Origin: a virus
IMG/VR virus record: IMGVR_UViG_3300031463_000001
Coordinates: 1-64,000 of that record
Direction: 5' to 3' (one strand)
Length of the DNA stretch: 64,000 bases
Shown here: one piece after another, positions 1 to 64,000 of the stretch
How positions within the stretch are numbered: the first letter of the stretch is position 1
Layout of the letters: each line of letters begins with the position of its first letter
The notes under the pieces: model-generated
Databases searched by the model: none
The model's input: the letters and a program-made list of their open reading frames with translations, nothing else
Told to the model about the DNA's origin: nothing
Made by a program: the position numbers and the translations under genes

Positions 1-2
1 GT

Positions 3-608
3 GGAACTTTAGGACGAAAAGATAAAGAATTAGATTTTACTGCATTATGTATATGGAGATTGAATGGAGAAAGGTTTGAGAAAGTTTTTGCTAAAGAGTG
101 GCAAGGAGATATTTTACAACAAATAGGGGAAGTTAAAGATATTCTTACCAATAAATTTAAATGCAAGATGGGTTGTGTTGATTTTAGTAATGTAGGATCT
201 GTTTTTGTAGAAGAGTTAAAAAAAATAAATATAAATTGTATGGGAATAGCTTTTAATGCTTCTTTTAATTCTGAAACGGGTCATAATTTTAAAAATCATG
301 TTATACCTAAATTTGTTTTTGAGTTGAAAAAAAATAATGTAAAATATCCAAATAAAAATATTATTGAAAATCATGTTTTATTTAGAAAACATTACAATCA
401 GTGGTGTATACTTGAAAGATATAAAACAGGTGGATCTAATGATCGTATTGAAGCACCTTCTTTTGAACATGATGATGGTCCTATGGCAGATTTGCTAGCT
501 TTTTGGGCAGGATTAATAGGTAGGGGAAATGTTGAAACTTCAGAAAAGAAATATATTATTCCTTTACCTAAAGTAGGTCCAAGTAGAGTAAAGTATGGAT
601 TATTTTAA
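3..608 (+). CDS. Terminase large subunit, C-terminal nuclease domain (5' truncated by window)
   Basis: Frame is open from the window start (GTLGRKDKELDFTALCIW...). Acidic RNase H-like motifs DFTAL, DFSNVG and terminal HDDGPMA. Lies upstream of the portal. Confidence 0.8.
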   Translation, partial: GTLGRKDKELDFTALCIWRLNGERFEKVFAKEWQGDILQQIGEVKDILTNKFKCKMGCVDFSNVGSVFVEELKKININCMGIAFNASFNSETGHNFKNHVIPKFVFELKKNNVKYPNKNIIENHVLFRKHYNQWCILERYKTGGSNDRIEAPSFEHDDGPMADLLAFWAGLIGRGNVETSEKKYIIPLPKVGPSRVKYGLF

Positions 609-768
609 AATAAGTTTATTTAATGCAATAATTAATGATATTGATTCATTAACTCAAAAAATAATTATAATGAATAATGAGGATTATTATTTGTATTTGA
701 ATATGTTGGAAAATTTGAAAAAAGAAATAGAATTGGAAATGCAAAAAGAAATGATTAAGGGGGAATAA
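595..768 (+). CDS. Small hypothetical protein, 57 aa (MDYFKISLFNAIIND...EMIKGE), not in the ORF track
   Basis: Hand translation. Fills the terminase-portal gap, and its TAA overlaps the portal ATG (taatg). Confidence 0.55.
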   Translation: MDYFKISLFNAIINDIDSLTQKIIIMNNEDYYLYLNMLENLKKEIELEMQKEMIKGE

Positions 769-2300
769 TGGAAAAAAAGAATACAATTAATACAGTAGGT
801 AGAAAAATTACGGCATCAGGATTTAGCTCAACAACCTTACCTTCTTTTTGGTATTCTCCAGAATTAACAACTGAATCGTGGTTACTACCAAAAAGTCGAC
901 AAGAAGTTTTGAAATGGATTCGTATATTTTTCAATTTGGAACCTTTTGTTCAAAATGCTATAATTGCTCATGCATTATTTCCTTTTTCAAAATTTGATTT
1001 AGTAACTAAAGATGAATCAATTACTAAAATTTATAAAGATATGGTTTTCAATAAAGATTTTGATTTGTATGAATTTATAACTCAGGCAGCATTATCATTT
1101 GAGAAGTTCGGAGAATTTATTGCTTTTGGTAATTTAACTAAAGAAGATGGTTTATATAAATGGAAAAGATTTATTTTATTAGAACCTGAATTGATAGAGA
1201 TTAAAAGTGATTTGATAAGTGGAGAATTAATATTTGAAATGATTCCTCCTACTGAATTGAAAAGACTAGTAACATCTATGACAGATGAAGAACTTAGAAA
1301 TTCAAAAATTCCTCAAATAGTTATTAGTTCAATTAGAGACGGAAAAAATATACCATTAGATTCTGCAGTGACTTCTATAGTAGCTAGAAAAACAGATCCC
1401 TCTGCTATAAGAGGAACTAGTAGAATACAATCTTGTTTTAAAGTTTTGATATTTCAGGATTGGTTAAGATTAGGTCAAGTAGCTTATTATCAAAGATTTA
1501 TATTTCCTATTGAGTTGTGGTCAATAGGAGATATGGGTAAGGACATACTACCTGATGATGATACTTTAGAAAGATGGAGAACTTTTTTATCATCTCAGAT
1601 GATACAACCTCCTTATTCTTTAGTTGTTCCACCATTTGTAAAATATGAAGTTCAAAGTGCTGTGGGTAAATTATTACCAGTATTAAATGAATATACTTAT
1701 ATTCATGATCAATTATTAGCAGGATTAGGAGTAACTAAAGAATTTTTATTTGGAGGGGGAATATCTATTACTAATACTAAAACAATGGCTTATCAAAAAT
1801 TAATAAAATATTATCAATCGGTAAGAGATTTATTTGAAAGTTGGATGATAAATAAAGTATTTAGGCCTGTTGCTGAATTGAATAAATTTAGAGATAAAGA
1901 TAAAAATTTAATTTTACCAGAAATTGTTTGGTATAAATCTTTAGATATTGAAGAAGAAGAACAAGAAAAGAAAGAATATCTAGATTTGCATAGACGAGGT
2001 TATGTTAGTACAAAGACTCTTTTTAGTAAATTTAAAAATTTAGATATAGAAAAAGAAGCAGAACTTTTAAAGAAAGAAAGAGGAACACTTTTTGATAAAG
2101 AAAATAGACTACCCAAAGAGTCTAAACCTTCATTGAGTACACCTCCTACTGGAGAAACAGAATTAGGTAAAGAATTGGAAGGGTTAGGTGAAAGGTTAGG
2201 TGGTGGAGGAGAAGTTGGTGGAGGAGAAGTTGGTGGAGGAGAAGTTGGTGGAGGTTTGGCTCCCACTCCAGAATTAGGTCCAGGAACTCCAACAGAATAA
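768..2300 (+). CDS. Portal protein
   Basis: 510 aa between terminase and protease. Portal-like segments (RGTSRIQSCFKVL, QLLAGLGV, FESWMINKVFRPVAE) and a low-complexity G/E/P tail. Confidence 0.85.
   Translation: MEKKNTINTVGRKITASGFSSTTLPSFWYSPELTTESWLLPKSRQEVLKWIRIFFNLEPFVQNAIIAHALFPFSKFDLVTKDESITKIYKDMVFNKDFDLYEFITQAALSFEKFGEFIAFGNLTKEDGLYKWKRFILLEPELIEIKSDLISGELIFEMIPPTELKRLVTSMTDEELRNSKIPQIVISSIRDGKNIPLDSAVTSIVARKTDPSAIRGTSRIQSCFKVLIFQDWLRLGQVAYYQRFIFPIELWSIGDMGKDILPDDDTLERWRTFLSSQMIQPPYSLVVPPFVKYEVQSAVGKLLPVLNEYTYIHDQLLAGLGVTKEFLFGGGISITNTKTMAYQKLIKYYQSVRDLFESWMINKVFRPVAELNKFRDKDKNLILPEIVWYKSLDIEEEEQEKKEYLDLHRRGYVSTKTLFSKFKNLDIEKEAELLKKERGTLFDKENRLPKESKPSLSTPPTGETELGKELEGLGERLGGGGEVGGGEVGGGEVGGGLAPTPELGPGTPTE
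2202..2254 (+). repeat. 15-bp tandem repeat ggtggaggagaagtt x3.5 (GGGEV) in the portal tail
   Basis: Directly visible. Confidence 0.95.
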
Positions 2301-2307
2301 AAATCAT

Positions 2308-2323
2308 TTGTCGATTTCGATTT
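2308..2323 (+). promoter_or_regulatory. Putative late-promoter motif TTGT-N5-TCGATTT
   Basis: ttgt-cgatt-tcgattt, intergenic, at the head of the protease/capsid operon. Matches a motif recurring at six other gene starts. Confidence 0.5.
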
Positions 2324-2381
2324 CTTAAATAGGAAATTTTTCCTGTTTATGTTATGAATTGTAAGGATACGGTGTAAATTT

Positions 2382-2633
2382 ATGAATGTTGAAACTTTTG
2401 TGAAGAAGAATGTTGAGATTATTATTAATTTAATGGGTGAAGCATTAGATTTAGCTCGAATTAGTGGAATGTCAGATAGAAGTTTTAATCAATTTCAGGT
2501 TTCTTATAAAAAGAAATGTTTTGAAAAAATTAATGAATTAGTGAAAGTAGCGAAAGATGAAAAATTGGTGGACGAATCTTTTAAAATTGAAATGGGGAGT
2601 AAAGATGTCATTACAAAAGATAGGCGGAATTAA
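2382..2633 (+). CDS. Hypothetical protein, 83 aa
   Basis: ORF in operon orientation, no motif recognised. Confidence 0.7.
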   Translation: MNVETFVKKNVEIIINLMGEALDLARISGMSDRSFNQFQVSYKKKCFEKINELVKVAKDEKLVDESFKIEMGSKDVITKDRRN

Positions 2634-2645
2634 TAAAATAAGGAT

Positions 2646-2670
2646 ATTGAAATCAAAAAAAGATTTCAAT
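2646..2670. promoter_or_regulatory. Perfect 9-bp inverted repeat attgaaatc-A7-gatttcaat upstream of the protease gene
   Basis: Directly visible. AT-rich, so more like an operator or leader hairpin than a terminator. Confidence 0.45.
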
Positions 2671-2698
2671 GATTGTTTATTAAAGAAGGGAAAGAAAA

Positions 2699-5002
2699 AT
2701 GATAAAAAAAATAGGAAGTTTGATTAATTTAAACGTAGTTTCTAATTTTAAAAGAGCTTCTTTTGAAGTTGAACCCTATAATAAAGATTTTTTATATTTT
2801 AGTGCTAGAGCAGTATCTGCTTATGAAACTTCGGGTTTTAATGAAAATGGGGATGCTTTTTTGTGGGATGAACTTTTAAAATCTTATAAAACTTTTATAG
2901 GGAAAAATTTATTTTTAGATCATGATACTTCTCCTTTGAATACTGTTGGTAAAGTGATAGATGCTTATCCAGTAGATGAAAAAGATGGAGAAAAGTATGT
3001 AGAATGTTTATGTAAAGTAGATAAGATAGCTTTTCCAAGTTTAGCTCGAAACATTGAGACTGGGGTTTTGAATAGTGTGAGTATGGGTGCTTCTGTAGAT
3101 AAGTCAACTTGTTCAGTATGTGGTCATTATATAGAGTCTGAAATATCCCCTAGATGTGAACATATGCTTAAATTGAAGAATGAATTTGTAGCTACTTGGG
3201 ATTTTCCAAAAGCTTTTATAACTAAAGGAAGGCCTATAAAAGCTTTTTTTATAAATGAAGGAGTTCGATTTACCGAATTATCTATAGTTACTAATCCAGC
3301 TGATTTTGGGGCTTTAGTTAAAAAAGTAATAGCATCTAAGATAAATGAGAATGTGGTAGTTTATGAGAAAAAATCAAGTCCTGTTTATTCAGTTTGGAAA
3401 ATTATTACTCCAGAAAAAGTAGTTTTTTCGTTTCCTGTTTATAAAATTGCTAATTTGAGTAAACTTAACTATTATAATTCGAGTAAATTTGGAGAATATC
3501 TTAAGAAAACATCGATTAGTAAAATAGTTCAAGATTTAAAGATTGGAGGTAATTTTATGGATAATATAAAATCCAAAATAGAAAAAATACTTGAGGCAGA
3601 AAAAGAAGAAGAAAAAATGAGTGAAAAAGAAGATATAAAGATTTTAAAAGGTATATTGAAAAAATTGAAAGATCCCGAAAAAAATTATCTAGAAATTATT
3701 GAAGATCTTAAAGAAGTTTTAAAAAATGAGGAAGAGTCGGCTGATACCGAAAAAGGTGATGTTGAATCTCTAAAAGAAGTTTTGAATGAATTTAAAGAAT
3801 ATTTTGAAAAAACTTCTAGTGGTGAAGAAGTTTCTATGGAAGAGAAAGGAGAGGAGGGTGCAGAGAAGGGTATAGAAGAGAAAGGTATAGAAGAGGAAGA
3901 TACTGGTAAGGAAGAAGAAAAAGAAGAAGAAGGTGAATTAAAGGGTGAAGATTTAGATAAATTATTTAAAGCTGAAAAAGAGGCTCATATGAAATCTTTA
4001 TTAGATTTAAATGAAAATGATTTAGACGTTTTAAATAAGGTAGCTGCATTTGGAGAAGGAAAAGAAGGTAAACCTTTAACTGATGAAGAAAGGTTAGCAA
4101 AACATAAATCGTTGTTTCCAAAAGATAAGGTAGAAAAAATTGAGGATTTACCTCCTAAGGGTACAGGTAAAGGTAACGAACCTTCAAAAGAAGAGCCTAA
4201 AAAAGAGGAACCTAAGAAAGAAGAGCCTAAAAAAGAGGAACCTAAGAAAGACGAAGGTGAATCTAAAGAAAAGAAAGAAACTTTTGATATTAAATATTTA
4301 AAAGATTCAGGAATTTTTCCAGTTGATAAGTTTGAGGTAGCAGGAGAAATTGGAGAAGTTTCAGCGGGACCTCTTGGAAAAGTTAAAAAAGTTATTTTAA
4401 AAGATTCAACGGGTCAGGTTTATGAACTTTACGTAAAATTAATGAAGAAAGGTGAGAAGATTTCATTAGAGGAAGAAATTACTTTGGAAGATAAGAGAAA
4501 TATTTTAGGTAAATTGGGGGATGTGTCTAAATTAAGTGATGAAGAGATATCATCCTTATTTAATTCATATATAGGATTCAATAATGGTAATGTAGAGGCA
4601 TTTCAATCTTTAATTACTTCGATAGCTAGTATGAAAGAAAATTTATCTAAAATAAAGATTGAAAGTGATTTGAAAGATAAGTTTTATAAATGTAGTTATC
4701 TTTTAGAGAAAAAGATGGAATTAGGTGAACTTATACCTGATTCTGAACAAATTAATAAGTTGGTTATAAAAGGGGAATCTTTTATAAAAGCTAGAGATAT
4801 TACTGTAGAAGAAATGAAAAGTAAAGAATTGAAGAGATTGATGTCTTTGCCAACTAAAGAGATAGAAGATATGTTTTCTCAATATCAAAAGAAATCGGTA
4901 GCTAATTCATCTTTTAATATTGAGGGATTTGTGAAAGGTTCTTATAAAGATTTTGAAACTGATCCAGATGAAGAATTTTTGAAAAAATTACCTTGGCAAT
5001 AA
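2699..5002 (+). CDS. Prohead maturation protease fused to an acidic coiled-coil scaffold
   Basis: N-terminal HK97/herpes-type protease motifs (NENGDAF, LFLDH, GKVIDA, SVSMG, ELSIVTNPAD) with a CxxC...CEH Zn insert. E/K-rich C-terminal part. Precedes the capsid genes. Confidence 0.85.
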   Translation: MIKKIGSLINLNVVSNFKRASFEVEPYNKDFLYFSARAVSAYETSGFNENGDAFLWDELLKSYKTFIGKNLFLDHDTSPLNTVGKVIDAYPVDEKDGEKYVECLCKVDKIAFPSLARNIETGVLNSVSMGASVDKSTCSVCGHYIESEISPRCEHMLKLKNEFVATWDFPKAFITKGRPIKAFFINEGVRFTELSIVTNPADFGALVKKVIASKINENVVVYEKKSSPVYSVWKIITPEKVVFSFPVYKIANLSKLNYYNSSKFGEYLKKTSISKIVQDLKIGGNFMDNIKSKIEKILEAEKEEEKMSEKEDIKILKGILKKLKDPEKNYLEIIEDLKEVLKNEEESADTEKGDVESLKEVLNEFKEYFEKTSSGEEVSMEEKGEEGAEKGIEEKGIEEEDTGKEEEKEEEGELKGEDLDKLFKAEKEAHMKSLLDLNENDLDVLNKVAAFGEGKEGKPLTDEERLAKHKSLFPKDKVEKIEDLPPKGTGKGNEPSKEEPKKEEPKKEEPKKEEPKKDEGESKEKKETFDIKYLKDSGIFPVDKFEVAGEIGEVSAGPLGKVKKVILKDSTGQVYELYVKLMKKGEKISLEEEITLEDKRNILGKLGDVSKLSDEEISSLFNSYIGFNNGNVEAFQSLITSIASMKENLSKIKIESDLKDKFYKCSYLLEKKMELGELIPDSEQINKLVIKGESFIKARDITVEEMKSKELKRLMSLPTKEIEDMFSQYQKKSVANSSFNIEGFVKGSYKDFETDPDEEFLKKLPWQ
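4187..4250 (+). repeat. Tandem KEEPK x4 repeat in the scaffold region
   Basis: aaagaagagcctaaaaaagaggaacctaag duplicated in tandem. Confidence 0.9.
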
Positions 5003-5027
5003 GCCAAAATATTAAGGAGGTATTTAT

Positions 5028-5513
5028 ATGTTACAGGTAATAAAAGAAGTAGAAAGATCAATGGGATATGTTCCGGCTGCGGATGCAAGTGGAGTTGAAT
5101 ATCCTATTCTTGAAGGTCAGCCTTTAATGCTTACCAGTGATGGTAAGATAAAACCATATGATGGTACTACGGGTACTTTTCCGATGGGATTAGCTGCAGA
5201 GTCAAATGTTCAATTTCCTCTTCAGGGGAAACCTTATACAGCTGGTTATGGGTTTGATTATTCAAGATTTAACAGAGGAGGACTTATAAGTTTCTTTTTT
5301 GCAGGAGGAATGTTTGAGCTTACTTCAGATGTGAGAGGAGTTCCTTTTGTTGATACTGATACTTATGAAGTTAACAAGCCTGTTTATGCTAATTCAGATG
5401 GTAAAATAACTGCCGCTTCAGATTCTGGTGCTAATCCAGAGATTGGTAAAGTTATGAAATTTACCGTAGCATCTGATAAAGTAGTTTCTCTTGTGATTAA
5501 GCTAACAATATAA
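5028..5513 (+). CDS. Head decoration / capsid cement protein
   Basis: 161 aa immediately before the major capsid gene, strong SD (aaggagg), Gly-rich pattern YEVNKPVYANSDGKIT...IGKV. Confidence 0.7.
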   Translation: MLQVIKEVERSMGYVPAADASGVEYPILEGQPLMLTSDGKIKPYDGTTGTFPMGLAAESNVQFPLQGKPYTAGYGFDYSRFNRGGLISFFFAGGMFELTSDVRGVPFVDTDTYEVNKPVYANSDGKITAASDSGANPEIGKVMKFTVASDKVVSLVIKLTI

Positions 5514-5538
5514 AAAATTTTATTTAAGGAGGTTTTTT

Positions 5539-6486
5539 ATGGATGATTTGAATATTTATGATAAGGGTGTAGATAAACGAGAAATTGAAGCTCGTCTTAC
5601 ACGACTTTTATCTACTCCAGGTGGATTACAGAAAGTTGGTGCGCAAATGCTTTCTCCTCTTAAAAGGGATTTGCTTTTTGAGGGAAGAGGTAGACAGATA
5701 CTGATGACCTATAAACTTGCTGTAGGTGAGGAAGCTTATTTTGATGCTGATGTTGATGTTCCTGCAGCTGCAATATCTGTTGAGGGTTTACCTCAAGAGC
5801 TTGAAGTGAGGTCAGACAGAATCTTAATTATGACTTCACCTATATCAGTTAAAACAGTGATAAGATGGAATGAATCTAATTATCGTAAGTTTGATATACT
5901 TAATAGGACTCAGGAACGAGCCAAAGCGAGTATACAGTTTCAGGAAGATTCAAGAATATATAATCTTTTGAAATTTGCATCAAATCTTACGAATCAGGGT
6001 AAAGTTAGATCTCTTGAGGGAACAACTGCAGAGAGTTTGAATCCTTCAAATATTCCAGAAACAGCAGGTAGATTGACTCAGGAGACTCTTGTTACTGCTA
6101 TAACGACTCTTAGATCTAAGCTTTTAGTTGCAGGTAAAATACTTATCAATCCTCTTAGATCTAAAGATCTTATGCTTTTCAATACCGCTGTAGGTGGAAC
6201 TGGTGGAGCTGGAATATTTGCTCCTAACTTTCAGGAACAGCTTTTGAAAGCAGGTAAGATAGGTTCTATATGGGGAGTTGAGATTGTAGAGTCTATCGTT
6301 GTTCCTGCTAATGAAGTTTATGTTCTTGCACCAGCAGATTATTTAGGTGTGATAGCAATAAGAACTGATGTAGAGATTAATACCTTAAAAGATCCAAATC
6401 AGAATGCTGATGTCTTTTCAATATGGGAAGACATAGGAATGGCAATAAGGTTTGCAAAAGGTATAGTTAGAATAGAGGTTGCTTAA
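5539..6486 (+). CDS. Major capsid protein (HK97 fold)
   Basis: 315 aa, strong SD, followed by a terminator. C-terminal GSIWGVEIVESIVVPANEVYV...WEDIGMAI pattern typical of major capsid proteins. Confidence 0.88.
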   Translation: MDDLNIYDKGVDKREIEARLTRLLSTPGGLQKVGAQMLSPLKRDLLFEGRGRQILMTYKLAVGEEAYFDADVDVPAAAISVEGLPQELEVRSDRILIMTSPISVKTVIRWNESNYRKFDILNRTQERAKASIQFQEDSRIYNLLKFASNLTNQGKVRSLEGTTAESLNPSNIPETAGRLTQETLVTAITTLRSKLLVAGKILINPLRSKDLMLFNTAVGGTGGAGIFAPNFQEQLLKAGKIGSIWGVEIVESIVVPANEVYVLAPADYLGVIAIRTDVEINTLKDPNQNADVFSIWEDIGMAIRFAKGIVRIEVA

Positions 6487-6495
6487 TTTTTAATT

Positions 6496-6531
6496 AAGTG
6501 GGAGAAGTAATTCTTCTCCCACTTTATTTTT
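6496..6531 (+). terminator. Intrinsic terminator after the capsid gene
   Basis: Stem aagtgggagaag/cttctcccactt followed by tattttt. Confidence 0.8.
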
Positions 6532-6545
6532 GGGGAGGTAATGAT

Positions 6546-6806
6546 ATGAAAATGAAAGTTAAACAGTTTTTATCCTATGGAGACTTAATAATTCACGATG
6601 TGAAGATTGATAGTAATCCTCTAATGTTGAAATATGGAGAATATATTTCTGACGATATTATGAAAAATGCTAATTTTCAAAAATCTATGAAATCTGGTAT
6701 AGTTAAAAAATGTATTGATAAAGGATGGATAATAATAGAGAAAGAGGAAAAAAAAGAGGATAAAGAAGTAAAAGGGAATATTGATAAAGAGGATAGTAAA
6801 AAATAA
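6546..6806 (+). CDS. Hypothetical virion-associated protein (start moved from 6498)
   Basis: SD ggaggt precedes ATG 6546; the upstream GTG lies inside the terminator stem. Confidence 0.7.
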   Translation: MKMKVKQFLSYGDLIIHDVKIDSNPLMLKYGEYISDDIMKNANFQKSMKSGIVKKCIDKGWIIIEKEEKKEDKEVKGNIDKEDSKK

Positions 6807-6834
6807 ATTATTGAAAAAACACATAAAAAAATAG

Positions 6835-6877
6835 ACTCGCTAACGAAATGAAAAAAGTAGTTAGCGAGTTTTTTTTT
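6835..6877 (+). terminator. Intrinsic terminator
   Basis: Stem actcgctaac/gttagcgagt followed by a T run. Confidence 0.8.
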
Positions 6878-6891
6878 AAATTTAAGTTAAT

Positions 6892-6907
6892 TTGTAATTG
6901 TTGATTT
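6892..6907 (+). promoter_or_regulatory. Putative late-promoter motif TTGT-N5-TTGATTT
   Basis: ttgt-aattg-ttgattt, just after a terminator and before the SD of gene 6924. Confidence 0.55.
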
Positions 6908-6923
6908 TATTATAGAGGAAAGA

Positions 6924-7583
6924 ATGGCTGATGAAATTTTTGATTTAAATACTCAAACTGCTAGAGGCATAGTAGTTTTATATGCTAAATATAATGATCG
7001 ATATATACCCGTAAAAGTTTTAGCTGATGGTACTTTAGAAAGTAATGTTAGTATAAATGCATCAGATATTCAAATTGGCGCAGTAGAATTAAAAGATTCT
7101 GATACTGGAGATAGAGCTAATGTAGGATTAGATCAATCCAAAAAAGCACTATATATTCAATCAGAAAGTTTAAATAATGAATTACAACTAATTAATGGAA
7201 ATTTAGGAAGTATTGGAAATGAAGTTTCTCAGATTAGAGATAAATTAATTAGTGAGGGTATAACTTATAAGGAATGGATTTGGCCTACAGAAGAAATCAA
7301 TATTACATCAACTGGATTTGTTGTATTGAAAGCTATTGATTTAAAATTAGTAAAATCCAAAACATTTTATTTTAAAAATGTGGGAAGTAATGATATTTAC
7401 TTAAATTTATCTTTAAGTGTGAATGATGAAGATTTCTATAATGTTTTAAATAATCAAAAATTAAGTAGTGGAAATTATGTAATTTTTACAGAAAGTAATC
7501 CTTATATGTCTTTTAGGATTGAAGGTAAAGTTGATTCTGGAACAGGTATATTAAGATTATGTGGATATGGGTTAGGAGGATAA
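6924..7583 (+). CDS. Putative virion structural protein (coiled-coil stalk plus beta-sandwich)
   Basis: DIQIGAVELKD motif, heptad segment and beta-rich C-terminus. Lies in the structural region. Confidence 0.5.
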   Translation: MADEIFDLNTQTARGIVVLYAKYNDRYIPVKVLADGTLESNVSINASDIQIGAVELKDSDTGDRANVGLDQSKKALYIQSESLNNELQLINGNLGSIGNEVSQIRDKLISEGITYKEWIWPTEEINITSTGFVVLKAIDLKLVKSKTFYFKNVGSNDIYLNLSLSVNDEDFYNVLNNQKLSSGNYVIFTESNPYMSFRIEGKVDSGTGILRLCGYGLGG

Positions 7584-7586
7584 TTC

Positions 7587-8792
7587 ATGCCTATTCAAAT
7601 TTTTGATGAAAATAGTCAACCCATTACTAATGTTAATGTTGCTGTTAATAATCAGACTCAATTATTGGATAGTCAAAATAATTTAATTAATCCTGTTAAG
7701 GAAGACGGGAATTTACAAACATTAGTAAATGCTATTACTCCAAAATTAAATTTAGCCTTAACAGATTTATTAAATGGAATAAAAGGTTTAAATAACAAAG
7801 ATATTTCAACATTAGAGCAACAAATTATAACTTTACAGACTTTTTTAAATGATAAGATTAATTTATCTATACAGGATTTAGCAAATTCTTTGGAACAAAT
7901 ATCAGTTACCGTAGATAATATAATTGGTCTTAAAGATATTAATAGTAACCAGATAAACCCTGCTACTTTGGAAAGTATTCAAGGATTAAATTCTCTACTT
8001 TCAGATATAAAAAATTTATTAAACTTTTTGAACACTAATGATGTTAAAGTTACAAGTTCAGTATTACCTACGAATGCGGCTAAAGAAACGGGAGGAAATC
8101 TTGATTTAATAAAATCAAATACAGATAAGATAGATGTTTCTTTATCCACCCGAGCAACAGAAACTACTTTACAAGGTGTAGATACCCATTTGATAGCATT
8201 AGGACCTAAATTAGATGATATTAAAACTCAATTAGATACAAGGGTAAGGGGTCTTTTTGACGTTAACGGAAATCCTATAAATTCAATTTTAATACCTATA
8301 ACAGGTAATAGAGGCATCTCAAGTTTAAGTGCTACAATAGACCAATATTATGCCTTCAATAAGCAGATGTTTTCCTATGGATATTCTGTAAGTATTAACG
8401 GTAATGACACAAATGTTATGGCACTAATAAATCCTGTGGGTAGAGGAAAAATGATTTTAATGAAAAAAATATATATAGCAAGGAATCAAGATAATAGTAA
8501 TGGTGTTTTCTTTTATATTAGATCAGGAGCTACAGGACTTTCAGGGACATCCGTAACTCCATTATCCACGATAAGTGGTGGAACTTCAATAGCAACTTTA
8601 TATACCGCTCCTACAGCAACTACCACAGGAAATTTACTATTTGTTATTGCGTTAAATTCTAATGAAAGCAGTAAGCAAGAAGATTTTAGTTTAAATTACG
8701 GTTTAAATCCTGGTGAAAATTTATTTATAGTAGGGAATGCTACTGTTAATGGAACTCCGTGTTTTGTCACTCTTAACTGGGTGGAGGTATAG
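7587..8792 (+). CDS. Putative fibre/whisker protein
   Basis: Four D-x-N-x-N-x-I-N-P-like motifs separated by coiled coil, then a beta-rich head. Confidence 0.5.
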   Translation: MPIQIFDENSQPITNVNVAVNNQTQLLDSQNNLINPVKEDGNLQTLVNAITPKLNLALTDLLNGIKGLNNKDISTLEQQIITLQTFLNDKINLSIQDLANSLEQISVTVDNIIGLKDINSNQINPATLESIQGLNSLLSDIKNLLNFLNTNDVKVTSSVLPTNAAKETGGNLDLIKSNTDKIDVSLSTRATETTLQGVDTHLIALGPKLDDIKTQLDTRVRGLFDVNGNPINSILIPITGNRGISSLSATIDQYYAFNKQMFSYGYSVSINGNDTNVMALINPVGRGKMILMKKIYIARNQDNSNGVFFYIRSGATGLSGTSVTPLSTISGGTSIATLYTAPTATTTGNLLFVIALNSNESSKQEDFSLNYGLNPGENLFIVGNATVNGTPCFVTLNWVEV

Positions 8793-8793
8793 G

Positions 8794-9432
8794 ATGTTTG
8801 ATGTAATAACTTTAGATTACCCACAATTTATAGACATAGTCACTAAAAAGAAAGCAAGAATACAGTATATTGAAAAGGAAACTCAGTATTACTTATTTGC
8901 GTATGACGGACCAATAAAATATTATACTTGTATTTATAAGCAAGACCCAAAACTTGATAATTTTAATTGGGTTCAAGAACAAAATAATTTAAATGATTTT
9001 GAAGCAAATCATAAAGAAAATGCAAATAGACCTATAGGAATAAGTCCGGTAGATGGGGATAGTAAATTTCATCCTTATTTGCTTGAAATACCTGATGCCC
9101 AAAGTTCGGGAACAATTGAAATAGATTTTGGAGATATTTATAATAAAGATGTAGAATTGAGACGAGTAAGACCAAGACCTGTTCAAGCAAAAATGGGAGA
9201 TAAAGTTCATTTTGAAGTGTGGGCTAAAGCAGGTGTTTTAGGACCAGATCCAGTTAAAATTAAAGAATTTGGAGAAACTTTATTGGAAGGTGGAGATGGT
9301 TGGACTGGCCCTTGGTATGAAGGAATAGGAACTGGTTTAATTCCATCTTATGTATTTTTGAAACTTGTTTATGAGAAAGGAAGTGATTTAACTTACAGAA
9401 GATTTTATATTGATGTAGAGATAATTGTGTAG
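8794..9432 (+). CDS. Hypothetical structural-region protein (start moved from 8737)
   Basis: SD ggagg before ATG 8794. Confidence 0.65.
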   Translation: MFDVITLDYPQFIDIVTKKKARIQYIEKETQYYLFAYDGPIKYYTCIYKQDPKLDNFNWVQEQNNLNDFEANHKENANRPIGISPVDGDSKFHPYLLEIPDAQSSGTIEIDFGDIYNKDVELRRVRPRPVQAKMGDKVHFEVWAKAGVLGPDPVKIKEFGETLLEGGDGWTGPWYEGIGTGLIPSYVFLKLVYEKGSDLTYRRFYIDVEIIV

Positions 9433-9437
9433 GAGAA

Positions 9438-10604
9438 ATGATGATAAGAATAGATGGAATTTTGCATAAATTTATAAAGAGATCCCAATTAGAACTCTCA
9501 AATCAACCTATTCCAAAAGGATTAATATTAGTATTTGAAGGATTGGATGGGAGTGGTAAATCTACTCAAGTTAATTTATTGGCTAAAATTTTTGAAAAAA
9601 TTGGAAAAGAAGTAATTATATCTAAATGGAATTCTTCTGAAAAAATATCTGATATAGTAAAAGAGTTAAAAAATAAAAGAGATTTAAAACCTCAAACTTG
9701 GGCATTATTAGAAGCAGCAGATTTATATGAACGAATTAGGAAAGATGTTTTACCTGTTATTTCTAAAGGAGGAGTGGCTATTTTTGATCGTTATTATTAT
9801 ACTGCATTAGTTAGAGGTACTATAAGAGGATTAGATTATGGTTGGGTAGAAGATTTATATAGATATATACCTGATCCTGATTTTATTTTTTATTTTAGGA
9901 TTAATCCTGTAATATCTATGTCGAGAGTAATTAAGCGATCCGAAAAGTTGAGTATGTCAGATCTTTTAGATATTGATGATGCTTTAAAGTTTTATGAATC
10001 GGGTCAAGATTTATCTTTTCATCAAAATCCCACAATAAATTTTTATTTCTTTCAACAGAAAATGAATTCTTTATACGATAAAATTTTTAAAAAATTAGAA
10101 AATAGAGTATGTGTTTTAGATGCTTCAAAAGATATTTTTTCGATTTATGGAGATATATTAGAGTTTTTAAGAGAAAAAAAAGTTTTATCAGGTTTTAGAA
10201 AATATAAAGATATTATTTATTATGTAGAATTTCCTAGGGGATCATTTAGAGTAGTTGGGGATAATAAATTGATTATGCCTTGTGATTATGGGTTTATTCC
10301 TAATACAGTTGGAAATGATTTTATGGAAGTGGATGTTTTGGTTGGTTCAGAAGATAGTGATTTTGTAGTAAAGATTTATCATTTTAATAAAAAGGGTGAA
10401 TTTTCAGAAATTAAATATGCATTAGGATTTTCGAATGAGAATGAAGCTCTTAATTGCTATTCTAAGATTTATCCGAACAGAAAAATTAAATATGAAATAA
10501 TAGATTTTGCAAATTTCAAAAAAGAAATTTTAGAATCTAATGTAGATACTACAAGTAAATTAGTTGAAGATTTTTTGAAGTCTTATTTTGTAAAAGAGGT
10601 GTAA
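9438..10604 (+). CDS. tmk: Thymidylate kinase fused to an inorganic pyrophosphatase-like domain
   Basis: P-loop FEGLDGSGKSTQ, DRYYYT and PDPDFIFY. C-terminal VEFPRG...MPCDYGFIPNTVGNDFMEVDVLV matches the family I PPase pattern. Confidence 0.85.
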   Translation: MMIRIDGILHKFIKRSQLELSNQPIPKGLILVFEGLDGSGKSTQVNLLAKIFEKIGKEVIISKWNSSEKISDIVKELKNKRDLKPQTWALLEAADLYERIRKDVLPVISKGGVAIFDRYYYTALVRGTIRGLDYGWVEDLYRYIPDPDFIFYFRINPVISMSRVIKRSEKLSMSDLLDIDDALKFYESGQDLSFHQNPTINFYFFQQKMNSLYDKIFKKLENRVCVLDASKDIFSIYGDILEFLREKKVLSGFRKYKDIIYYVEFPRGSFRVVGDNKLIMPCDYGFIPNTVGNDFMEVDVLVGSEDSDFVVKIYHFNKKGEFSEIKYALGFSNENEALNCYSKIYPNRKIKYEIIDFANFKKEILESNVDTTSKLVEDFLKSYFVKEV

Positions 10605-10605
10605 G

Positions 10606-10977
10606 GTGAAATCCAACGTAATTGAGATTAAGGTTAAGAAAACTTTTTTAAAAAGAAGAAAACATTTGTTAATAATAAAGTATGGTAAAAAAAATAAAGT
10701 TGAAAATAAAGAAGACTTTGAAAAAATTTTAAGTAAAATTTTTGGAATTAAATTTAATTTTAAAGATTTTGATTTGAATAGTTTTCCTTCAGATTTTTAT
10801 TATTTTATAAAAAAAGTAAGAATTAATGGAGAACTTCTTTTTGAAGTTAAAGATTCATTAGATAGACTTTTTTTATGTGAGTATGGAAGAAAAAAATCTG
10901 TTGAAAAAGCTTTTTCATATTTAAAAGACATTTGTGGATTGGAGATAGTTGATGAAAGTAACAATAAAAAGAATTAG
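10606..10977 (+). CDS. Hypothetical basic protein
   Basis: GTG start with SD gaggtg, tightly packed. Confidence 0.6.
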   Translation: MKSNVIEIKVKKTFLKRRKHLLIIKYGKKNKVENKEDFEKILSKIFGIKFNFKDFDLNSFPSDFYYFIKKVRINGELLFEVKDSLDRLFLCEYGRKKSVEKAFSYLKDICGLEIVDESNNKKN

Positions 10978-11362
10978 AAATAATGATGAGTGTTGTATAG
11001 GTGAATTATATATTGATGATAAATTTTTTTGTAATACTTTAGAAGATACAGTTAGAAACGAAAAAATTTATGGTCAAACTGCTATTCCAGCAGGAAATTA
11101 TAAAATATTTTTGGATTTTTCACCTAGATTTAAAACTAATTTACCTCATATATTAAAAGAAAATGGCAATGAATTAGATACTTTTAACGGAGTTAGGATT
11201 CATAGCGGAAATACTTCAAAAGATACTGAAGGATGTATATTAGTGGGTGAATGGGATAAAAAAGATAATTTTATTTCAAATAGTCGAATTACTTTAACTA
11301 AACTATTAAGAACTTTTGAAGGTAATTATCCTATATCTTTGGAGGTTATAAATGGATTTTAA
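10952..11362 (+). CDS. DUF5675-like protein (putative L,D-peptidase-fold endolysin)
   Basis: GELYID..FFCNTLED, TAIPAGNY, SPRF, IHSGN...DTEGCILVG. Confidence 0.75.
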   Translation: MKVTIKRIRNNDECCIGELYIDDKFFCNTLEDTVRNEKIYGQTAIPAGNYKIFLDFSPRFKTNLPHILKENGNELDTFNGVRIHSGNTSKDTEGCILVGEWDKKDNFISNSRITLTKLLRTFEGNYPISLEVINGF

Positions 11363-11906
11363 TGCTTACACTAAGGATGAATTTGATCTTTTTTTATCTG
11401 ATTTGAAAGTAGGAGATGTTTTATTATTTAAGGGTGAAGGTTGGATTTCAAAGGCAATAATGTGGTTTTCAGATAGTGAATGGAGTCATGCAGCTATATA
11501 TGCGGGAAATGGATGTATTTATGAATCAACTGAAACAGGAGTTGAATTAAATTCTTTGAAAACTAGAGTAAATCAATGTGAAAGAATATTGGTAAGAAGA
11601 TATGTAGAATTTTTAACAGATTCAGAAATAGAAAAATTAACTCAAAAAGCTACTGAGTTAGTTTATGAAAGTTATGATACATGGCAACTTTTTGGTTTAG
11701 GTTTATATTTTCTTTTGAGAAAATTAGGTATTAGATTTAGTTGGTTAGTACCAAATAATAGAAGTAAGATGATTTGTTCAGAATTAGTTTATGTATTGTA
11801 TTTAGCTATGGGTAAAAAACTTTATGATGATCCAAAAACTTTTACTCCAGAAACAATAAAAGGTTCTAAATTATTTTATAGTGTATGTATGTTTTTGGGA
11901 GATTAA
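11352..11906 (+). CDS. Permuted papain-like NlpC/P60 amidase (YiiX/YebB-like)
   Basis: LKVGDVLLF, SEWSHAAIY, YD, ICSELV: His precedes Cys, the permuted order. Confidence 0.8.
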   Translation: MDFNAYTKDEFDLFLSDLKVGDVLLFKGEGWISKAIMWFSDSEWSHAAIYAGNGCIYESTETGVELNSLKTRVNQCERILVRRYVEFLTDSEIEKLTQKATELVYESYDTWQLFGLGLYFLLRKLGIRFSWLVPNNRSKMICSELVYVLYLAMGKKLYDDPKTFTPETIKGSKLFYSVCMFLGD

Positions 11907-11907
11907 G

Positions 11908-12285
11908 ATGCTTTTAGGGGACATAGTTATATTTGATAATACAAGGGTAGGTATATTTGTAGGGGATGACACTGTTTTGTATCCTAATAAGGATGTGTTG
12001 AAAAAAGTTTCTTTTAAAAAAATTGAAAGTAAAATTAATATGATACGACGATTTAAGAATATGGATGTAGAAGATTATACAGTAATATTTAATGAGTTAA
12101 TGAAATACAAAAATGGTTGGTTTAGACAAATTTTTAAACCTAAAAAATTGAGTTATAGTGGAATTACTTTTATTGCATATTTACTTAATTTGATTCATTT
12201 ACTTATCAAATTTGATTTTAAACAAGTGACATTAGAGGATATTAAATTTTCGACCAAACTTTACACGATAATTGAGAAGAGGTAA
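11908..12285 (+). CDS. Probable catalytically dead paralogue of the upstream amidase
   Basis: LGDIVIF...VGIFVG...IRRF...TLEDIKFSTKLY parallels the previous gene but lacks the His and Cys. Confidence 0.5.
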   Translation: MLLGDIVIFDNTRVGIFVGDDTVLYPNKDVLKKVSFKKIESKINMIRRFKNMDVEDYTVIFNELMKYKNGWFRQIFKPKKLSYSGITFIAYLLNLIHLLIKFDFKQVTLEDIKFSTKLYTIIEKR

Positions 12286-12286
12286 C

Positions 12287-12856
12287 ATGGCTCAACCAAA
12301 TCCTATCATTTATTTGAAAGTTTTAAATTTATTGGTGTATAACAGATTTTATTTGATGTGGGAAAGCATTGATCCTGATATTGTTTCTTTCAACATATAC
12401 AGATCTAATTCATCCACTGGTGGATTTGAAAAAATTGCTAGTGTTCCATCATCCCAGAAAGAGTATGTAGATCAAGTTCCATTTAATTATCAAATTAATT
12501 ATTATTACAAGATAACTCAGATTAATTCTAATAATGAAGAAAGTAGTTTAGATGATGCTCTTGCTGTAAGTGATAAAACTTTTACAACTTGGGATGAAAC
12601 TCCTTTTGTAGAATATCCTGTTGATGCTTCTTATACATTTAATCAACCAGTGATTGGAGTGAAGGATGGAGTTAATACCACGTTTAGAACAACATCTATT
12701 TTTAGAGCTGGATCTTTGTGTGTATATTTAAATGGGGTTAGGCAAACTTTGGATATTGATTATATAGAAGGACCTGATTTACAATCATTTATTTTTCAAT
12801 CTATTATACCAATTGAGGGAGATGATATTATGGTTGATTACATAAAATTGAGATAG
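12287..12856 (+). CDS. Virion protein with a fibronectin type III-like domain
   Basis: LMWES...FNIYRS...YVD...YYYKIT (FN3), then a DGVNTTF...VYLNGVRQ..DY module. Confidence 0.7.
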   Translation: MAQPNPIIYLKVLNLLVYNRFYLMWESIDPDIVSFNIYRSNSSTGGFEKIASVPSSQKEYVDQVPFNYQINYYYKITQINSNNEESSLDDALAVSDKTFTTWDETPFVEYPVDASYTFNQPVIGVKDGVNTTFRTTSIFRAGSLCVYLNGVRQTLDIDYIEGPDLQSFIFQSIIPIEGDDIMVDYIKLR

Positions 12857-12866
12857 GAGTAAATCT

Positions 12867-13685
12867 ATGCCTCGAATACGATTAGATCAACAAGGAAAAA
12901 TAGAGTCAGCTACTTCTGAAATAATTAAAAATTTAGATGTTCAAACGGAAGATATTAAAGATAGAGCAATTACTGCTGAAAAGATTGCATCTAAAATTAT
13001 TACAAGTGAACATATTAGTGATCAATCTATTACGGTAGAAAAACTGAACATTAATGACGATTTAGATTTAAAATTAAAACAATTGAAAGAATTAAGAATT
13101 GAGAATGTTGATGAGTTACCTCCAGCGGGTTATGAAGGAAGAGTTGTATATCATAGAGTTCAAAAAGTTTTATATTATGATGATGGATATGAGTGGATTA
13201 AGTTGAATGTTTGGGGAGTTCCTTATAAAATTATTGAAACTTTTGTAATAACTGATCCATTAAGCCAAAGAAGTTTTAATTTAAGTAATGAAGTTTTACA
13301 AAAATCTGAAAGTTTATATTTGAATGGATTAAGATTGTTATATGGTTACAGTAATGAGTATGTAATTACAGATTTTAATAGATTAGATTTAATGAATTGT
13401 GTTGAATTGAATGTAGGAGATAATTTAGTTTTGGAGTATTATAATAGATTAAGTTCAAGATATTTAGATGTTATTTTTGAAAAAAGTATTTTTAGTTTAT
13501 TGGATGGACAACATCAGGTTGTTTTACCTTATGATATTTTAGTTGATTCAGAAAAAGTATCTTTGAATGGAGTTCATTTAGTTAAAGGAATAGACTATAA
13601 TGTGAATGGGAGAGTTATTGAATTAGTACCTGAAACTTTAGTTTTTGATAAGATGATATTAAGTGTAGACTATTTAGTGTCATAA
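12867..13685 (+). CDS. Virion structural protein with two LNG..L...DY/EY modules
   Basis: I.D.AIT.EKI repeats and duplicated SE.(L/V).LNG modules. Confidence 0.65.
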   Translation: MPRIRLDQQGKIESATSEIIKNLDVQTEDIKDRAITAEKIASKIITSEHISDQSITVEKLNINDDLDLKLKQLKELRIENVDELPPAGYEGRVVYHRVQKVLYYDDGYEWIKLNVWGVPYKIIETFVITDPLSQRSFNLSNEVLQKSESLYLNGLRLLYGYSNEYVITDFNRLDLMNCVELNVGDNLVLEYYNRLSSRYLDVIFEKSIFSLLDGQHQVVLPYDILVDSEKVSLNGVHLVKGIDYNVNGRVIELVPETLVFDKMILSVDYLVS

Positions 13686-13701
13686 ATTAATAGGAGGTTA
13701 T

Positions 13702-15138
13702 ATGGCGGTAACAAAAATACATGGTGGATCTCAAATACAAGATCTTACTATTGTTAATGGAAAAATAAAAGATGGAGAATTAACTGATTCGAAAATTAGT
13801 TCTTCGGCTAATATAAGTATATCAAAATTAAATACTAGTGAAGCTGATTTTGATAGTTTAGGAAAACTTAGGAGTGGAACAATAAATGATATTAATGTTG
13901 CTAGTAATGCTGCAATTACTTTATCAAAATTAGCTAGTTTAAGTGTTAGTAAAGCATTGATATCAAATGTAAATGGTGTAATAGATGTTTCAAATGTTAC
14001 TTCAACTGAATTAGGATATGTAAGTGGAGTTACATCATCTATACAGTCTCAACTAGATTCTAAACTACCTCTTGCAGGTGGAATAATGACTGGAGATTTA
14101 GATTTGGGAAGTCATTATATTAAAAATGTAGCTTCTCCAGTTAATGCTAATGATGCTGCTACAAAAAATTATGTTGATAGTCGACTTAGTGGATTAAGTT
14201 GGCAAGAACCTGTTATATCTATAATAGATGAAGTAAATTTACCTTCAAATCCAAATGTAGGAGATAGATATTTAATAAATAATGGAACTCATGTAAATAA
14301 TATTGCTCAATATACAACTTCGGGTTGGACTTTTGTGATTCCGCAAGCAGATTATGCATTATTTGAAACGACTAATGATCAAGGATGGGTATATAATTCA
14401 GAAAATGTTAGTACTTTTAAATGGGTTCAATTTACGGGTACAGGAATGGTTGATGCAGGAGCAGGTTTAGAAAAAGTTGGAAATATTTTAAATGTAAAAT
14501 TTGGTGCAGGTATAAAAGAATTGCCAACTGATGAAGTTGGAATTGATCTTGCAACAAGTAGTGGTTTAGCATTAACATCTCAGTTAACTGATGGTCAGTT
14601 AAAGGTTAATTATGATGATGTGACTTTAGGAGTGGATACTAATGGTTATTTGTATTTGAAAGATGATGCAGTATCTACCTCTAAAATTCAAAATAATGCT
14701 ATTATTGCATCTAAACTTGGAAATATAGTAGGAAATGGATTAATAGGAAGCAATGGAAGTATTATACAAGTTGATGTAGGTTATACAGCAAGTAAAATAC
14801 CTCAATATGATTCAAATGGATTTTTAGGAATTGGAAAAACATCTCCAACAGTAATGCTTGATGTAAATGGAGATGCTAAAATTAGTGGTTCATTATATAT
14901 AGGAAGTAATAAAGTAGATGTGGGAATTGAGATTAGAGAAAAAGCTTATGGTGATGGATCAACAACTCAATATGATTTATCTAATACTCCTATATCGGAT
15001 GCTTCTGTTAAGGTATATGTAAGTGGTTTGTTATATTCTGCTCCAGAAGATTATTCTATTTCAGGTTCTACTATAACTTTTGTAGAAGCTCCTTCAAATA
15101 GTAGTATTATTCAATTCATTTATAGAAAGAGCAGTTAA
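13702..15138 (+). CDS. Fibre-like virion protein
   Basis: LPLAGGIMTGDL, NDAATKNYVD, AGAGL repeats, GIGKTSP..LDVNG and a C-terminal DGSTTQY...DYSISG module. Confidence 0.75.
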   Translation: MAVTKIHGGSQIQDLTIVNGKIKDGELTDSKISSSANISISKLNTSEADFDSLGKLRSGTINDINVASNAAITLSKLASLSVSKALISNVNGVIDVSNVTSTELGYVSGVTSSIQSQLDSKLPLAGGIMTGDLDLGSHYIKNVASPVNANDAATKNYVDSRLSGLSWQEPVISIIDEVNLPSNPNVGDRYLINNGTHVNNIAQYTTSGWTFVIPQADYALFETTNDQGWVYNSENVSTFKWVQFTGTGMVDAGAGLEKVGNILNVKFGAGIKELPTDEVGIDLATSSGLALTSQLTDGQLKVNYDDVTLGVDTNGYLYLKDDAVSTSKIQNNAIIASKLGNIVGNGLIGSNGSIIQVDVGYTASKIPQYDSNGFLGIGKTSPTVMLDVNGDAKISGSLYIGSNKVDVGIEIREKAYGDGSTTQYDLSNTPISDASVKVYVSGLLYSAPEDYSISGSTITFVEAPSNSSIIQFIYRKSS

Positions 15139-15167
15139 TTGATTGTTTGGATGTGGGGAGGGAATAA

Positions 15168-16832
15168 ATGCCTAATACTAAAATTGATTCTCAATTGATT
15201 AAAGATTTAACTATTGAATCTGTAGATATAAAAGATGGTGCAGTTGTTACAAGTAAATTAACTATTGATGCTGATTTGAATTTGAATAATAAAAAAATAG
15301 TTAATTTAGCAGATCCTATAAATATCTATGATGCTGCAACCAAAAATTATGTAGATGCTCATAGTAGTTCCCTCCCTTCAGGAACATTAGGGCAAACCTT
15401 AAGAAATGACGGAACGAATTGGTTAGCGGATAGTAATTTATATAATGATGGAACAAACATTGGGATTGGGACGACAACACCTTCTGAAAAACTTGAGGTA
15501 AACGGAAATATAAAAGTTGCTAACTCCACTATTTTAGCATATGGTGATGCAAATACTATAATGTTTAATAGTTCTGTATATGGAAATTATGCATTTACTA
15601 TTAGGGCTAAACTAGTAAGTAGTGGATTACAGTATGATATTATTCAATACAACTATTCATCAGGAGGTTTATTTTTATATCCGAATGGTGCAGTATTTTT
15701 TCCCGGATCAGGAGTATGGGGTTCTTTGGGTGTCGGTATCGGGACTCAAGTTCCATCTGAAAAATTACATGTTGTAGGAAATATAGGCATATCAGCTGGA
15801 GCAAATGCATTTATTGGCACAAAGGATAATTATGCATTAAGTTTAAGGACAAATAATACTGATAGGGTTTTTATTGATAATGCTGGTAATGTTGGCATTG
15901 GGACAACATCTCCAATTGAAAAACTTGATGTTATTGGAAGTATAAGAACTACAGGATATATTAAAGAAGAATTACCTTCTAATAATTTAAGTGCTACAGG
16001 AACAGTTATAACTATAACTGCAGGAGAAAGTTTATTACAAGGAGATGTATGTAGATGTGGTTCTGATGGTAAATTTTATAAGGCAAATGCAACAGATTTT
16101 ACTGGAGTTCCGGCTATTATTTTAGTAATTGAAAATATACCAGCTAATAGTTCTGGCAAGGCATTAAAATTAGGATATTGGAGGGATGATTCAAAAACTT
16201 ATGTTATAGGTAAAGAAATCTACTTGGATACCACTGCTGGCCAAATTACTCAGACTATTCCTTCTTCAACGGGGAATCAAGTTCAAATATTGGGGATGGC
16301 CATAACTGATCATATTATAGAATTTAACCCCGATAAAACGATATTGGAAATTAAAGGTAATTTTGGGAGTTATGTTAATATTTATTCTTACGATACTATA
16401 GTAGGTTTGAGTAAATCTGCGGGTACTATGTATTTTGCAAAAGATAACGGGCATTTTTATGGTTGGACAGGAACACAACTAATAGATTTTGGGGGGGATG
16501 GAAATTCTTATAATTTGAATGATGGGCAAGGATCTGATATTATTATAGATGATTACTCTAATTTAAACTCTAAAAATCCGGGAACCATTTGTTTTGCGAG
16601 AGACACGGGGCATTTTTATGGTTGGACAGGTTCAATGTTAATAGATCTTGGAGGAGACCCAAATTTACAGACACCATATAACATATCTGGAGATAATGGA
16701 ATTATAGTATCAACTTTTTATTCTGATATAATAAATAACCAAAATAAAGTTAGTACTATATATTTTGCGATGGATACCAAACATTTCTATGCATGGACAG
16801 GAACAATTTTAATCGATCTTGGAGGAAATTAA
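15168..16832 (+). CDS. Tail/head fibre protein
   Basis: DAATKNYVD, three GIGT..P.EKL.V.G shaft repeats, a cement-like domain and three C-terminal F-A-x-D-x-x-H-F-Y-x-W-T-G repeats. Confidence 0.75.
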   Translation: MPNTKIDSQLIKDLTIESVDIKDGAVVTSKLTIDADLNLNNKKIVNLADPINIYDAATKNYVDAHSSSLPSGTLGQTLRNDGTNWLADSNLYNDGTNIGIGTTTPSEKLEVNGNIKVANSTILAYGDANTIMFNSSVYGNYAFTIRAKLVSSGLQYDIIQYNYSSGGLFLYPNGAVFFPGSGVWGSLGVGIGTQVPSEKLHVVGNIGISAGANAFIGTKDNYALSLRTNNTDRVFIDNAGNVGIGTTSPIEKLDVIGSIRTTGYIKEELPSNNLSATGTVITITAGESLLQGDVCRCGSDGKFYKANATDFTGVPAIILVIENIPANSSGKALKLGYWRDDSKTYVIGKEIYLDTTAGQITQTIPSSTGNQVQILGMAITDHIIEFNPDKTILEIKGNFGSYVNIYSYDTIVGLSKSAGTMYFAKDNGHFYGWTGTQLIDFGGDGNSYNLNDGQGSDIIIDDYSNLNSKNPGTICFARDTGHFYGWTGSMLIDLGGDPNLQTPYNISGDNGIIVSTFYSDIINNQNKVSTIYFAMDTKHFYAWTGTILIDLGGN

Positions 16833-16833
16833 T

Positions 16834-17826
16834 ATGAGTGGATTAAGTAAAGTTGTAAAAATAAACCAAATAGATATAAATGAAATTGGTGAAAATATTA
16901 CTCAAAATTTAAATATGAATGGATTTAATATTACTGGTATATCTGAATTAAGTTTTTTTCAAAATAGTGGTACATTAACGGGAAATACAAGCATTATAGG
17001 AAATACGAATATTAATGGTAATATAAACATTACAGGGCAATATTTAGTAAATGGGAATCCTTTCACAACTACTCCAGGTGGAAATGATAAGCAATTGCAA
17101 TATAATAATAATGGAACTTTAGGAGGTATTCCAGATGTTACCTATGAACCAATACAGACACCTAATGGTTCTGTTAATGGGCTACAAGCTTCATTTATAA
17201 ATGTTACTAATGCTCTTCATATTAATAATGGGGCAGAACTTGTCGCTGATGGGTCGATAAAAGCAAATGGGGGGATTAGTGGTCCTACATCAATAATGAT
17301 AGGTTCTTCTATCAATGTGAGCGGGAGTGTCACTGGGGAAGGTGCGAATTTTTCTGGAAGTGTTTCAATAGGTGGAAGTCTTTCAGTAAGAAGTTTTATT
17401 AGTACAAACGGGGATGTTACTGGATTAAATGCGCTTTTTTCTGGTGCTACAGTAAATGGGAATCTTACAGTATGGGGATCTTTTTATGCAGCGGATAAAC
17501 ATGCAATTGTAAAAACTCAAGATTATGGCGCAAGATTGACTTCTTGTATGGAAGCAGCTACAGTTAGACTTTATGATGAAGGAAAAGATACTTTAGTAAA
17601 TGGAGAGAAACGAATAGACTTAGACCCAATATTTTTAGAGACAATAGAAGGCGAACTTTATATACATGTTACTCCTTATGGCCCTGCTTCTTTGTATATT
17701 TCAGAAAAAGGAACCAATTATTTTGTAGTTAAATCTATACAAGGTAATGACGTCGAATTTAATTGGATAGTTTCTGCGATAAGGAAAGGTTATACAGGTA
17801 TTAGGCTAGAAGAATTTAAAGGATAA
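16834..17826 (+). CDS. Fibre/spike protein with beta-helix shaft and chaperone-like C-terminus
   Basis: Gly/Asn/Ser beta repeats; C-terminal DEGKDTLVNGE..IDLDPIF...YFVVKS...FNWIVSAIRKGY. Confidence 0.7.
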   Translation: MSGLSKVVKINQIDINEIGENITQNLNMNGFNITGISELSFFQNSGTLTGNTSIIGNTNINGNINITGQYLVNGNPFTTTPGGNDKQLQYNNNGTLGGIPDVTYEPIQTPNGSVNGLQASFINVTNALHINNGAELVADGSIKANGGISGPTSIMIGSSINVSGSVTGEGANFSGSVSIGGSLSVRSFISTNGDVTGLNALFSGATVNGNLTVWGSFYAADKHAIVKTQDYGARLTSCMEAATVRLYDEGKDTLVNGEKRIDLDPIFLETIEGELYIHVTPYGPASLYISEKGTNYFVVKSIQGNDVEFNWIVSAIRKGYTGIRLEEFKG

Positions 17827-17840
17827 ACAGGAGGAAAAAA

Positions 17841-19439
17841 ATGAAAAAGTTAATATTAGCAATAGGAATATTTTTAAGCGCATTAAGCTTAGGATATTCG
17901 GGATTTAGAAACATAGTAGTTTCTACTTCTCCATACAAAAATGCTACATATGTAGATGAACTCAGAACTGATTACACAGGCATATATATTACGACAAATA
18001 CATATATAAATGGAACATTGGATATGCTAGGTAAATCAATACTTAATGCTGTTTTTTATGGTGATGGCTCTAATTTAACTGGGGTTCAAGCAAGTGGTAT
18101 TGCTGACAACACAATAACGAGCGCGAAAATAGTAGATGGCGAAGTAAAAGATGTGGATGTATATTTAACAACAAATGCGATAAATGGGCAATGGGGCGAT
18201 GATAAAATATTGGGTATATCTTCAAACAAGCTAATAGGAATAATACCAAATAGTTTAATTGACTTTTCCACAATAACGCAACAATTTGATGCAGTAGCAC
18301 AAGATACAACAACGCTTGGGAATATAAAATTAAACAAATCAGGCGATACAATGAGTGGCAATTTAGATATGGCTGGTTATTTAATTCAGAATGCAACATA
18401 TTATGGGGATGGTTCTCATCTAACTGGAATAGCAAGTGGTGGAGACAATCTTGGTAATCATATTGCGACAACAACGTTGAATATGAATGGAAATGATATA
18501 AGTAATGTTAAACAACTAACTATAGAAGGAGATACGACTTCTATTCAATCATGGTTATTGATGCATCAAAATAATGCTTATTTATCAGGAAATGGAAGTA
18601 ATATATTGAATATCAGTAATTTTTCAAAACTTATTACTCCTACAAGTATGAAGGTTGGGCTTGGTGTAAGCCCTTCCTATATGCTAGATGTTAATGGAGA
18701 CATAAATTTTACAGGCACTCTTTATAAAAATCGTGTTCCTTTCGGTGGGGGGTCTGGAGATAATCTTGGAAATCATATTGCTACGACTACGCTTGATATG
18801 AATAACAATTGGATAAATAATGTAAATTGGATAACATTTTATGGTGCTGACATTGGAATAGATACTAATTATCAATATTCTAAACTACAATTAGGCAAAT
18901 CTTATTCTGATGATATTTCGGGAATATCAATTGGTGATTATACCCTGACAACAACAGAGACAAATGTAGCTTTAGCACCCCCACCAAGAGGATATAATCC
19001 CTCTGGTAATATAGCAATAGGTGTTCAAAATGTTTCTAGTGGCTATGATAATATAGTAATAGGACATAATTCTCAAGCAAATGGACATAATAATATTGTT
19101 ATTGGACAAAATATTTCAGTAGATAATCACAGGGTAGGAAATCCTACAGGAAATTTAAATATTGGTAATTTAATAACAGGGCAAATAGTTATTGATAATA
19201 GTTATGGAGATACATCTTGGGTTTATTTTAATACTACAGGTGGAACTAATAGCACTTCTCCGTTCTATGTCCAAGATAGCACTTCTGCTACTAAACAAAT
19301 GTGTTTAGTTGGAAGTGTTGAAAATCTACCCACAACGGGCTTTGATGAAGGTTGCTTTGTTTATAATTATACAGAACATAAAGTATATGTTTCAACTGAA
19401 AATGTTGTTGGAATAGAAAGCTGGAAACCATTATGGTAG
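17841..19439 (+). CDS. Fibre/adhesin-like protein with an N-terminal signal peptide
   Basis: MKKLILAIGIFLSALSLGYS signal-like N-terminus; duplicated YGDGS.LTG and GDNLGNHIATTTL; YadA-like NIVIG repeats. Confidence 0.65.
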   Translation: MKKLILAIGIFLSALSLGYSGFRNIVVSTSPYKNATYVDELRTDYTGIYITTNTYINGTLDMLGKSILNAVFYGDGSNLTGVQASGIADNTITSAKIVDGEVKDVDVYLTTNAINGQWGDDKILGISSNKLIGIIPNSLIDFSTITQQFDAVAQDTTTLGNIKLNKSGDTMSGNLDMAGYLIQNATYYGDGSHLTGIASGGDNLGNHIATTTLNMNGNDISNVKQLTIEGDTTSIQSWLLMHQNNAYLSGNGSNILNISNFSKLITPTSMKVGLGVSPSYMLDVNGDINFTGTLYKNRVPFGGGSGDNLGNHIATTTLDMNNNWINNVNWITFYGADIGIDTNYQYSKLQLGKSYSDDISGISIGDYTLTTTETNVALAPPPRGYNPSGNIAIGVQNVSSGYDNIVIGHNSQANGHNNIVIGQNISVDNHRVGNPTGNLNIGNLITGQIVIDNSYGDTSWVYFNTTGGTNSTSPFYVQDSTSATKQMCLVGSVENLPTTGFDEGCFVYNYTEHKVYVSTENVVGIESWKPLW

Positions 19440-19666
19440 ATATGATAGATGAGAATAAAATAAATGAGGAATATCTTAAAGATGTATATTTAAAGGCAAG
19501 GATTCCTTTTACAATAAATGTTTATTCTTTTAACGGAAATGAATATATAGAGATAATTGAAAGTTGTTTCAGAGAAGACCATTTTGTAAAGGGAAATAAA
19601 GAGCATTCAGAAAAATTTTTGAAAGATATAGCAAAAATTTTGGGTGTAGAAGTTGAGGTTAAATAG
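19433..19666 (+). CDS. Hypothetical protein
   Basis: ORF overlapping the previous stop; exact start uncertain. Confidence 0.6.
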   Translation: MVDMIDENKINEEYLKDVYLKARIPFTINVYSFNGNEYIEIIESCFREDHFVKGNKEHSEKFLKDIAKILGVEVEVK

Positions 19667-19674
19667 GAGGTATT

Positions 19675-19971
19675 ATGTTTGGTAAAGTAGAAGGTTGGAT
19701 ACTGAATATGTTATTAAAAGCAAAGATAGGAGGAATAATAGGTAAACTTTTCTCCAAAATGACGGGATGGAAAAGTGTTATTACTCTTATCTTAATTATA
19801 GCTATAAAAGTAGTTATTTACTTAGGAGTTGTTCCTGCAAGTTATCTTGGGATAGCTAATGAAATAGTTACAGCACTTTATGGAGCACTTACTATTTCGT
19901 TAGGAGATAAATTCAAAAGATACTATGAAGCTGTAACTAAAGCAATGGATGATGTTATAGAGAAAAAATAA
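19675..19971 (+). CDS. Small membrane protein, holin candidate
   Basis: Two hydrophobic helices (GWKSVITLILIIAIKVVIYLG; IVTALYGALTISLG) and a charged C-terminus. Confidence 0.55.
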   Translation: MFGKVEGWILNMLLKAKIGGIIGKLFSKMTGWKSVITLILIIAIKVVIYLGVVPASYLGIANEIVTALYGALTISLGDKFKRYYEAVTKAMDDVIEKK

Positions 19972-19983
19972 AAAAATATTGAT

Positions 19984-20016
19984 GGGGAGACAATTCAAAA
20001 TATTGTCTCCCCTTTT
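19984..20016 (+). terminator. Intrinsic terminator
   Basis: Stem ggggagacaat/attgtctcccc followed by tttt. Confidence 0.75.
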
Positions 20017-20041
20017 GGATATAATCTATAGGAGGTAAAGA

Positions 20042-20473
20042 ATGATAGAATTAAAAAGTTACATAAAACATATTCCAGGTCATAAAGATTCAAAAGGTGA
20101 TTTAGCTGAATGGGTTGTTGTATCTCATGATACAGGAAAAATTATTTCATCTCACAAAACAAAGGCTGATGCTGAAAAACATTTGAAACAAATACAAATG
20201 TTCAAGCATATGAAATCTGTTATACTTACTTTATTAACTAAAAAAGCAAACAAAGATGAAGATATTAGTATTCAAATTATTGATGTTGAAAAGGATATGT
20301 TTGAAAGATTGATAAATGAAGAATTTTTAGATGAAATGAAGTTAATGAAATTGATAAAAACTAAACCAGAATTATTTAAAGAAATAAGAAAGAAAGTGAC
20401 TCAATATTTGGAAAAGGAGATATCTGAAGAAGAACTTTACAACTATTTGAAGGAAACTGTAGGAAAAAGTTAA
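20042..20473 (+). CDS. Hypothetical protein with a WVVVS..GK..SSH.TK..AEKHLKQI..FKH domain
   Basis: Strong SD; resembles small domains common in large-phage proteins. Confidence 0.65.
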   Translation: MIELKSYIKHIPGHKDSKGDLAEWVVVSHDTGKIISSHKTKADAEKHLKQIQMFKHMKSVILTLLTKKANKDEDISIQIIDVEKDMFERLINEEFLDEMKLMKLIKTKPELFKEIRKKVTQYLEKEISEEELYNYLKETVGKS

Positions 20474-20507
20474 TAAAAAAACCTTGATTTGACTGGAGGA
20501 GGAATAG

Positions 20508-21350
20508 ATGATCATAGTTAAACATGAATTTAGAATAGTAAAGAAAAACCAATTATTTAGCCTATATAATATTTCAGATTTGCATATTGGAAGTATTTCT
20601 TTTACAAAAGAACCCTTAGAAAGGATAGAAAAATGTATTGATAGAGACATAGAAAAAAACATTCAACCTTTGGTAATATTGAATGGAGATGTAATAGATG
20701 ATGATAGACCATCTACTCGATTAAAAAGAAGAGAAATCTTTATTGATCGACGAGAGGCCTACATAGCTGAAGATTTAGAAAAGATGAGGATAATAGAAGA
20801 CGAAACATTACCAAAATTAAACTTTTTTAAAAAAGTAAAAGGGTTGGGTCTTTTGGATGGAGATCATTATAGAGAATTTTCTACAGGAAAAACTTCTACT
20901 GAAATTTTAGCCAATTTTTTAAAAATGCCTTATTTGGGTAATGGCCAAGCTTTAATATTTATTATATTCAAGAAAAATAAAAAAGAAAATTATTTAACTA
21001 TTCATGCTCATCATGGAAAAGGTGGAGCTGTTACAGGTGGAAATGATGTAAATCGATTTATAAATATGTCTGAAATTTGGAGTAATGTAGATATTTTTGT
21101 TAGAGGTCATTCTCATCAACCTTTATGTAAACCAATAGGTAAATATATAGCTTGTCCAGAAACAAGAACTTTTAAAGAAAAAGAGATTTGGTTAATGAAT
21201 GGGGGTTCATCTAGAAAGGGGATGATAGAAGGTTTTACAGACTATGCAGAAAAAGCTTTATATAGATTTCAACCTTTAAGATTTCCACGTGTCCTTCTAA
21301 ATGTAAATAATGATTTATATATAAAAATATTGGAAGGAAGTTTGGTGTAA
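20508..21350 (+). CDS. Calcineurin-like metallophosphoesterase
   Basis: Motifs SDLHIG, NGDVID, GDH, HHG and GHSH. Confidence 0.85.
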   Translation: MIIVKHEFRIVKKNQLFSLYNISDLHIGSISFTKEPLERIEKCIDRDIEKNIQPLVILNGDVIDDDRPSTRLKRREIFIDRREAYIAEDLEKMRIIEDETLPKLNFFKKVKGLGLLDGDHYREFSTGKTSTEILANFLKMPYLGNGQALIFIIFKKNKKENYLTIHAHHGKGGAVTGGNDVNRFINMSEIWSNVDIFVRGHSHQPLCKPIGKYIACPETRTFKEKEIWLMNGGSSRKGMIEGFTDYAEKALYRFQPLRFPRVLLNVNNDLYIKILEGSLV

Positions 21351-21352
21351 TT

Positions 21353-21652
21353 ATGGAAAATTACCGAATTGAATTGCTTGAAGAGAAGGTAAATAAACTA
21401 GAAAAGATAATTCAAGGAAATGGAAGTGATGGATTACAAACTAAGGTTAGTTTATTGGAAAAAAGTTTAAACGAAATAGAAAAAGGAGTAATTAGTATAA
21501 AAACTCTTTTGTGGGGAGAAGAGGGGAATCAAGAGAACAGTTTAATTGTAATAATTAGTAAATTGAATACTAAAATTGATATATATTCAATTCTGGTTGC
21601 TGGAGTAGGAAGTATTATTACTGGGTTGATTGTTTATTTTTTAGAAAAATAA
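21353..21652 (+). CDS. Coiled-coil protein with a C-terminal transmembrane helix (XhlA/holin-like)
   Basis: GNGSDGL..KV..LE coiled coil and terminal hydrophobic helix. Confidence 0.55.
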   Translation: MENYRIELLEEKVNKLEKIIQGNGSDGLQTKVSLLEKSLNEIEKGVISIKTLLWGEEGNQENSLIVIISKLNTKIDIYSILVAGVGSIITGLIVYFLEK

Positions 21653-21667
21653 TTGAAAGGAGGAGAT

Positions 21668-21889
21668 ATGAGACCAGACGAGGAAATAAAAGATGATCAA
21701 ATAAAAAATGATGGAGAAGATAATAAAGAAATGTTAATTAAAATGAAAGAGGAAATACAAACTAAGTATAATTCTCTTTATGAGCAACTTAACCAATTGG
21801 AGAAAAATAAACAAATTGTTGCTTCGGAACTTATTAAGTTAAGTGGTCAGTTGGAGATTTTAGAAAAATTAATCAATAATAATGCATGA
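21668..21889 (+). CDS. Small coiled-coil protein
   Basis: SD aggagg before ATG 21668; heptad pattern. Confidence 0.65.
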   Translation: MRPDEEIKDDQIKNDGEDNKEMLIKMKEEIQTKYNSLYEQLNQLEKNKQIVASELIKLSGQLEILEKLINNNA

Positions 21890-22389
21890 CTAAAGATGAG
21901 TTTATTATAAAAGAAGTTAATACACTTCTTCCCGAAAATTGGGCTTCTTATTCTAATCCTTCCCAATTAATTCAATTTGTTGAACTGGTTCTGGCAGATA
22001 TCAATTTAATGCCTCCTTTAACTGGTGTTTCGTTAAATAGTTTATTAATAGAAGAAAATAATAATGTAAGAGTTACTAATCCTGATGTGTGGGCATTATT
22101 AAAATTTGGAGTAAGTTTCTATTCTCTTCTGTTTCATCAGATGAGAGCCTCACTCCAAGATTTCACTTTTAGTGATCAAGGGTTATCAGTTAATGTTGAC
22201 CAAACTGCCAAGGTGGGTACTGCAATTCAGAATATGGCAGTGGTGTATTTGAGGATGGTGGGGAACTATAAGAAGACTGAATTTGTGAAGATTGGACCAA
22301 GGGGGATAGGAACGCCCCGCTATCAATCTCAACTAAGTCAATTTTTAAAGATAAGTTTAGGAAGCGCGTTCCAGTGGAATAGCCCCTAA
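21886..22389 (+). CDS. Putative head-tail adaptor (neck) protein
   Basis: 167 aa, LADINLMPP.T and DFTFSDQGLSVNVD; position between head/fibre genes and tail genes. Confidence 0.55.
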   Translation: MTKDEFIIKEVNTLLPENWASYSNPSQLIQFVELVLADINLMPPLTGVSLNSLLIEENNNVRVTNPDVWALLKFGVSFYSLLFHQMRASLQDFTFSDQGLSVNVDQTAKVGTAIQNMAVVYLRMVGNYKKTEFVKIGPRGIGTPRYQSQLSQFLKISLGSAFQWNSP

Positions 22390-22480
22390 TTTATATCACT
22401 CCCAAATCAGTAATATTTTGACGTTTATTTACAATTCTATAAGGGTAAAAAAATTCTTTTCTTTTGTGTAATATAATCAT

Positions 22481-23728
22481 ATGATAAAGAAATGCATTGT
22501 ATGTGGAAAAGAATTTAAAGCCGATTACCCTTCTAAAAAGTATTGTTCTTTTGAATGCGTTATCAAAGATCGTAAATCCAAAAGTATTGTAACAAAAAAA
22601 TGTGAATGGTGTGGAAAAGAATTTAGTTCACCTATAGGTGAACATAAACGATTTTGTAGTAATGAATGTATTATGGAATTTGAAAAGAATCACTTTAAAG
22701 GAAAAAATAACCCTGTTTGGAAAGAGAAAATTATATTAAAATGCGAACATTGTGGGAAAGAATTTAGTGCTCGACCTATTGAAATGGAAGAAGGAAAAAA
22801 ATTTTGTTCTCGTAAATGTTATGAGGAATGGCGACAAAAGCAACTTAATTTAGAAATACGAAAATGTAAAAGATGTGGAAAAGAGTTTATGGTACCTCAT
22901 AATTCACCACAACAATTTTGTTCCCTAGATTGCTATAGAAAATGGTTTTCTGAAAATTTGAAAGGAGAAAATCATCCTTCTTTTAATAGAATAAAAAAGA
23001 AATGTTCCATATGTGGAAAAGAGTTTGAGACAATTCCTTCAGAAGATAGAAAGTTTTGTAGTGAAAAATGTAGAACAATCTATTATAAAAGTGAAAATAA
23101 TCCTCTTAGAAAAAGAGAAACTCGAATTTGTAAAGAATGTGGAAAAACGTTTGAAGTTATTCCAAGCAAACCTTTCGAATTTTGTTCAGTGAAATGTGCA
23201 AACAATCATAATAGTAGAAAAAGAATAGGTAAAGATATAGTTAAAAAATTTACATTAGAATGTCCAAATTGTGGTAAAAAGTTTAGGGTAAGTCAAAATG
23301 AAATAGATGAAAATAGAAGATTTTGCTCAGTAAGATGTTATTTAATTTATCACGAAAAAAATCAAAAAACCTCCAACACCTCCATCGAACTCAAGATGAA
23401 AGAGGCACTCGAAAAAAGAGGGATACCTTTCGAACAACAGAAAGAGATACGAGATGGTAGATTTTGCGCTTACCCAGATTTTTTTATAGAAGACCACACC
23501 AATCAAAGTAAAGGGATACTAATTTATTGCGATGGAGATTTTTTTCATGGAAACCTTGAAGTATTCAAAGACAAAAAACTCCCCCACTGGATTATAGAAC
23601 AACGCAACAGGGACCCCAAAATCACCCACAAACTCACCCACTTAGGATATAGAGTATTACGATTTTACGAGAAAGAGATAGAGAATAATGTAGACGAATG
23701 TATTAACAAAATTGTTCAATTAATCTAA
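22481..23728 (+). CDS. Free-standing homing-type endonuclease: seven Zn-finger repeats plus a Vsr/DUF559-like PD-(D/E)xK domain
   Basis: Seven C-x2-CGK.F...(F/Y)CS-x2-C repeats; TSIE...YPDFF...CDGDFFHG...RD...LGYRVLRFYE. Confidence 0.85.
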   Translation: MIKKCIVCGKEFKADYPSKKYCSFECVIKDRKSKSIVTKKCEWCGKEFSSPIGEHKRFCSNECIMEFEKNHFKGKNNPVWKEKIILKCEHCGKEFSARPIEMEEGKKFCSRKCYEEWRQKQLNLEIRKCKRCGKEFMVPHNSPQQFCSLDCYRKWFSENLKGENHPSFNRIKKKCSICGKEFETIPSEDRKFCSEKCRTIYYKSENNPLRKRETRICKECGKTFEVIPSKPFEFCSVKCANNHNSRKRIGKDIVKKFTLECPNCGKKFRVSQNEIDENRRFCSVRCYLIYHEKNQKTSNTSIELKMKEALEKRGIPFEQQKEIRDGRFCAYPDFFIEDHTNQSKGILIYCDGDFFHGNLEVFKDKKLPHWIIEQRNRDPKITHKLTHLGYRVLRFYEKEIENNVDECINKIVQLI

Positions 23729-23730
23729 AA

Positions 23731-23746
23731 TTGTCCAAATTGATTT
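23731..23746 (+). promoter_or_regulatory. Putative late-promoter motif TTGT-N5-TTGATTT
   Basis: ttgt-ccaaa-ttgattt, 5 nt before ATG 23752, no SD. Confidence 0.55.
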
Positions 23747-23751
23747 ATATT

Positions 23752-24276
23752 ATGAATATATCTGATTTATTAAAAGATCCAGAAAAAGCAAAAGAGATTT
23801 TAAATTTGGCTATTAGAACCCAAAATAAAGAATTAGTTGAGATATTAATTCCAATAGCCAAAGATCCTTATCTTACTTGTGTATATGCAATAGAAATGGT
23901 TAAGGGAAAAATTAAAGATGAATGGGAAGATATTATTGCACAAGATGCTAAAAACTCTTATTCATATGCAGAATTTGTTTTAGAAAAACCTTTTCCAAAA
24001 GGAGAGGATGCTATTGCTAAAGATCCGAAATATTCCTATTATTATGTTAGAGATGTTTTAAGGAGTCCTTTTCCAAAAGGAGAAGATGCTATTGCTAAAA
24101 ATCCAGAATATTCTTACAAGTATGCAAAATATTTTTTAAAAAATAGATTCATTAAAGGAGAAAAAGAGATTGTCAAAGATAATTATTTGTTTAAAGAATA
24201 TGTAGAATTTCTTAAAAATATTGGTAAACTAGACGAATTCTTAAAAGATCATCCAGAAGTAAAAGATAAAGTATGA
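23752..24276 (+). CDS. 26-aa helical-repeat family protein (3 KGE units; start moved from 23731)
   Basis: MNISDLLKDPEK start, PFPKGEDAIA repeats, KLDEFLKDHPEVK end. Confidence 0.85.
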   Translation: MNISDLLKDPEKAKEILNLAIRTQNKELVEILIPIAKDPYLTCVYAIEMVKGKIKDEWEDIIAQDAKNSYSYAEFVLEKPFPKGEDAIAKDPKYSYYYVRDVLRSPFPKGEDAIAKNPEYSYKYAKYFLKNRFIKGEKEIVKDNYLFKEYVEFLKNIGKLDEFLKDHPEVKDKV

Positions 24277-24869
24277 ATATAGAAGATTTGTTAAAAGATC
24301 CCGAAAAAGCAAAAGAGGCTTTAGATAATGCCATTAGAACCCAAAATAAAGAATTAGCTGAGATATTAATCCCAATAGTTAAAAATCTTTATTTAATTTA
24401 TAGATATGCTAGAGATATAGTTGGAGGAAAGATTAAAGATGAATGGGAAGACATAATTGCTACCAATCCTAGATATTCGTATCATTATGCTTATGAAGTC
24501 TTAAATGGTCCTTTTCCAAAAGGAGAAAATGCTATAGCCACCGATGCAGAATATTCTTATAGATATGCCCTAAATGTTTTACATGAACCATTTCCAAAAG
24601 GAGAAAATGCAATTGCAACTGATCCTTTTTATTCCTTTTTTTATGCTTGTGAAGTTATAAAGGGTCCATTCCTAAAGGGAGAAGATACTATATCTAAAGA
24701 TGATTATCATTCTTATGAGTATGCCAAATTTATTCTTAATGATAGATTTATTAAAGGAGAAGGAGCTATAATTAAGTATAAAAAATATATTGATTCTTAT
24801 ATAGGTTTTCTTAAAGAAATTGGTAAACTAGACGAATTCTTAAAAGATCACCCAGAGGTTAAATTATGA
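24273..24869 (+). CDS. 26-aa helical-repeat family protein (4 units)
   Basis: Same caps and repeats; ATGA overlap with neighbours. Confidence 0.85.
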   Translation: MNIEDLLKDPEKAKEALDNAIRTQNKELAEILIPIVKNLYLIYRYARDIVGGKIKDEWEDIIATNPRYSYHYAYEVLNGPFPKGENAIATDAEYSYRYALNVLHEPFPKGENAIATDPFYSFFYACEVIKGPFLKGEDTISKDDYHSYEYAKFILNDRFIKGEGAIIKYKKYIDSYIGFLKEIGKLDEFLKDHPEVKL

Positions 24870-25537
24870 ATATATCTGATTTATTAAAAGATCCAGAAAA
24901 AGCAAAAGAGGTTTTAGATTTGGCTATTAGAACCCAAAATAAAGAATTAGCTGAAATGTTAATTCCAATAGTTAAAGATCCTTATTTAATTTATAGATAT
25001 GCAGATCGAATAGCTAAAAGAAAAGTTAAAGACGAATGGGAAGATATTATTGCTCAAGATTCTTATGCTTCTTACGATTATGCTAACTATATTTTAAAAG
25101 GTCCTTTTCCAAAAGGAGAGGATGCTATTTCTCAAAAGCCTTTTACTTCTTACTATTATGTTAAAAATGTCTTACATGGTCCCTTTCCAAAAGGAGAAGA
25201 TGCTATTGCTCAAAATGCTTTTTATTCTTATTCTTATGCTGCAGAGGTTTTAAAGGGTCCATTTCCTAAAGGTGAGGATACCATTGCTAAAGATTCAGAA
25301 TATTCTTATCTTTATGCTGAAAATGTTTTACAAGGACCTTTTCCTAAAGGAGAAGATGTTATTAGTAAAGAGAATTATTATGCTTATCATTATGCTAAAG
25401 TAGTGTTACATAATAGATTTCCAAAAGGAGAAAAAGCAATAATAAATTCAATTTGGTTAGAACCTTATGTTGAGTTTCTTAAAAACATAAACAAATTAGA
25501 TGAATTCCTAAAAGATCATCCAGAAGTAAAAAGATAG
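24866..25537 (+). CDS. 26-aa helical-repeat family protein (5 units)
   Basis: Same caps; 78-bp internal period (for example 25100 and 25178). Confidence 0.85.
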   Translation: MNISDLLKDPEKAKEVLDLAIRTQNKELAEMLIPIVKDPYLIYRYADRIAKRKVKDEWEDIIAQDSYASYDYANYILKGPFPKGEDAISQKPFTSYYYVKNVLHGPFPKGEDAIAQNAFYSYSYAAEVLKGPFPKGEDTIAKDSEYSYLYAENVLQGPFPKGEDVISKENYYAYHYAKVVLHNRFPKGEKAIINSIWLEPYVEFLKNINKLDEFLKDHPEVKR

Positions 25538-25540
25538 AAT

Positions 25541-25996
25541 ATGAATATAACTGATTTATTAAAAGATCCAGAAAAAGCCAAAGAAGTATTGGAAAAGGTA
25601 CTTGATGATAAAAATAAAGAATTAGCTGAAATATTAATCCCAGTAGTTAGAGATCCTTATTTAACTTATGCATATGCTTCCGAAATAGTTGAAGGGAAAA
25701 TTAAAGACGAGTGGGAAGATATTATTATGCAAAATGCAAAGTATTCTTATTTTTATGCATTTGATGTTATAAAGGAACCTTGGCCAAAAGGAGAAGATGC
25801 AATAGCCCAAGCCGATGATGTAGCTATTATATATGATTATGCAACAGAGATATTACATGATCGATTTAAAAAAGGTGAGGATTCAATTATTAGGATTGAT
25901 AAGGGATATGTTGAAGCGTATATGGAATTTTTAAAAAAGATTAGTAAACTAGATGAGTTTTTAAAAGATCATCCGGAGGTAAAGTCCAATTTGTAA
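25541..25996 (+). CDS. 26-aa helical-repeat family protein (2 units)
   Basis: Same caps and repeats. Confidence 0.85.
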   Translation: MNITDLLKDPEKAKEVLEKVLDDKNKELAEILIPVVRDPYLTYAYASEIVEGKIKDEWEDIIMQNAKYSYFYAFDVIKEPWPKGEDAIAQADDVAIIYDYATEILHDRFKKGEDSIIRIDKGYVEAYMEFLKKISKLDEFLKDHPEVKSNL

Positions 25997-26006
25997 ATAT
26001 TGATTT
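25991..26006 (+). promoter_or_regulatory. Putative late-promoter motif TTGT-N5-TTGATTT
   Basis: ttgt-aaata-ttgattt, 5 nt before ATG 26012, at the head of the tail operon. Confidence 0.55.
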
Positions 26007-26011
26007 TAAAT

Positions 26012-26581
26012 ATGAGTGGCTTAGATAGTTCTCAGGTAGTTACTAGGATTAGAAATGCTTTTATTTTACATCTTAGGGATATCTTTAAAAAGCATCCTAC
26101 TTATACGTATGTAGAAAAAGATGAAGGAATGCCTGATTATGAGAAAACTAAATTGATTATTTTTGATGTTACTCCATTAGAACCTTTTATGGTTCCTGCT
26201 ATAATTGTAAATACAGTTCCTTCTAATGAGATTAGATTCGTTCAGAATTCAGACTTTTTTTATAGAGAAAATGAAACTACTGATGTTATGGGAGCTTTGA
26301 TTACTGGGGATGTGAATATAGAAATTTTATCTTTAAGTACCATAGATAGAGATAAACTTGTGGATGTAGTTTATGATTTTTCTAAAAAGTTTACTGAAGA
26401 ATTAGAGAAGTATGGAATTGCTATTATTTCTTCTTCATTTGATCCTTCGAGTCAAACATATATAAATGATAGATGGTGGTATTCAAGTAAAATGAGAATG
26501 AAATTCTTTACTGAGTATACTGATGAAGTAAAGTATGATTTATTAACAAAAATAAATTTTGATTATAAAATAGGAGGTTAA
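26012..26581 (+). CDS. Putative tail completion/terminator protein
   Basis: Directly upstream of the sheath; PAIIV...IEILS....DRDKLVD pattern. Confidence 0.6.
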   Translation: MSGLDSSQVVTRIRNAFILHLRDIFKKHPTYTYVEKDEGMPDYEKTKLIIFDVTPLEPFMVPAIIVNTVPSNEIRFVQNSDFFYRENETTDVMGALITGDVNIEILSLSTIDRDKLVDVVYDFSKKFTEELEKYGIAIISSSFDPSSQTYINDRWWYSSKMRMKFFTEYTDEVKYDLLTKINFDYKIGG

Positions 26582-26583
26582 TT

Positions 26584-28254
26584 ATGCCAAATTTAAAACA
26601 GTTGGGTGTTGAACCTGGAGTATATGTAGAATATTCTCCAACTACTACTCTTCCTTCTGGTTTATTTATAAATGTACTTGCATTAATTGGTAGAGGAGCA
26701 GATACAAAAATAGAGAAAGAAGAAATTGTAAAAGTAGATGGTCCAATAGATAACTTATCTTATACTACCACAGATGCTTCATTTATTACTACTATAAATG
26801 ATCAATTTAGTAACATTTATAAAGTAGGAATGGATTTTGTCGTTAAAGACAATAATAAAATAGATTGGAGTTTGAATGGTTCTCCAATTAAAGCTACTTT
26901 GATTACAAATGTAGATTCAACCTTTAATTGGAGTTCATTAGAAGGAAAAAGTTTAACTTTTAGTATAAATGGAGCTAGTCCAATAACAATTCTTTTTGGG
27001 CAGCCTATAAATGGAATAGATGATGTAATTAGTGCTTTAAATTTTAGTTTAGGAAGTGTTGCTATAGCTAGTTCAGTTACTATTGAAGGAATAGCCCAAA
27101 TTCAAATAGTTGTTAAAGATTTTCATACTTTTAACTATTTTGTATCAACTTCAATTGAAGTATTAAGTGTAGGAGATTCAGATGGATTATCTTTTTTGAA
27201 ATGGTGGAATAAACAAATAGAGTGGGGATCAAAGGAACCAAAAGTAGATAATACTTTCTATGTAAGTTATCCTAGAAAGAAAATTTATCCAGATGATTAT
27301 CAACCAAAATATTTCTTTGCTTATTCTCAAATAGTAGATGAATATGGAGAAATAGATACTGATAATCCTTTAAGTACTTCTTTAAGCCTTGGAGCAAAAA
27401 TTGCATTTGAGAATAATGTTTCAGCTCTTCTTTGTGTTCCTCTAAATCCTAGTTTAAATGATTATGTGGGAATTAAAGAAGCTTTAGAGAAACTTAAAAA
27501 TTATGATTGTTCTTATATTGTTCCACTTACTAATGATAAAAACATATTGACAGATTTAAAAAGTCATGTGGACTTTATGAGTTCTTTAACTGAAAGGAAA
27601 CCTAGAAAAGCAATGTTTGGTTTGCCAGAAATGGATAAAGAAAGTATTATATCATTAGCTCAATCGATAAATGATATGAGAATAACTTTAGTATATCCAT
27701 TTATAGGAAAAAGAACAGAAGGGGGAATAGATATAATTCTTCCAAGTTCTTTTATAGCGTGTGAACTTGCCGCAAAGAGATGTGCTGCTCTTTTGCCTTC
27801 ACAACCTCTTTTAAGGGCTCAATTAGTAAGTTTTATAGATATAAATGATACTTGGACAAGAACAGAAAAGAATATGGTGGCCGGAGCTGGAGTAACAATT
27901 ATAGAAAAAGTTCCAAATATTAATGTTATGCGAGTAAGAGATTGGTTAACTACCTCTCAAAATGGTTTACATTCAAGTGGAGAAATAGTAGATATAATTG
28001 ATTATGTAATGACTAGAGTAATGAATATAACTGAGGGTGCATTTATTGGTAAACCTTTAACAGATGAAATAATTCTTTTAATTTATGCTTTCATTACTAA
28101 TTTCTTAGATGGTTTAATATCTAATGGAATTATAAATAGTTACAACAATTTAGTAGTGAAGAAAAATGATCAAGAACCCACCCAAGTAGATGTTTCATTT
28201 GAGATTAAACCTATATTTACTCTCAAATATATTTATATTAGGTTTACGATTTAA
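26584..28254 (+). CDS. Tail sheath protein
   Basis: N-terminal PGVYVE; C-terminal AGVTIIE...RDWLTT...IIDYV...EPTQVDVSFEIKPIFTLKYIYIRF. Confidence 0.92.
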   Translation: MPNLKQLGVEPGVYVEYSPTTTLPSGLFINVLALIGRGADTKIEKEEIVKVDGPIDNLSYTTTDASFITTINDQFSNIYKVGMDFVVKDNNKIDWSLNGSPIKATLITNVDSTFNWSSLEGKSLTFSINGASPITILFGQPINGIDDVISALNFSLGSVAIASSVTIEGIAQIQIVVKDFHTFNYFVSTSIEVLSVGDSDGLSFLKWWNKQIEWGSKEPKVDNTFYVSYPRKKIYPDDYQPKYFFAYSQIVDEYGEIDTDNPLSTSLSLGAKIAFENNVSALLCVPLNPSLNDYVGIKEALEKLKNYDCSYIVPLTNDKNILTDLKSHVDFMSSLTERKPRKAMFGLPEMDKESIISLAQSINDMRITLVYPFIGKRTEGGIDIILPSSFIACELAAKRCAALLPSQPLLRAQLVSFIDINDTWTRTEKNMVAGAGVTIIEKVPNINVMRVRDWLTTSQNGLHSSGEIVDIIDYVMTRVMNITEGAFIGKPLTDEIILLIYAFITNFLDGLISNGIINSYNNLVVKKNDQEPTQVDVSFEIKPIFTLKYIYIRFTI

Positions 28255-28267
28255 ATAGGAGGTTTTT

Positions 28268-28813
28268 ATGGCAGATTTACCATTAACTAATGCTAGACTA
28301 GCTACTTCAATAAAAATATATTCAATTAAGGATGATTTAGATTTAACTCAAAATCTTTCTAGTATAGCGGGTAATATAGCTTCAGGTAAATATGGGAGTG
28401 CTACACCTATAGGAGCTATAACTAAATTAGAGGAAGTTAATAGTCGTACTGCTCCAGCTCGATATGAAGTTGATGCTGATTCTGCAGGTGAGATAGTTGA
28501 AAGAATACCTCAACTTGTAGATAGAACTTTAAGGATAGAAAGAATAGTTCTTTATAGTGGAGATGCTATAAAAGCTATCGCTAATGTGGATGCTGATTTA
28601 ATAAATCAAACTAAACCTTTCACAATAGCTAAGGTTGAATATAATGTTACTAAAGATGCTAATGGAAATGTAGTAAAAACTCCTCAGGCAGTTACTCTTT
28701 ATTTAGGTTGTTGGTTTACTACAAATCCAAAATCTTATTCTGTAACAGGAAACATACATATAATTCAGACTGTAGATGTAGGATACGCAAAAAGGAGATA
28801 TTTTACAGTATAA
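28268..28813 (+). CDS. Tail tube protein
   Basis: Follows the sheath; IGAI...YE...E.IP...L.IERI.LY and YLGCWFT pattern. Confidence 0.8.
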   Translation: MADLPLTNARLATSIKIYSIKDDLDLTQNLSSIAGNIASGKYGSATPIGAITKLEEVNSRTAPARYEVDADSAGEIVERIPQLVDRTLRIERIVLYSGDAIKAIANVDADLINQTKPFTIAKVEYNVTKDANGNVVKTPQAVTLYLGCWFTTNPKSYSVTGNIHIIQTVDVGYAKRRYFTV

Positions 28814-28839
28814 GTAAGAATAATTAGATAGGAGGAGAA

Positions 28840-29166
28840 ATGATAAAGCAAATAGTAAAAGATGTGAAATTAGGAGAAGATACACTAACCCTCACCTCAT
28901 TGACTTATGGTGATATACTTGATATATCCACTATGTATGAGAAATTGAGTAAAGAGGATGGAGATGCAAATATTAAAGCAATGAAGCAAAACCTAATAAG
29001 TTTAGTGTATCATTTAAAGAAAATAAATGGACAACCTATTAATAGCTCGGAAGCTGAAAAGTATTTGAGAGATTTATCTCCAGAAGATGTATTAGATTTA
29101 CTTAAAATAGTTGCAGATATAGAGAATGAAAAAACTAAAATAATTGATGAGTTAAAAAAAAAATAG
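28840..29166 (+). CDS. Tail assembly chaperone (gpG-like)
   Basis: Between tube and tape measure; ends in the slippery TTA AAA AAA AAA TAG. Confidence 0.75.
   Translation: MIKQIVKDVKLGEDTLTLTSLTYGDILDISTMYEKLSKEDGDANIKAMKQNLISLVYHLKKINGQPINSSEAEKYLRDLSPEDVLDLLKIVADIENEKTKIIDELKKK
29154..29163 (+). other. -1 ribosomal frameshift site (A10)
   Basis: The -1 frame continues IDNDLPFRDDYLLCKFF without a stop into ORF 29199-29495. Confidence 0.75.
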
Positions 29167-29495
29167 ATAACGATTTACCTTTCCGGGACGATTATTTATT
29201 GTGTAAGTTTTTCAAAAAACCTCTTTCGGAAATTCGAAAATTAGATGATTTAGAGCGACTTTGGTTACTTCATCACATCTATCAAGATGAAAAAGAAAAG
29301 TATCATATTTTGGATACTTTAATGAAAGTTATTCGTCCTGAATTACTTAATACAGAAACAACAATTACTAAAGCGGATGATTCCTTATTATTGGAAGAAT
29401 TAAAGCAATATTATCCAGATAAGAGTGATGAAGAGTTACAACAATTGTTAAAGGAGAATGGGGAGGTTGATACTTTGATAGATAGGGTAGATTAA
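29163..29495 (+). CDS. Tail assembly chaperone frameshift extension (gpT-like)
   Basis: No SD or ATG of its own; in the -1 frame relative to 28840. Confidence 0.7.
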   Translation: MDNDLPFRDDYLLCKFFKKPLSEIRKLDDLERLWLLHHIYQDEKEKYHILDTLMKVIRPELLNTETTITKADDSLLLEELKQYYPDKSDEELQQLLKENGEVDTLIDRVD

Positions 29496-29500
29496 AAATT

Positions 29501-31078
29501 ATGAAAGAAGAAGATTTATTTAAAAAATTTGAAGAAATATCTAGTGCAGCTGAAGCTATTTTTAAAAGGTTAAGTGAAACCCATAAAACAGCTACAGAAG
29601 ATCAAATTGCTTTAGTTAAAAAGTTTACTGAAGCTGTTGAAAGCTATTCAAATAAGTATTCTGAAGTAGGTAAACATCTTGGTGAATTTCAAAAAAATTT
29701 AAGAGATTTTAGTGCTGCAAATAATATTAATATTAGTGGATTGGGAGATACTTTTAAAGCTTTAACTAATCGAATTGATGAATTGAATGTTGATAAAAAA
29801 ATTAGGGAATTATTAGATAAATTAGATGAAGGAACTAGTACTTGGAAAGAAAAAATAAAATCAATTCCAGAAAGTTTAGCAAGAGATTTTGGTGATCTTT
29901 TTAATTCAATAATAAATATAACCTATCAAATAAATAAATTTGGGACATCTATTGAAGCTTTAATTAGAACAGGAGCAGGAAAAGAATTAGCTGTTCCCCC
30001 AGAACATTTATATTATGCTGATGTAGCTAAATATGGTGAGTGGATGCTTGAGATTGCAAAAAAAGCTCCCTTATTACTTGAAGGAGTTTCAGCCTCAGGA
30101 AAGGAAGCTGAGAAAAATTTAGTTCATTTTAGAGAGGCTCTTGCTTATTATACCTTAAGTGGTGATGAAGCTAATAGAACGATAGTTCAAATTGCCTCTG
30201 GATTAACAAATTTAAGAGGAACATCAACAGCTTTTTATGAAAACTTTAATGACACACTTGGGAAACAAATGACTTTATATAGTGAAGTTTCTAAACTTTC
30301 TAGAGAATATAACTTAAACCAACTTGAAATGATTTCGACTTTAACTAGAGCAGCAACAAAATTTAAGGATGTTTCACAAAGTAATCGGGAACTAGAATAT
30401 ACTATGGCAATAACTGATATGGTTGCGAGTCAATTTAATTTAACTGCTACTCAGACTCAAGATTTATTTAGAAAATTAAGTGAAGGTTTATCTAATATAT
30501 CTATGACAAGCTATGGAGCTTTAACATATTTAGCTACCGGAGCACTTCCTACTACTGGAGTGGCTCAAACAGGAGGGGAAATTGCTAAAGAATTTGTGGT
30601 TGCCTTTCAAAGAATTTTACCCCAACTTCCAACTGGAGGAGCATATGGAGACTATATAAGTCAAGTAGCGGTTCAACAACTTGCAAGCACATTTGGGGTA
30701 AACTTAACTGCTCAACAAGCAGTTGAATTTGAGAAAGCATTAAGAAAGGGTGCTGTTGATGAAATAAGTCAAAGAATAAAGGATTTAAAGGAATCGGGAA
30801 TGGATGAATTAATTAAGAGCTCTAAAAAAGGTGTTGATGTTTTAGAATCACAAGTAGAACCTCTTAAACAAATTGCTAATATAATGCAGACAATAGTTGC
30901 ACCCGCATTAGGTGAGGTAACTGCAGCTTTACCTGGTTTAGTGGGTATACAATTACTATCTGGATTATTTCCTGCGGGTAAAACAGTTTCATTGATAAAA
31001 GGGGGTTTAGCAGTAGGAACAATGGTAGGCGGATACTTGTGGGGAAAAGCTGAGGAGGCGAGTAAGGTAGGAGGGTAA
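29501..31078 (+). CDS. Tape measure protein
   Basis: Helical, Ala/Leu-rich, follows the chaperones, hydrophobic Gly-rich C-terminus. Confidence 0.75.
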   Translation: MKEEDLFKKFEEISSAAEAIFKRLSETHKTATEDQIALVKKFTEAVESYSNKYSEVGKHLGEFQKNLRDFSAANNINISGLGDTFKALTNRIDELNVDKKIRELLDKLDEGTSTWKEKIKSIPESLARDFGDLFNSIINITYQINKFGTSIEALIRTGAGKELAVPPEHLYYADVAKYGEWMLEIAKKAPLLLEGVSASGKEAEKNLVHFREALAYYTLSGDEANRTIVQIASGLTNLRGTSTAFYENFNDTLGKQMTLYSEVSKLSREYNLNQLEMISTLTRAATKFKDVSQSNRELEYTMAITDMVASQFNLTATQTQDLFRKLSEGLSNISMTSYGALTYLATGALPTTGVAQTGGEIAKEFVVAFQRILPQLPTGGAYGDYISQVAVQQLASTFGVNLTAQQAVEFEKALRKGAVDEISQRIKDLKESGMDELIKSSKKGVDVLESQVEPLKQIANIMQTIVAPALGEVTAALPGLVGIQLLSGLFPAGKTVSLIKGGLAVGTMVGGYLWGKAEEASKVGG

Positions 31079-31081
31079 TCT

Positions 31082-31570
31082 ATGGCAAGTTTTTTTCCAG
31101 TAATAATTGAGGGAGTAAGATTTTTAGTTAATCCAACTTCTATCCGATTAAATACTACTGCAGTTACTCAAGAAGTCAATACTGTTTCGGGCCCAGTTTT
31201 ACAAGTATGGTATCCTAAATTTACTATTATGTATATAACAGGTTATGCTGGAGGAACTAGAGCTTATAGAGAATTAACTTATTTAAGAGATTTCTTTTTT
31301 GCTGAAAATAGAATAATTAAAGTATTTTATAAAACTAAACTTTATAGGGGTTCTTTTACTTATTTTGATTTATCTACTGAAACTGCGGAAAATTTAAGAT
31401 TTAAATATCAGTTAAATATGTTATTATTAGATAACGCAGATTTCAAATATCAAGATTTTGCTTTAGGAGTTTTTGTAAAACCATTCAACTTATTTGGATT
31501 AGAAAATTTGAAGAAGAAATTAAATTTGGGAGCAGATAAACTAGAATCTTTTTTAATGAGAAAAAAATGA
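31082..31570 (+). CDS. Putative tube-initiator/baseplate protein
   Basis: FLVNPTSI...T..G.V..VW...ITG...YRGSF..F pattern; follows the tape measure. Confidence 0.6.
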   Translation: MASFFPVIIEGVRFLVNPTSIRLNTTAVTQEVNTVSGPVLQVWYPKFTIMYITGYAGGTRAYRELTYLRDFFFAENRIIKVFYKTKLYRGSFTYFDLSTETAENLRFKYQLNMLLLDNADFKYQDFALGVFVKPFNLFGLENLKKKLNLGADKLESFLMRKK

Positions 31571-31576
31571 GGTTAA

Positions 31577-34033
31577 ATGATTGATTTTAAAAGTAATCAA
31601 AAGAAAATAATTCCTTCTTCTACAAAATTTTTATATCCTTCAGTTAGGATTTTTCTTTTTAAAGCTTTCCCTAAATTTGATCCTTATCCAGATTCCTCAG
31701 AAAAAATAGATAATAATAGATTAGCAGAATTAAGTAAAAGAAGGGATAATCTGATTAATCAAATAAATAAATTAGGTATTCAAGAAAAACCTTCTGAAGC
31801 TCGTCAACATGTGATTAATTCTTTCATTAATTTTGTTTCTTCTTTTAAAATAAATGGAGAGTTTGGAGAAGTCGAAGAGCGTTTTCCTTATAAAGAAGAT
31901 GAGACTAGTAAGGGTCTTTTAGCTTTAAAACTTCACAATTTTTTAGATGAAATAGATGAAAAGGCTAAATCAAGTGATTTCTTATCTTTAGACCCAAATG
32001 TCCTAAAGTTAGGTTTTCCAGAAAGAACTAATATTATTATAAGTATAGGAACTGATGTTTATTTTAAACAAAAAATAAAAGATTTTATTAATAAAACTAG
32101 TTTAGATTTTGAAGAACTAGGAATTATGTCAGGATATAAACAATTAATGTTTAATTATTTATTTGCCTCTCATTCTTCAATAGCAGAAAAAATAAATGAA
32201 GAAGCTAAAAGTGAAAAAAATATAACTTTTACAGGTTATGAAGAATTTGTAGATTTTTTAGTTGAACTTTTTTATTATTTTAATTCAAAGGTAGCTTTTT
32301 ATAGATATGGAGATTTGCAAAAACAATTAGAAGATATTAACAACCAAATTAAAAATTATCAGTCATTTGAAAAAATTGATAAATATTATCTTACTCTAAA
32401 AAAAGAAAATGTTTTAAAATTAGATATAACTCCTTTTTTTATGAATTGCACAAGTACATCTAATATAGATAATGTTTATGCAACTTGTAGTGTAACTTTG
32501 TTAGATAGTACTTTAGAGGATAAATTTGAAGATTTAAAACAACCTGTAGCGGGAAATATTCCATTTAGATTAGTAGAAGGTACAAATTCATCAAAAGATG
32601 TATATAACTATTTAAAAGAGGATGCTCAAAATGATTTACAATCTTTAATATTTGATAATTTACATTTAGCTGATTTAATTCAACCTAATGATTTTATTGT
32701 TATATATGCTCGAAATTCTAGTATTCCTTTAAGTGAAGTAGCTAAAGGAAGAGAGATTTCTTTAGATGATAAAAAATTAAGTTTTTTTCCATATCTTGAT
32801 CTTTTAGGTTATAGAAAAATATTTGCAGGATTTGTAACCGAAAATAAATTTAATGAAGCTGCAGGAACTATTCCAACTATAACGTTAACGTGTAAAAGTT
32901 CTTTATATCTTTTAGAAGAAACTTTACGTATATTTACTCCTGGATTATTTCAAAAAGCGTTTTATAGCACTTTAGAGGTAGGAAATGATACCAATCTTTA
33001 TACAGCATTAAATAATTTATTTGCTAATTATAATGTAAGAGATGCAGTGTTAACTTTATTAACATTAAATTTAGGTTTAAAAATTAAAGGTATAATATCA
33101 GAAACACAAATAATAACAGAAAAAGGATATAATTTTAAAGAATATGATAAAACTCCTCCAAATGAACTTTTAAATCCTTTAACAGTTCCTATCTTTTTAA
33201 TGCATATAGCATTTAAGGAGATGTATGATGAAGACGAATTTCCATTAAAACTTAAAATATTTGCAGGAGGAGACATTTTAGACAAATTACAAGGATTTCT
33301 AATTCATATACAAAATAGTTTTAAGGACTTTAGTCCTACTTTAAAAACTCCTATGGATATTATAAAAGAAATGAGTCGAATAGCTTTTTTTGAATTTTTT
33401 GAAGATGCTGAAAGAGGTATTTTATTTAGACCTTTAAGTTATGATGCTGGAGTAGGGGAAGAAGATTATTATACTTTATTAGATACTTCTAATGTGATAA
33501 ACTTTAATCGTTCTCACACTATTAATCAAATTTTTACTAGGGTAACAACTTCTTTTTATATGAATATATTACAACAGTTATTACCCTTTTTAAAATATCC
33601 ATATACTAATGGAAAATTACTATTAAAATATGGTTTAAGAGACGGGGGAGATATTGCTAATCCAAATATAAGATTTGGAAAAACCGATTTAGAATTGTCT
33701 GAAAAATATCATCAATTTGCATTGTTTTATTTAACTCAACATAATTATTCAAAACAAATAGGTAATATAACTTTTATTTTTAATAGTGATTTAAAAGAAT
33801 ATGAAAGAGCTAATATAGGAATGCCAATAGAAATATATTATGGTGTAGAAGGAACTTCATTTGTGGGATATGTTACTTCAAAAACAGTTACTTTAGCTGC
33901 TGGGGGAACTTTAACTGAAAGCTATACTGTATCCTATTTAAGAGCTTCTGGGGTTACATTACCTAATTATCTTGAATTTTTTGAAAATATGCCTACTGAA
34001 GGATTATTATTAAATCCAAAACTTTGGGGTTAA
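31577..34033 (+). CDS. Putative baseplate hub protein
   Basis: IQPNDFIVIY, IFAGFVT, FEFFED..G.LFRP, KYGLR; position before the spike. Confidence 0.65.
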   Translation: MIDFKSNQKKIIPSSTKFLYPSVRIFLFKAFPKFDPYPDSSEKIDNNRLAELSKRRDNLINQINKLGIQEKPSEARQHVINSFINFVSSFKINGEFGEVEERFPYKEDETSKGLLALKLHNFLDEIDEKAKSSDFLSLDPNVLKLGFPERTNIIISIGTDVYFKQKIKDFINKTSLDFEELGIMSGYKQLMFNYLFASHSSIAEKINEEAKSEKNITFTGYEEFVDFLVELFYYFNSKVAFYRYGDLQKQLEDINNQIKNYQSFEKIDKYYLTLKKENVLKLDITPFFMNCTSTSNIDNVYATCSVTLLDSTLEDKFEDLKQPVAGNIPFRLVEGTNSSKDVYNYLKEDAQNDLQSLIFDNLHLADLIQPNDFIVIYARNSSIPLSEVAKGREISLDDKKLSFFPYLDLLGYRKIFAGFVTENKFNEAAGTIPTITLTCKSSLYLLEETLRIFTPGLFQKAFYSTLEVGNDTNLYTALNNLFANYNVRDAVLTLLTLNLGLKIKGIISETQIITEKGYNFKEYDKTPPNELLNPLTVPIFLMHIAFKEMYDEDEFPLKLKIFAGGDILDKLQGFLIHIQNSFKDFSPTLKTPMDIIKEMSRIAFFEFFEDAERGILFRPLSYDAGVGEEDYYTLLDTSNVINFNRSHTINQIFTRVTTSFYMNILQQLLPFLKYPYTNGKLLLKYGLRDGGDIANPNIRFGKTDLELSEKYHQFALFYLTQHNYSKQIGNITFIFNSDLKEYERANIGMPIEIYYGVEGTSFVGYVTSKTVTLAAGGTLTESYTVSYLRASGVTLPNYLEFFENMPTEGLLLNPKLWG

Positions 34034-34909
34034 ATGATAAAACTAGCTCAAATAATAGACGTTGTTCCACCTGATCCTTCATCTACTAATGAAAATCTTC
34101 AATTAAGAGTTCGTATTATTCCTACTGATGAATTCACTGTAGTAAATTATCCTCTTACTAAATCTTCGAAATATCCTTCTACGGATTCAATTATTTTAAT
34201 ATATCAACCAAATGACTATCTTAGTTATTATGTAACCACATTAAGAGAAAATGATGTCGAAATAGGAGATTTAGAATTATTTGATACTACTACGTTAAAT
34301 GGTAAAAATTTATTGGAAGAGGATGAATATGCATGGAGAGTAGGAAACAAAACAACTAATACTTCTACTTTAATATTAAAAAAAGCTTTTATTGATGCAT
34401 CAGTTTCCACAAGTTTAGGAAAATCAAAATTTAATCTAGGAGCTACTCAAACTTTAATAGACTCACGTTTAATTACTTTAAAAGGACAAGCTTTAATTGG
34501 AAATTTTCTAGAAATGCCTTTATCTACTTCAACTTTCCAAAATTCAACTGGGGGAGTAAATTTTTCGTATACTTATGGAACTAACCTTGTAAAGTGTGAT
34601 TTTAATATAGATAAAAGTGGAGTAAATATTAAGGTAAATACTCCATTAGGTAGTGGAAACATTAATTTGAAAACAGATGGGTGTGAAGTAACTTTTAATA
34701 ATTCAAAAATAACTATAAATAGATTAGGAGAGGTTACTATAGATGCACAATCGATTAAGATGGGTAAAAATGTGAAAAAATTATTAACTGAAGATTTTGT
34801 GGATAAGTTTAATAATCATACTCATCCTTCTTCAAGTGGACCAACAAGTCCACCAACTACCCCAATTGTATTTGCAGAAGTAACTACCCAAATAACACAA
34901 GCTGGTTAA
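34034..34909 (+). CDS. Baseplate central spike (gpV-like)
   Basis: OB-like N-terminus, beta repeats, terminal FNNHTH metal-binding motif and GPTSPP. Confidence 0.8.
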   Translation: MIKLAQIIDVVPPDPSSTNENLQLRVRIIPTDEFTVVNYPLTKSSKYPSTDSIILIYQPNDYLSYYVTTLRENDVEIGDLELFDTTTLNGKNLLEEDEYAWRVGNKTTNTSTLILKKAFIDASVSTSLGKSKFNLGATQTLIDSRLITLKGQALIGNFLEMPLSTSTFQNSTGGVNFSYTYGTNLVKCDFNIDKSGVNIKVNTPLGSGNINLKTDGCEVTFNNSKITINRLGEVTIDAQSIKMGKNVKKLLTEDFVDKFNNHTHPSSSGPTSPPTTPIVFAEVTTQITQAG

Positions 34910-34912
34910 AAT

Positions 34913-35434
34913 ATGTATTTAACAAGATTAATATTAAAAAAAGATTTATCACTAGAGGCTCAAAAGTGGGGAATATCTAATTTAATGTGTATATTAGAAG
35001 CTATAATAAATGAACCCGAAGTTTCAGCTTTATTACTTTCTTATCTTGAAATACTTGAATCAGCTTTACAAGCCCAAATTGCTTCTTTAACATATTTGAT
35101 TGCTTCGTCCTCTGAAGCTTTTATAAATGTATTTCAAACAGTTTTTGGATCTTTAAAAAGTGATGTTGAAATGTTAAAAGGAGAAATAGATAATGTTGTT
35201 AATCCTTTAAAGAATAATGCCTATTTAAATAACAAATGTGGAAAAACAGTTGTTTTTCAAATTCTTAAATGGGCTGATGATTCATTAAATACTTTATCAG
35301 CTAGTATGGATAATGCTCAATTCTTAACTTCTAAAGCTAACCTAACAGTAGAGAATAATCTAGCTAAACTAAATGATTTACAAGAAAAGTTAAAATTTGT
35401 TCAAAAACTAAAGGAGTATATAAAGGATCCATGA
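34913..35434 (+). CDS. Hypothetical helical baseplate-region protein
   Basis: ORF inside the baseplate operon. Confidence 0.65.
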   Translation: MYLTRLILKKDLSLEAQKWGISNLMCILEAIINEPEVSALLLSYLEILESALQAQIASLTYLIASSSEAFINVFQTVFGSLKSDVEMLKGEIDNVVNPLKNNAYLNNKCGKTVVFQILKWADDSLNTLSASMDNAQFLTSKANLTVENNLAKLNDLQEKLKFVQKLKEYIKDP

Positions 35435-35865
35435 TAGATTTAATGTGTAAAACTAAAGTAGGTGATTCTTTTGAATTTTCTACTAATAATGATCTTCAAA
35501 TTGATCCTTTTAATGGTGATTTAATAATGGTTAATGGTAAAGATTTATTGGCTCAACTTATTGCAAAAATGTTTTTAACCGAAAAAAATGAAAATCTTTT
35601 GAATCCTGATTTAGGATCAACCATTTTTGATATAAATGTACAACTAGAAAATTCAGCCTATTTAGAGGCTTTATTAGAGGATGAAATAGTTAGAGTTCTA
35701 GCTTTAGTTTATATGATTACTAAAGATTCAGATAACAAAGACGAGATAATTAGTAGAGTTGATTCTTTTGAAATAACTGATGTTACTTCTAATTCATTTA
35801 AGTTAAATTTAAATATAATAAATCAAACTAATCAACTAGTTCAAATTCCTATAAGTGAGGAATAA
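35431..35865 (+). CDS. Baseplate wedge protein (gp25/W-like)
   Basis: GDL..V.G.D.L.Q.I.K..LTEK.EN..NPDLGS pattern. Confidence 0.75.
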   Translation: MIDLMCKTKVGDSFEFSTNNDLQIDPFNGDLIMVNGKDLLAQLIAKMFLTEKNENLLNPDLGSTIFDINVQLENSAYLEALLEDEIVRVLALVYMITKDSDNKDEIISRVDSFEITDVTSNSFKLNLNIINQTNQLVQIPISEE

Positions 35866-35866
35866 A

Positions 35867-37246
35867 ATGAAAAGTTTAAATGAAATAATAGATAGTTTAA
35901 AAAATGCTATAAAGAGTAAAAATTCTCAATTTAATGTTAATGAGGGTACAATTATTAATGATATTTTAATTAATGTACCCGCCCAAGAAATAAATGACCT
36001 TTATACTGAGTTAGGTAACGTTTCCAATAAAGTACTTTTAAATAATTTAACAAGTGATGAATTAGATAGTTTAGGTTCTTCATTATTTATACCCCGAAGA
36101 GTTGCTCTTCCTTCAAAAGGTAAAATAATATTTAGAGCCTTAAATGTTACTCCGTCTATCAATATACCTAAAGGAACTTTAGTGGGTACTTCATCTTTTT
36201 CGATTTACAAAAATATTTCATTTACTCTAGATTCAGATATTACAATGGATTCAACAAATAGTAGATTTGTGGGAGGATATTATGAAGGTGAAGGATTTGC
36301 TACATGTACCTCTAGTGGAACTAGTGGAAATATTCCAGCTAATACAATTTCTTTAATAGTTTCAACCTTAGATAGTAGAGTGGTAGGAGTTTATAATCCA
36401 GAAAGTTTTAGTGGAGGAGCAGATTTGGAATCTGATAATGATTATTTAAATAGAATACTTCTTTTGTTAAGAAGTGGTTCTTCAATAGGTACACTATCAT
36501 ATTTAAAGTATTTAATTGAAAGTCATCCTTCAGCTAGAGTTCTAGATTATCATGTTTATTTACCTAATGATCCCAAATTGAAAAGAAATCCATATGGTGA
36601 TTCGATAGATGTATATGTTATTAGTAAATTGGAAAGTCAGGTTACTGAAACTCTTTCAACTGATGATTATAACCATTTAATTCCTTCTCATAAACCAGTT
36701 TTTTCTTTATCTACTAGTGGAATTACTTTTGTATCCGATTGGGATTCAGATTTTGCTAGATCTTCTAAATCGTTAGATCATTTTGAAACATCCTCAAGTG
36801 GAAGTTTTGAAGTAACATATACTTATAACAAAAATATAGAAGATTTACAAAATTGGATTGATGATCCAGATCATAAACCTTTAACATTGGATGTATTGAT
36901 AAAAGAAGCTAAAATTAAAGATGTAAAAGTTGTAGTTTGGATAATTAGAAAAGGGGGTTATGATACTGATACATTAAGAACTAATGTTTTAACAAGTTTA
37001 AAAAATTTTATTAACTCTAATAAATTAAATCAAAATATTTATTTATCAGATATAGTAGGAGTAATTGAAGGAGTTGATGGAGTAGATTATATAGATACAG
37101 ATGTAAATGGAGAATTGAGAATATCCCTTTATTCTAAATATGAAAAAGATACTGGTTATCCAGCTCAGGCTCAACCTGTTCTTACTACTAATGAAATTGA
37201 ATATTTTATGCTTGATGAATCAAATTCTGAAATTAATATAAGCTAA
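35867..37246 (+). CDS. Baseplate J-like protein
   Basis: IPKGTLV, GTSGNIPANTI, V.NPESFSGGADLESDNDY..RI, VIEGVDGVDYI. Confidence 0.9.
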   Translation: MKSLNEIIDSLKNAIKSKNSQFNVNEGTIINDILINVPAQEINDLYTELGNVSNKVLLNNLTSDELDSLGSSLFIPRRVALPSKGKIIFRALNVTPSINIPKGTLVGTSSFSIYKNISFTLDSDITMDSTNSRFVGGYYEGEGFATCTSSGTSGNIPANTISLIVSTLDSRVVGVYNPESFSGGADLESDNDYLNRILLLLRSGSSIGTLSYLKYLIESHPSARVLDYHVYLPNDPKLKRNPYGDSIDVYVISKLESQVTETLSTDDYNHLIPSHKPVFSLSTSGITFVSDWDSDFARSSKSLDHFETSSSGSFEVTYTYNKNIEDLQNWIDDPDHKPLTLDVLIKEAKIKDVKVVVWIIRKGGYDTDTLRTNVLTSLKNFINSNKLNQNIYLSDIVGVIEGVDGVDYIDTDVNGELRISLYSKYEKDTGYPAQAQPVLTTNEIEYFMLDESNSEINIS

Positions 37247-37249
37247 ATT

Positions 37250-39205
37250 ATGAAAATATATTTTAGTTATTTAAAGGATGTTGATTTTGATAAAGTTAAT
37301 GGTTGGACTAGTAATTTGGGTAAACTTATTTTATTTTGGAATATTGTTCCATGTAATAGTAATTTAACTGATTTAAGAATAGAGATAAGTGATGACATTA
37401 CTTTTAAACAGTTTGATTCGATTCCTATTGATATAAATGATTGGAATAATAGGGTGGGATTAAGTTATTCTTATAAAATAGATTATTCAGATTGGAAAAA
37501 TTCAACTAAATTTTTTAGGATATCAGCTAATAATACTTATTCAGATATTTTAAAAATTCAATTTAATGAACCCATAAATTTGTTAACTGTTACAGATTTA
37601 TTAAATATTCTTCCAGGTAATCGTTATTATAATAAAGAACTAGATTCTAATATAGGCCTTTTTTATGATGCATATACTAGTGAATTTAATGATGTAAGGA
37701 TTGAAACTAATTTATTTAAGAATAAGTTTTTGTATGGATTTTGGGATTTAACTAAGTTAAATTTAACTAATTTAAATTCATATGATATATTATTGTTGAA
37801 TCATTATCTATATATAAATAGGAATAAATTGGGTAGTGTAAATGCTTTAAAAGAATTTGGACATTTTTTGACTGGAATGGATGCTACCTATAAATTTAAA
37901 AAAGATGAACCATATATAATTATTGGAGATAATTCACATATTTATTATAGGTTAGATGAGGGAATAGAAGGAACTAATCCTCTATTAAATCCTCCATTAG
38001 AGAGTACTAATAGTTTAAGACGAAGTATTTATGTAATATTTAATGACCCAAAAAACATACTAGCTAATTTAAATGATATTAAAGATTCTCTTATAAATTT
38101 ATTACAAGATGTAGTAGGATGTGCTTTTTATTTTCAATTAAAAGTTGTAGTTTCAAGTGGATATACATTATGGAAAAATATTAATAATTGTAAAAGAAAA
38201 TTGATTGGACTTTCATTTAAGACTAATGATTTATTTTATCAATATATTGATCCCACTTCAAATCAACCCAATACTTTAGTAAAGTATAATTTAGATGATA
38301 ATACTTATCAAATTATTACTTCTTCTATTATTGATTTTGGAGAAGCTAATTGGTTTACTGAAGATAATATAAATTATTATTTTTCTAATATTAATCCTAA
38401 TGCTGAACCTTATATCAATTTTACTTTTAACCTTGCTTTTAATAAAACAACTAAAATATTTTCAAGTCAGGAAGTTGCAAGTGTAAAAAATTTTAAAGTT
38501 TTTCCTATTGCTACTCTAGATGATATCTCTACTGTTTATTATTCTACAACATGGGTTAATCCATCCACCCTTGAATCCTCCCTTTCAAAAGATTCTAATG
38601 AATTATTTTTTGGTCAACTTGATCCCGATTATTCAAATAATTCAATATCATTTCAAGATCGATTTAATGATTTAGGTATATATGTATGTTCAGATATTGA
38701 CAATATAAGATATTATCGAATTTATCAAGTATTTTTACCTAATCTTATTGGTTCACTTTGGATGGATTTAGCAGGTAGTGTATCTTCTAATAATGGAATT
38801 TATGTTAAATTAGCTTATGGGAAACTTTTTATGGTTGTAAGTCAAAATTCAACAGATAGTATAGAAGTATATGATTTTAATACTAAACAATTAATAAATT
38901 CAATAGATATTAATGGTTATACTTCATTTCATAATAGAAAAGTTATTTCAGATACGGATACAGTAGGTTCTAAATATTTATTATTCGGAGATACAACTAA
39001 ACCTAGAGTAATGTTTGTTAATATGCAAACGCTTGAAGTTATTTATAAAGATTATACTAATCAAATACCTTATCAAAATTATCCATTTAGCAGAATAAGT
39101 TATTCATATGTAAAAAATAATTTAGTAATCTTTTTAGATAAAACAGATTTAGCTGATTCAGGCGACATAAAATGTTGGTTTATTCGAAATATGAACATAG
39201 AGTAA
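37250..39205 (+). CDS. Baseplate wedge/tail protein with a beta-rich C-terminus
   Basis: Follows J; central LGSVNALKEFGHFLTG resembles gpI-type motifs. Confidence 0.55.
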   Translation: MKIYFSYLKDVDFDKVNGWTSNLGKLILFWNIVPCNSNLTDLRIEISDDITFKQFDSIPIDINDWNNRVGLSYSYKIDYSDWKNSTKFFRISANNTYSDILKIQFNEPINLLTVTDLLNILPGNRYYNKELDSNIGLFYDAYTSEFNDVRIETNLFKNKFLYGFWDLTKLNLTNLNSYDILLLNHYLYINRNKLGSVNALKEFGHFLTGMDATYKFKKDEPYIIIGDNSHIYYRLDEGIEGTNPLLNPPLESTNSLRRSIYVIFNDPKNILANLNDIKDSLINLLQDVVGCAFYFQLKVVVSSGYTLWKNINNCKRKLIGLSFKTNDLFYQYIDPTSNQPNTLVKYNLDDNTYQIITSSIIDFGEANWFTEDNINYYFSNINPNAEPYINFTFNLAFNKTTKIFSSQEVASVKNFKVFPIATLDDISTVYYSTTWVNPSTLESSLSKDSNELFFGQLDPDYSNNSISFQDRFNDLGIYVCSDIDNIRYYRIYQVFLPNLIGSLWMDLAGSVSSNNGIYVKLAYGKLFMVVSQNSTDSIEVYDFNTKQLINSIDINGYTSFHNRKVISDTDTVGSKYLLFGDTTKPRVMFVNMQTLEVIYKDYTNQIPYQNYPFSRISYSYVKNNLVIFLDKTDLADSGDIKCWFIRNMNIE

Positions 39206-39220
39206 TTAATAGGAGTTATA

Positions 39221-41371
39221 ATGAGATGGCCTAATTTTTTACCTCAACTTCCACTAAGAAGTGATTACTTAAATGCAATAAAGACTTATTTCGACGAGTT
39301 AATACTCCAAAGATTTAAACAAACTATATTATCTAAAACCTTTGGAATTGTTCCAGGTTATCCTTCAATAAACAAAGAATTTGAAATAACTCTACAAGAT
39401 TCTCAACTTTTGACTATTAAAAAAGGATTGGCTATAGATAGTAGTAATAGGATTATACTATTAGATCAGGATATTACAATTGGATTCAATTTTACTAATG
39501 ATTCATTTCCTCTTTCTTCTTACAAAGATTGCTACATATATGTTTACTATAATGAAGAAAATGATACCTCAGTAGTTGATTATGATACTAATGGGAATCC
39601 ACTTTATCCTTATGTAAAGGTTGAATCACTTCTTCATTTCAAATTAGATACTCCAGAAGTTCAGGATACTTATATATTAGTGGCACATACTAAATTATAT
39701 AAGGATGATCAAGGAAATATATTTGTAGATTCGTTTGATAATGCAGCAAATTCGAGAATATATTCAGTTATTAACATGTATGCTCTATTTAATAATCAAC
39801 TTATTAATTTCCAAGATCACATTAATCAACATGGACATGGAATAGTTTCTTCAACAAATCCTCATGGTTTATCTTTAGAAGATTTGGGAGTTGAGATAGT
39901 TATAAATCATGTAGTTAATAAGAATGGATTAATATTACCGTATGTTAATACTAACAATTCAGGTTTTTATTTTACATTTCATTCAGATACCATAAAAACA
40001 AATAATTATATAGATATATATCCTTTAAATGAGGATGAAATTGTATTTTTGAATAGAGTAGTTTATTCTAGAAGTGATTTAGATATAAGTGATATAGATT
40101 TTAATAATGGTTATGTTAGATTGTGGATACAAGATACTACTCCAAATAATACCTATTATTATATAAAAGGACAAAGAAATCCTACAAATAATAAGTTATC
40201 TATTAGTTTTGATTCTACTCCTTTTAAAGATACTGATCTAGCTATTGGTACTTTTAAGCTAGATAGTGGTGGGAAAATTGATCCTTTTTCAATTAAAGAT
40301 AACAGAAATATAGGATTTGTAGACGCAAATACTATTGATCCTGTAACAAATGTTGGATATGTTTGGGGATTAAATACTGCTAAAGGAAATAGAACCCAAA
40401 AAATGTTTTATGTAAAAGTTGCATCAGATTTAGATATAAATCAATCTTCCTTTACTGTGAATGGAACTTTAACTATAAGAACACCCCATTTTGATAATGC
40501 TTATAATTTGAATGATTTAGAATATCATGTATATAGTTATGCAAATCATCAACTAGGTAATTTAGTTGATTCAGGTTCATGGGTAACGAAAGTAGGCTCT
40601 ACCATAAATCTTTCTAACAAAGTATGGAACGGTGTAGGAGAATGGTGGCTAACAATCGAAGGAGAAATTAAGTTTCCAACTAATTTCCCTAATCCTACAA
40701 TGCTTCGAATAACAACAGATGATGGAGCTAGATTAACTATAGGAGGAGTAACTTATTTAGATGCATTATTTGATCAATCAACAACTCAATATTTAGTAGC
40801 AATACCCTGGGAAAATGATAAATGGTATTCATTTAAGTTAGATCATTATGAAGTAATTTTACCTGAATCAGAAAGACTTTATGTAGAGTATCAAGATAAT
40901 GTGAATATTTTTCATTCCCTCTATGTAAATAGTAATACTAGATATTTAAAATATATAGATATTCCTTATGTATTTAATAATAATTCATTATGGGAAGTTT
41001 TAGATACTTTAAATAATTCATTAAATCCTTATAATATTTTTGTAAGAGTAGTAGATAATCAACTTGTTTTTTATTCTTATAATTATTTGGAAATAGTTAA
41101 TGATTCTACTAATAATTTATTTAGTAGTTCAAAATTGGGTAAATATGAAGAATATGAAATAATAAAAAGAATAGAATATACTGGAGATGGAATCGTAGGA
41201 AAAGAGATTGTAGGTAATTTTTCCAAAGAAAATTTTTATTGGACCGAATTTTATTATGATAGTAATTATAATTTAATTAGTACAAAGACTAATTTGAAAG
41301 ATAAATCATTTCAAATATCTCCACAATATTATAATGATAGTATAATAAACATTAATGAAACATTTATTTAG
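39221..41371 (+). CDS. Tail fibre/baseplate protein with a PA14-like domain
   Basis: KGLAIDSSNRIIL N-terminal module; EGEIKFP...RITTDDGARLTIGG...FDQ...WY.FKLDHYE (PA14-like). Confidence 0.65.
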   Translation: MRWPNFLPQLPLRSDYLNAIKTYFDELILQRFKQTILSKTFGIVPGYPSINKEFEITLQDSQLLTIKKGLAIDSSNRIILLDQDITIGFNFTNDSFPLSSYKDCYIYVYYNEENDTSVVDYDTNGNPLYPYVKVESLLHFKLDTPEVQDTYILVAHTKLYKDDQGNIFVDSFDNAANSRIYSVINMYALFNNQLINFQDHINQHGHGIVSSTNPHGLSLEDLGVEIVINHVVNKNGLILPYVNTNNSGFYFTFHSDTIKTNNYIDIYPLNEDEIVFLNRVVYSRSDLDISDIDFNNGYVRLWIQDTTPNNTYYYIKGQRNPTNNKLSISFDSTPFKDTDLAIGTFKLDSGGKIDPFSIKDNRNIGFVDANTIDPVTNVGYVWGLNTAKGNRTQKMFYVKVASDLDINQSSFTVNGTLTIRTPHFDNAYNLNDLEYHVYSYANHQLGNLVDSGSWVTKVGSTINLSNKVWNGVGEWWLTIEGEIKFPTNFPNPTMLRITTDDGARLTIGGVTYLDALFDQSTTQYLVAIPWENDKWYSFKLDHYEVILPESERLYVEYQDNVNIFHSLYVNSNTRYLKYIDIPYVFNNNSLWEVLDTLNNSLNPYNIFVRVVDNQLVFYSYNYLEIVNDSTNNLFSSSKLGKYEEYEIIKRIEYTGDGIVGKEIVGNFSKENFYWTEFYYDSNYNLISTKTNLKDKSFQISPQYYNDSIININETFI

Positions 41372-41379
41372 GAGGAAAG

Positions 41380-42240
41380 ATGTGGCCAATTATATTAAAT
41401 CTTTTTAATAGATTGAAGATCTCTAATGATAAAAGTTTTGAAATTCTTAAAAATGATACAAATTATATTTTAAAAAAGAATACTTATGTTGCTCAATCTA
41501 TTACATATACTCAAAGTGGTAATTTTTATTTTTCTCCAGATGATGATCGAACAGGTTTTATAATTATTACTTTATTAGGAGGAGGTGGAGGTGGTGGGGG
41601 ACAAAATGGAGGAGGAGGAGGAGGAGCTTCATGTTTTTATGGTTTAGTATCAAATTTGACACTCGTAAATGCAATACTTATTTCAGTTGGTTCAGGAGGA
41701 ACGGGAGGAAGTGTTTATGGAAATGGTTCCACTGGAGGAACTACTCAAGCAGATTTTATATTAAAAAATGGAAGAGCTATTAGTATAAAGTCTAAAGGAG
41801 GAATAGGAGGAGAATGGAATAAGGGTTCTGGGGGATATTTTGGAAATGTTGAAGCTTCAGAATCTGTATATGTTTATGCTTTTCATGATGATTTTTGTAT
41901 TCAATTATTTGATTGGGGTAATGTTATAAATGGAGGTAATGGGGGTAATGGAGGATCTTCAGCTACAAATGGAGACAATGTAACTTATCCTATTAAAGGT
42001 TTATTAAATTTAGGGTTTGTGACCTATACTGGAGGAATAGCGGGATGGGGTAGTGGAGGAGGAGGAGCATCTGCATATGGATCTGGAGGAAATGGGGGAA
42101 ATGCAAATAATCCTCCTATAGGAGGAAATGGAATAGGATATGGAAGTGGAGGTGGAGGAGGTGGAGCACCCTATAATGGTGGACCCGGAGGAGATGGAGC
42201 TCCCGGATTAGCTAAAATTATAAGATTCAAATATTTTTAA
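41380..42240 (+). CDS. Glycine-rich tail fibre-associated protein
   Basis: LLGGGGGGG...ISVGSGGTGG...GSGGGGG...GGDGAPG pattern. Confidence 0.75.
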   Translation: MWPIILNLFNRLKISNDKSFEILKNDTNYILKKNTYVAQSITYTQSGNFYFSPDDDRTGFIIITLLGGGGGGGGQNGGGGGGASCFYGLVSNLTLVNAILISVGSGGTGGSVYGNGSTGGTTQADFILKNGRAISIKSKGGIGGEWNKGSGGYFGNVEASESVYVYAFHDDFCIQLFDWGNVINGGNGGNGGSSATNGDNVTYPIKGLLNLGFVTYTGGIAGWGSGGGGASAYGSGGNGGNANNPPIGGNGIGYGSGGGGGGAPYNGGPGGDGAPGLAKIIRFKYF

Positions 42241-42252
42241 ATGGAGGTTAAT

Positions 42253-42672
42253 ATGTCCGATTATGCAGTAATAGATAAGAATGGAAGAGTAGTAAATGTG
42301 ATTGTAGCGGATGAAGAATTTATTAATAATTGGTTACCTAAATATACTAATTATTCTCAAGCAATAGAAAGAATAGGAAGAAAAGGAAATATAGGACAAT
42401 TATATGTTAATGGAATATTTTATGAAATAACTTCTTTTACTGAAGATTTATCATCCCAAATAGACGGAACCAAAACATCTTTTAACCTTACATATTTACC
42501 TCAAAAAGATTTTAATGTAACAGCCACCAAAGATGATATAAAAGTAACTTTAAACAACAATGTAATTACTGATTTTGAATATAATAATCAAGCAATAACG
42601 TTTACAAATCCACCTGCAAGTGGATCAACTTTGATGGTAAGCTATCCAATAAAGAAAGAGGTAACTGAATGA
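42253..42672 (+). CDS. Tail fibre assembly-like protein with a C-terminal DG.KTSF module
   Basis: YAVID.NG.VVNVIV start after the Gly-rich gene; SD ggagg. Confidence 0.55.
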   Translation: MSDYAVIDKNGRVVNVIVADEEFINNWLPKYTNYSQAIERIGRKGNIGQLYVNGIFYEITSFTEDLSSQIDGTKTSFNLTYLPQKDFNVTATKDDIKVTLNNNVITDFEYNNQAITFTNPPASGSTLMVSYPIKKEVTE

Positions 42673-44018
42673 ACAAGGTAGAGACAACTGTAGGAACTCC
42701 ATTAACAACCAATTTAATTAATGCTCTTAGTGATATAAGTAATAGTAATGTAAGCGATTTAGTTAATTTAAGTTTTAAAAATGGAGTATTTAGAAACCTA
42801 CCCAATGAACCCTTTCCTTTTTCTATTTCTGCTTTATCCCAAGGATCTAATTTAGTTGTAACAGTAACTCCAGGTAAAGCATTATTGGATGATGGAACTG
42901 CTTTAATTGTTACTCAAAACTTAACTGCTTCTATTCCAATTACCAACTCTTATCCAATTAGAGTTTATCTATCTTACGAATATATTTCTCCTGATTCTTC
43001 TTTACCTAGTAAAAAAGTTTGTAATCCTATTTTAGTTCTTAAACCTAACGATGATAATACAGTTCCAAGCAATAAAACATTTTTAGGAAGTGTTAGTTAT
43101 GATAATGGATTCAAATATGATTATAGTTCTAGAAATTGGTTAAGTTTCTCTACTGGGATACAACAATTAGTTACTTTACCCACTCAAACAGATACTTCAA
43201 TGCCAGATTATGGTTTTGGTAAAACAGTATCTTATACTGATCATATGTTTGCAAGAGGACATGGTTCAATAACTCCAACCAATCCACATGGTTTATCTTT
43301 AGTGGATGTTGAAGGTTGGGTAGAAACAAAGTTAACTGAAACACACGAATCTCAAATGCACAAAACAAGTTTATTAGGTGGGGTACCCACATTTATTTCA
43401 ATCCAACAAGCCATAGGAAACCTAAACTATTACTATATGTTTATTCAATTTCCTGCTAATGTTACTATGTTTTTAAAAGGAAAAACATTTAATAATACCA
43501 ACATACCTTCAATATATTTATATTTTGGTACTTTTGGAACTAATAGTTTTAATCCATTACCTCAATCAACTTATTTAGTTGCCTATGGTTTGGATAGTAA
43601 TAATAGGGTTTATCCTCAAATAATTAATTTAAAAGATTCATCTATTACTAGTAACTATCATTGGAAATATGTAACAGATACAGATTATAGACAATCCCAA
43701 GTTGTGGATGGAGTTACTAATGAAGGAGACTATTTTTATTTAAAGATTTATAATTGGGTAGTTCCTGCTAATTCTTTAGTTAGTAATTCACTTACTCCTT
43801 ATAATTTTTTCAATAATTCAAAAGAATTAGTTCCAATAGGTACTACAATCTTATGGCCCAACACTACTAATTTTCCTGTAGGATATGTACCCGGAGGAAC
43901 TATACTATATAAGAAAGGATTTATAACTCTTAGCAATATTATGAATAACAGTGGAGAAACTTTTATATTACCTACCACCACTATCTCAAATTTTACACCT
44001 TTAATTAAAGCTGTTTAG
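42669..44018 (+). CDS. Tail fibre-related protein, paralogous to the N-terminus of 39221
   Basis: VTPGKALLDDG; DH...GHG....NPHGLSL shared with 39221; collar-like VPIGTTILWP...PVGY. Confidence 0.65.
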   Translation: MNKVETTVGTPLTTNLINALSDISNSNVSDLVNLSFKNGVFRNLPNEPFPFSISALSQGSNLVVTVTPGKALLDDGTALIVTQNLTASIPITNSYPIRVYLSYEYISPDSSLPSKKVCNPILVLKPNDDNTVPSNKTFLGSVSYDNGFKYDYSSRNWLSFSTGIQQLVTLPTQTDTSMPDYGFGKTVSYTDHMFARGHGSITPTNPHGLSLVDVEGWVETKLTETHESQMHKTSLLGGVPTFISIQQAIGNLNYYYMFIQFPANVTMFLKGKTFNNTNIPSIYLYFGTFGTNSFNPLPQSTYLVAYGLDSNNRVYPQIINLKDSSITSNYHWKYVTDTDYRQSQVVDGVTNEGDYFYLKIYNWVVPANSLVSNSLTPYNFFNNSKELVPIGTTILWPNTTNFPVGYVPGGTILYKKGFITLSNIMNNSGETFILPTTTISNFTPLIKAV

Positions 44019-44040
44019 AAGGGAAAAATAAATAAACAAT

Positions 44041-44069
44041 TTGCGTAATTAGTTTATAACAATTAGTTT
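44041..44069 (+). promoter_or_regulatory. Possible sigma70-type promoter TTGCGT-N17-TAGTTT
   Basis: Correct spacing, upstream of the SD of ORF 44087; weak evidence in AT-rich DNA. Confidence 0.35.
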
Positions 44070-44086
44070 GTAAGGAGAGTAGTTCG

Positions 44087-44245
44087 ATGAAAGTAAATAG
44101 AATTAGAGTAAGAAAAATAGATAGGATTAATACTAATGTAAAAATCCATACTCCAAAAATCCAAAAAGAGAAATACAGATTTAATTGGAGGAAAGAGATT
44201 GAAGACGAACTCGATGAAAAGAAATTTGGAGGTTTATTATGGTGA
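44087..44245 (+). CDS. Small basic protein, 52 aa (MKVNRIRVRKIDR...GGLLW), not in the ORF track
   Basis: SD aaggag; stop overlaps the start of 44239. Confidence 0.6.
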   Translation: MKVNRIRVRKIDRINTNVKIHTPKIQKEKYRFNWRKEIEDELDEKKFGGLLW

Positions 44246-44487
44246 AATGTTTGGTGTGCGAATGTATTGAGGAGGCACATTTATTTTATTGGAAATGTCC
44301 TCTTTATGGTGACATAATATGTAGTGAGTGTTGTTGGAGTGTACCTAAAATTGAAGAATATCCTGAAATGAAAGAACGATTAATTAAATCAGGAGTGGAT
44401 ATTAATAAGATTCCTGAAATATGTAAAGAATGTGGAAGGAATGGATATTACGAATATAAACTAGAAAACCCACCTAAGAAAACCTAA
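44239..44487 (+). CDS. Small Cys-rich Zn-binding protein
   Basis: CLVC, CP....ICSECC, CKEC; SD ggagg. Confidence 0.7.
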   Translation: MVKCLVCECIEEAHLFYWKCPLYGDIICSECCWSVPKIEEYPEMKERLIKSGVDINKIPEICKECGRNGYYEYKLENPPKKT

Positions 44488-44566
44488 AATACTGAATAGC
44501 TTCCCACGTTTTATTGATGGAATTTAACCTTTTAAAGTTTGTACAAGAGATTTATGTTGTTGAAAA

Positions 44567-45088
44567 TTATTGGGGTGTTATTTCTGGATGATCTTTATAG
44601 AACTCATCTAGTTTACCAATTTGTTTAAGAAAATTGGTATAAGAGGTAAGTTGTTTTTTATTTTTAATTATAGTTCCTTCTCCCTTAATAAATCTATCTT
44701 TTAAAACGTTTTGAGCATAAAGGCATGAGTAATAGCTATCAGTAGCTATAGTATTTTCACCTTTAGGAAAAGGACCATGCAAAACATCACTAGCATAACC
44801 ATATGCATATCTTAACCATTTAGCCATTTCATCTTCCCCCTTTGGAAAAGGCCCTTTTAAAATAAATTTAGCATACCAAAAAGAAGTTTGGCCATCTAAA
44901 GTAATTATATCTTCAAACGTATCTTTAATCTTACCTTTAGCAATTTTTTCGGCATATTCATAAGTTAAAAAAGGATCTTTAACCATTGGGATTAATGTTT
45001 CTGCTAGTTCTTTATCTTTCTTTTTAATAGCTTCTTTTAATACTTTTTTAATTTTATCGGGATCTTTTAATAAATCTGATATGTTCAT
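44567..45088 (-). CDS. 26-aa helical-repeat family protein (3 units)
   Basis: MNISDLLKDPDK...PFPKGE...KLDEFYKDHPE. Confidence 0.85.
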   Translation of the reverse strand: MNISDLLKDPDKIKKVLKEAIKKKDKELAETLIPMVKDPFLTYEYAEKIAKGKIKDTFEDIITLDGQTSFWYAKFILKGPFPKGEDEMAKWLRYAYGYASDVLHGPFPKGENTIATDSYYSCLYAQNVLKDRFIKGEGTIIKNKKQLTSYTNFLKQIGKLDEFYKDHPEITPQ

Positions 45089-45528
45089 AATTTATCTTTA
45101 ACCTCTGGATGGTCTTTTAGAAATTCGTTTAACTTATTAATTTTTTTAAGAAAATCTATATAATCCCAAAAATAATCAAAATTAATAATAGTATCCTCTC
45201 CCTTAATAAACCTATCTTTTAACACATCTTTAGCATACCAAAAAGAATACCAAGAATTTTTAGCTATAACATCTTCTCCTTTAATAAATCTATCTTTTAA
45301 AACATAACTAGAATAAAAAAAAGAAAATTTTGAATCTTGAGCAATAATATCTTCAAACTCATCTTTAATCTTACCTTTAGCAACTTTTTCCGCATATTCA
45401 CAAGTTAACTCGGGATCGTTAACTATTGGGATTAACATTTCTGCTGCTTCTTTATTTTTATCTTCAATAGCTTTTTCTAATACTTTTTTAGCTTTATTTG
45501 GATCTTTTAATAAATCTGATATGTTCAT
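45085..45528 (-). CDS. 26-aa helical-repeat family protein (2 units)
   Basis: Same caps and repeats. Confidence 0.85.
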   Translation of the reverse strand: MNISDLLKDPNKAKKVLEKAIEDKNKEAAEMLIPIVNDPELTCEYAEKVAKGKIKDEFEDIIAQDSKFSFFYSSYVLKDRFIKGEDVIAKNSWYSFWYAKDVLKDRFIKGEDTIINFDYFWDYIDFLKKINKLNEFLKDHPEVKDKL

Positions 45529-46133
45529 ACTTTATCTTTTACCTCTGGATGATTGTTTAAGAATTCTTTTAATTTTTTTATTCGTCTAAGAAAATTTATA
45601 TAACTCTTTAAATAAGTTGAATCGGAATTATTTATAATTGTATTTTCACCTTTAATGAATCTATCTCTTAAAACTTCTTTTGCATATCTAACTGAATAAT
45701 TAGAATTGGTAGCAATAGCATCTTCTCCTTTTGGGAATGGACTATGTAATATATATGCGGCATATTCAAATGAATGGTTTGGCTGTTTAGCTATTGCATC
45801 CTCTCCTTTTGGCCACGGTCCTTTTATAACATTAAATGCATATGAGTAAGCACTCCAAGGATCTTTAGAAATAGTATCTTCTCCTTTAGGAAACGGACCC
45901 TTTAAAACCTCATAAGCATACCAATAAGACCATATTCCATCTTGAGCAATTATATCTTCCCACTCATCTTTAATCTTACCTTTAACTATTCTTACAGCAT
46001 AAAGTTCTGTTAAACGGGGTTCTTTAACTATTGGGATTAACATTTCTGCTAATTCTTTGTTTTTGTTATCAATAGCTTCTTTTAATACCTTTTTAATTTT
46101 ATCGGGATCTTTTAATAAATCAGATATGTTCAT
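45525..46133 (-). CDS. 26-aa helical-repeat family protein (4 units)
   Basis: Same caps and repeats. Confidence 0.85.
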   Translation of the reverse strand: MNISDLLKDPDKIKKVLKEAIDNKNKELAEMLIPIVKEPRLTELYAVRIVKGKIKDEWEDIIAQDGIWSYWYAYEVLKGPFPKGEDTISKDPWSAYSYAFNVIKGPWPKGEDAIAKQPNHSFEYAAYILHSPFPKGEDAIATNSNYSVRYAKEVLRDRFIKGENTIINNSDSTYLKSYINFLRRIKKLKEFLNNHPEVKDKV

Positions 46134-46648
46134 AATTTAATTTTGTATATACTATGACCTTTCTCTATAAATTCTGCAGAAAAGTTTTGATGTAATACAT
46201 GAGATCTCCAACGTGTTTCTTTCTTTTCAATTATCCACCATCTACCCCCATCCTTCCTTACAATAAAATCTCCATTCTGTAAAGAGGGTTCAAAGAGAGT
46301 CCACCCACTTAATATAGCTTCATTTTTTATACCTTGTTCAGTAGGTTTAAATCTTTGATTAAATGGTGTAATCATACTAATTTTAATTTCAATGGGACGA
46401 TAAAATCCACCAACATAATTAGTTCCAAAACAATAAAGACAAAATTCAATTTGAGGATGTTGTCCTCTTATCTTATCAAAATTAGGACAAATTTGGCCCT
46501 CTCTCTTTTTTCTATAATATAAAACACGTTCACCTCCCATCTCCAATAACCATTTCTCTCTATTTCGAATTTCCAGGAGGTATCTGACTAAAGGATCAAA
46601 GTTACGATCTGAAACATTGGGAAGAATTTGTAGGTGAGACCAACTCAT
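46130..46648 (-). CDS. Putative head-closure/neck protein with a Zn site
   Basis: GERVLYY.KK..G..CP...CLYCFGTNYVGGF...P.LQNGDFIV...RW pattern resembling large-myophage neck proteins. Confidence 0.55.
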   Translation of the reverse strand: MSWSHLQILPNVSDRNFDPLVRYLLEIRNREKWLLEMGGERVLYYRKKREGQICPNFDKIRGQHPQIEFCLYCFGTNYVGGFYRPIEIKISMITPFNQRFKPTEQGIKNEAILSGWTLFEPSLQNGDFIVRKDGGRWWIIEKKETRWRSHVLHQNFSAEFIEKGHSIYKIKL

Positions 46649-47169
46649 AGTTTAACCTCCGGATGATCTTTTAAGAATTCATCTAGTTTATTTATAGATT
46701 TAAGGAAATTAATATAATCTTCCAAATATCTTTTTTTAGGAGAATTAATAATAACATCCTCTCCTTTAATAAATCTATCTTTTAAAACATCTTGAGCATA
46801 TCGATTAGAACTCCAAAAATCAGTAGCAATAGCAGGTTCTCCTTTTGGCCAAGGACCTTTTATAATATCTCTAGCATATAAATAAGCATAATTATCATCT
46901 TTAGCAAGTGTATCTTCACCTCTAGGGAATGGACCTTTTAAAACAAATAAAGCATAATCATATGAAACTTTTACACTTTGAGCAATTATGTCTTCAAATT
47001 CATCTTTAACTTTACCCCGAGTTATATAATATGCATATTCATAAGTTAACGCGGGATCTTTAATTATTGGTATTAACATTTCTGCTAATTCTCTTTTTTC
47101 ACTAGTTATAGCCTTCCATAAAACTTTTTTAATTTTATCGGGATCTTTTAATAAATCTCCTATATTCAT
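46645..47169 (-). CDS. 26-aa helical-repeat family protein (3 units)
   Basis: Same caps and repeats. Confidence 0.85.
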   Translation of the reverse strand: MNIGDLLKDPDKIKKVLWKAITSEKRELAEMLIPIIKDPALTYEYAYYITRGKVKDEFEDIIAQSVKVSYDYALFVLKGPFPRGEDTLAKDDNYAYLYARDIIKGPWPKGEPAIATDFWSSNRYAQDVLKDRFIKGEDVIINSPKKRYLEDYINFLKSINKLDEFLKDHPEVKL

Positions 47170-47612
47170 AATTTATCTTTTACCTCCGGATGATCTTTTA
47201 AAAACTCATCTAGTTTGTATATAGATTCAAGGAAACTAATATAATCCTTTAAATATTCTTTATCTTTAATAATAATATTTTCTCCTAAAAGAAATCTATC
47301 TTTTAAAATATTTTTAGCATAATCAAAAGAATACAATGAATCTTTAGCAATAGTGGGTTCTCCTTTTAGGAATGGTCCATGTAAAACATTTTCAGCATAC
47401 CAACAAGAAACAGGTGCGCTTTGTGCAATAATATCTTCCCACTCGTCTTTAATTGGTTTTCTAACTATTCGTTGAGCATATTTATAGGTTAAATAAGGAT
47501 CTTTAACTATTGGAATTAACATTTCGGCTAATTCTTTGTTTAAATCATCAATAGCATCTCTTAATACTTCTTTAGCTTTATCTGGGTTTTTTAATAAATC
47601 TGATATATTCAT
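47166..47612 (-). CDS. 26-aa helical-repeat family protein (2 units)
   Basis: Same caps and repeats. Confidence 0.85.
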   Translation of the reverse strand: MNISDLLKNPDKAKEVLRDAIDDLNKELAEMLIPIVKDPYLTYKYAQRIVRKPIKDEWEDIIAQSAPVSCWYAENVLHGPFLKGEPTIAKDSLYSFDYAKNILKDRFLLGENIIIKDKEYLKDYISFLESIYKLDEFLKDHPEVKDKL

Positions 47613-48223
47613 AATTTAACTTCTGGATGATCTTTTAAGAATTCATCTAGTTTATTTATTGTTTTTAAGAAATCGATATATTTTATCAAATAATTTTTTT
47701 CACCTTCTTGATCTCCACTATCTATAATTACATTTTCTCCTTTAACAAATCTACCCTTTGATACATCTCTAGCATAATGATAAGAATAATAAGGATCTTT
47801 AGCAATAACATCCTCTCCTTTAATAAAAGGTTTTTGTAAAACATTTGCAGCATAAAGATAAGAGAAAGTGGGATCTTTAGCTATAACATCCTCACCTTTA
47901 GGAAATGGACCTTTTAAGACCTCATAAGCATAATAATAAGAACTATAGGCGTTAGTAGCAATAGCATCTTCTCCTTTTGGGAATGGGGCATGTAAAACAA
48001 AGCTAGCATATCGATAAGAATAAAGGGGATCTTTAGTAATAATATCTTCCCATTCATCTTTAATTTTATTTTCAGCTATTTCAAGGGCATATCTAAAAGT
48101 TAACCCAGGATCTTTAACTATTGGAATTAACATTTTAGCTAATTTTCTTTCCCCAGTATTTATAGCTTTTCTTAATGCTTTTTCAGCTTTACTTGGATCT
48201 TTTAATAAATCTAAAAGATTCAT
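47609..48223 (-). CDS. 26-aa helical-repeat family protein (4 units)
   Basis: Same caps and repeats. Confidence 0.85.
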   Translation of the reverse strand: MNLLDLLKDPSKAEKALRKAINTGERKLAKMLIPIVKDPGLTFRYALEIAENKIKDEWEDIITKDPLYSYRYASFVLHAPFPKGEDAIATNAYSSYYYAYEVLKGPFPKGEDVIAKDPTFSYLYAANVLQKPFIKGEDVIAKDPYYSYHYARDVSKGRFVKGENVIIDSGDQEGEKNYLIKYIDFLKTINKLDEFLKDHPEVKL

Positions 48224-51048
48224 TTAACTTCCTCAAAACTTATAGGTCTTTCTATTTTACCTGACTTACTATTTAAACTAAAAGGACATCTTATACTTCC
48301 ACCTTGATGATATGTGCTAACATCTAATCTTAAATAATCTTCACTAGGAACAATTCCTGTAGTGGTTTTATCATATTTAGATACAATTTCATTATCCAAC
48401 AAATCTCTTAACTTTTTTCTAGTGGTAGTTATATTTTGAGGATTTTTAAAAAATATAAATAGATGATAACCTCTTCCACCAGTTTCAAATAGTTCAGTTT
48501 TAGATACTTCAAAGTTTTTCTTTATTAAATTATCTACATCTTTTATTATTTTTTTTAAATCTTTTCTATCATATTCAGAATGTACATCAAAATCTATCCA
48601 AGCTAGATTAGAGACTTTATCAGATAAAACTAAATGAAATTCCACTATTCTACCCGTATTTAATCTATCAAAATCCTCTTCAGTTTCAATTTTAAGAGGT
48701 TGATGTGTTTTGGAATCATTTTTCATAATTATAACATTTTCATTTGGTTTTAACCACAACATTGTATTAAAACCTTTTAAATATTTAAGAAGTTTAGATT
48801 TATTTGTGTTGTAGTAATTCCATATATCTTGTTCAGTCCATTTAGGTTTTTCAATAATTATAGTATCAGGATGAACGGGTTGGTAGGATTTTTTGAATAA
48901 AGAAATTTTTAGATGTGTGTTAACAACTAGATTGGGATTATTTTCATCTCCCCACTGATGTATAAAATCATTAACATACTCATATCTTCCTTCTTTAGAA
49001 TAATAATTTAAAATTTGATTTTTTGAATCATTATCATCTATTTTCCAATCTGTGATAGTTTCTCCCGCTTCCATATAATCACCCTCTTTTATTAATCTTT
49101 TTACTATTAATTTTTTTAAATCATCATCTAAATATTGTGGATATTTATTTTCGATTAATCTTATTAAATTACTAACATATATAGAAGGATTAGAAACAAA
49201 AGAAATAATTTCTTCTTTAGAAAAAGTAGGAGCTAATTCAGGCCATTTTTCAATATATCTTACCCAATCTTCGATATCATTTATTTCTTTAAATTTATTT
49301 AACACAAATTGTTTTAATTCCAAATTTTTTACTTTAAAAGTATTAATTAAATCAGCTAATTTTTCCCAATTTTCTTCTTTTATAAATCTTTCAATTTCTT
49401 CTTTAACTAATGTTTCTTCTGAAATATTATCTAATTTTGATTTATACTTAATATAAAGAGTATATGATTTTTTTCTAAGTTGTTCTAAACCCTTTTCTTT
49501 TAGTTCAGGGGTTAAAAAATCGAATCCCCAATTTTTTTCGATTTCTTCAATCCACCAATCTAAACTGTTTCTATTTATTAACATCTCAACTATTTTTCTT
49601 TTTAAGTCATCAGAAATTGATGGAAATCTTTTAATTATCTCTCCAAGATACCCTTGTTGTAACAATTTTTCTACAGTTGGTTTTTCAATCTTTATATTAA
49701 GAGTTTCTAAAATTTGGGGATGATCTTCAAAAAGATCTATATTTTCTTCTACATATTTTTTTAAATTATTTTTAGACTCTTCAGTTAATTTATCTTTATA
49801 TTTTAAAATTTCTTTTATAAAAGCAGATTGTAAATCGGAATTTCTTTCCATTTTATCTAATGATTTAATTGCTGAATTAAGATATTCATAATATTGATCT
49901 TTTGTACTTTGTTTAGCTACTGTTTTCCAATATTCAAATGCTGAAATTGGATTAGATTTAATTTCATCTATAATTTGTTCTTTTAATTTAGGATCTAAAT
50001 TAGTTTTTTCAAAGGTACTTTTATTTATTATATACCCAATTAAATTTAAAAAACTTCCTTTATTTAAAGGTGTTCCGCCTCCTCTAATTACTACAAAATC
50101 ATTAGGAAGACTTAAAACATAATCTATTAAAACTTGTTCGTTTAATTTATCTTTTATTAAATCCAGATAATTAAAAAATAAATCCCATTCTATAGGTGTT
50201 AATACTTTATCTTTTATTTCAATATGATTATATATTTTGTTTAATTTTTCAATTAAATCTTCTTTACTCATTTCTTTTTGTTCTTTAATAGGATACTTAA
50301 AAATAGGTTGCCATTCTTTTAATACCCCATAATCTTTGTCTAAGATAAAGATCGTACTATCAGATAATGATTTATTTAATGTACTATTTACTCCATCTTC
50401 TCCTCCAATAGCAAAAAGAGGAACTCCATTTTTAAAAATAAACCAAAATCCAATTTCTTTAGTTTTTGGATTTTCCCAATATTGCTGAGCATAATTTAAA
50501 TTATTAATACACCACATATTGTATCCCTTATTAGCTAATTCGATTATTCCTTCAGAAGATAATGCTTTATAGAGAACATATTGATCTCCTTCTATGTTTT
50601 TAGTATCTACTACTTCATAATTTATTTTTTCTTTTTCGGATGAGAAATTTAAAATTTCATCAATATCTTTTCTCTTTAAAAGTGAAGGATATTTGGTAAA
50701 CTTTTCTTTTAATTCATCTAATTTATCACTAATCTTATCATAATTAGTAAACAATAATTTAAACATATTTACTATATCAAAATCTTTAAGAGGAGAAATA
50801 GGTTGAGTTTCTATTTCTTTTACATTAATATCCAACCATTCTTCTCCTTTACGCTTATGGATATATTTTTCTTTTATAGTATCTAAATCTTTCTCTACCC
50901 TCAAATATGGAGAAAGAACATACACAATATCTAAAAATTTTTGGGTATAAGAGGGATTACCTAAAAACTCTTTTACATTAAATAATTCTTTTAACTTTCC
51001 AGCAATTTTAAAAATAGGTAACCAATCTTTTATGTCAAATTTATGCAT
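48220..51048 (-). CDS. Large multidomain protein: helical solenoid with a C-terminal LigD-type primase-polymerase (AEP) domain
   Basis: HPD.II...TEQDIWNYY, VEFH, WIDFD, TGGRGYH, RLD, R.PFSL in the last ~220 aa. Confidence 0.8.
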   Translation of the reverse strand: MHKFDIKDWLPIFKIAGKLKELFNVKEFLGNPSYTQKFLDIVYVLSPYLRVEKDLDTIKEKYIHKRKGEEWLDINVKEIETQPISPLKDFDIVNMFKLLFTNYDKISDKLDELKEKFTKYPSLLKRKDIDEILNFSSEKEKINYEVVDTKNIEGDQYVLYKALSSEGIIELANKGYNMWCINNLNYAQQYWENPKTKEIGFWFIFKNGVPLFAIGGEDGVNSTLNKSLSDSTIFILDKDYGVLKEWQPIFKYPIKEQKEMSKEDLIEKLNKIYNHIEIKDKVLTPIEWDLFFNYLDLIKDKLNEQVLIDYVLSLPNDFVVIRGGGTPLNKGSFLNLIGYIINKSTFEKTNLDPKLKEQIIDEIKSNPISAFEYWKTVAKQSTKDQYYEYLNSAIKSLDKMERNSDLQSAFIKEILKYKDKLTEESKNNLKKYVEENIDLFEDHPQILETLNIKIEKPTVEKLLQQGYLGEIIKRFPSISDDLKRKIVEMLINRNSLDWWIEEIEKNWGFDFLTPELKEKGLEQLRKKSYTLYIKYKSKLDNISEETLVKEEIERFIKEENWEKLADLINTFKVKNLELKQFVLNKFKEINDIEDWVRYIEKWPELAPTFSKEEIISFVSNPSIYVSNLIRLIENKYPQYLDDDLKKLIVKRLIKEGDYMEAGETITDWKIDDNDSKNQILNYYSKEGRYEYVNDFIHQWGDENNPNLVVNTHLKISLFKKSYQPVHPDTIIIEKPKWTEQDIWNYYNTNKSKLLKYLKGFNTMLWLKPNENVIIMKNDSKTHQPLKIETEEDFDRLNTGRIVEFHLVLSDKVSNLAWIDFDVHSEYDRKDLKKIIKDVDNLIKKNFEVSKTELFETGGRGYHLFIFFKNPQNITTTRKKLRDLLDNEIVSKYDKTTTGIVPSEDYLRLDVSTYHQGGSIRCPFSLNSKSGKIERPISFEEVK

Positions 51049-51057
51049 GAATTTTTC

Positions 51058-51528
51058 TTATTTTAAAATTTGATCAACTTTTGAAGCTTCCTCTTCTCCT
51101 TTCTTTTTCTTAGTATAATCAACAATTTCTTTCTTTTCTTCTTCATTTAAATTCCATCTCTTTATCAAATCTTTAAACACTGATACAAAATTCACATCAA
51201 TCATTTTCTTTATAATGGAGATTATATAAAATCTATCTTTAATATCACTTATATGTGGGTTATCTTCAAGTTGTCTAATTTTTTCTAAATCCATATTTTT
51301 AAGTGCCTTTATGAACATCATATATTTTGAATCATCTGTTAGAGTTTTTTCCCACGCTTCAGTTAAGGTTTCCTCTAATTCTTTTTCAGTTTTTTGGGTT
51401 CTTTCAAGTACTTCTTCTCCATATGCTTCAACATCTTCCCATTTATAACTCTTTAATATTAAAGGATTTTTTAATATTTCTCCAATATTTATCTTACCTT
51501 CTTTTATCAACTTTATAAGTTTTTTCAT
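51058..51528 (-). CDS. Hypothetical helical protein with tag-like INIGEILKNP
   Basis: SD ggagg; resembles the helical region of the 942-aa protein. Confidence 0.7.
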   Translation of the reverse strand: MKKLIKLIKEGKINIGEILKNPLILKSYKWEDVEAYGEEVLERTQKTEKELEETLTEAWEKTLTDDSKYMMFIKALKNMDLEKIRQLEDNPHISDIKDRFYIISIIKKMIDVNFVSVFKDLIKRWNLNEEEKKEIVDYTKKKKGEEEASKVDQILK

Positions 51529-51538
51529 TTATTCCTCC

Positions 51539-52117
51539 TTAAATTAATTTTTTCAAATTTTCTTTAAGCATATCTACATATTCGTTATACAAAGAATCAA
51601 GATCCGATTCTAATTCCTTTTTCATTATTTCTTGCTTTACTTCGTTTTTATTAAACATTTTTAAAGCATATTTTAGGTCTTCCAATATACTCCTTAATTC
51701 ATTAATTTTTTTCTCAATAGGAACTTTTTCCTCTAGCAAGCTATCCCAATATTCATTTAAATTTATCAAATCTTTTACTACTTCTTCATTACTTAAGTTA
51801 AACTTTAATTCAAACTTTGTATAATCAATAAAATCATCTGATTTAACTATTTCAAAATTTTTCCTTATTAATTTATCAACTTTGTCCCAATAATCTGGCA
51901 TAATCTCAATATCCCACCTATCGAAAAACCTTTCTAATTTTTTTTCTCCTATCTTTTCAATTGTTTCATTATCAATATCTATAGTTGGTTTATAAACATC
52001 AATTTCAAAAATTTCATCATCTTTACTACTCCAACTTTCATCAACTTCTTTAATTTTGTCTTTTACTTTAACTATATCAGCTAATTCAGGATATTTTAAT
52101 AAATCAGATATATTCAT
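51539..52117 (-). CDS. Acidic coiled-coil protein, ISDLLKYP family
   Basis: MNISDLLKYPEL start; similar layout to 52117-52689 and 54278-54844. Confidence 0.75.
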   Translation of the reverse strand: MNISDLLKYPELADIVKVKDKIKEVDESWSSKDDEIFEIDVYKPTIDIDNETIEKIGEKKLERFFDRWDIEIMPDYWDKVDKLIRKNFEIVKSDDFIDYTKFELKFNLSNEEVVKDLINLNEYWDSLLEEKVPIEKKINELRSILEDLKYALKMFNKNEVKQEIMKKELESDLDSLYNEYVDMLKENLKKLI

Positions 52118-52689
52118 TAGGTTAACTCCTTAATTATTTTATCCCACATTTTTCTATATTTTACATATAGAGGAGGTAATTGGGGTCTAAGTAATTCTTG
52201 ACTATTCTCCCTTATTTGTTTATTTATTTCAAAATTATTTAAATCATGTTTAGCATTAACATTCCATCCCGAATATGTATCTTTTAAATCTTCTATTGGT
52301 CGATCACTCTTTAAAAGAAATTCAATTTCTTTTATTTCATTTTTAAAATTTTTCATAATTTCTTTATTACTTATACTAATAGGCTTAGCTTTAAGGATAA
52401 GTTTATCCTCACTTGGTCTAAATTCATAAATATCAAGATCATATGCTTCGACTACTTCGCTTACTTCATCCAAGTATTTTTTACGAGTCTCATTATATAA
52501 TTTGTGTAATTGTTCCCATTTTTCTTCATTATCAAATAATTCATGTTCAAGTTTTTGAGGAATTACTAAATCATCTATTGTAAAAACAGATATTTCTGAT
52601 TCGGGATTATTTAGGATATCTTTAATTTTATTGTAGGTAACTAACACATCACCTAAAAAAGGATATTTTAATAAATCAGATATTTTCAT
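52117..52689 (-). CDS. Acidic coiled-coil protein, ISDLLKYP family
   Basis: MKISDLLKYPFL start. Confidence 0.75.
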   Translation of the reverse strand: MKISDLLKYPFLGDVLVTYNKIKDILNNPESEISVFTIDDLVIPQKLEHELFDNEEKWEQLHKLYNETRKKYLDEVSEVVEAYDLDIYEFRPSEDKLILKAKPISISNKEIMKNFKNEIKEIEFLLKSDRPIEDLKDTYSGWNVNAKHDLNNFEINKQIRENSQELLRPQLPPLYVKYRKMWDKIIKELT

Positions 52690-54281
52690 GGTTCTAACAC
52701 ATCCAGAAATTTATTTATCAAATCTATTTGAGAAGGAGTAAAAATCCATCTTTTTCCATTTTGTTTTTCAAACCACGATCTTGCAGTATTACCTAATACA
52801 TCTGCAGTAGCTTTCCAATCAGCCACCATTTCCAAAATATATTCATTTGGCATTCTAGAGGCATCTACTTTTTGGGTTGCATTATCTGGATCTTCACCTA
52901 CTATTTCTACTTTATCACACCAATATTCTGGATGATGTTTACTATTTTTAATGTGATGGAATAAAACTTGTTTTTCATTTTCTTTTAAAGGTTCTTTAAT
53001 CTTGTTGAACTTTTTGTAGGTTAAATCAATATAAGGAGTTCTTTCAGGTTCTTTCATTTTCAATTCATCATGTTTTTCTACATTTTTTAATGCGTCTGAA
53101 TATTGAGGAAACGCTTTAACTAATTTTTTAACATTATTTTTTACTCTATTAACATGGTTAGCTATATGGGCTTGATATTCTTTTTCTTTATCATTCCAAA
53201 AAGGATCTTTTAATAAAGCTTTAATTTCTATTTTATTATTTTTAACTAAATTCAAAAGGTTAGCTTCTTTTGATATTTCATTCCAATTAGGTATTTGTTC
53301 TAATCTTAAATCAGTAGGATCAATTCTTTTATCTGGTCTAATCCTAACAAAAGTAGGTATCCTTAAAGCTATTCCTGTATCTTCTCCTAAATATTCTAAT
53401 GTTTTTTCATCATAAACAGGTACATCTTTTACAAAATAACTTATTGCTTCAACCTCTATTACATATTTAGGTTTAACAAATATTCTATCTTTTTCTTGAT
53501 ATAATTTATCTTGTTGAGATATTTTTAACCATTCTTCTTTTTCTTTTTGATCTAACCCACCCACATTTCCTGCATATCTAAACTTATTTTCTTTATCCAT
53601 AAACGCTAAACCCAAAGAACCTACCATTTCTGGATGCTCCTTACTTTTCTCTATAAATATTACACCTAAATCAAATGTTAAAGTTGGTTTACATTTATAA
53701 ATATTCTTATCTGTATAAATAACAGCTCCTTCGTATTTTTTAGTTATAACTAAATTCCAATCATTAGTGTAATCTTTCATTTCAATAATGGGATGAACTA
53801 ATTTTCCACTTTCAAAAATTTTTCTAACTTTTATTATTCCATCTTCAACTTTTTCATCATCTAAATGTAATACATCTAAAACATAAAATCTAATTTTGGT
53901 TTCATCATTTGGAGAAGGTTTATTAACAAGGTGGAGTGTTTTATTAAAAGGAAGCATATATCCTTGATTGTCAGAAGCATATAATTCACCTACAATTAAA
54001 GCAAATGTTATGGGGTGGGATTCTAAAATTTGACGGATCTCTTTAAGTACAGGTAAATCTTTTCTAATTATTCCATTTTGGGTAATGAAATAGGGATCGT
54101 CTCCATATTTATAAACCAAAAGATTTAAAATTCCGTCTATCTTAAAAGTTATATATTTAACATTTTCTTTTTTTATTATCTTATCAATATCCTCGAAATT
54201 AATGGTTTTCATACTTTTCTCTTCTTTCCATTTTTGTAATATTGGTAAAAATTTATTTTGTTTGTCTATTTTTTTAATCAT
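52686..54281 (-). CDS. ATP-dependent DNA ligase fused to a C-terminal HD-like (DUF5662-like) domain
   Basis: Ligase motifs KIDG, GELY, FYVLDVL, EGAV, KCKP, LRIPTFVRIRPDK; then H...H...HD.LK...HH..SKHHPEYW...MP..YILEMVADW. Confidence 0.85.
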   Translation of the reverse strand: MIKKIDKQNKFLPILQKWKEEKSMKTINFEDIDKIIKKENVKYITFKIDGILNLLVYKYGDDPYFITQNGIIRKDLPVLKEIRQILESHPITFALIVGELYASDNQGYMLPFNKTLHLVNKPSPNDETKIRFYVLDVLHLDDEKVEDGIIKVRKIFESGKLVHPIIEMKDYTNDWNLVITKKYEGAVIYTDKNIYKCKPTLTFDLGVIFIEKSKEHPEMVGSLGLAFMDKENKFRYAGNVGGLDQKEKEEWLKISQQDKLYQEKDRIFVKPKYVIEVEAISYFVKDVPVYDEKTLEYLGEDTGIALRIPTFVRIRPDKRIDPTDLRLEQIPNWNEISKEANLLNLVKNNKIEIKALLKDPFWNDKEKEYQAHIANHVNRVKNNVKKLVKAFPQYSDALKNVEKHDELKMKEPERTPYIDLTYKKFNKIKEPLKENEKQVLFHHIKNSKHHPEYWCDKVEIVGEDPDNATQKVDASRMPNEYILEMVADWKATADVLGNTARSWFEKQNGKRWIFTPSQIDLINKFLDVLEP

Positions 54282-54844
54282 TTTCCTTTATTTTTGATTA
54301 TGTCCTTTAATGTTTCTTTTAACATTTCTTCATAATCAGATTTAATTTTTTTAATTTCTTTTTCTATTTCTTTAATAGCATCCTCATTTTCTTTTTCAGT
54401 TTCTTCCAAAATTTTCAAGGATTCCTCTAAACTTTTCCCATATTCAACTATAGCTGAAATATTTTCTTCTATATTTTTTTCTTTAAACAAAATGTTTAAC
54501 TCAAACAAATCATCATGCATACTTTCTAAAATACTTCGTAAACTTTGTTTTGGAATTAACTTAAAAGAGGAAACACTCCACTGATCTTTTAAATCAAAAT
54601 TTTTCTCTATGATTTTAGTAGCATTCTTATAAAAATTAGTCATTAAATATTCATATTGATCATAAAGAGGTTTCAAATCTTCGTCTGAAAGAAAATCAGG
54701 AATTTTTATTTTAGGTTCTTCTATATCAAGTTCATAATTATCTATTTCTTCTAATTCATAAAGTTGAGTAACTTTTTTTGCATTATTATAAACTTTAATG
54801 ACATCCACTAATTGAGGATATTTTAATAAATCTGAAATGTCCAT
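54278..54844 (-). CDS. Acidic coiled-coil protein, ISDLLKYP family
   Basis: MDISDLLKYPQL start. Confidence 0.75.
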   Translation of the reverse strand: MDISDLLKYPQLVDVIKVYNNAKKVTQLYELEEIDNYELDIEEPKIKIPDFLSDEDLKPLYDQYEYLMTNFYKNATKIIEKNFDLKDQWSVSSFKLIPKQSLRSILESMHDDLFELNILFKEKNIEENISAIVEYGKSLEESLKILEETEKENEDAIKEIEKEIKKIKSDYEEMLKETLKDIIKNKGK

Positions 54845-54854
54845 CTTTGTAAGG

Positions 54855-54890
54855 GATCTAGGGAGAATATTTTTTGTGTCTCCCTAGATC
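54855..54890. promoter_or_regulatory. 12-bp stem-loop gatctagggaga/tctccctagatc between chaB and the next gene
   Basis: Perfect stem with no U tract on the coding (-) strand, so probably an RNA stability or processing hairpin. Confidence 0.6.
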
Positions 54891-54900
54891 TATTTTTGGG

Positions 54901-55236
54901 TTAATCTTTTCTTACCCATTTACCATCTTCGGTTTTCTTGTATTGTTCTTTTACAGCACTCCATGCAGCTCGAGCAGCATATTCATCACTTTTTCCATAT
55001 TCTTTACTAGAGTTAAAAACTCCCATCCAAATATCTTGGGCATGCACAGGAAGTTCATCAATCATCTTTCTAATTTTTTCTCTACTTGATTTAGGTCTTT
55101 CTCTAAGTTCCTCTGCAACCTCTTCTTTAGTACTTTCAGTAGCAGCCTTAATAACTCTAGCAAGTTGAGTTTCATCTAACGAAGCCAACCATTCGTTTAA
55201 TTTGGTTGGATTATTTAGCAACGATTTGATATCCAT
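54901..55236 (-). CDS. chaB: ChaB family protein with an N-terminal extension
   Basis: LPVHAQDIW..VFNS.....DEYAARAAWSAVKEQYKK..DGKW. Confidence 0.85.
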   Translation of the reverse strand: MDIKSLLNNPTKLNEWLASLDETQLARVIKAATESTKEEVAEELRERPKSSREKIRKMIDELPVHAQDIWMGVFNSSKEYGKSDEYAARAAWSAVKEQYKKTEDGKWVRKD

Positions 55237-55246
55237 TTTACCTCCA

Positions 55247-55651
55247 TTAATCTTTTATCTTTTTCAATAAAGCTTCAATCACTTTTTTAATTTCGTAAGC
55301 GGGATAACTCTTTAAAAACCATTCCAACTTTTCTCTTTTAGCTAAAAATTCAATATATTCAGTTATAATATCTTCATCTCCACTTTCTAATATAGCTTTT
55401 TCTCCTTTAATAAATCTATTTCTTAGTGTCCATTGAGCATATTCTAATGACATTTTAGCATCGGTGGCAATAATATCTTCTACTTCAGGAACAGGGTATT
55501 TACTTCTATAATAAACGTATTCAGAAATTATATCCTTATTTCGGGTATATTTTAGTAGTTCAGAGGCGGTATATTCATCATCTTCATCAAGAGCCCTCTT
55601 AATTCTACCTTCTAATCCACCTGGTTCTTTTAATAAATCAGAAACATCCAT
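55247..55651 (-). CDS. Divergent member of the helical-repeat family (start moved from 55702)
   Basis: MDVSDLLKEP; EDIIATD..SLEYA...L.NRFIKGE.AI...YIEFL...KLE.FLK.YP. Confidence 0.75.
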   Translation of the reverse strand: MDVSDLLKEPGGLEGRIKRALDEDDEYTASELLKYTRNKDIISEYVYYRSKYPVPEVEDIIATDAKMSLEYAQWTLRNRFIKGEKAILESGDEDIITEYIEFLAKREKLEWFLKSYPAYEIKKVIEALLKKIKD

Positions 55652-55669
55652 ATAAGTATCCCTATAAAT

Positions 55670-55685
55670 AAATCGATTTTGATAA
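55670..55685 (-). promoter_or_regulatory. Near-match to the late motif (ttat-caaaa-tcgattt)
   Basis: Sits where untagged genes end and the tagged cluster begins. Confidence 0.4.
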
Positions 55686-55689
55686 TCAA

Positions 55690-56055
55690 TTATTTTATCC
55701 AATTTAATTGAACCAAATCAATTTTCTTTAAAAAATACTTTTTTGTATCCTCTCCATAAACAATCACTATTATATACATTTTCTTTTTAGATAATCTTAT
55801 AAAGATTCGTTTCACATTTCCATTTTTCATTATTCTAATAGGGTAAGATACAAATTCAAAAAAGAAATTAAACAATATTTTTATTGCATCATTATGATCA
55901 ACTTCTCGTCTTAAATTATGTTTATTCAATATTGAAAACAAAATATTTAATCTTTTTAAAGCAAACAAATGATGTTTATAGAAGAAATATTTTACAATCC
56001 TACTAATCAATTCGTGACTATTTGGTCGAATTATCCGAAAGTTTTTCGGATTCAT
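55690..56055 (-). CDS. Hypothetical basic protein
   Basis: ORF in operon orientation. Confidence 0.55.
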   Translation of the reverse strand: MNPKNFRIIRPNSHELISRIVKYFFYKHHLFALKRLNILFSILNKHNLRREVDHNDAIKILFNFFFEFVSYPIRIMKNGNVKRIFIRLSKKKMYIIVIVYGEDTKKYFLKKIDLVQLNWIK

Positions 56056-56260
56056 TATTATTCTCCTTTTCTTTTTCTACAAGATTAACTTCGCTCTCTT
56101 TCATTTTATTAAGATAAAAATATTTCCATGCGATTCCATTTGCTACACATTTTCCACAATACCATCTTTTTACATTCAAGGGAGCTTCTTTTTCGGAATC
56201 ACAACCAGGAACGCAACATTTGATTGTCTTATATTCTCTTTCGATTTTATTATGTTTCAT
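56018..56260 (-). CDS. Small Zn-ribbon protein
   Basis: CCVPGC...WYCGKC; SD aggagg. Confidence 0.65.
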   Translation of the reverse strand: MKHNKIEREYKTIKCCVPGCDSEKEAPLNVKRWYCGKCVANGIAWKYFYLNKMKESEVNLVEKEKENNNESEKLSDNSTK

Positions 56261-56275
56261 CGTCTACCTCCTTTT

Positions 56276-56884
56276 TTAATCCTTTTTAGTTGAATTAAAT
56301 TCGATATCAAAAAGTAATTTTTCAGTAGTAGATAATTCGGGTAAATTCCAACCTAATAAAATCATTCCATCATTTTTAACCTCAGCCAATTTAGTCTCCT
56401 CTATTTTTCGTTTATCAAAAGGTAAAGTTATGATATGAACTCCCTTTGGAGTATAATATTCTCCTAAAACCTTTATATTTTCATTTTGGATTATTTCCTT
56501 AACTTTAAACACATTTTTATACTCATCTATATCTATTAAATATTTTTTATCGTCTTTATCTCTAGATTCAGGTTTCATTAAGGCAGAAATAAAATTACCT
56601 TCTATCTTAAAATAAAAGATATCTCTTTGAGTATTAATATGTCTTAACCTTTCTGCCTCTAATTGAGCCATTTTGAAGTGATGAATTGCTTTAGTCATAT
56701 TTCTTTTTATTAATGTTGAATATATCCTATATCCAGGTTTTAGATTAGCCATTTCATATCTAACCACATTAATGAATTGTTCCCTATGTCTAGAAATAAT
56801 ATGTCGTTTATTTTTATCTCTATCAGTTATCATTATTACTCTTACACCATCAGAAAACTTATCTACTAAAAATTCGTTAAACAT
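56276..56884 (-). CDS. Possible small AEP-superfamily (primase-like) protein
   Basis: RIYST...YLIDID...TPKGVHII (DxD and His motifs). Confidence 0.45.
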   Translation of the reverse strand: MFNEFLVDKFSDGVRVIMITDRDKNKRHIISRHREQFINVVRYEMANLKPGYRIYSTLIKRNMTKAIHHFKMAQLEAERLRHINTQRDIFYFKIEGNFISALMKPESRDKDDKKYLIDIDEYKNVFKVKEIIQNENIKVLGEYYTPKGVHIITLPFDKRKIEETKLAEVKNDGMILLGWNLPELSTTEKLLFDIEFNSTKKD

Positions 56885-56895
56885 TTCCCCTCCCT

Positions 56896-57555
56896 TTAAA
56901 ATTTTCTATAAAAATTTCTAAAAGGTATAACCTTAAAATATTTTGGATCTAATTCTCCTCTAATTACTCGTTCATTTATTTCTTCCTGAGTTTTATCTAA
57001 AATATAATCAATATAATTAAAATTTTTAGAGAATAAAATTTTAGGTGGAATTGGATCTGATTTCTTCTTAAGTGGGTTATTTATTTGGTTTTTATGTTTA
57101 AATGTAGGATTATGAAAAGATTTATCTACTATATTAAATTCATTGTTTGGAGGTTGATTTATTTCTTTCGATTCTTGATTAAAAGGTTCATTGGTTGTAG
57201 GTTGATTTATTTCTTCAAATTCTTGATTAAAAAGTCCATTATTGTTTGGAGGTTGATTTATTTCATCAGATTCTTGTTCTTGATTAAAAGAGGTTTCATT
57301 TCCACCTGCAATTATAGCTCCTCCTGTATCAAAAGGTATAGAAGTACGAGGATTATTATCCAAATATCTAATACCTAACCAACTCTCACAGGCACCTCCT
57401 AAATTAGTTTTATCAGATTTTGTCATACCATCTTTAAATAAAACCCAAGTATTACTTTGAACTTCACCTTCATGTTCTTTAATTTTTTTCCAATTACTTT
57501 GTAATACTCTTACATTATAATCATTTCCAAATCTGAGTGCAATTATTTCTATCAT
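56896..57555 (-). CDS. Hypothetical protein with an internal FNQE..EINQP tandem repeat
   Basis: ATGA overlap with the upstream gene; three N/Q-rich repeats. Confidence 0.7.
   Translation of the reverse strand: MIEIIALRFGNDYNVRVLQSNWKKIKEHEGEVQSNTWVLFKDGMTKSDKTNLGGACESWLGIRYLDNNPRTSIPFDTGGAIIAGGNETSFNQEQESDEINQPPNNNGLFNQEFEEINQPTTNEPFNQESKEINQPPNNEFNIVDKSFHNPTFKHKNQINNPLKKKSDPIPPKILFSKNFNYIDYILDKTQEEINERVIRGELDPKYFKVIPFRNFYRKF
57141..57290 (-). repeat. Three imperfect ~48-54 bp tandem repeats (core ggttgatttatttc)
   Basis: Directly visible; encode EINQP(P/T)xN..FNQE. Confidence 0.85.
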
Positions 57556-57920
57556 ATATATCCTTTATACGTTTTACCTTCCCTTGTTTCGGGATGTATT
57601 AAAGTTACCAAAAGTTGTATCAGTTCTACTACATCATCTGCATCTAACATGTTTGTTTCCTCTCCTTCATTCCCATCTTTTATATACCATCCTTTAGAGT
57701 GATCGGGCATCATTGTTAACGTAGTATTTCCTATTCGTATTGTAAATGCTAATCCTATACTATACTCAATTTCATTTCCATTTTCATCTTTTTCAGTAAT
57801 TAGGGGATCCCAAACATCTCCTCCACCATCTCTTACTACTTCAGCCATTAAATTTGAAGGACTATGATGAAAATTGAATCTATTATATTCATTATCTCTT
57901 AAACCTACACTCCAACTCAT
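57552..57920 (-). CDS. Hypothetical protein
   Basis: SD ggag; coupled to ruvB. Confidence 0.7.
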   Translation of the reverse strand: MSWSVGLRDNEYNRFNFHHSPSNLMAEVVRDGGGDVWDPLITEKDENGNEIEYSIGLAFTIRIGNTTLTMMPDHSKGWYIKDGNEGEETNMLDADDVVELIQLLVTLIHPETREGKTYKGYI

Positions 57921-58780
57921 ATTTTCTCCCCTTCATAATTATTTCTTAAACTTCGTCCTTTTGAAGTTATAGTGATTAATTTTTTTCTTAACAATAAAGG
58001 TTCTATCATTTCTTCAACGTTTTCTTCCGTAGTTTTAAGTAAAGAAGCAATATTTTTTACTGCTATTTCTCCATATTCTTTTAATATTTCCAAATATTTT
58101 CTTTGTCTATAATCTAATCCATTTTCATCTAAATCCATTAAAGATAAAGTTTTTTTCCATAATTCTTCGTCATTTAATTCTGGATGATTTACTTTTAAAA
58201 CTTTAACTTGATCTAATAAAGATATAGCATTTCTTACATTGGTTACACATTCAGTTATTCTATTAAAAACAAGATCTCCAATATTTAAATCACTAGCATT
58301 CTCTTTTAATATAGAAATAAGTTCTTCTTTATTATAATCCTGAAAAAATTCGACAATTTTAAATCTGCTTAAGAATGCTTTATCTAATAAAGATTCTTTA
58401 GTAGTTGCACCAATGAAAATAATAGTAGGATTATCCCAAATATCAAATATTCCTTCTACTCCTTTTAGTTTATGTATTTCATCTATAAAAACAACATATC
58501 TAAAAAAATTACCAATTAATTCATCATCTACTTTTAAAATTTCACGAATTTTTGATACATCCCATGAAGAATCTATTATTACTGGTAAGGCGTGCCAATA
58601 GTTCATTATTTCTTGCATTAATATTTCCGCAAATGTTGTTTTTCCTTGACCGGGTGATCCTATAAGTAAAGTGTTCGGAAACTTTTCTTTTTTATTTTTA
58701 TAATAAATAAGATACTCTAAAAATCTTTTTTTTAATCTTTCTTGACCTTTGAAGTACTCGAAATCTAATTTTTGAATCAT
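57917..58780 (-). CDS. ruvB: Holliday junction branch migration ATPase, RuvB-like (start moved from 58828)
   Basis: F..FKGQ, GSPGQGKTT, FIDEIH, IGATT, SRF, DENGLD and EEMIEPLL...ITITSKGR winged helix; SD gagg. Confidence 0.88.
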   Translation of the reverse strand: MIQKLDFEYFKGQERLKKRFLEYLIYYKNKKEKFPNTLLIGSPGQGKTTFAEILMQEIMNYWHALPVIIDSSWDVSKIREILKVDDELIGNFFRYVVFIDEIHKLKGVEGIFDIWDNPTIIFIGATTKESLLDKAFLSRFKIVEFFQDYNKEELISILKENASDLNIGDLVFNRITECVTNVRNAISLLDQVKVLKVNHPELNDEELWKKTLSLMDLDENGLDYRQRKYLEILKEYGEIAVKNIASLLKTTEENVEEMIEPLLLRKKLITITSKGRSLRNNYEGEKI

Positions 58781-58828
58781 AGTTTCCTCTACTAAATTAA
58801 CAAAAAAAAGGATTAGTTTTTTACCCAT

Positions 58829-58864
58829 AAAAAAATAGGGAAGAGATTTTTTCTCTTCCCTATT
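58829..58864 (-). terminator. Intrinsic terminator
   Basis: Stem aatagggaagaga/tctcttccctatt with a T tract on the - strand. Confidence 0.8.
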
Positions 58865-58889
58865 AAAGAAGGAAATATGAACGTTTTAC

Positions 58890-60023
58890 TTATTCTCTTT
58901 CTGTTACCTTGTAATAAGAACTTGGAGGGATGGTTCCTTTTATTTTTTCTTCAGATTCTACATTTTCAATAATTGATTTTATTTCATTAATTACTTCTTC
59001 AGTATTCTTCTTTTCCTGAATAAGTTTAGGAAGTAATTTATCTATTTCTAATTTTATAGTATTTAAAGCTCTTACAACACCACTAGCAACACCACTTAAA
59101 TATTCCCTTTTATCCAAAAATTGTATATAATACTTTTCAGTATCAATTAGAACTTCACTCAATTCTCTCAAATAGGGTCTTAATTTAATAGTAATAGACT
59201 TTTTTACTTTAGAAACTTCTTCTAATCCTTTAATAGGAGTTTCTAAAGTATATTCTTCATTTATTCTATTAATGTTATCAATTAAACTTTTTTCTGTTTC
59301 TTTTATTTCTACTATAGCTCTTACCAATTTTTTATAATCGTCTTCTAATTCTTCATACTTAATTGCTTCTTTTTTTAATGAACTTTTAATTTCAGCAGTA
59401 ACTAAAGCAGTTTCAAGTTCATCTACTTCACCCCATTCTTTATCAAAACTGGCTAAGGTTTCATTAATATTCTTAGATGTATCTAAAAAATTATCTAAAG
59501 AAAGGGTTAATTTATCAATTAGTTTATCTATATCTTTTAAATCTTCACCTGTTATTTCTCTTCTGAACTCTTCTTCACCTATTGCAGAATGGATTATTCT
59601 AGCCAATCTTAAAGCAAATTTATTTTTATCTCCAACTGCTTGTTTAAAAAGTTCTCTAAGATCTTTAGGTTGATTAGCTAGAAAATTAAAATAATGATCT
59701 TTTAACTCTTTAAGTTCAGAATTTTCAGTAGAGGCTTTAACAGTAATTCCCAAAGAATTTATTTTTTCATTTAATTTTTTTGTAAGATGGGCCAATCTAC
59801 TAATTTTTTCTTTATTGTAATTAGTTTTTCTTAATGTATTTATTATGTTATTCTTACCAAATATTAATGCTTCTTGTAATCCTAAGGTTGTGTCTTCGAT
59901 TTCAGGTAAAAGAGTTTTCACAATCTTTTCTTTTCCTAAACTGCATGCAGCTATAAATAATGCATTTTTATTTGTTTTATCTATGTATTTAACATTATCA
60001 GCTAGTAAATGTTTATAATTCAT
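58890..60023 (-). CDS. Helical protein with ankyrin-like N-terminus and coiled coil, paralogue of 60081-61340
   Basis: ALFIAACSLGKEKIVKTLL...GLQEALIFG; first ~150 aa nearly shared with the neighbour. Confidence 0.75.
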   Translation of the reverse strand: MNYKHLLADNVKYIDKTNKNALFIAACSLGKEKIVKTLLPEIEDTTLGLQEALIFGKNNIINTLRKTNYNKEKISRLAHLTKKLNEKINSLGITVKASTENSELKELKDHYFNFLANQPKDLRELFKQAVGDKNKFALRLARIIHSAIGEEEFRREITGEDLKDIDKLIDKLTLSLDNFLDTSKNINETLASFDKEWGEVDELETALVTAEIKSSLKKEAIKYEELEDDYKKLVRAIVEIKETEKSLIDNINRINEEYTLETPIKGLEEVSKVKKSITIKLRPYLRELSEVLIDTEKYYIQFLDKREYLSGVASGVVRALNTIKLEIDKLLPKLIQEKKNTEEVINEIKSIIENVESEEKIKGTIPPSSYYKVTERE

Positions 60024-60033
60024 ATTTCACCCC

Positions 60034-60069
60034 AAAAAAAAGCTGGGTTATTTTTTACATAACCCAGCT
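60034..60069 (-). terminator. Intrinsic terminator
   Basis: Stem agctgggttat/ataacccagct with a T tract on the - strand. Confidence 0.8.
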
Positions 60070-60080
60070 CCTATTTATTT

Positions 60081-61340
60081 TTAAAATAATTTTTCTTCCT
60101 CTATTTCTTCTGTTTCTTTAGTAGGTGTTACTGGCTTTTTATATTGCTCTCTAGGAATCATTTTTTCTGTATATACTTTAGTTTCCTCTTCTTCAGTTGG
60201 ATAGGCCTTTTCTAGTAAAGAAGAAATACCCTCAATAAGTTTAACCATTTTATTTATAGACTCATCTCCTTTTTGAGTTATTTCTTCCATACCAACCTCA
60301 CTCTTTAATCTATTTATCTCTTTTATTATAAAGTCTATTGAGGCAGGTCTAACTTTTCTAGCGATTGCTTTTTCACCTATCAGCATTATCTTTTCTCCTA
60401 AGTCTATTACTTTAGCATCTAACTCCTTTAACTTAGGATAAATTCTCTCAATTAATTTACTCCTTACTTTTGTGCACAAATCTCTATTTGTAATAGTACC
60501 CATTTCTAAACTGAATTTCTTTTCAACTTCATTTAATTTTTCTAAGAACTCTTTAGATCTACCAATCCACTCTCCATGTATTTCCTCTAAAGTCTGAACA
60601 TATTCTTGTACTTCAGGAGGTAACTCCTCGAATTTTCTTATTGCTTCTTTTGAAATATTTTTTTTGATTTTGGCTGGAGTTAAAGCTAGTTCAAGTTCGT
60701 CTTCAGTCATTTCAGCTTCTTCACCTTCCATCATAGAAAGGACTCCATCCGCACTTTTTAATACTTTATCTAAATAAGTATTTGCTTCATCTAAATATGA
60801 CTCAACCTCATCCAATATTTCAAAAACCTCAGACTCATCTATTTTTTTAGATGTATCCTTTAAAATTTCTCCCTTAAACTCTTCTTCACCTATTGCAGAA
60901 TGGATTATTCTAGCTAATCTTAAAGCAAATTTATTTTTATCTCCAACTGCTTGTTTAAAAAGTTCTCTAATATTTTTGGGAGGGTTTACCAAAAAGTCTA
61001 CATAGTGTTCTTTTAACTCTTTAAGTTCGGCTGTATCCTCTACCTTAGATATGACTTTAATTCCCAAAGAGTTTACTTTTTCATTTAATTTTTTTGTAAA
61101 ATGAGCTAATCTACTAATTTTTTCTTTATTGTAATTAGCTTTTTTTAGTATATCTACTATATTATCTCTACCAAATATTAATGCTTCTTGTAATCCTAAT
61201 GTTGTATCTTCCATTTTAGGTAAAAGAGCTTTCACAATCCTTTCTTTTCCTAAACTACATGCAGCTACAAACAATGCATCTTTGTTTACTCTCTTAACTA
61301 ATTCTGGATTATCTTTTTTTAATTCTGAGTATATGTTCAT
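60081..61340 (-). CDS. Helical protein with ankyrin-like N-terminus and coiled coil, paralogue of 58890-60023
   Basis: Strong SD aaggagg; shared N-terminal half. Confidence 0.75.
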   Translation of the reverse strand: MNIYSELKKDNPELVKRVNKDALFVAACSLGKERIVKALLPKMEDTTLGLQEALIFGRDNIVDILKKANYNKEKISRLAHFTKKLNEKVNSLGIKVISKVEDTAELKELKEHYVDFLVNPPKNIRELFKQAVGDKNKFALRLARIIHSAIGEEEFKGEILKDTSKKIDESEVFEILDEVESYLDEANTYLDKVLKSADGVLSMMEGEEAEMTEDELELALTPAKIKKNISKEAIRKFEELPPEVQEYVQTLEEIHGEWIGRSKEFLEKLNEVEKKFSLEMGTITNRDLCTKVRSKLIERIYPKLKELDAKVIDLGEKIMLIGEKAIARKVRPASIDFIIKEINRLKSEVGMEEITQKGDESINKMVKLIEGISSLLEKAYPTEEEETKVYTEKMIPREQYKKPVTPTKETEEIEEEKLF

Positions 61341-61398
61341 TTATTTCCTCCTTAAGTTTTTGATTTAAAGTACCTTATAAACAATCCATCTATTTTAA

Positions 61399-61414
61399 AA
61401 ATCAAAAACGACAA
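61399..61414 (-). promoter_or_regulatory. Putative late-promoter motif TTGT-N5-TTGATTT
   Basis: ttgt-cgttt-ttgattt on the - strand upstream of 61340. Confidence 0.55.
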
Positions 61415-61421
61415 ACAAAAA

Positions 61422-61664
61422 TTACTTCTTTAAGTTTTCTAGTTCCTTAACATATAAATGACCAAATAAAGGTTCTTGTAAAAGAAAAGATTCTATTTTA
61501 GGAGGTAATCTTTTTCGGAACGTTACAAAATGCCTATAAAGAAGTCGAGGTTCTTTTATGTTGGGTAATAATGCTGAAGCAATTTTTTTATTTTTTTCAA
61601 TTAAAGCTTTCTCGAATACTTTAATTATGTTGTTATTATCTTTTAAGAGATCTGAAATACGCAT
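61422..61664 (-). CDS. Short divergent member of the repeat family (N-cap only)
   Basis: MRISDLLKD...FEKAL.EKNKKIA..LLP.IKEP.LLY. Confidence 0.7.
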   Translation of the reverse strand: MRISDLLKDNNNIIKVFEKALIEKNKKIASALLPNIKEPRLLYRHFVTFRKRLPPKIESFLLQEPLFGHLYVKELENLKK

Positions 61665-61671
61665 CACAAAA

Positions 61672-61687
61672 AAATCAAAAAAGACAA
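61672..61687 (-). promoter_or_regulatory. Putative late-promoter motif TTGT-N5-TTGATTT
   Basis: ttgt-ctttt-ttgattt, 4 nt before GTG-ATG, no SD. Confidence 0.5.
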
Positions 61688-61688
61688 A

Positions 61689-61916
61689 TCAAATGAAATC
61701 GTAAGGAGGTAAAAAACCTAATTCTTTAACTAGTTTTTCCTGAAGAGGTCGACTAATTTTATTTGTTTTAAAAAAGTATTTTAACCATGCTATTTCCCAA
61801 TAATTAGGATTATTATATTCTAGATTTCCATGCTTTCTTAAAGTTTGATTTTTTAAAAACCACTTTAAATCTTTCTTGATTTTATCAAAATAATTTAAAT
61901 TATTGTTCATCGACAA
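61689..61916 (-). CDS. Hypothetical protein
   Basis: ORF overlapping the upstream stop. Confidence 0.55.
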   Translation of the reverse strand: MSMNNNLNYFDKIKKDLKWFLKNQTLRKHGNLEYNNPNYWEIAWLKYFFKTNKISRPLQEKLVKELGFLPPYDFI

Positions 61917-62355
61917 ATAGTGTGGGGTAATCTTTTTTGAATTCGTTAAATTTATTTATTTGTTTTAGAAAAGATAAGTATTCTTTAAGATGAGTACTTT
62001 TAATTATTAAATTTTCAGCTAAAGGAAATCTGTCTTTTAAAATAGTTTTAGCATAATCAAGTGACATTTGAGAATTTGAAGTAGCTATTATGTTTTCTAA
62101 TTCAATCCATCTTTCCTTTTTTACTTTAATTAAATAATCAAAAGCTAATATGCTAAACTTTACCAAAATTTGTTCTTTTTCTGGTGGTAACTTTATTTTT
62201 TTATAAATAGCTACCCTATAAATGATTTCAGGATCTTCAATATTTTTTATCAATTTTAAAAGAGTTTTTTTTGATAATCTCATAATTAAATCATAATTAT
62301 TTCGAAGTTCTTGTTCTATTAGTTGAGGATTCTTTAATAAGTTAGATAGATTCAT
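61900..62355 (-). CDS. Divergent member of the helical-repeat family
   Basis: MNLSNLLKNP; ENIIAT..SLDYAKTILKDRFPLAE.LI...YLSFLKQINKFNEFKKDYP. Confidence 0.75.
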   Translation of the reverse strand: MNLSNLLKNPQLIEQELRNNYDLIMRLSKKTLLKLIKNIEDPEIIYRVAIYKKIKLPPEKEQILVKFSILAFDYLIKVKKERWIELENIIATSNSQMSLDYAKTILKDRFPLAENLIIKSTHLKEYLSFLKQINKFNEFKKDYPTLFVDEQ

Positions 62356-62393
62356 ATAATTTATTACAACAATATTTAAAATTATTTACCCGA

Positions 62394-62597
62394 TTAATCT
62401 TTAGAGTACAAAAGATTTTTCAAATCCTCAAAAAACTTATTTTCTAGATTAGGAAATCGTTTCTTTATTTCGTTTATATTTGAATTAATTAAAACATTTC
62501 TGATTTGGCGAGCTAGTAAAAAAGATCCATAAACATCCATTTCATTATATCTTAAAAGAATATTTGCGATATCTAAAAGAGAAATTTCATTTTTCAT
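62394..62597 (-). CDS. Hypothetical protein
   Basis: SD gagg, tightly packed. Confidence 0.6.
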   Translation of the reverse strand: MKNEISLLDIANILLRYNEMDVYGSFLLARQIRNVLINSNINEIKKRFPNLENKFFEDLKNLLYSKD

Positions 62598-62600
62598 TAA

Positions 62601-63152
62601 TTACTCCTCTTTTAATGTTTCTAACAACAAATCGTATACATCCAAATCAATATCTTTCCATCTAGAATTCCAAGGTTGAGGAAACAAGATTCCCTTTCCT
62701 TTTTTTATTTTATTTATTTCCTCATCACTATCATCAATCAGTATTATATCTTCGTTATCTATTATATCTTTATGAGATGTAGTTAAAATAATATTTTTAG
62801 AAAAACCTGGAAAGTTTTTAGCAATTCCTTTATATTTTCCACTAAATGAATATGGCATACCTACAATAGGTTTACTAAGAAAGAATACTGAATCCTTACC
62901 TATTTTTTTTACTACCATATTAAAGAGTTCTTTTCCTTTTGGATTTGTTTTAAGATTTTCCCAAAAGGATTCTTCTCTTAATAAGGAGAAAATTTTGGAT
63001 TGGGGAATTTTATATTTGGATTCAAAATAAGGAAAAATGTCATATGTTCCTTTTGGAAATGGATAGGGGTCAATTTCAAGATGAAATTTTTCAAACAAAC
63101 TTTCTACGAAATTAAATAAAACTCCATCTAAGTCAAAAAATACTTTCATCAT
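62601..63152 (-). CDS. HAD-family 5'(3')-deoxyribonucleotidase
   Basis: VFFDLDGVL, FWENL, ILIDD, ILFPQPWN. Confidence 0.85.
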   Translation of the reverse strand: MMKVFFDLDGVLFNFVESLFEKFHLEIDPYPFPKGTYDIFPYFESKYKIPQSKIFSLLREESFWENLKTNPKGKELFNMVVKKIGKDSVFFLSKPIVGMPYSFSGKYKGIAKNFPGFSKNIILTTSHKDIIDNEDIILIDDSDEEINKIKKGKGILFPQPWNSRWKDIDLDVYDLLLETLKEE

Positions 63153-63998
63153 CTACCTCTTGACTAAGTCGATAGGCTTGCCTGTTTGTTTAAGGAGCTC
63201 AGACTGGTTAGAATGATTCGGTAACCCATCTTGAGATGAAAATCCCAAAATGTTTCTAGCTCCATTTAAATCTGCATTTAATTTTCTCCCACAAGATTTA
63301 CATATTAGTAAGTTTTGTTTTGGTCTATAAGTATCTAGAGAGCCACATAAACCACAAGTCTTACTAGTGTTTTTTGGATTGATGTACTTAACTTGTATCC
63401 CATTTAGTTTGCATTTATATTCTAGAAAAGTTTGAAACATCTTAAAAGGAAATACGTTATTGATTAAATAATTTCCATTTTTTCCTTTAGATGTACCTTC
63501 TTTTCTAGAACTTGACTTTCGAATATTAGTTAAATTCTCTAGTATAATTTGAGAACCTCCCATTTCTATTAGATACTTAACTAATTCGGAAGTCATTTTG
63601 TGGAAGAAATTTTTAGAATATTTTTCAATTTTATCCTTTTGTTTATGTTTTCTGTACTCCATTTTCTTATGAACATATTGCTTTAAATTAAAACGTTTAC
63701 CATTAGAAAGAGTTATATTTTTTATATTTATGTCTATTCCTAACCTTTGATTTCCTTTAACATTGTTATTCTCTTCTACTTCACAAATAAAATATATTCT
63801 CCAATCTTTATTTATTTTCTTTATTTGTATTTCTTTTATTGAAATTACTTCTTTTAATTTGTTAATAGTTCTTAATCCTTCTAGAGGATAATTTCGTTTA
63901 CAAAATCGTATCCAAGCATTATAGTATCCCTCTTTAAATTCTATGTTAAAATTTTGGTAATCAAAAATTAAAGGAATGTTTAACTTTTTGACTTTGTA
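63153..63998 (-). CDS. tnpB: TnpB (IS200/IS605-family RNA-guided nuclease), 5' truncated by window
   Basis: The frame stays open past 63662 to the window end. RuvC-I LGIDIN, RuvC-II IILENL, TSKTCGLCG...CKSCG Zn ribbon, RuvC-III NADLNGARNI. Confidence 0.88.
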   Translation of the reverse strand, partial: YKVKKLNIPLIFDYQNFNIEFKEGYYNAWIRFCKRNYPLEGLRTINKLKEVISIKEIQIKKINKDWRIYFICEVEENNNVKGNQRLGIDINIKNITLSNGKRFNLKQYVHKKMEYRKHKQKDKIEKYSKNFFHKMTSELVKYLIEMGGSQIILENLTNIRKSSSRKEGTSKGKNGNYLINNVFPFKMFQTFLEYKCKLNGIQVKYINPKNTSKTCGLCGSLDTYRPKQNLLICKSCGRKLNADLNGARNILGFSSQDGLPNHSNQSELLKQTGKPIDLVKR

Positions 63999-64000
63999 GA

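Follow-up and report, generated by a model that had tools for sequence, protein, structure and literature searches.

A decapeptide with the consensus M-[NDK]-I-x-[DS]-L-L-[KN]-x-P was found at the N-termini of phage proteins with different predicted folds. This tag is conserved, and what its unrelated carriers share is limited to the first 10–16 residues. We believe, at roughly an even chance, that it is a portable N-terminal recognition module, probably a docking handle through which one putative partner would deal with many phage proteins. The phage is a myophage with a genome of 124,898 bp and 28% GC, and the window, that is, the whole stretch of DNA analysed here, is the first 64 kb of this genome.

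Occurrence and specificity of the tag

The tag opens 17 proteins in the window, namely ten close repeat proteins, three divergent ones, three acidic proteins and a ChaB-domain protein (Table 1), and translation confirmed all 17 of the N-termini named by the first-pass annotation. The description of these carriers as about 20 proteins of unrelated folds was overstated: 13 of the 17 carriers are members of a single alpha-solenoid paralog family and are homologous over their full length (BLAST E values of 1e-10 to 1e-47 for the divergent members against the family), so they count as one family instead of 13 folds. The number of tag-bearing families is three, perhaps four or five.

A position matrix was made from tag residues 2–10 and used to scan the 32,276 9-mers of the 139 non-family ORFs. 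The acidic N-termini ranked first to third, with scores of 24.1, 17.5, and 17.5 (P = 5e-9 to 4e-7 per 9-mer); this profile scan, which had been proposed earlier, excludes chance for the trio. The concern that the motif might be common among phage N-termini was checked with 842 ATG-ORF N-termini from 87 phage loci (692 kb) chosen independently of the tag, of which none scored at least 7 and two scored at least 2.9. The ChaB match is firm (PF06150, 59.7 bits against a curated cut-off of 27), and the tag lies outside the domain in a 55-residue N-terminal extension. Taken alone, the tag of the window ChaB protein is weak (score 2.9, 0.085 expected among 139 N-termini), but it is rescued by the ortholog P0003, which is 82% identical, opens with MNIKSLLNDP and scores 12.4 (P = 5.9e-6). 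The best non-family N-terminus below ChaB scores −0.9, in line with the earlier statement that the tag is absent from the ruvB block, the nucleotidase and the tail genes.

Copies of the tag had also been suggested inside other proteins. FNVKEFLGNP in LigD-Pol (score −2.6, 169 such 9-mers expected by chance) and the scaffold look-alike (score 7.8, 2.2 expected) are noise, and KIEIKALLKDP in the ligase protein (0.3 expected) and KINIGEILKNP in the protein 51058–51528 (0.2 expected) are borderline. By matrix score, none of the repair enzymes has a significant tag; the "HD domain" assigned to the ligase protein is Pfam DUF5662. The genome ORF 85120–85932 begins with a stretch 98% identical to the first 61 residues of the protein 51058–51528. 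When IMG/VR was searched with a degenerate nucleotide pattern of the tag, 11 loci were returned, only one of which was a relative (G001), and in this relative the solenoid family members retain the tag.

Table 1. Tagged genes and borderline tag-like peptides in the window
Feature	Position	Strand	Peptide	Remarks
Four solenoid genes (23752–24276, 24273–24869, 24866–25537, 25541–25996)	array 23752..25996	+	MNI[SET]DLLKDP, opening each	
Six solenoid genes	array 44567..48223	−		tags from 45088, 45528, 46133, 47169, 47612, 48223
Tag-like peptide, borderline	51463..51495	−	KINIGEILKNP	residues 12–22 of the 156-aa protein 51058–51528
Acidic protein 1, 192 aa, pI 4.6	51539..52117	−	MNISDLLKYP	predicted alpha/beta fold, not solenoid
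Acidic protein 2, 190 aa	52117..52689	−	MKISDLLKYP	paralog of acidic protein 1
Tag-like peptide, borderline	53202..53234	−	KIEIKALLKDP	linker from ligase part to DUF5662, protein 52686–54281
Acidic protein 3, 188 aa	54278..54844	−	MDISDLLKYP	paralog of acidic protein 1
ChaB-domain protein, 111 aa	54901..55236	−	MDIKSLLNNP	Pfam ChaB E=4.2e-16, residues 60–110
Divergent solenoid member	55247..55651	−	MDVSDLLKEP	full-length BLAST to family, E down to 4e-17
Short solenoid member or fragment, 80 aa	61422..61664	−	MRISDLLKDN	tag-less N-cap profile E=3.4e-10
Divergent solenoid member	61900..62355	−	MNLSNLLKNP	BLAST E down to 1.8e-22, residues 1–146

Different predicted folds behind one helix

The claim that the similarity between families ends after the tag was borne out. 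A profile of solenoid residues 11–47 found 26 ORFs at E<1e-4 and recovered neither the acidic trio nor ChaB, and hhalign aligned the solenoid and acidic families confidently over about the first 10 columns only. With 37 ORFs genome-wide, the solenoid family accounts for roughly one in five ORFs of this phage. In the AF2 model of 47166–47612 (all-alpha, pLDDT 96.2), the tag forms helix 3–8 and is followed by helices 10–22, 26–36 and onward, with a mean pLDDT of 78 for residues 1–10. Here the tag helix is continuous with the repeat stack and repeat-like, and this was found in the solenoid family only. The tag is not confined to solenoid proteins, for the alpha/beta acidic family and ChaB carry it as well. 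The acidic proteins deserve their label (pI 4.6, 5.2, and 4.65), and their model shows three strands and long helices (pLDDT 89.9) in a fold unlike the solenoid; the tag occupies helix 3–8 in both models, with a turn and then a longer helix behind it.

Conservation of the tag is most evident in the acidic family. A profile search of 1.84 billion representatives returned five proteins, which were the trio, with one member represented by a near-identical copy, and the foreign homologs P0006 and P0007, both opening with MNISDLLKYPEL. In the alignment of the five, nine of the first ten columns and L12 are invariant, and beyond L12 there are five invariant columns, at an overall identity of 28–42%. 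The positions expected to face solvent (S4, D5, K8, and Y9) are invariant as well. In the solenoid family, conservation within the N-cap peaks at positions 1–8 (32 members), and the divergent members have retained the tag although the residues after it drifted. Between this genome and G001, the tags of orthologous solenoids agree at 6–7 of 10 positions against 56–74% overall, which is about equal conservation, and ChaB and P0003 agree at 8 of 10 tag positions against 82% overall. Since neither comparison sets the tag apart from the remainder of the protein, the acidic family and the divergent solenoids are the only places where extra constraint is clear.

We consider it doubtful that the tag has no common function and is only the first helix of each fold, for example a solenoid half-repeat (helix B ending in h-h-x-D-P), which would have spread by 5′-end recombination with one of about 35 genome copies and persisted by descent and gene conversion. 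By inspection, the tag does resemble both GEDAIAxDP, the second helix of the 26-aa solenoid repeat, and EFLKDHPEVK, the tail of the C-cap; the AF2 model joins the tag helix to the N-cap, and the lack of extra constraint in orthologous solenoids and ChaB points the same way. The DNA of the genome also offers a route, since array junctions are near-identical, tag and tail DNA share the 10-nt word TTAAAAGATC (38 occurrences in the genome), and the mini-ORF at genome positions 91022–91069 reads like a family gene reduced to its opening four codons and its final eleven, which indicates that the ends of family genes do recombine, at least once. However, a peripheral helix would allow conservative changes, whereas the acidic tag is invariant at nine of ten positions, surface ones included, in proteins of such low identity. 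Tyr9 is private to the acidic family (the solenoids have D, N, H, or E at this position), so copying from solenoid genes does not explain it, and no family junction was found in the DNA upstream of the acidic genes and ChaB. Moreover, one helix heads three predicted folds, and in the ORF 85120–85932 about 120 residues separate a tag-like peptide from a complete family body.

In the recognition module that we favor, the tag would be a six-residue amphipathic helix (residues 3–8) with I3, L6, and L7 on one face and Pro10 closing it. Its main home is the first N-cap helix of the 37-ORF solenoid family, and it also opens the proteins of two or more small families of other descent, the acidic alpha/beta proteins and ChaB, where purifying selection on the protein would keep it. 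A common putative partner would then recognise many different proteins of the phage lineage via the tag. Because the tag is kept by selection, it is probably a common recognition handle, and we infer that a partner binds it. With two firm non-solenoid carrier families, the phrase "many different proteins" rests mostly on the solenoid family. In the ORF 84058–84711 and in the ORFs 51058 and 85120, 6–21 extra residues precede the tag-like peptide, which is a poor fit to a strictly terminal signal.

Constraint at the protein level

The codons of the tag vary synonymously at N2 (23 AAT, 8 AAC), S4 (8/7/1), P10 (16/5/5), and L6, and the Leu and Ser codons of the ChaB tag differ from those of the other copies. 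These differences among copies indicate that the constraint acts at the protein level. Part of the sameness of the copies is due to shared descent or gene conversion. P0003, P0006, and P0007 were compared as proteins only.

It is very improbable that the first 30 nt act as a nucleic-acid signal, whether as an operator for a repressor or small RNA, as an enhancer of translation start or as a joint at which cassettes would be exchanged by recombination. T4 RegA, a translational repressor, provides the analogy for an operator; I3 (25 ATA, 4 ATT) and L7 (33 TTA, 1 CTA) are more uniform than the codon usage of the genome predicts, and the word shared by tag and tail, with at least one recombination, would suit a joint. 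Against such a signal stand the four positions that vary synonymously, and ChaB and the divergent members, in which clearly different DNA encodes the peptide. The similarity begins exactly at the ATG, and the DNA before it differs from one family to the next.

Genomic setting and possible capsid targeting

The structural block lies on the + strand and holds four of the 17 tagged genes, the array 23752..25996, which has a Zn-ribbon/DUF559 gene on one side and the tail sheath gene on the other. The other 13 are on the − strand among repair genes, and they comprise nine of the 13 window solenoids, the acidic trio and ChaB, near ligase, polymerase and RuvB-like genes. Additional solenoid arrays are located in the replication block. 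Only a minority of the tagged genes belong to the structural block; most are found amid repair and replication genes. An unrelated, untagged ORF (46130–46648) is embedded in the array 44567..48223. Scans for promoters, terminators and k-mers revealed neither a class signal nor timing information for the tagged genes.

The first-pass annotation had appealed to phage T4, and the pertinent passages of PMC3012670, PMC5694885, and PMC9026906 show this precedent to be accurate. As described in such passages of PMC9026906 and PMC3012670, the internal proteins of T4 are otherwise diverse but carry N-terminal propeptides of 10–19 residues, of which the first 10 suffice in IPIII. Similarly, gp53 and gp54 of phage SPN3US, which are 34% identical overall, share the same N-terminal sequence, and the authors likened them to the capsid-targeting sequences (CTSs) of T4 in the part of PMC5694885 that treats them. 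By analogy, the prohead core or shell may be regarded as the best-precedented candidate for the partner of the tag.

Capsid targeting nevertheless seems unlikely to us as an explanation of the tag. In this reading, the tag would attach to the scaffolding core or to the inside of the shell, and its carriers would enter the prohead and be injected with the DNA. The pattern fits the T4 precedent as far as those passages describe it: like the CTSs of IPI, IPII, IPIII, and Alt, the tag occupies about ten residues at the extreme N-terminus of otherwise unrelated proteins, here of three families. The acidic paralogs, which keep their N-termini at about a third identity while their bodies diverged, mirror gp53 and gp54 in the account available for that pair, although the SPN3US propeptides exceed 100 residues with cleavage known by mass spectrometry, whereas the tag shares only 10–12 residues. 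This phage, like T4 in the same sources, has a head maturation protease; its domain is fused to a long Glu/Lys-rich region, and four tagged genes stand within the structural block. The protease domain matched PHROG models only, with no Pfam match and no PDB sequence match, and is not placed in a family of known specificity. Unlike the T4 CTSs, the tag has no visible cleavage consensus behind it; by inspection, no conserved residue pattern follows Pro10, and position 11 is E, D, N, S, K, or G. Most carriers belong to one solenoid family, in whose model the peptide runs into the N-cap and is not a free propeptide. Most tag genes lie outside the head module, on the − strand or in the replication block as described above, and the scans yielded no timing information; the carriers are known here from their genes. 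About 40 cargo species would lack precedent. It is still less likely that the tag is a lineage-specific loading code, independent of that of T4, by which ChaB, the acidic proteins and dozens of variable binders of the solenoid family would be loaded into the head. The phage would in that case deliver a ready library of binders along with its DNA and disarm the defences of the host ahead of its own gene expression.

Comparison with other systems and significance

The sequence of the tag is, to our knowledge, unrelated to the T4 CTS. The cargo-loading peptides of encapsulins are short, conserved and found on unrelated cargo, and they dock inside an HK97-fold shell. The likeness lies in a short peptide on unrelated proteins and in the capsid protein of this phage, a short HK97-fold protein, with the docking of the tag hypothetical. 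The encapsulin peptides are usually C-terminal and Gly-rich, unlike the N-terminal tag. The ankyrin-repeat proteins of poxviruses have a constant C-terminal PRANC/F-box end of about 30–50 residues that binds host Skp1. They resemble the solenoid family in logic only, as a large family of repeat-protein paralogs with variable binding surfaces and a constant short terminal module that brings in a shared partner; the two are unrelated in sequence, and their hosts belong to different kingdoms.

Short transferable sorting or docking peptides are, as far as we know, rare and useful, and we know of the T4 CTS as the sole well-studied phage example. The T4 CTS has been turned into a tool for packaging foreign proteins. 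If the tag is a structural helix spread by recombination, the result would be a modest note on how cassette-like families seed chimeric genes. If it is a second, unrelated sorting or docking peptide, it would give a handle on the role of an opaque family of 37 genes and on the ways in which phages coordinate numerous accessory proteins.

The Tag and the Solenoid Family

The tag, the N-terminal decapeptide M-[NDK]-I-x-[DS]-L-L-[KN]-x-P, was found at all 17 N-termini where the first-pass annotation had named it, by a six-frame motif scan, a list of ORF starts and translation of the exact coordinates. When translated, the ten close repeat proteins open with MNI[SETG]DLLK[DN]P or MNLLDLLKDP, the three divergent members with MDVSDLLKEP, MRISDLLKDN and MNLSNLLKNP, the acidic proteins with MNISDLLKYP, MKISDLLKYP and MDISDLLKYP, and ChaB with MDIKSLLNNP. 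M1, I3, L6, L7 and K8 form the invariant core, while D5 and P10 are mostly kept; this pattern makes an amphipathic helix closed by proline.

The rarity of the tag in random phage N-termini, on which the earlier proposal depended, was also confirmed. Scored with a position matrix built from tag residues 2–10, none of 842 control N-termini reached at least 7, and two reached at least 2.9. The control N-termini, all distinct and taken from ORFs starting with ATG, came from 87 phage loci (692 kb) fetched for other reasons; the count excluded G001, a close relative, and any locus that the tag pattern had turned up. The degenerate DNA pattern of the tag hit 11 IMG/VR loci, of which one was G001 and the others encode unrelated proteins, some in giant-virus bins. 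The giant-virus-bin proteins (L018, L024, L026), long unrelated proteins on AT-rich contigs that start with MNINDLLKDP or MDINNLLKDP, were rejected as chance pattern matches, and so were the remaining hits in unrelated proteins. The strings ISDLLKDP, ISDLLKYP and DLLKDPEK were not found in the main text of the literature searched.

All-against-all BLAST joined 37 of 176 ORFs, called crudely, into one family of alpha-solenoid repeat proteins, 13 of them in the window; ORF 51058 was linked to it only via a partner located elsewhere in the genome. When 20 members were aligned, all parts but the repeat number proved constant: an N-cap, roughly 47 residues long with the tag first, then a 26-residue repeat (SYxYAxxVLxGPFPKGEDAIAxD) present two to six times, and last a C-cap whose end reads FLKDHPEVKL. 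The genes are arranged in tandem, their stop and start codons overlapping as ATGA and the DNA at their junctions nearly identical, and the divergent members 55247 and 61900 gave full-length matches to the family with E down to 4e-17 and 1.8e-22. The AlphaFold2 model of one member (18 sequences) was an all-helical solenoid with a mean pLDDT of 96.2, in which the tag is helix 3–8, directly followed by helix 10–22.

Features discussed in the text, with positions in the window or in the whole genome (G000)
Feature	Position	Basis
Portal	768-2300	PHROG match
Head maturation protease domain, start of 767-aa protein	2699-5002	PHROG match
HK97-fold major capsid protein	5539-6486	PHROG match, NCBIfam
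Zinc-ribbon protein, 415 aa	22481-23728
Tail sheath	26584-28254	PHROG match
Tape measure		PHROG match
Modelled solenoid member	47166-47612	AlphaFold2
ORF 51058	51058-51528
Acidic protein 1	51539-52117
Acidic protein, second of the trio	52117-52689
Ligase fusion	52686-54281
Acidic protein 3	54278-54844
ChaB	54901-55236
Ankyrin-like paralog, 377 aa	58890-60023	weak matches
Ankyrin-like paralog, 419 aa	60081-61340	weak matches
Extended-start family member (G000)	84058-84711
ORF 85120 (G000)	85120-85932
Mini-ORF, outside the window (G000)	91022-91069

Among 32 members bearing an N-cap, tag positions 1–8 were its most conserved block. The solenoid members of G001 retain the tag in slightly changed form (MNISDLLKNP, MDILDLLKNP, MNIGDILKDV and MDIGSLLKGG), and between orthologs it is conserved about as well as the rest of the protein. 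Other IMG/VR phages carry the same 26-residue repeat with different N-termini. That the tag has no shared function is a reading we consider rather doubtful.

The 415-aa protein has several zinc-ribbon motifs and a DUF559/Vsr-like endonuclease end. Its gene, located in the structural block, immediately precedes the solenoid array of the + strand and may be a homing-endonuclease-like mobile gene. Two paralogs match ankyrin repeats weakly (E about 0.01), and their first 45 residues resemble, by eye, a degenerate family N-cap (MNIYSELKKDNPELVKRV...GKERIVKALLPKMED), a likeness that the profile did not confirm.

The Acidic Trio and ChaB

A solenoid-family profile without the tag (residues 11–47) recovered 26 ORFs at E<1e-4 and missed the acidic trio, ChaB and ORF 51058. 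The trio is a separate family (28–31% identity). Its model, built on three sequences (pLDDT 89.9, pTM 0.78), combines long helices with three strands, and therefore its predicted fold differs from the solenoid; when the two families were compared by hhalign, confidence was limited to roughly the first ten columns. Among 32,276 9-mers from 139 non-family ORFs, the acidic N-termini ranked first to third by the matrix, with exact null probabilities of 5e-9 to 4e-7.

A profile of the acidic family, run against 1.84 billion representatives, matched five proteins: the window's trio (one as a near-identical copy) and two new homologs, P0006 and P0007, which both begin MNISDLLKYPEL. In the five-sequence alignment (28–42% identity to the first sequence), nine of the first ten columns and L12 are invariant, and only five of the later columns. 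Because Tyr9 is private to the acidic family, the conservation of its tag does not come from copying solenoid genes.

Fold searches returned generic helical matches only, with a best Foldseek PDB E of 0.05 for the acidic model and 0.68 for the solenoid model; the best BFVD E was 0.07, and the best VIA wide Z was 8.8, within the stated helical-model noise. No significant match came from the profile searches of Atlas and PDB. Co-folding of the capsid protein with acidic protein 1, run without controls, gave a score of 0.00 and a mark of 0.32, which counts neither way.

The tag of the window's ChaB scored 2.9, and 0.085 such N-termini are expected among 139. Its ortholog P0003 (82% identical) starts with MNIKSLLNDP and scored 12.4 (P = 5.9e-6); therefore, ChaB was accepted as the second non-solenoid carrier, its tag being somewhat decayed in this genome. 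The first-pass annotation had placed the tag on unrelated folds and had itself named homology well beyond the tag as grounds against its proposal. Of the 17 tagged proteins, 13 show such homology, all of one family, so that the claim falls for those 13 and stands for the acidic trio and ChaB.

Weaker Look-Alikes and Displaced Tags

Four further peptides had been read as variants or look-alikes. Those of the LigD-Pol fusion (169 expected by chance) and the scaffold region (2.2 expected) were noise, whereas the ligase-linker peptide (0.3 expected) and residues 12–22 of ORF 51058 (0.2 expected) were borderline. The ligase gene encodes an ATP-dependent ligase C-terminal region fused to DUF5662, and as a query in IMG/VR it retrieved only stand-alone DUF5662 homologs (phages L029 and L030), which start with MKEYTDEM and lack the tag.

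ORF 51058 and ORF 85120 are 98% identical over their first 61 residues. The two sites are far apart and on opposite strands, so the identity suggests that a 5' gene segment was recently duplicated from one to the other. ORF 85120 has a tag-like start and a different domain (helix-hairpin-helix-like, by eye), then a complete family body with its own degenerate tag. In the extended-start family member, ATA has replaced the ATG of the tag (KINIVDLLKDP), and a start at an upstream ATG lengthens the protein by 6 to 21 residues; therefore, the tag is not always extreme N-terminal.

Peptide or Nucleic Acid

Within the tag, codon choice varies synonymously at N2, S4, L6 and P10; at I3 and L7 it is less varied than expected from genome usage. 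The tag DNA of ChaB and the divergent members is clearly different, and the upstream regions are unlike between families. The codon variation and the different DNA spelling thus place the constraint mainly on the peptide, and we regard an RNA or DNA signal as very improbable. Sigma-70-like sites were rarer than in shuffles (97 versus a mean of 122.5; 48 versus 56.5), and in the expression-timing scan no upstream 9-mer distinguished any gene class.

Some of the sameness of the tag comes from descent or gene conversion within the arrays. TTAAAAGATC is common to tag DNA and C-cap DNA. The 48-nt, GTG-started mini-ORF, (M)NIG-EFLKDHSEVEL*, is an in-frame fusion of a family gene's opening four codons with its closing eleven, and looks like a recombination scar between similar tag and tail DNA. 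The tag and tail ends do recombine, and in this way the tag could have spread to other genes.

The Phage and Its Relatives

The genome is a single record of 124,898 bp with 27.9% G+C and zero N, of which the window covers the first 64 kb, and the portal, protease, capsid, sheath and tape measure matches identify a myophage. Among 50,697 phage records, the nearest capsid protein was that of Bacillus phage G (28% identity), and megablast and tblastn gave zero matches for the 44–63 kb region and one solenoid member. Pfam, NCBIfam and PDB sequence searches to type the protease gave no match. P0010, a capsid protein sharing 83% identity with that of the window, lies on a 99.7-kb contig labelled by NCBI as a Candidatus Aenigmatarchaeota metagenome bin, a label that reflects either mis-binning or a host hint.

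Acidic protein 3, ChaB and P0003 retrieved no relative when used to scan IMG/VR, a word-based search with acidic protein 3 gave only the self-match, a scan of genome contigs with P0010 gave nothing, and a metagenome scan with the RuvB-like protein gave one match of no use (26% identity). P0003, P0006 and P0007 were compared at the protein level. The only close relative compared as DNA, G001 (43.7 kb), is syntenic with genome 83.6–124.9 kb and also spans 1–2.6 kb, without the 44–63 kb region. N-termini like QueE, DpdA/TGT-like, GTP cyclohydrolase and QueD were seen by eye at G000 95389-96078, 108685-109473 and 110182-112173, outside the window. With this by-eye identification, they would make up a 7-deazaguanine DNA modification set, and these genes are kept in G001 at 74–84% identity. 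The solenoid family and ChaB are absent from five larger, more distant relatives (63–67% capsid-protein identity), which indicates that the system is confined to a narrow lineage.

Function of the Tag

The first-pass annotation had proposed that the tag targets its carriers to the capsid. The closest precedent is phage T4, whose capsid targeting sequences are N-terminal propeptides of 10–19 residues on otherwise diverse internal proteins, with the first ten residues of IPIII sufficient (PMC9026906, PMC3012670, PMC5694885). Similarly, gp53 and gp54 of SPN3US are diverged paralogs with identical N-termini (PMC5694885). However, nothing in this analysis connects the tag with the head, and the residues after it show no cleavage pattern. 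Repair and replication genes surround most of its carriers, and in the solenoids it belongs to the N-cap. We therefore believe that capsid targeting is unlikely.

Conservative changes should be tolerated in a peripheral helix with a purely structural role, but the acidic family does not tolerate them, and the tag positions expected to face solvent are also invariant there, which argues against such a helix. The near-invariance of the tag in the acidic family and its presence on three predicted folds favour a peptide read by a partner, a reading to which we give an even chance.

What the first reader, a model, noticed from the sequence alone, without database searches (positions are those of the whole stretch)
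23752..48223. Library of ten modular 26-aa helical-repeat proteins with constant caps, variable repeat number and hypervariable positions
Seen: four genes at 23752-25996 (+) and six at 44567-48223 (-) share an N-cap (..NKELAE.LIPIVKDP...KIKDEWEDIIA), 2-5 units of (G)PFPKGEDAIA-x4-5-SY-x-YA-xx-VL and a C-cap (FLK.I.KLDEFLKDHPEVK). Lengths step by about 26 aa (147-151, 173-174, 198-204, 223). The framework is conserved while the x positions differ in nearly every unit and are rich in Y/W/F and charged residues. Most genes are coupled by ATGA overlaps. Inference: a DARPin/alphaRep-like binder repertoire diversified by unequal crossover, plausibly inhibiting different host defence proteins. No reverse transcriptase or template repeat is visible in this window.
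Basis: partly seen in the sequence, partly recalled or inferred. Interest (0 to 1): 0.85.

Follow-up and report, generated by a model that had tools for sequence, protein, structure and literature searches.

The report
Viral repertoire of capped helical-repeat proteins
A tailed virus from hot-spring and sediment samples spends about a seventh of its known genome on some three dozen versions of one small helical-repeat protein that differ mainly along one face of one helix, which looks like a natural library of binding proteins whose targets are still unknown.

Summary
The ten genes exist as described. They belong to a family of 36 ORFs, 15% of a 124,898-bp virus record.

An AlphaFold model (pLDDT 97) shows a two-helix solenoid. 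Sequence variability concentrates at six positions of the 26-residue unit. These positions lie on one face of the long helix and are rich in aromatic residues.

No Pfam family, solved structure or paper matched. The bare repeat, however, occurs in more than 5,000 protein clusters, the nearest of them viral.

- **Recombination:** close relatives differ in gene number, repeat number and unit composition between conserved flanks. One gene is a clear three-donor mosaic. This supports recombination at the conserved framework.
- **Selection:** positive selection was not shown. At the variable codons, dN/dS is about 0.5 between orthologues and about 1 to 1.3 between paralogues, not significantly above 1.
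- **Mutagenic retroelement:** no reverse transcriptase or template repeat was found in the record.
- **Context:** the gene that interrupts the minus-strand array is a virion neck protein. The plus-strand array lies just upstream of the tail sheath.

A binder repertoire is the best reading. An anti-defence role is untested.

Earlier scan notes describe the same family, but only on this same genome.

The parts
23752..24276 (+). A1, family gene, 174 aa, 3 units (the longest ORF starts at a TTG at 23731)
24273..24869 (+). A2, family gene, 198 aa, 4 units; ATGA overlap with A1
24866..25537 (+). A3, family gene, 223 aa, 5 units; this is the protein that was modelled (pLDDT 97.1)
25541..25996 (+). 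A4, family gene, 151 aa, 2 units (spacing 28); followed at 26000 by an unknown ORF and at 26584 by the tail sheath
47609..48223 (-). B1, family gene, 204 aa, 4 units; ATGA overlap with the 942-aa primase-domain ORF upstream. Its orthologue in L038 has different units 3 and 4.
47166..47612 (-). B2, family gene, 148 aa, 2 units; absent from the related contig L038
46645..47169 (-). B3, family gene, 174 aa, 3 units; orthologue in L038 is 93% identical
46130..46648 (-). X, not a family member: a 172-aa virion neck (stopper/connector-like) protein embedded in the array, with ATGA overlaps on both sides
45525..46133 (-). B4, family gene, 202 aa, 4 units; orthologue in L038 is 90% identical. L038 has an extra 198-aa paralogue in front of it.
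45085..45528 (-). B5, family gene, 147 aa, 2 units; orthologue is 88% identical
44567..45088 (-). B6, family gene, 173 aa, 3 units; orthologue is 95% identical; last gene of the minus-strand block
55247..55702 (-). Divergent family member (E 7e-25), one recognisable unit; the family-type start lies inside the ORF
61900..62355 (-). Divergent family member (E 3e-24), 151 aa
61422..61667 (-). N-cap-only fragment, 81 aa (E 1.5e-11)
51539..52117 (-). 192-aa protein of a second paralogue family. Only its first ~15 residues match the repeat family's N-terminus. Its paralogues are at 52117-52689 and 54278-54844.

Best explanation
These genes belong to a lineage-specific multigene family of small, soluble, capped alpha-solenoid proteins.

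Each protein has four parts:
- a constant N-cap of about 63 aa, made of a short tag helix plus two degenerate hairpins;
- 1 to 4 internal 26-aa hairpin units of the P-F-P-K-G-E type;
- one terminal unit of the D-R-F-I-K-G-E type;
- a constant C-cap.

The framework residues build the core. Six positions per unit, lying on one face of the 12-residue helix, carry a different and aromatic-rich residue set in every unit.

The most likely function is a repertoire of specific protein binders. Each paralogue would hold its own target, which could be a host or viral protein. The constant caps close the solenoid and may give a shared handle.

New variants arise by homologous recombination in the conserved framework and caps. 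This includes unequal crossover, unit swaps and gene gain and loss. Once formed, a paralogue is kept under purifying selection.

**Shown:** anatomy, fold class, position of the variability, recombination, purifying selection, late-gene context.

**Inferred:** binding, the identity of targets, any anti-defence role.
For: - **Fold:** the AlphaFold2 model of A3 has pLDDT 97.1 and pTM 0.88. Each unit is a 12-residue helix plus a 7-residue helix.
- **Variable face:** entropy peaks at unit positions 3, 4, 7, 10 and 11, that is i, i+1, i+4, i+7 and i+8. The normalised helical moment is 0.60 (permutation p = 0.017).
- **Aromatic enrichment:** Tyr, Phe and Trp make up 36 of 128 residues (28%) at positions 3, 7, 10 and 11. 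They make up 10.5% of the other ORFs of this genome.
- **Distinct signatures:** 32 of 32 window units and 80 of 81 genome units have distinct signatures.
- **Charge:** most members are acidic to neutral. Of the 36 ORFs, 25 have pI below 7.
- **Purifying selection:** in 10 orthologous pairs of at least 80% identity, dN/dS is 0.25 in the caps, 0.28 in the framework and 0.45 at the variable codons. Orthologue pairs are well supported in the tree, on long paralogue branches.
- **Array turnover:** flanks are 90-96.5% identical to the related contigs L035 and L038, yet the arrays differ. The plus-strand array has 4 genes here and 3 in L035. B2 is absent from L038, which instead has an extra 198-aa gene.
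- **Mosaic gene:** the first gene of L035 is about 97% identical to A3 over nt 241-352, about 93% identical to the gene at 84058-84711 over nt 361-480, and about 97% identical to A2 over nt 481-660. The breakpoints lie at or near the framework motif.
- **Faster change at variable codons:** nonsynonymous change is 3.5 to 4.6 times enriched at variable codons relative to framework codons (Fisher p from 2e-3 to 5e-22).
Against: - No binding partner is known and none could be tested.
- dN/dS at the variable codons never exceeds 1 significantly. The value of 4.2 for recent units in L032 rests on only 3.7 synonymous differences and falls to about 0.75 with pooled dS. Neutral drift of exposed positions after duplication is therefore not excluded.
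- Whether the variable face is concave, convex or continuous in three dimensions was not checked.
- Paralogues within this genome share no recent conversion tracts. Only 2 tracts reach 90% identity over 60 nt, and both lie in the C-cap. Shuffling is therefore occasional, not rapid.
- Part of the C-cap's constancy has another cause. Its P-E-V codons carry the next gene's ribosome-binding site: GAGGT in 6 of 9 junctions behind a family gene and GAAGT in the other 3.
- The host is unknown, so 'host defence' has no object yet.
Confidence: 0.5

Rival explanations
1. Packaged cargo. The proteins are made late with the virion parts. The shared N-terminal decapeptide targets them into the head, and they are injected with the DNA. 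This resembles the internal proteins of T4 and their capsid-targeting sequence (recalled). It is compatible with a binder function, but makes a distinct claim about location and timing.
For: - The minus-strand array encloses a virion neck gene and is translationally coupled to it. That gene has 11 Foldseek PDB hits at E<=1e-3, all neck, stopper or connector proteins.
- The plus-strand array ends 588 bp upstream of the tail sheath gene.
- The same first ~10 residues head three proteins of an unrelated paralogue family. hhalign aligns only 15 columns, at 73% identity.
- The N-terminal domain often fused to this repeat elsewhere matches a gene annotated 'structural protein' in Pseudomonas phage PA5oct (32% identity, E 2e-24).
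Against: - The N-cap also occurs inside longer proteins: the second module of 66747-67919, and the proteins P0018 and P0011. It therefore does not need a free N-terminus.
- Pfam found no head protease (PF03420, PF04586). This is weak evidence, because the genome is very divergent and the PF03420 control rang nowhere.
- The minus-strand array also follows primase and ligase genes, which are not typical late genes.
- There is no proteome and no transcript data.
Confidence: 0.25
2. Common-function scaffold with drifting surface. All paralogues do the same job, for example dosage of a structural, chaperone or decoy protein. The variable positions are simply unconstrained, solvent-exposed sites.
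For: - dN/dS at the variable codons is about 1 between paralogous units: 0.94-1.33 over 120 independent pairs.
- No test showed positive selection.
Against: - Between orthologues the same codons are constrained, with dN/dS 0.45-0.68.
- Aromatic residues are 2.7 times enriched there. Free surface positions in an AT-rich genome would not be expected to show this.
- Individual paralogues are kept as recognisable orthologues in related viruses.
Confidence: 0.15
3. Nucleic-acid readers. Each unit reads a base or a short motif through the i, i+1, i+4 residues, as in PUF, PPR or TAL proteins (recalled). The family would then be a set of sequence-specific RNA or DNA regulators.
For: - The variable-position spacing of 3, 4, 7 is the spacing used by PUF repeats (recalled).
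- PUF proteins appear among the weak Foldseek rows (E 0.4-1.2).
- Automatic source names call many relatives 'lambda repressor-like predicted transcriptional regulator'.
- There are weak summed hits to Pfam HTH_35.
Against: - 25 of 36 members have pI below 7.
- At positions 3, 7, 10 and 11, Lys plus Arg (23 of 128) do not exceed Asp plus Glu (26 of 128).
- There are only 2 to 5 units per protein.
- The HTH_35 hits cover only profile positions ~32-50 of 75, and no single stretch passes.
- The structural matches are at background level.
Confidence: 0.07
4. Targeted hypermutation. The variable positions are rewritten by a diversity-generating retroelement.
For: - Only the pattern of a constant framework with a few hypervariable codons.
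Against: - No PF00078 match in the 124,898-bp record, while the control genomes rang.
- No near-identical template/variable repeat pair.
- The variable codons are conserved between orthologues.
- The record is estimated to be 76% complete, so an element in the missing part cannot be excluded.
Confidence: 0.01

Closest known systems
Designed repeat-protein binder libraries (DARPins, alphaRep) - recalled, not from a call
   Same: Constant N- and C-caps. A variable number of identical-framework internal repeats. A handful of randomised positions per repeat, lying on one helical face. Small, soluble, two-helix units.
   Different: This family is natural, not designed. Its unit is 26 aa, and no ankyrin or HEAT profile matches it. 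Binding has not been shown. The genes also carry an embedded ribosome-binding site and stop/start overlaps that chain them into arrays.
Repeat-protein multigene families of large eukaryotic viruses (poxvirus ankyrin/PRANC host-range genes, ankyrin/BTB/F-box expansions of giant viruses, entomopoxvirus tryptophan-repeat family) - recalled. Weak BFVD rows for such proteins appear.
   Same: One solenoid family is expanded to dozens of tandem paralogues. A constant terminal module is joined to a variable repeat part. Evolution is by birth and death, with lineage-specific expansion.
   Different: This is a tailed virus of a prokaryote with a genome of about 125-165 kb. The repeat type differs. There is no F-box-like adaptor domain. 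At 15%, the family's share of the genome is very high.
Lamprey variable lymphocyte receptors - recalled
   Same: Constant caps. A variable number of internal solenoid modules. Variants are built by copying modules between cassettes through short homologies in the framework.
   Different: Here the changes are germ-line and occasional. No near-identical donor tracts exist within the genome. The modules are helical, not leucine-rich repeats. There is no sign of a dedicated assembly enzyme.
T4 internal proteins with a capsid-targeting sequence - recalled
   Same: A short N-terminal peptide is shared by otherwise unrelated small proteins. The genes sit among virion genes.
   Different: Cleavage, packaging and injection are all untested. 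The N-cap also occurs internally in fused proteins.
Pfam HTH_35 (PF13693), the only recurrent profile hit
   Same: A3 (31.2 bits) and B1 (27.3 bits) exceed the 25-bit whole-protein cut-off. 20 of 81 multi-domain relatives also hit.
   Different: The score is a sum of repeats. Each stretch covers only profile positions ~32-50 of 75, and none passes alone. The model fold is a solenoid, not a winged helix.

Membership tests
Pfam HTH_35 (PF13693) | One stretch matching most of the 75-position profile above threshold | tested here: not met
   8 of the 10 proteins have a hit at E<=1. The best stretches cover profile positions ~30-50 (35-70 in A4). The 'stretches' column reads 0 in 6 of these 8 and 1 in two weak hits (A4 at E 0.069, B4 at E 1.2e-4). 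Only A3 and B1 pass the whole-protein cut-off, and they do so by summing repeats.
Known helical repeat families (TPR, HEAT, Sel1, ankyrin, PPR, PUF, DUF4116, LRV) | Sequence match to the family profile at or above its curated cut-off | tested here: not met
   only TPR_Slam, TPR_8 and TPR_17 appear, at E 0.005-0.43 and 11-18 bits against cut-offs of 24-35. All these hits lie in the N-cap. No other repeat family is listed at E<=1.
Known helical repeat families (TPR, HEAT, Sel1, ankyrin, PPR, PUF, DUF4116, LRV) | Structural match clearly above background | tested here: inconclusive
   Foldseek against PDB gave no hit at E<=1e-3, and TM scores were at most 0.25. VIA-align wide gave a best Z of 7.1 (AP-3), with TPR, HEAT, SLR and PPR rows at Z 5-6.3. 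This is below the tool's stated background for helical repeats.
Capped binder-library architecture (works like DARPin or alphaRep) | Constant caps and a variable number of same-framework internal repeats | tested here: met
   2 to 5 units, and 21 of 22 anchor spacings equal 26. The caps align without gaps.
Capped binder-library architecture (works like DARPin or alphaRep) | Hypervariable positions confined to one surface | tested here: inconclusive
   By helical periodicity they lie on one face of the long helix (moment 0.60, p 0.017). They were not mapped on 3D coordinates.
Capped binder-library architecture (works like DARPin or alphaRep) | Different members bind different targets | not testable with these tools
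   No partner is known. This needs pull-downs or display assays.
Diversity-generating retroelement target | Reverse transcriptase and a template repeat near-identical to the variable region | tested here: not met
   0 PF00078 matches in the record, while controls rang in 3 of 14 genomes; no tract of at least 90% identity over 60 nt outside the C-cap.
T4-type capsid-targeted internal proteins | Short N-terminal peptide shared by unrelated proteins | tested here: met
   three ~190-aa proteins share only their first ~15 residues with the family.
T4-type capsid-targeted internal proteins | Presence in the virion and cleavage by the head protease | not testable with these tools
   No proteome exists. 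No protease was found by PF03420 or PF04586, which is not informative for so divergent a genome.
Genes under diversifying selection | dN/dS significantly above 1 at the variable codons | tested here: not met
   0.45 (10 orthologous pairs); 0.50-0.68, 0.94-1.21 and 1.20-1.33 in three divergence bands. In the last band pN is 0.409 and pS 0.362, a difference of about 1.4 standard errors. No site-model software was available.

The most novel reading that the evidence does not exclude
The family is a natural, heritable combinatorial binder system of a virus from hot environments. The caps, with their embedded ribosome-binding site and stop/start overlap, would act as universal joints. Any specificity cassette could then be inserted, deleted or recombined in any array. 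The shared N-terminal decapeptide would load the whole repertoire into the capsid. A cocktail of dozens of pre-made inhibitors would enter the cell with the DNA and disarm a correspondingly diverse set of host defence proteins.
Probability: 0.12. Interest if true: 0.9.

Novelty: new variant of a known kind. Interest (0 to 1): 0.7.

Why it matters
If these proteins are specific binders, this virus carries the largest protein-binder repertoire that I know of in a virus of prokaryotes (from recall, not from a search). It would be built on a repeat type that no database names, although the repeat occurs in more than 5,000 protein clusters.

Three things would follow:
- a new, probably thermostable, naturally capped scaffold for binder engineering;
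- a set of 36 ready-made probes for finding what a virus needs to neutralise in an uncultivated host;
- a clear case of module shuffling as the way a virus renews such a repertoire.

Even if the function differs, naming and modelling this widespread repeat removes a block of 'hypothetical' or mis-named ('lambda repressor-like') annotations.

Tried and rejected
- **Profile libraries:** Pfam and PHROGs scans of the ten proteins gave no usable family.
- **Isolated phages:** tblastn of A3 against 50,697 phage records found no match.
- **Structure and PDB sequence searches:** Foldseek PDB, Foldseek BFVD, VIA-align wide and a PDB sequence profile gave only background-level helical-repeat rows.
- **Self-association:** Complex prediction with two copies of A3 gave no verdict (score 0.00, below the mark; controls not folded). 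This says nothing either way.
- **Sequencing runs:** four DNA runs hold the stretch, with word shares of 0.97, 0.29, 0.26 and 0.21. No RNA holder is listed. When laid, the array is broken into 200-600-nt contigs in all four runs. The many 'joints' have sides of only 20-71 nt and probably reflect cross-mapping of paralogues. I draw no copy-number or rearrangement conclusion from them. The one exception is a single X2 contig that bridges 48900 to 51020, as in L038.
- **Promoter and terminator scan of 43900-51300:** 50 promoter-like sites against 47.3 expected, and 2 terminator-like sites against 2.5 expected. Not informative.
- **Synonymous-site conservation of the caps:** codon identity at same-residue positions among the ten genes is 0.76 in the N-cap, 0.69 in unit 1, 0.67 in the last unit and 0.63 in the C-cap. 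The caps of the window arrays are therefore not specially frozen at silent sites. I did not compute an expectation from codon bias.
- **Per-column pN/pS over all unit pairs:** saturated and distorted at two-fold codons. Not used.
- **Host inference:** there are no tRNAs. The dTMP-kinase homologues carry no taxon names. Labels of assembled genomes that hold relatives are Aenigmatarchaeota, Nanopusillaceae, Pacearchaeota, Nitrososphaerota and Omnitrophica. These may only reflect binning of low-GC contigs.
- **Literature:** three full-text searches returned nothing on this family (listings and abstract starts only, no paper read). That is not proof that it is unpublished. Supplements were not consulted.
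- **Dropped rows:** one search used only the 10 gene pairs with at least 80% identity and at least 100 aa. One search left out L036 and L042 as copies of L031 and L041, and used only members with a canonical 89-residue N-terminal part (48 rows). In one search, B1 was cut after unit 2 because the rest is recombinant.

Full report
**What is there**

The window is the first 64 kb of a 124,898-bp linear virus record with an estimated completeness of 76%. Its GC content is about 28% and it has no tRNA genes.

Four lie head to tail on the + strand (23752-25996). Six lie on the - strand (44567-48223). The - strand run is interrupted by an unrelated 172-aa ORF at 46130-46648.

The ten proteins align with 57% mean column identity. 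The N-terminal 63 residues and the C-terminal ~25 residues align without gaps. The K-G-E anchors are 26 residues apart in 21 of 22 intervals. This gives 2, 3, 4 or 5 units and length classes of 147-151, 173-174, 198-204 and 223 aa.

Eight of the ten genes start in an ATGA overlap with the stop of the gene before. The P-E-V codons of the C-cap carry the next gene's Shine-Dalgarno sequence. It reads GAGGT in 6 of the 9 junctions behind a family gene and GAAGT in the other 3. Part of the C-cap's constancy is therefore a translation signal.

**The family is much larger**

A profile of the ten genes finds 36 ORFs in the whole record, totalling 18,945 nt or 15.2% of the sequence.
- Five are fragments of 84 aa or fewer.
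- Two are weak matches.
- Two are fusions of about 390 aa.

Three divergent members lie elsewhere in the window: 55247-55702, 61422-61667 and 61900-62355. The other arrays lie at about 66.7-77.1, 84.1-85.9 and 90.3-93.8 kb.

Earlier notes of this scan describe the same family from overlapping windows of this same genome. A look-up by sequence found it on no other genome of the scan.

**Anatomy of the unit**

Over the 32 units of the ten genes, entropy is 2.4 to 3.4 bits at unit positions 2, 3, 4, 7, 10 and 11. It is zero at the invariant Tyr-8, Gly-20 and Glu-21. It is below 1 bit at positions 5, 9, 12, 13, 16, 17, 19 and 24.

An AlphaFold2 model of the five-unit protein is very confident (mean pLDDT 97.1, pTM 0.88). 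It shows each unit as a 12-residue helix (positions 2-13) and a 7-residue helix (positions 18-24). The N-cap forms a short first helix plus two further hairpins.

Positions 3, 4, 7, 10 and 11 follow the i, i+1, i+4, i+7, i+8 pattern of one helical face. The normalised entropy moment is 0.60 (permutation p 0.017). I could not map this on coordinates, so the three-dimensional shape of the variable surface is inferred.

At positions 3, 7, 10 and 11, Tyr, Phe and Trp make up 36 of 128 residues (28%). They make up 10.5% of the other ORFs of the genome. All 32 window units, and 80 of 81 units genome-wide, have different six-residue signatures.

Most members are acidic to neutral, with pI below 7 in 25 of 36. 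This argues against a general nucleic-acid-binding role.

**What it is not**

- Pfam gives only summed partial hits to HTH_35 (profile positions ~32-50 of 75, no qualifying stretch) and sub-threshold TPR hits in the N-cap.
- PHROGs gives only weak hits.
- The PDB sequence profile finds nothing.
- Foldseek finds no PDB or BFVD match at E<=1e-3.
- The exhaustive structural comparison tops out at Z 7.1, with generic TPR, HEAT, SLR and PPR rows. That is below the tool's stated background for helical repeats.

The fold class is therefore a two-helix alpha-solenoid with no specific known relative.

The bare repeat is widespread. A profile search of 1.84 billion representatives gives 5,031 proteins at E<=1e-3, 2,873 at E<=1e-10 and 436 at E<=1e-30. 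Some are as long as 2,253 aa, with 23 matched stretches.

Among 81 multi-domain hits, the only recurrent Pfam families are HTH_35 (20 of 81) and Phage_FRD3 (3 of 81). The nearest ESM Atlas clusters are all unnamed and viral.

The capped form, with this N-cap and C-cap, is confined to a small group of low-GC contigs. Twelve loci were found in metagenome contigs, one in viral contigs and one in a genome collection. In addition, 258 proteins of 122-391 aa match.

Source names for these proteins are 'hypothetical' or, wrongly in my view, 'lambda repressor-like predicted transcriptional regulator'.

**Evolution**

Two related contigs are syntenic with the window arrays.

*L038* has flanks 96.5% and 94.2% identical to the window. 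The B1-B3 part is only 84-87.5% identical.
- Orthologues of B3, B4, B5 and B6 are 93, 90, 88 and 95% identical in protein.
- B1's orthologue is 77% identical, because units 3 and 4 are replaced.
- B2 is missing.
- An extra 198-aa paralogue is present.

*L035* has flanks 90% and 95% identical to the window. It holds three genes (226, 202 and 177 aa) where the window has four.

The first gene of L035 is a mosaic at the nucleotide level:
- nt 241-352 are about 97% identical to A3;
- nt 361-480 are about 93% identical to the gene at 84058-84711, which lies 60 kb away;
- nt 481-660 are about 97% identical to A2.

The switches fall at or near the conserved framework motif. This directly supports recombination between paralogues at unit boundaries, including between arrays.

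Within this genome, paralogues are old. The median nucleotide identity is about 71% and the maximum 81%. Only two tracts reach 90% over 60 nt, and both are in the C-cap.

A tree of the N-terminal 89 residues (48 rows) pairs each window gene with its orthologue with high support. It also shows a lineage-specific clade of nine genes in the more distant L032/L037 lineage. This is birth-and-death evolution with occasional shuffling.

**Selection**

In ten orthologous pairs of at least 80% identity, dN/dS is 0.25 in the caps, 0.28 in the framework and 0.45 at the variable codons. In the five window pairs alone it is 0.37, 0.28 and 0.61.

Over independent pairs drawn from 238 distinct units:

| Nucleotide identity of the pair | Pairs | dN/dS, variable codons | dN/dS, framework |
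|---|---|---|---|
| 90-100% | 41 | 0.50-0.68 | 0.22-0.24 |
| 80-90% | 46 | 0.94-1.21 | 0.27-0.28 |
| 72-80% | 74 | 1.20-1.33 | 0.32 |

The excess of nonsynonymous change at variable codons over framework codons is strong (Fisher p from 2e-3 to 5e-22). No value is significantly above 1.

An apparent 4.2 for recent units in L032 rests on 3.7 synonymous differences and falls to about 0.75 with pooled dS.

The fair statement is this. The genes are functional and constrained. Each paralogue keeps its own variable residues over short times. Over longer times those positions change at about the neutral rate. Diversifying selection is possible but not shown.

No reverse transcriptase is present in the record.

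**Context**

The ORF that interrupts the minus-strand array was modelled at pLDDT 79. It matches phage neck, stopper or connector proteins in 11 PDB entries at E<=1e-3, among them the Pam3 neck, the phage 812 neck, T4 gp13/gp14 complexes and the T1 stopper. It overlaps both neighbouring family genes by ATGA.

The plus-strand array ends 588 bp before the tail sheath gene. Both window arrays therefore sit in, or are coupled to, virion-gene operons.

The minus-strand array also follows a 942-aa ORF with an archaeo-eukaryotic primase domain and, further upstream, a ligase.

The first ~10 residues of the family also begin three ~190-aa proteins of an unrelated paralogue family. These facts keep a 'packaged cargo' reading alive. 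Against a strict N-terminal signal, the N-cap also occurs inside longer proteins.

**Verdict**

The best-supported explanation is a repertoire of capped solenoid binders, renewed by recombination at the constant framework and then kept by purifying selection (confidence 0.5).

Packaging into the virion is a compatible rival (0.25). A common-function scaffold with a drifting surface is 0.15, nucleic-acid reading 0.07 and a retroelement 0.01.

The anti-defence idea is a reasonable guess, with no evidence here for or against it.

The comparisons with DARPins, alphaRep, poxvirus ankyrin genes, lamprey receptors, T4 internal proteins and PUF proteins come from recall, not from any call.

Noticed in passing
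window 48220-51048 (-): The 942-aa ORF ends in an archaeo-eukaryotic primase domain (PF22548, E 6e-6). In the related contig L038 the same gene is only 236 aa. It has the same first 10 residues, then continues directly at the equivalent of about residue 715. The window copy therefore carries an in-frame block of about 706 aa (window ~48901-51019). One contig of run X2 bridges the same gap.
   Followed up: partly
window 46130-46648 (-): A 172-aa ORF inside the repeat-gene array has a four-Cys motif. Its fold matches phage neck/stopper proteins (11 PDB hits at E<=1e-3). No Pfam or PHROG family matches it.
   Followed up: yes
window 51539-52117, 52117-52689, 54278-54844 (-): Three ~190-aa paralogues of unknown function (27-28% identical to each other) share only their first ~10-15 residues with the repeat family. 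A related internal motif occurs near the start of 51058-51528.
   Followed up: partly
window 22481-23728 (+): A 415-aa protein has about eight tandem CxxC...C zinc-ribbon modules (DUF2116- and YacG-like hits) in front of a DUF559/MTES_1575-type nuclease domain. Its orthologue in L035 is 493 aa, so the number of zinc-ribbon modules may also vary.
   Followed up: no
G000 69081-69672 and 71049-71487 (outside the window): Two family genes are each split into two ORFs by a stop codon or frame change (47+152 aa and 78+84 aa). They may be decaying copies or sequencing errors.
   Followed up: no
proteins P0024, P0014 and others; G000 92605-93795; window 48220-51048: Elsewhere the repeat is often fused behind an unnamed domain of about 220 aa with a conserved Trp-Cys motif. 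That domain matches a gene annotated 'structural protein' in Pseudomonas jumbo phage PA5oct (32% identity, E 2e-24) and hypothetical proteins in 10 further Pseudomonas phage records and in Salicola phage SCTP-2.
   Followed up: partly
relatives of the family: Assembled genomes holding capped relatives are labelled Aenigmatarchaeota, Nanopusillaceae, Pacearchaeota, Nitrososphaerota and Omnitrophica. Runs holding the stretch are labelled hot springs (3) and sediment (1). This may hint at an archaeal, possibly DPANN, host, or may only reflect binning of low-GC viral contigs.
   Followed up: partly
window 9438-10604 (+): A fusion of thymidylate kinase with an inorganic-pyrophosphatase-like domain. 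It is conserved in relatives on contigs of up to 126 kb.
   Followed up: no
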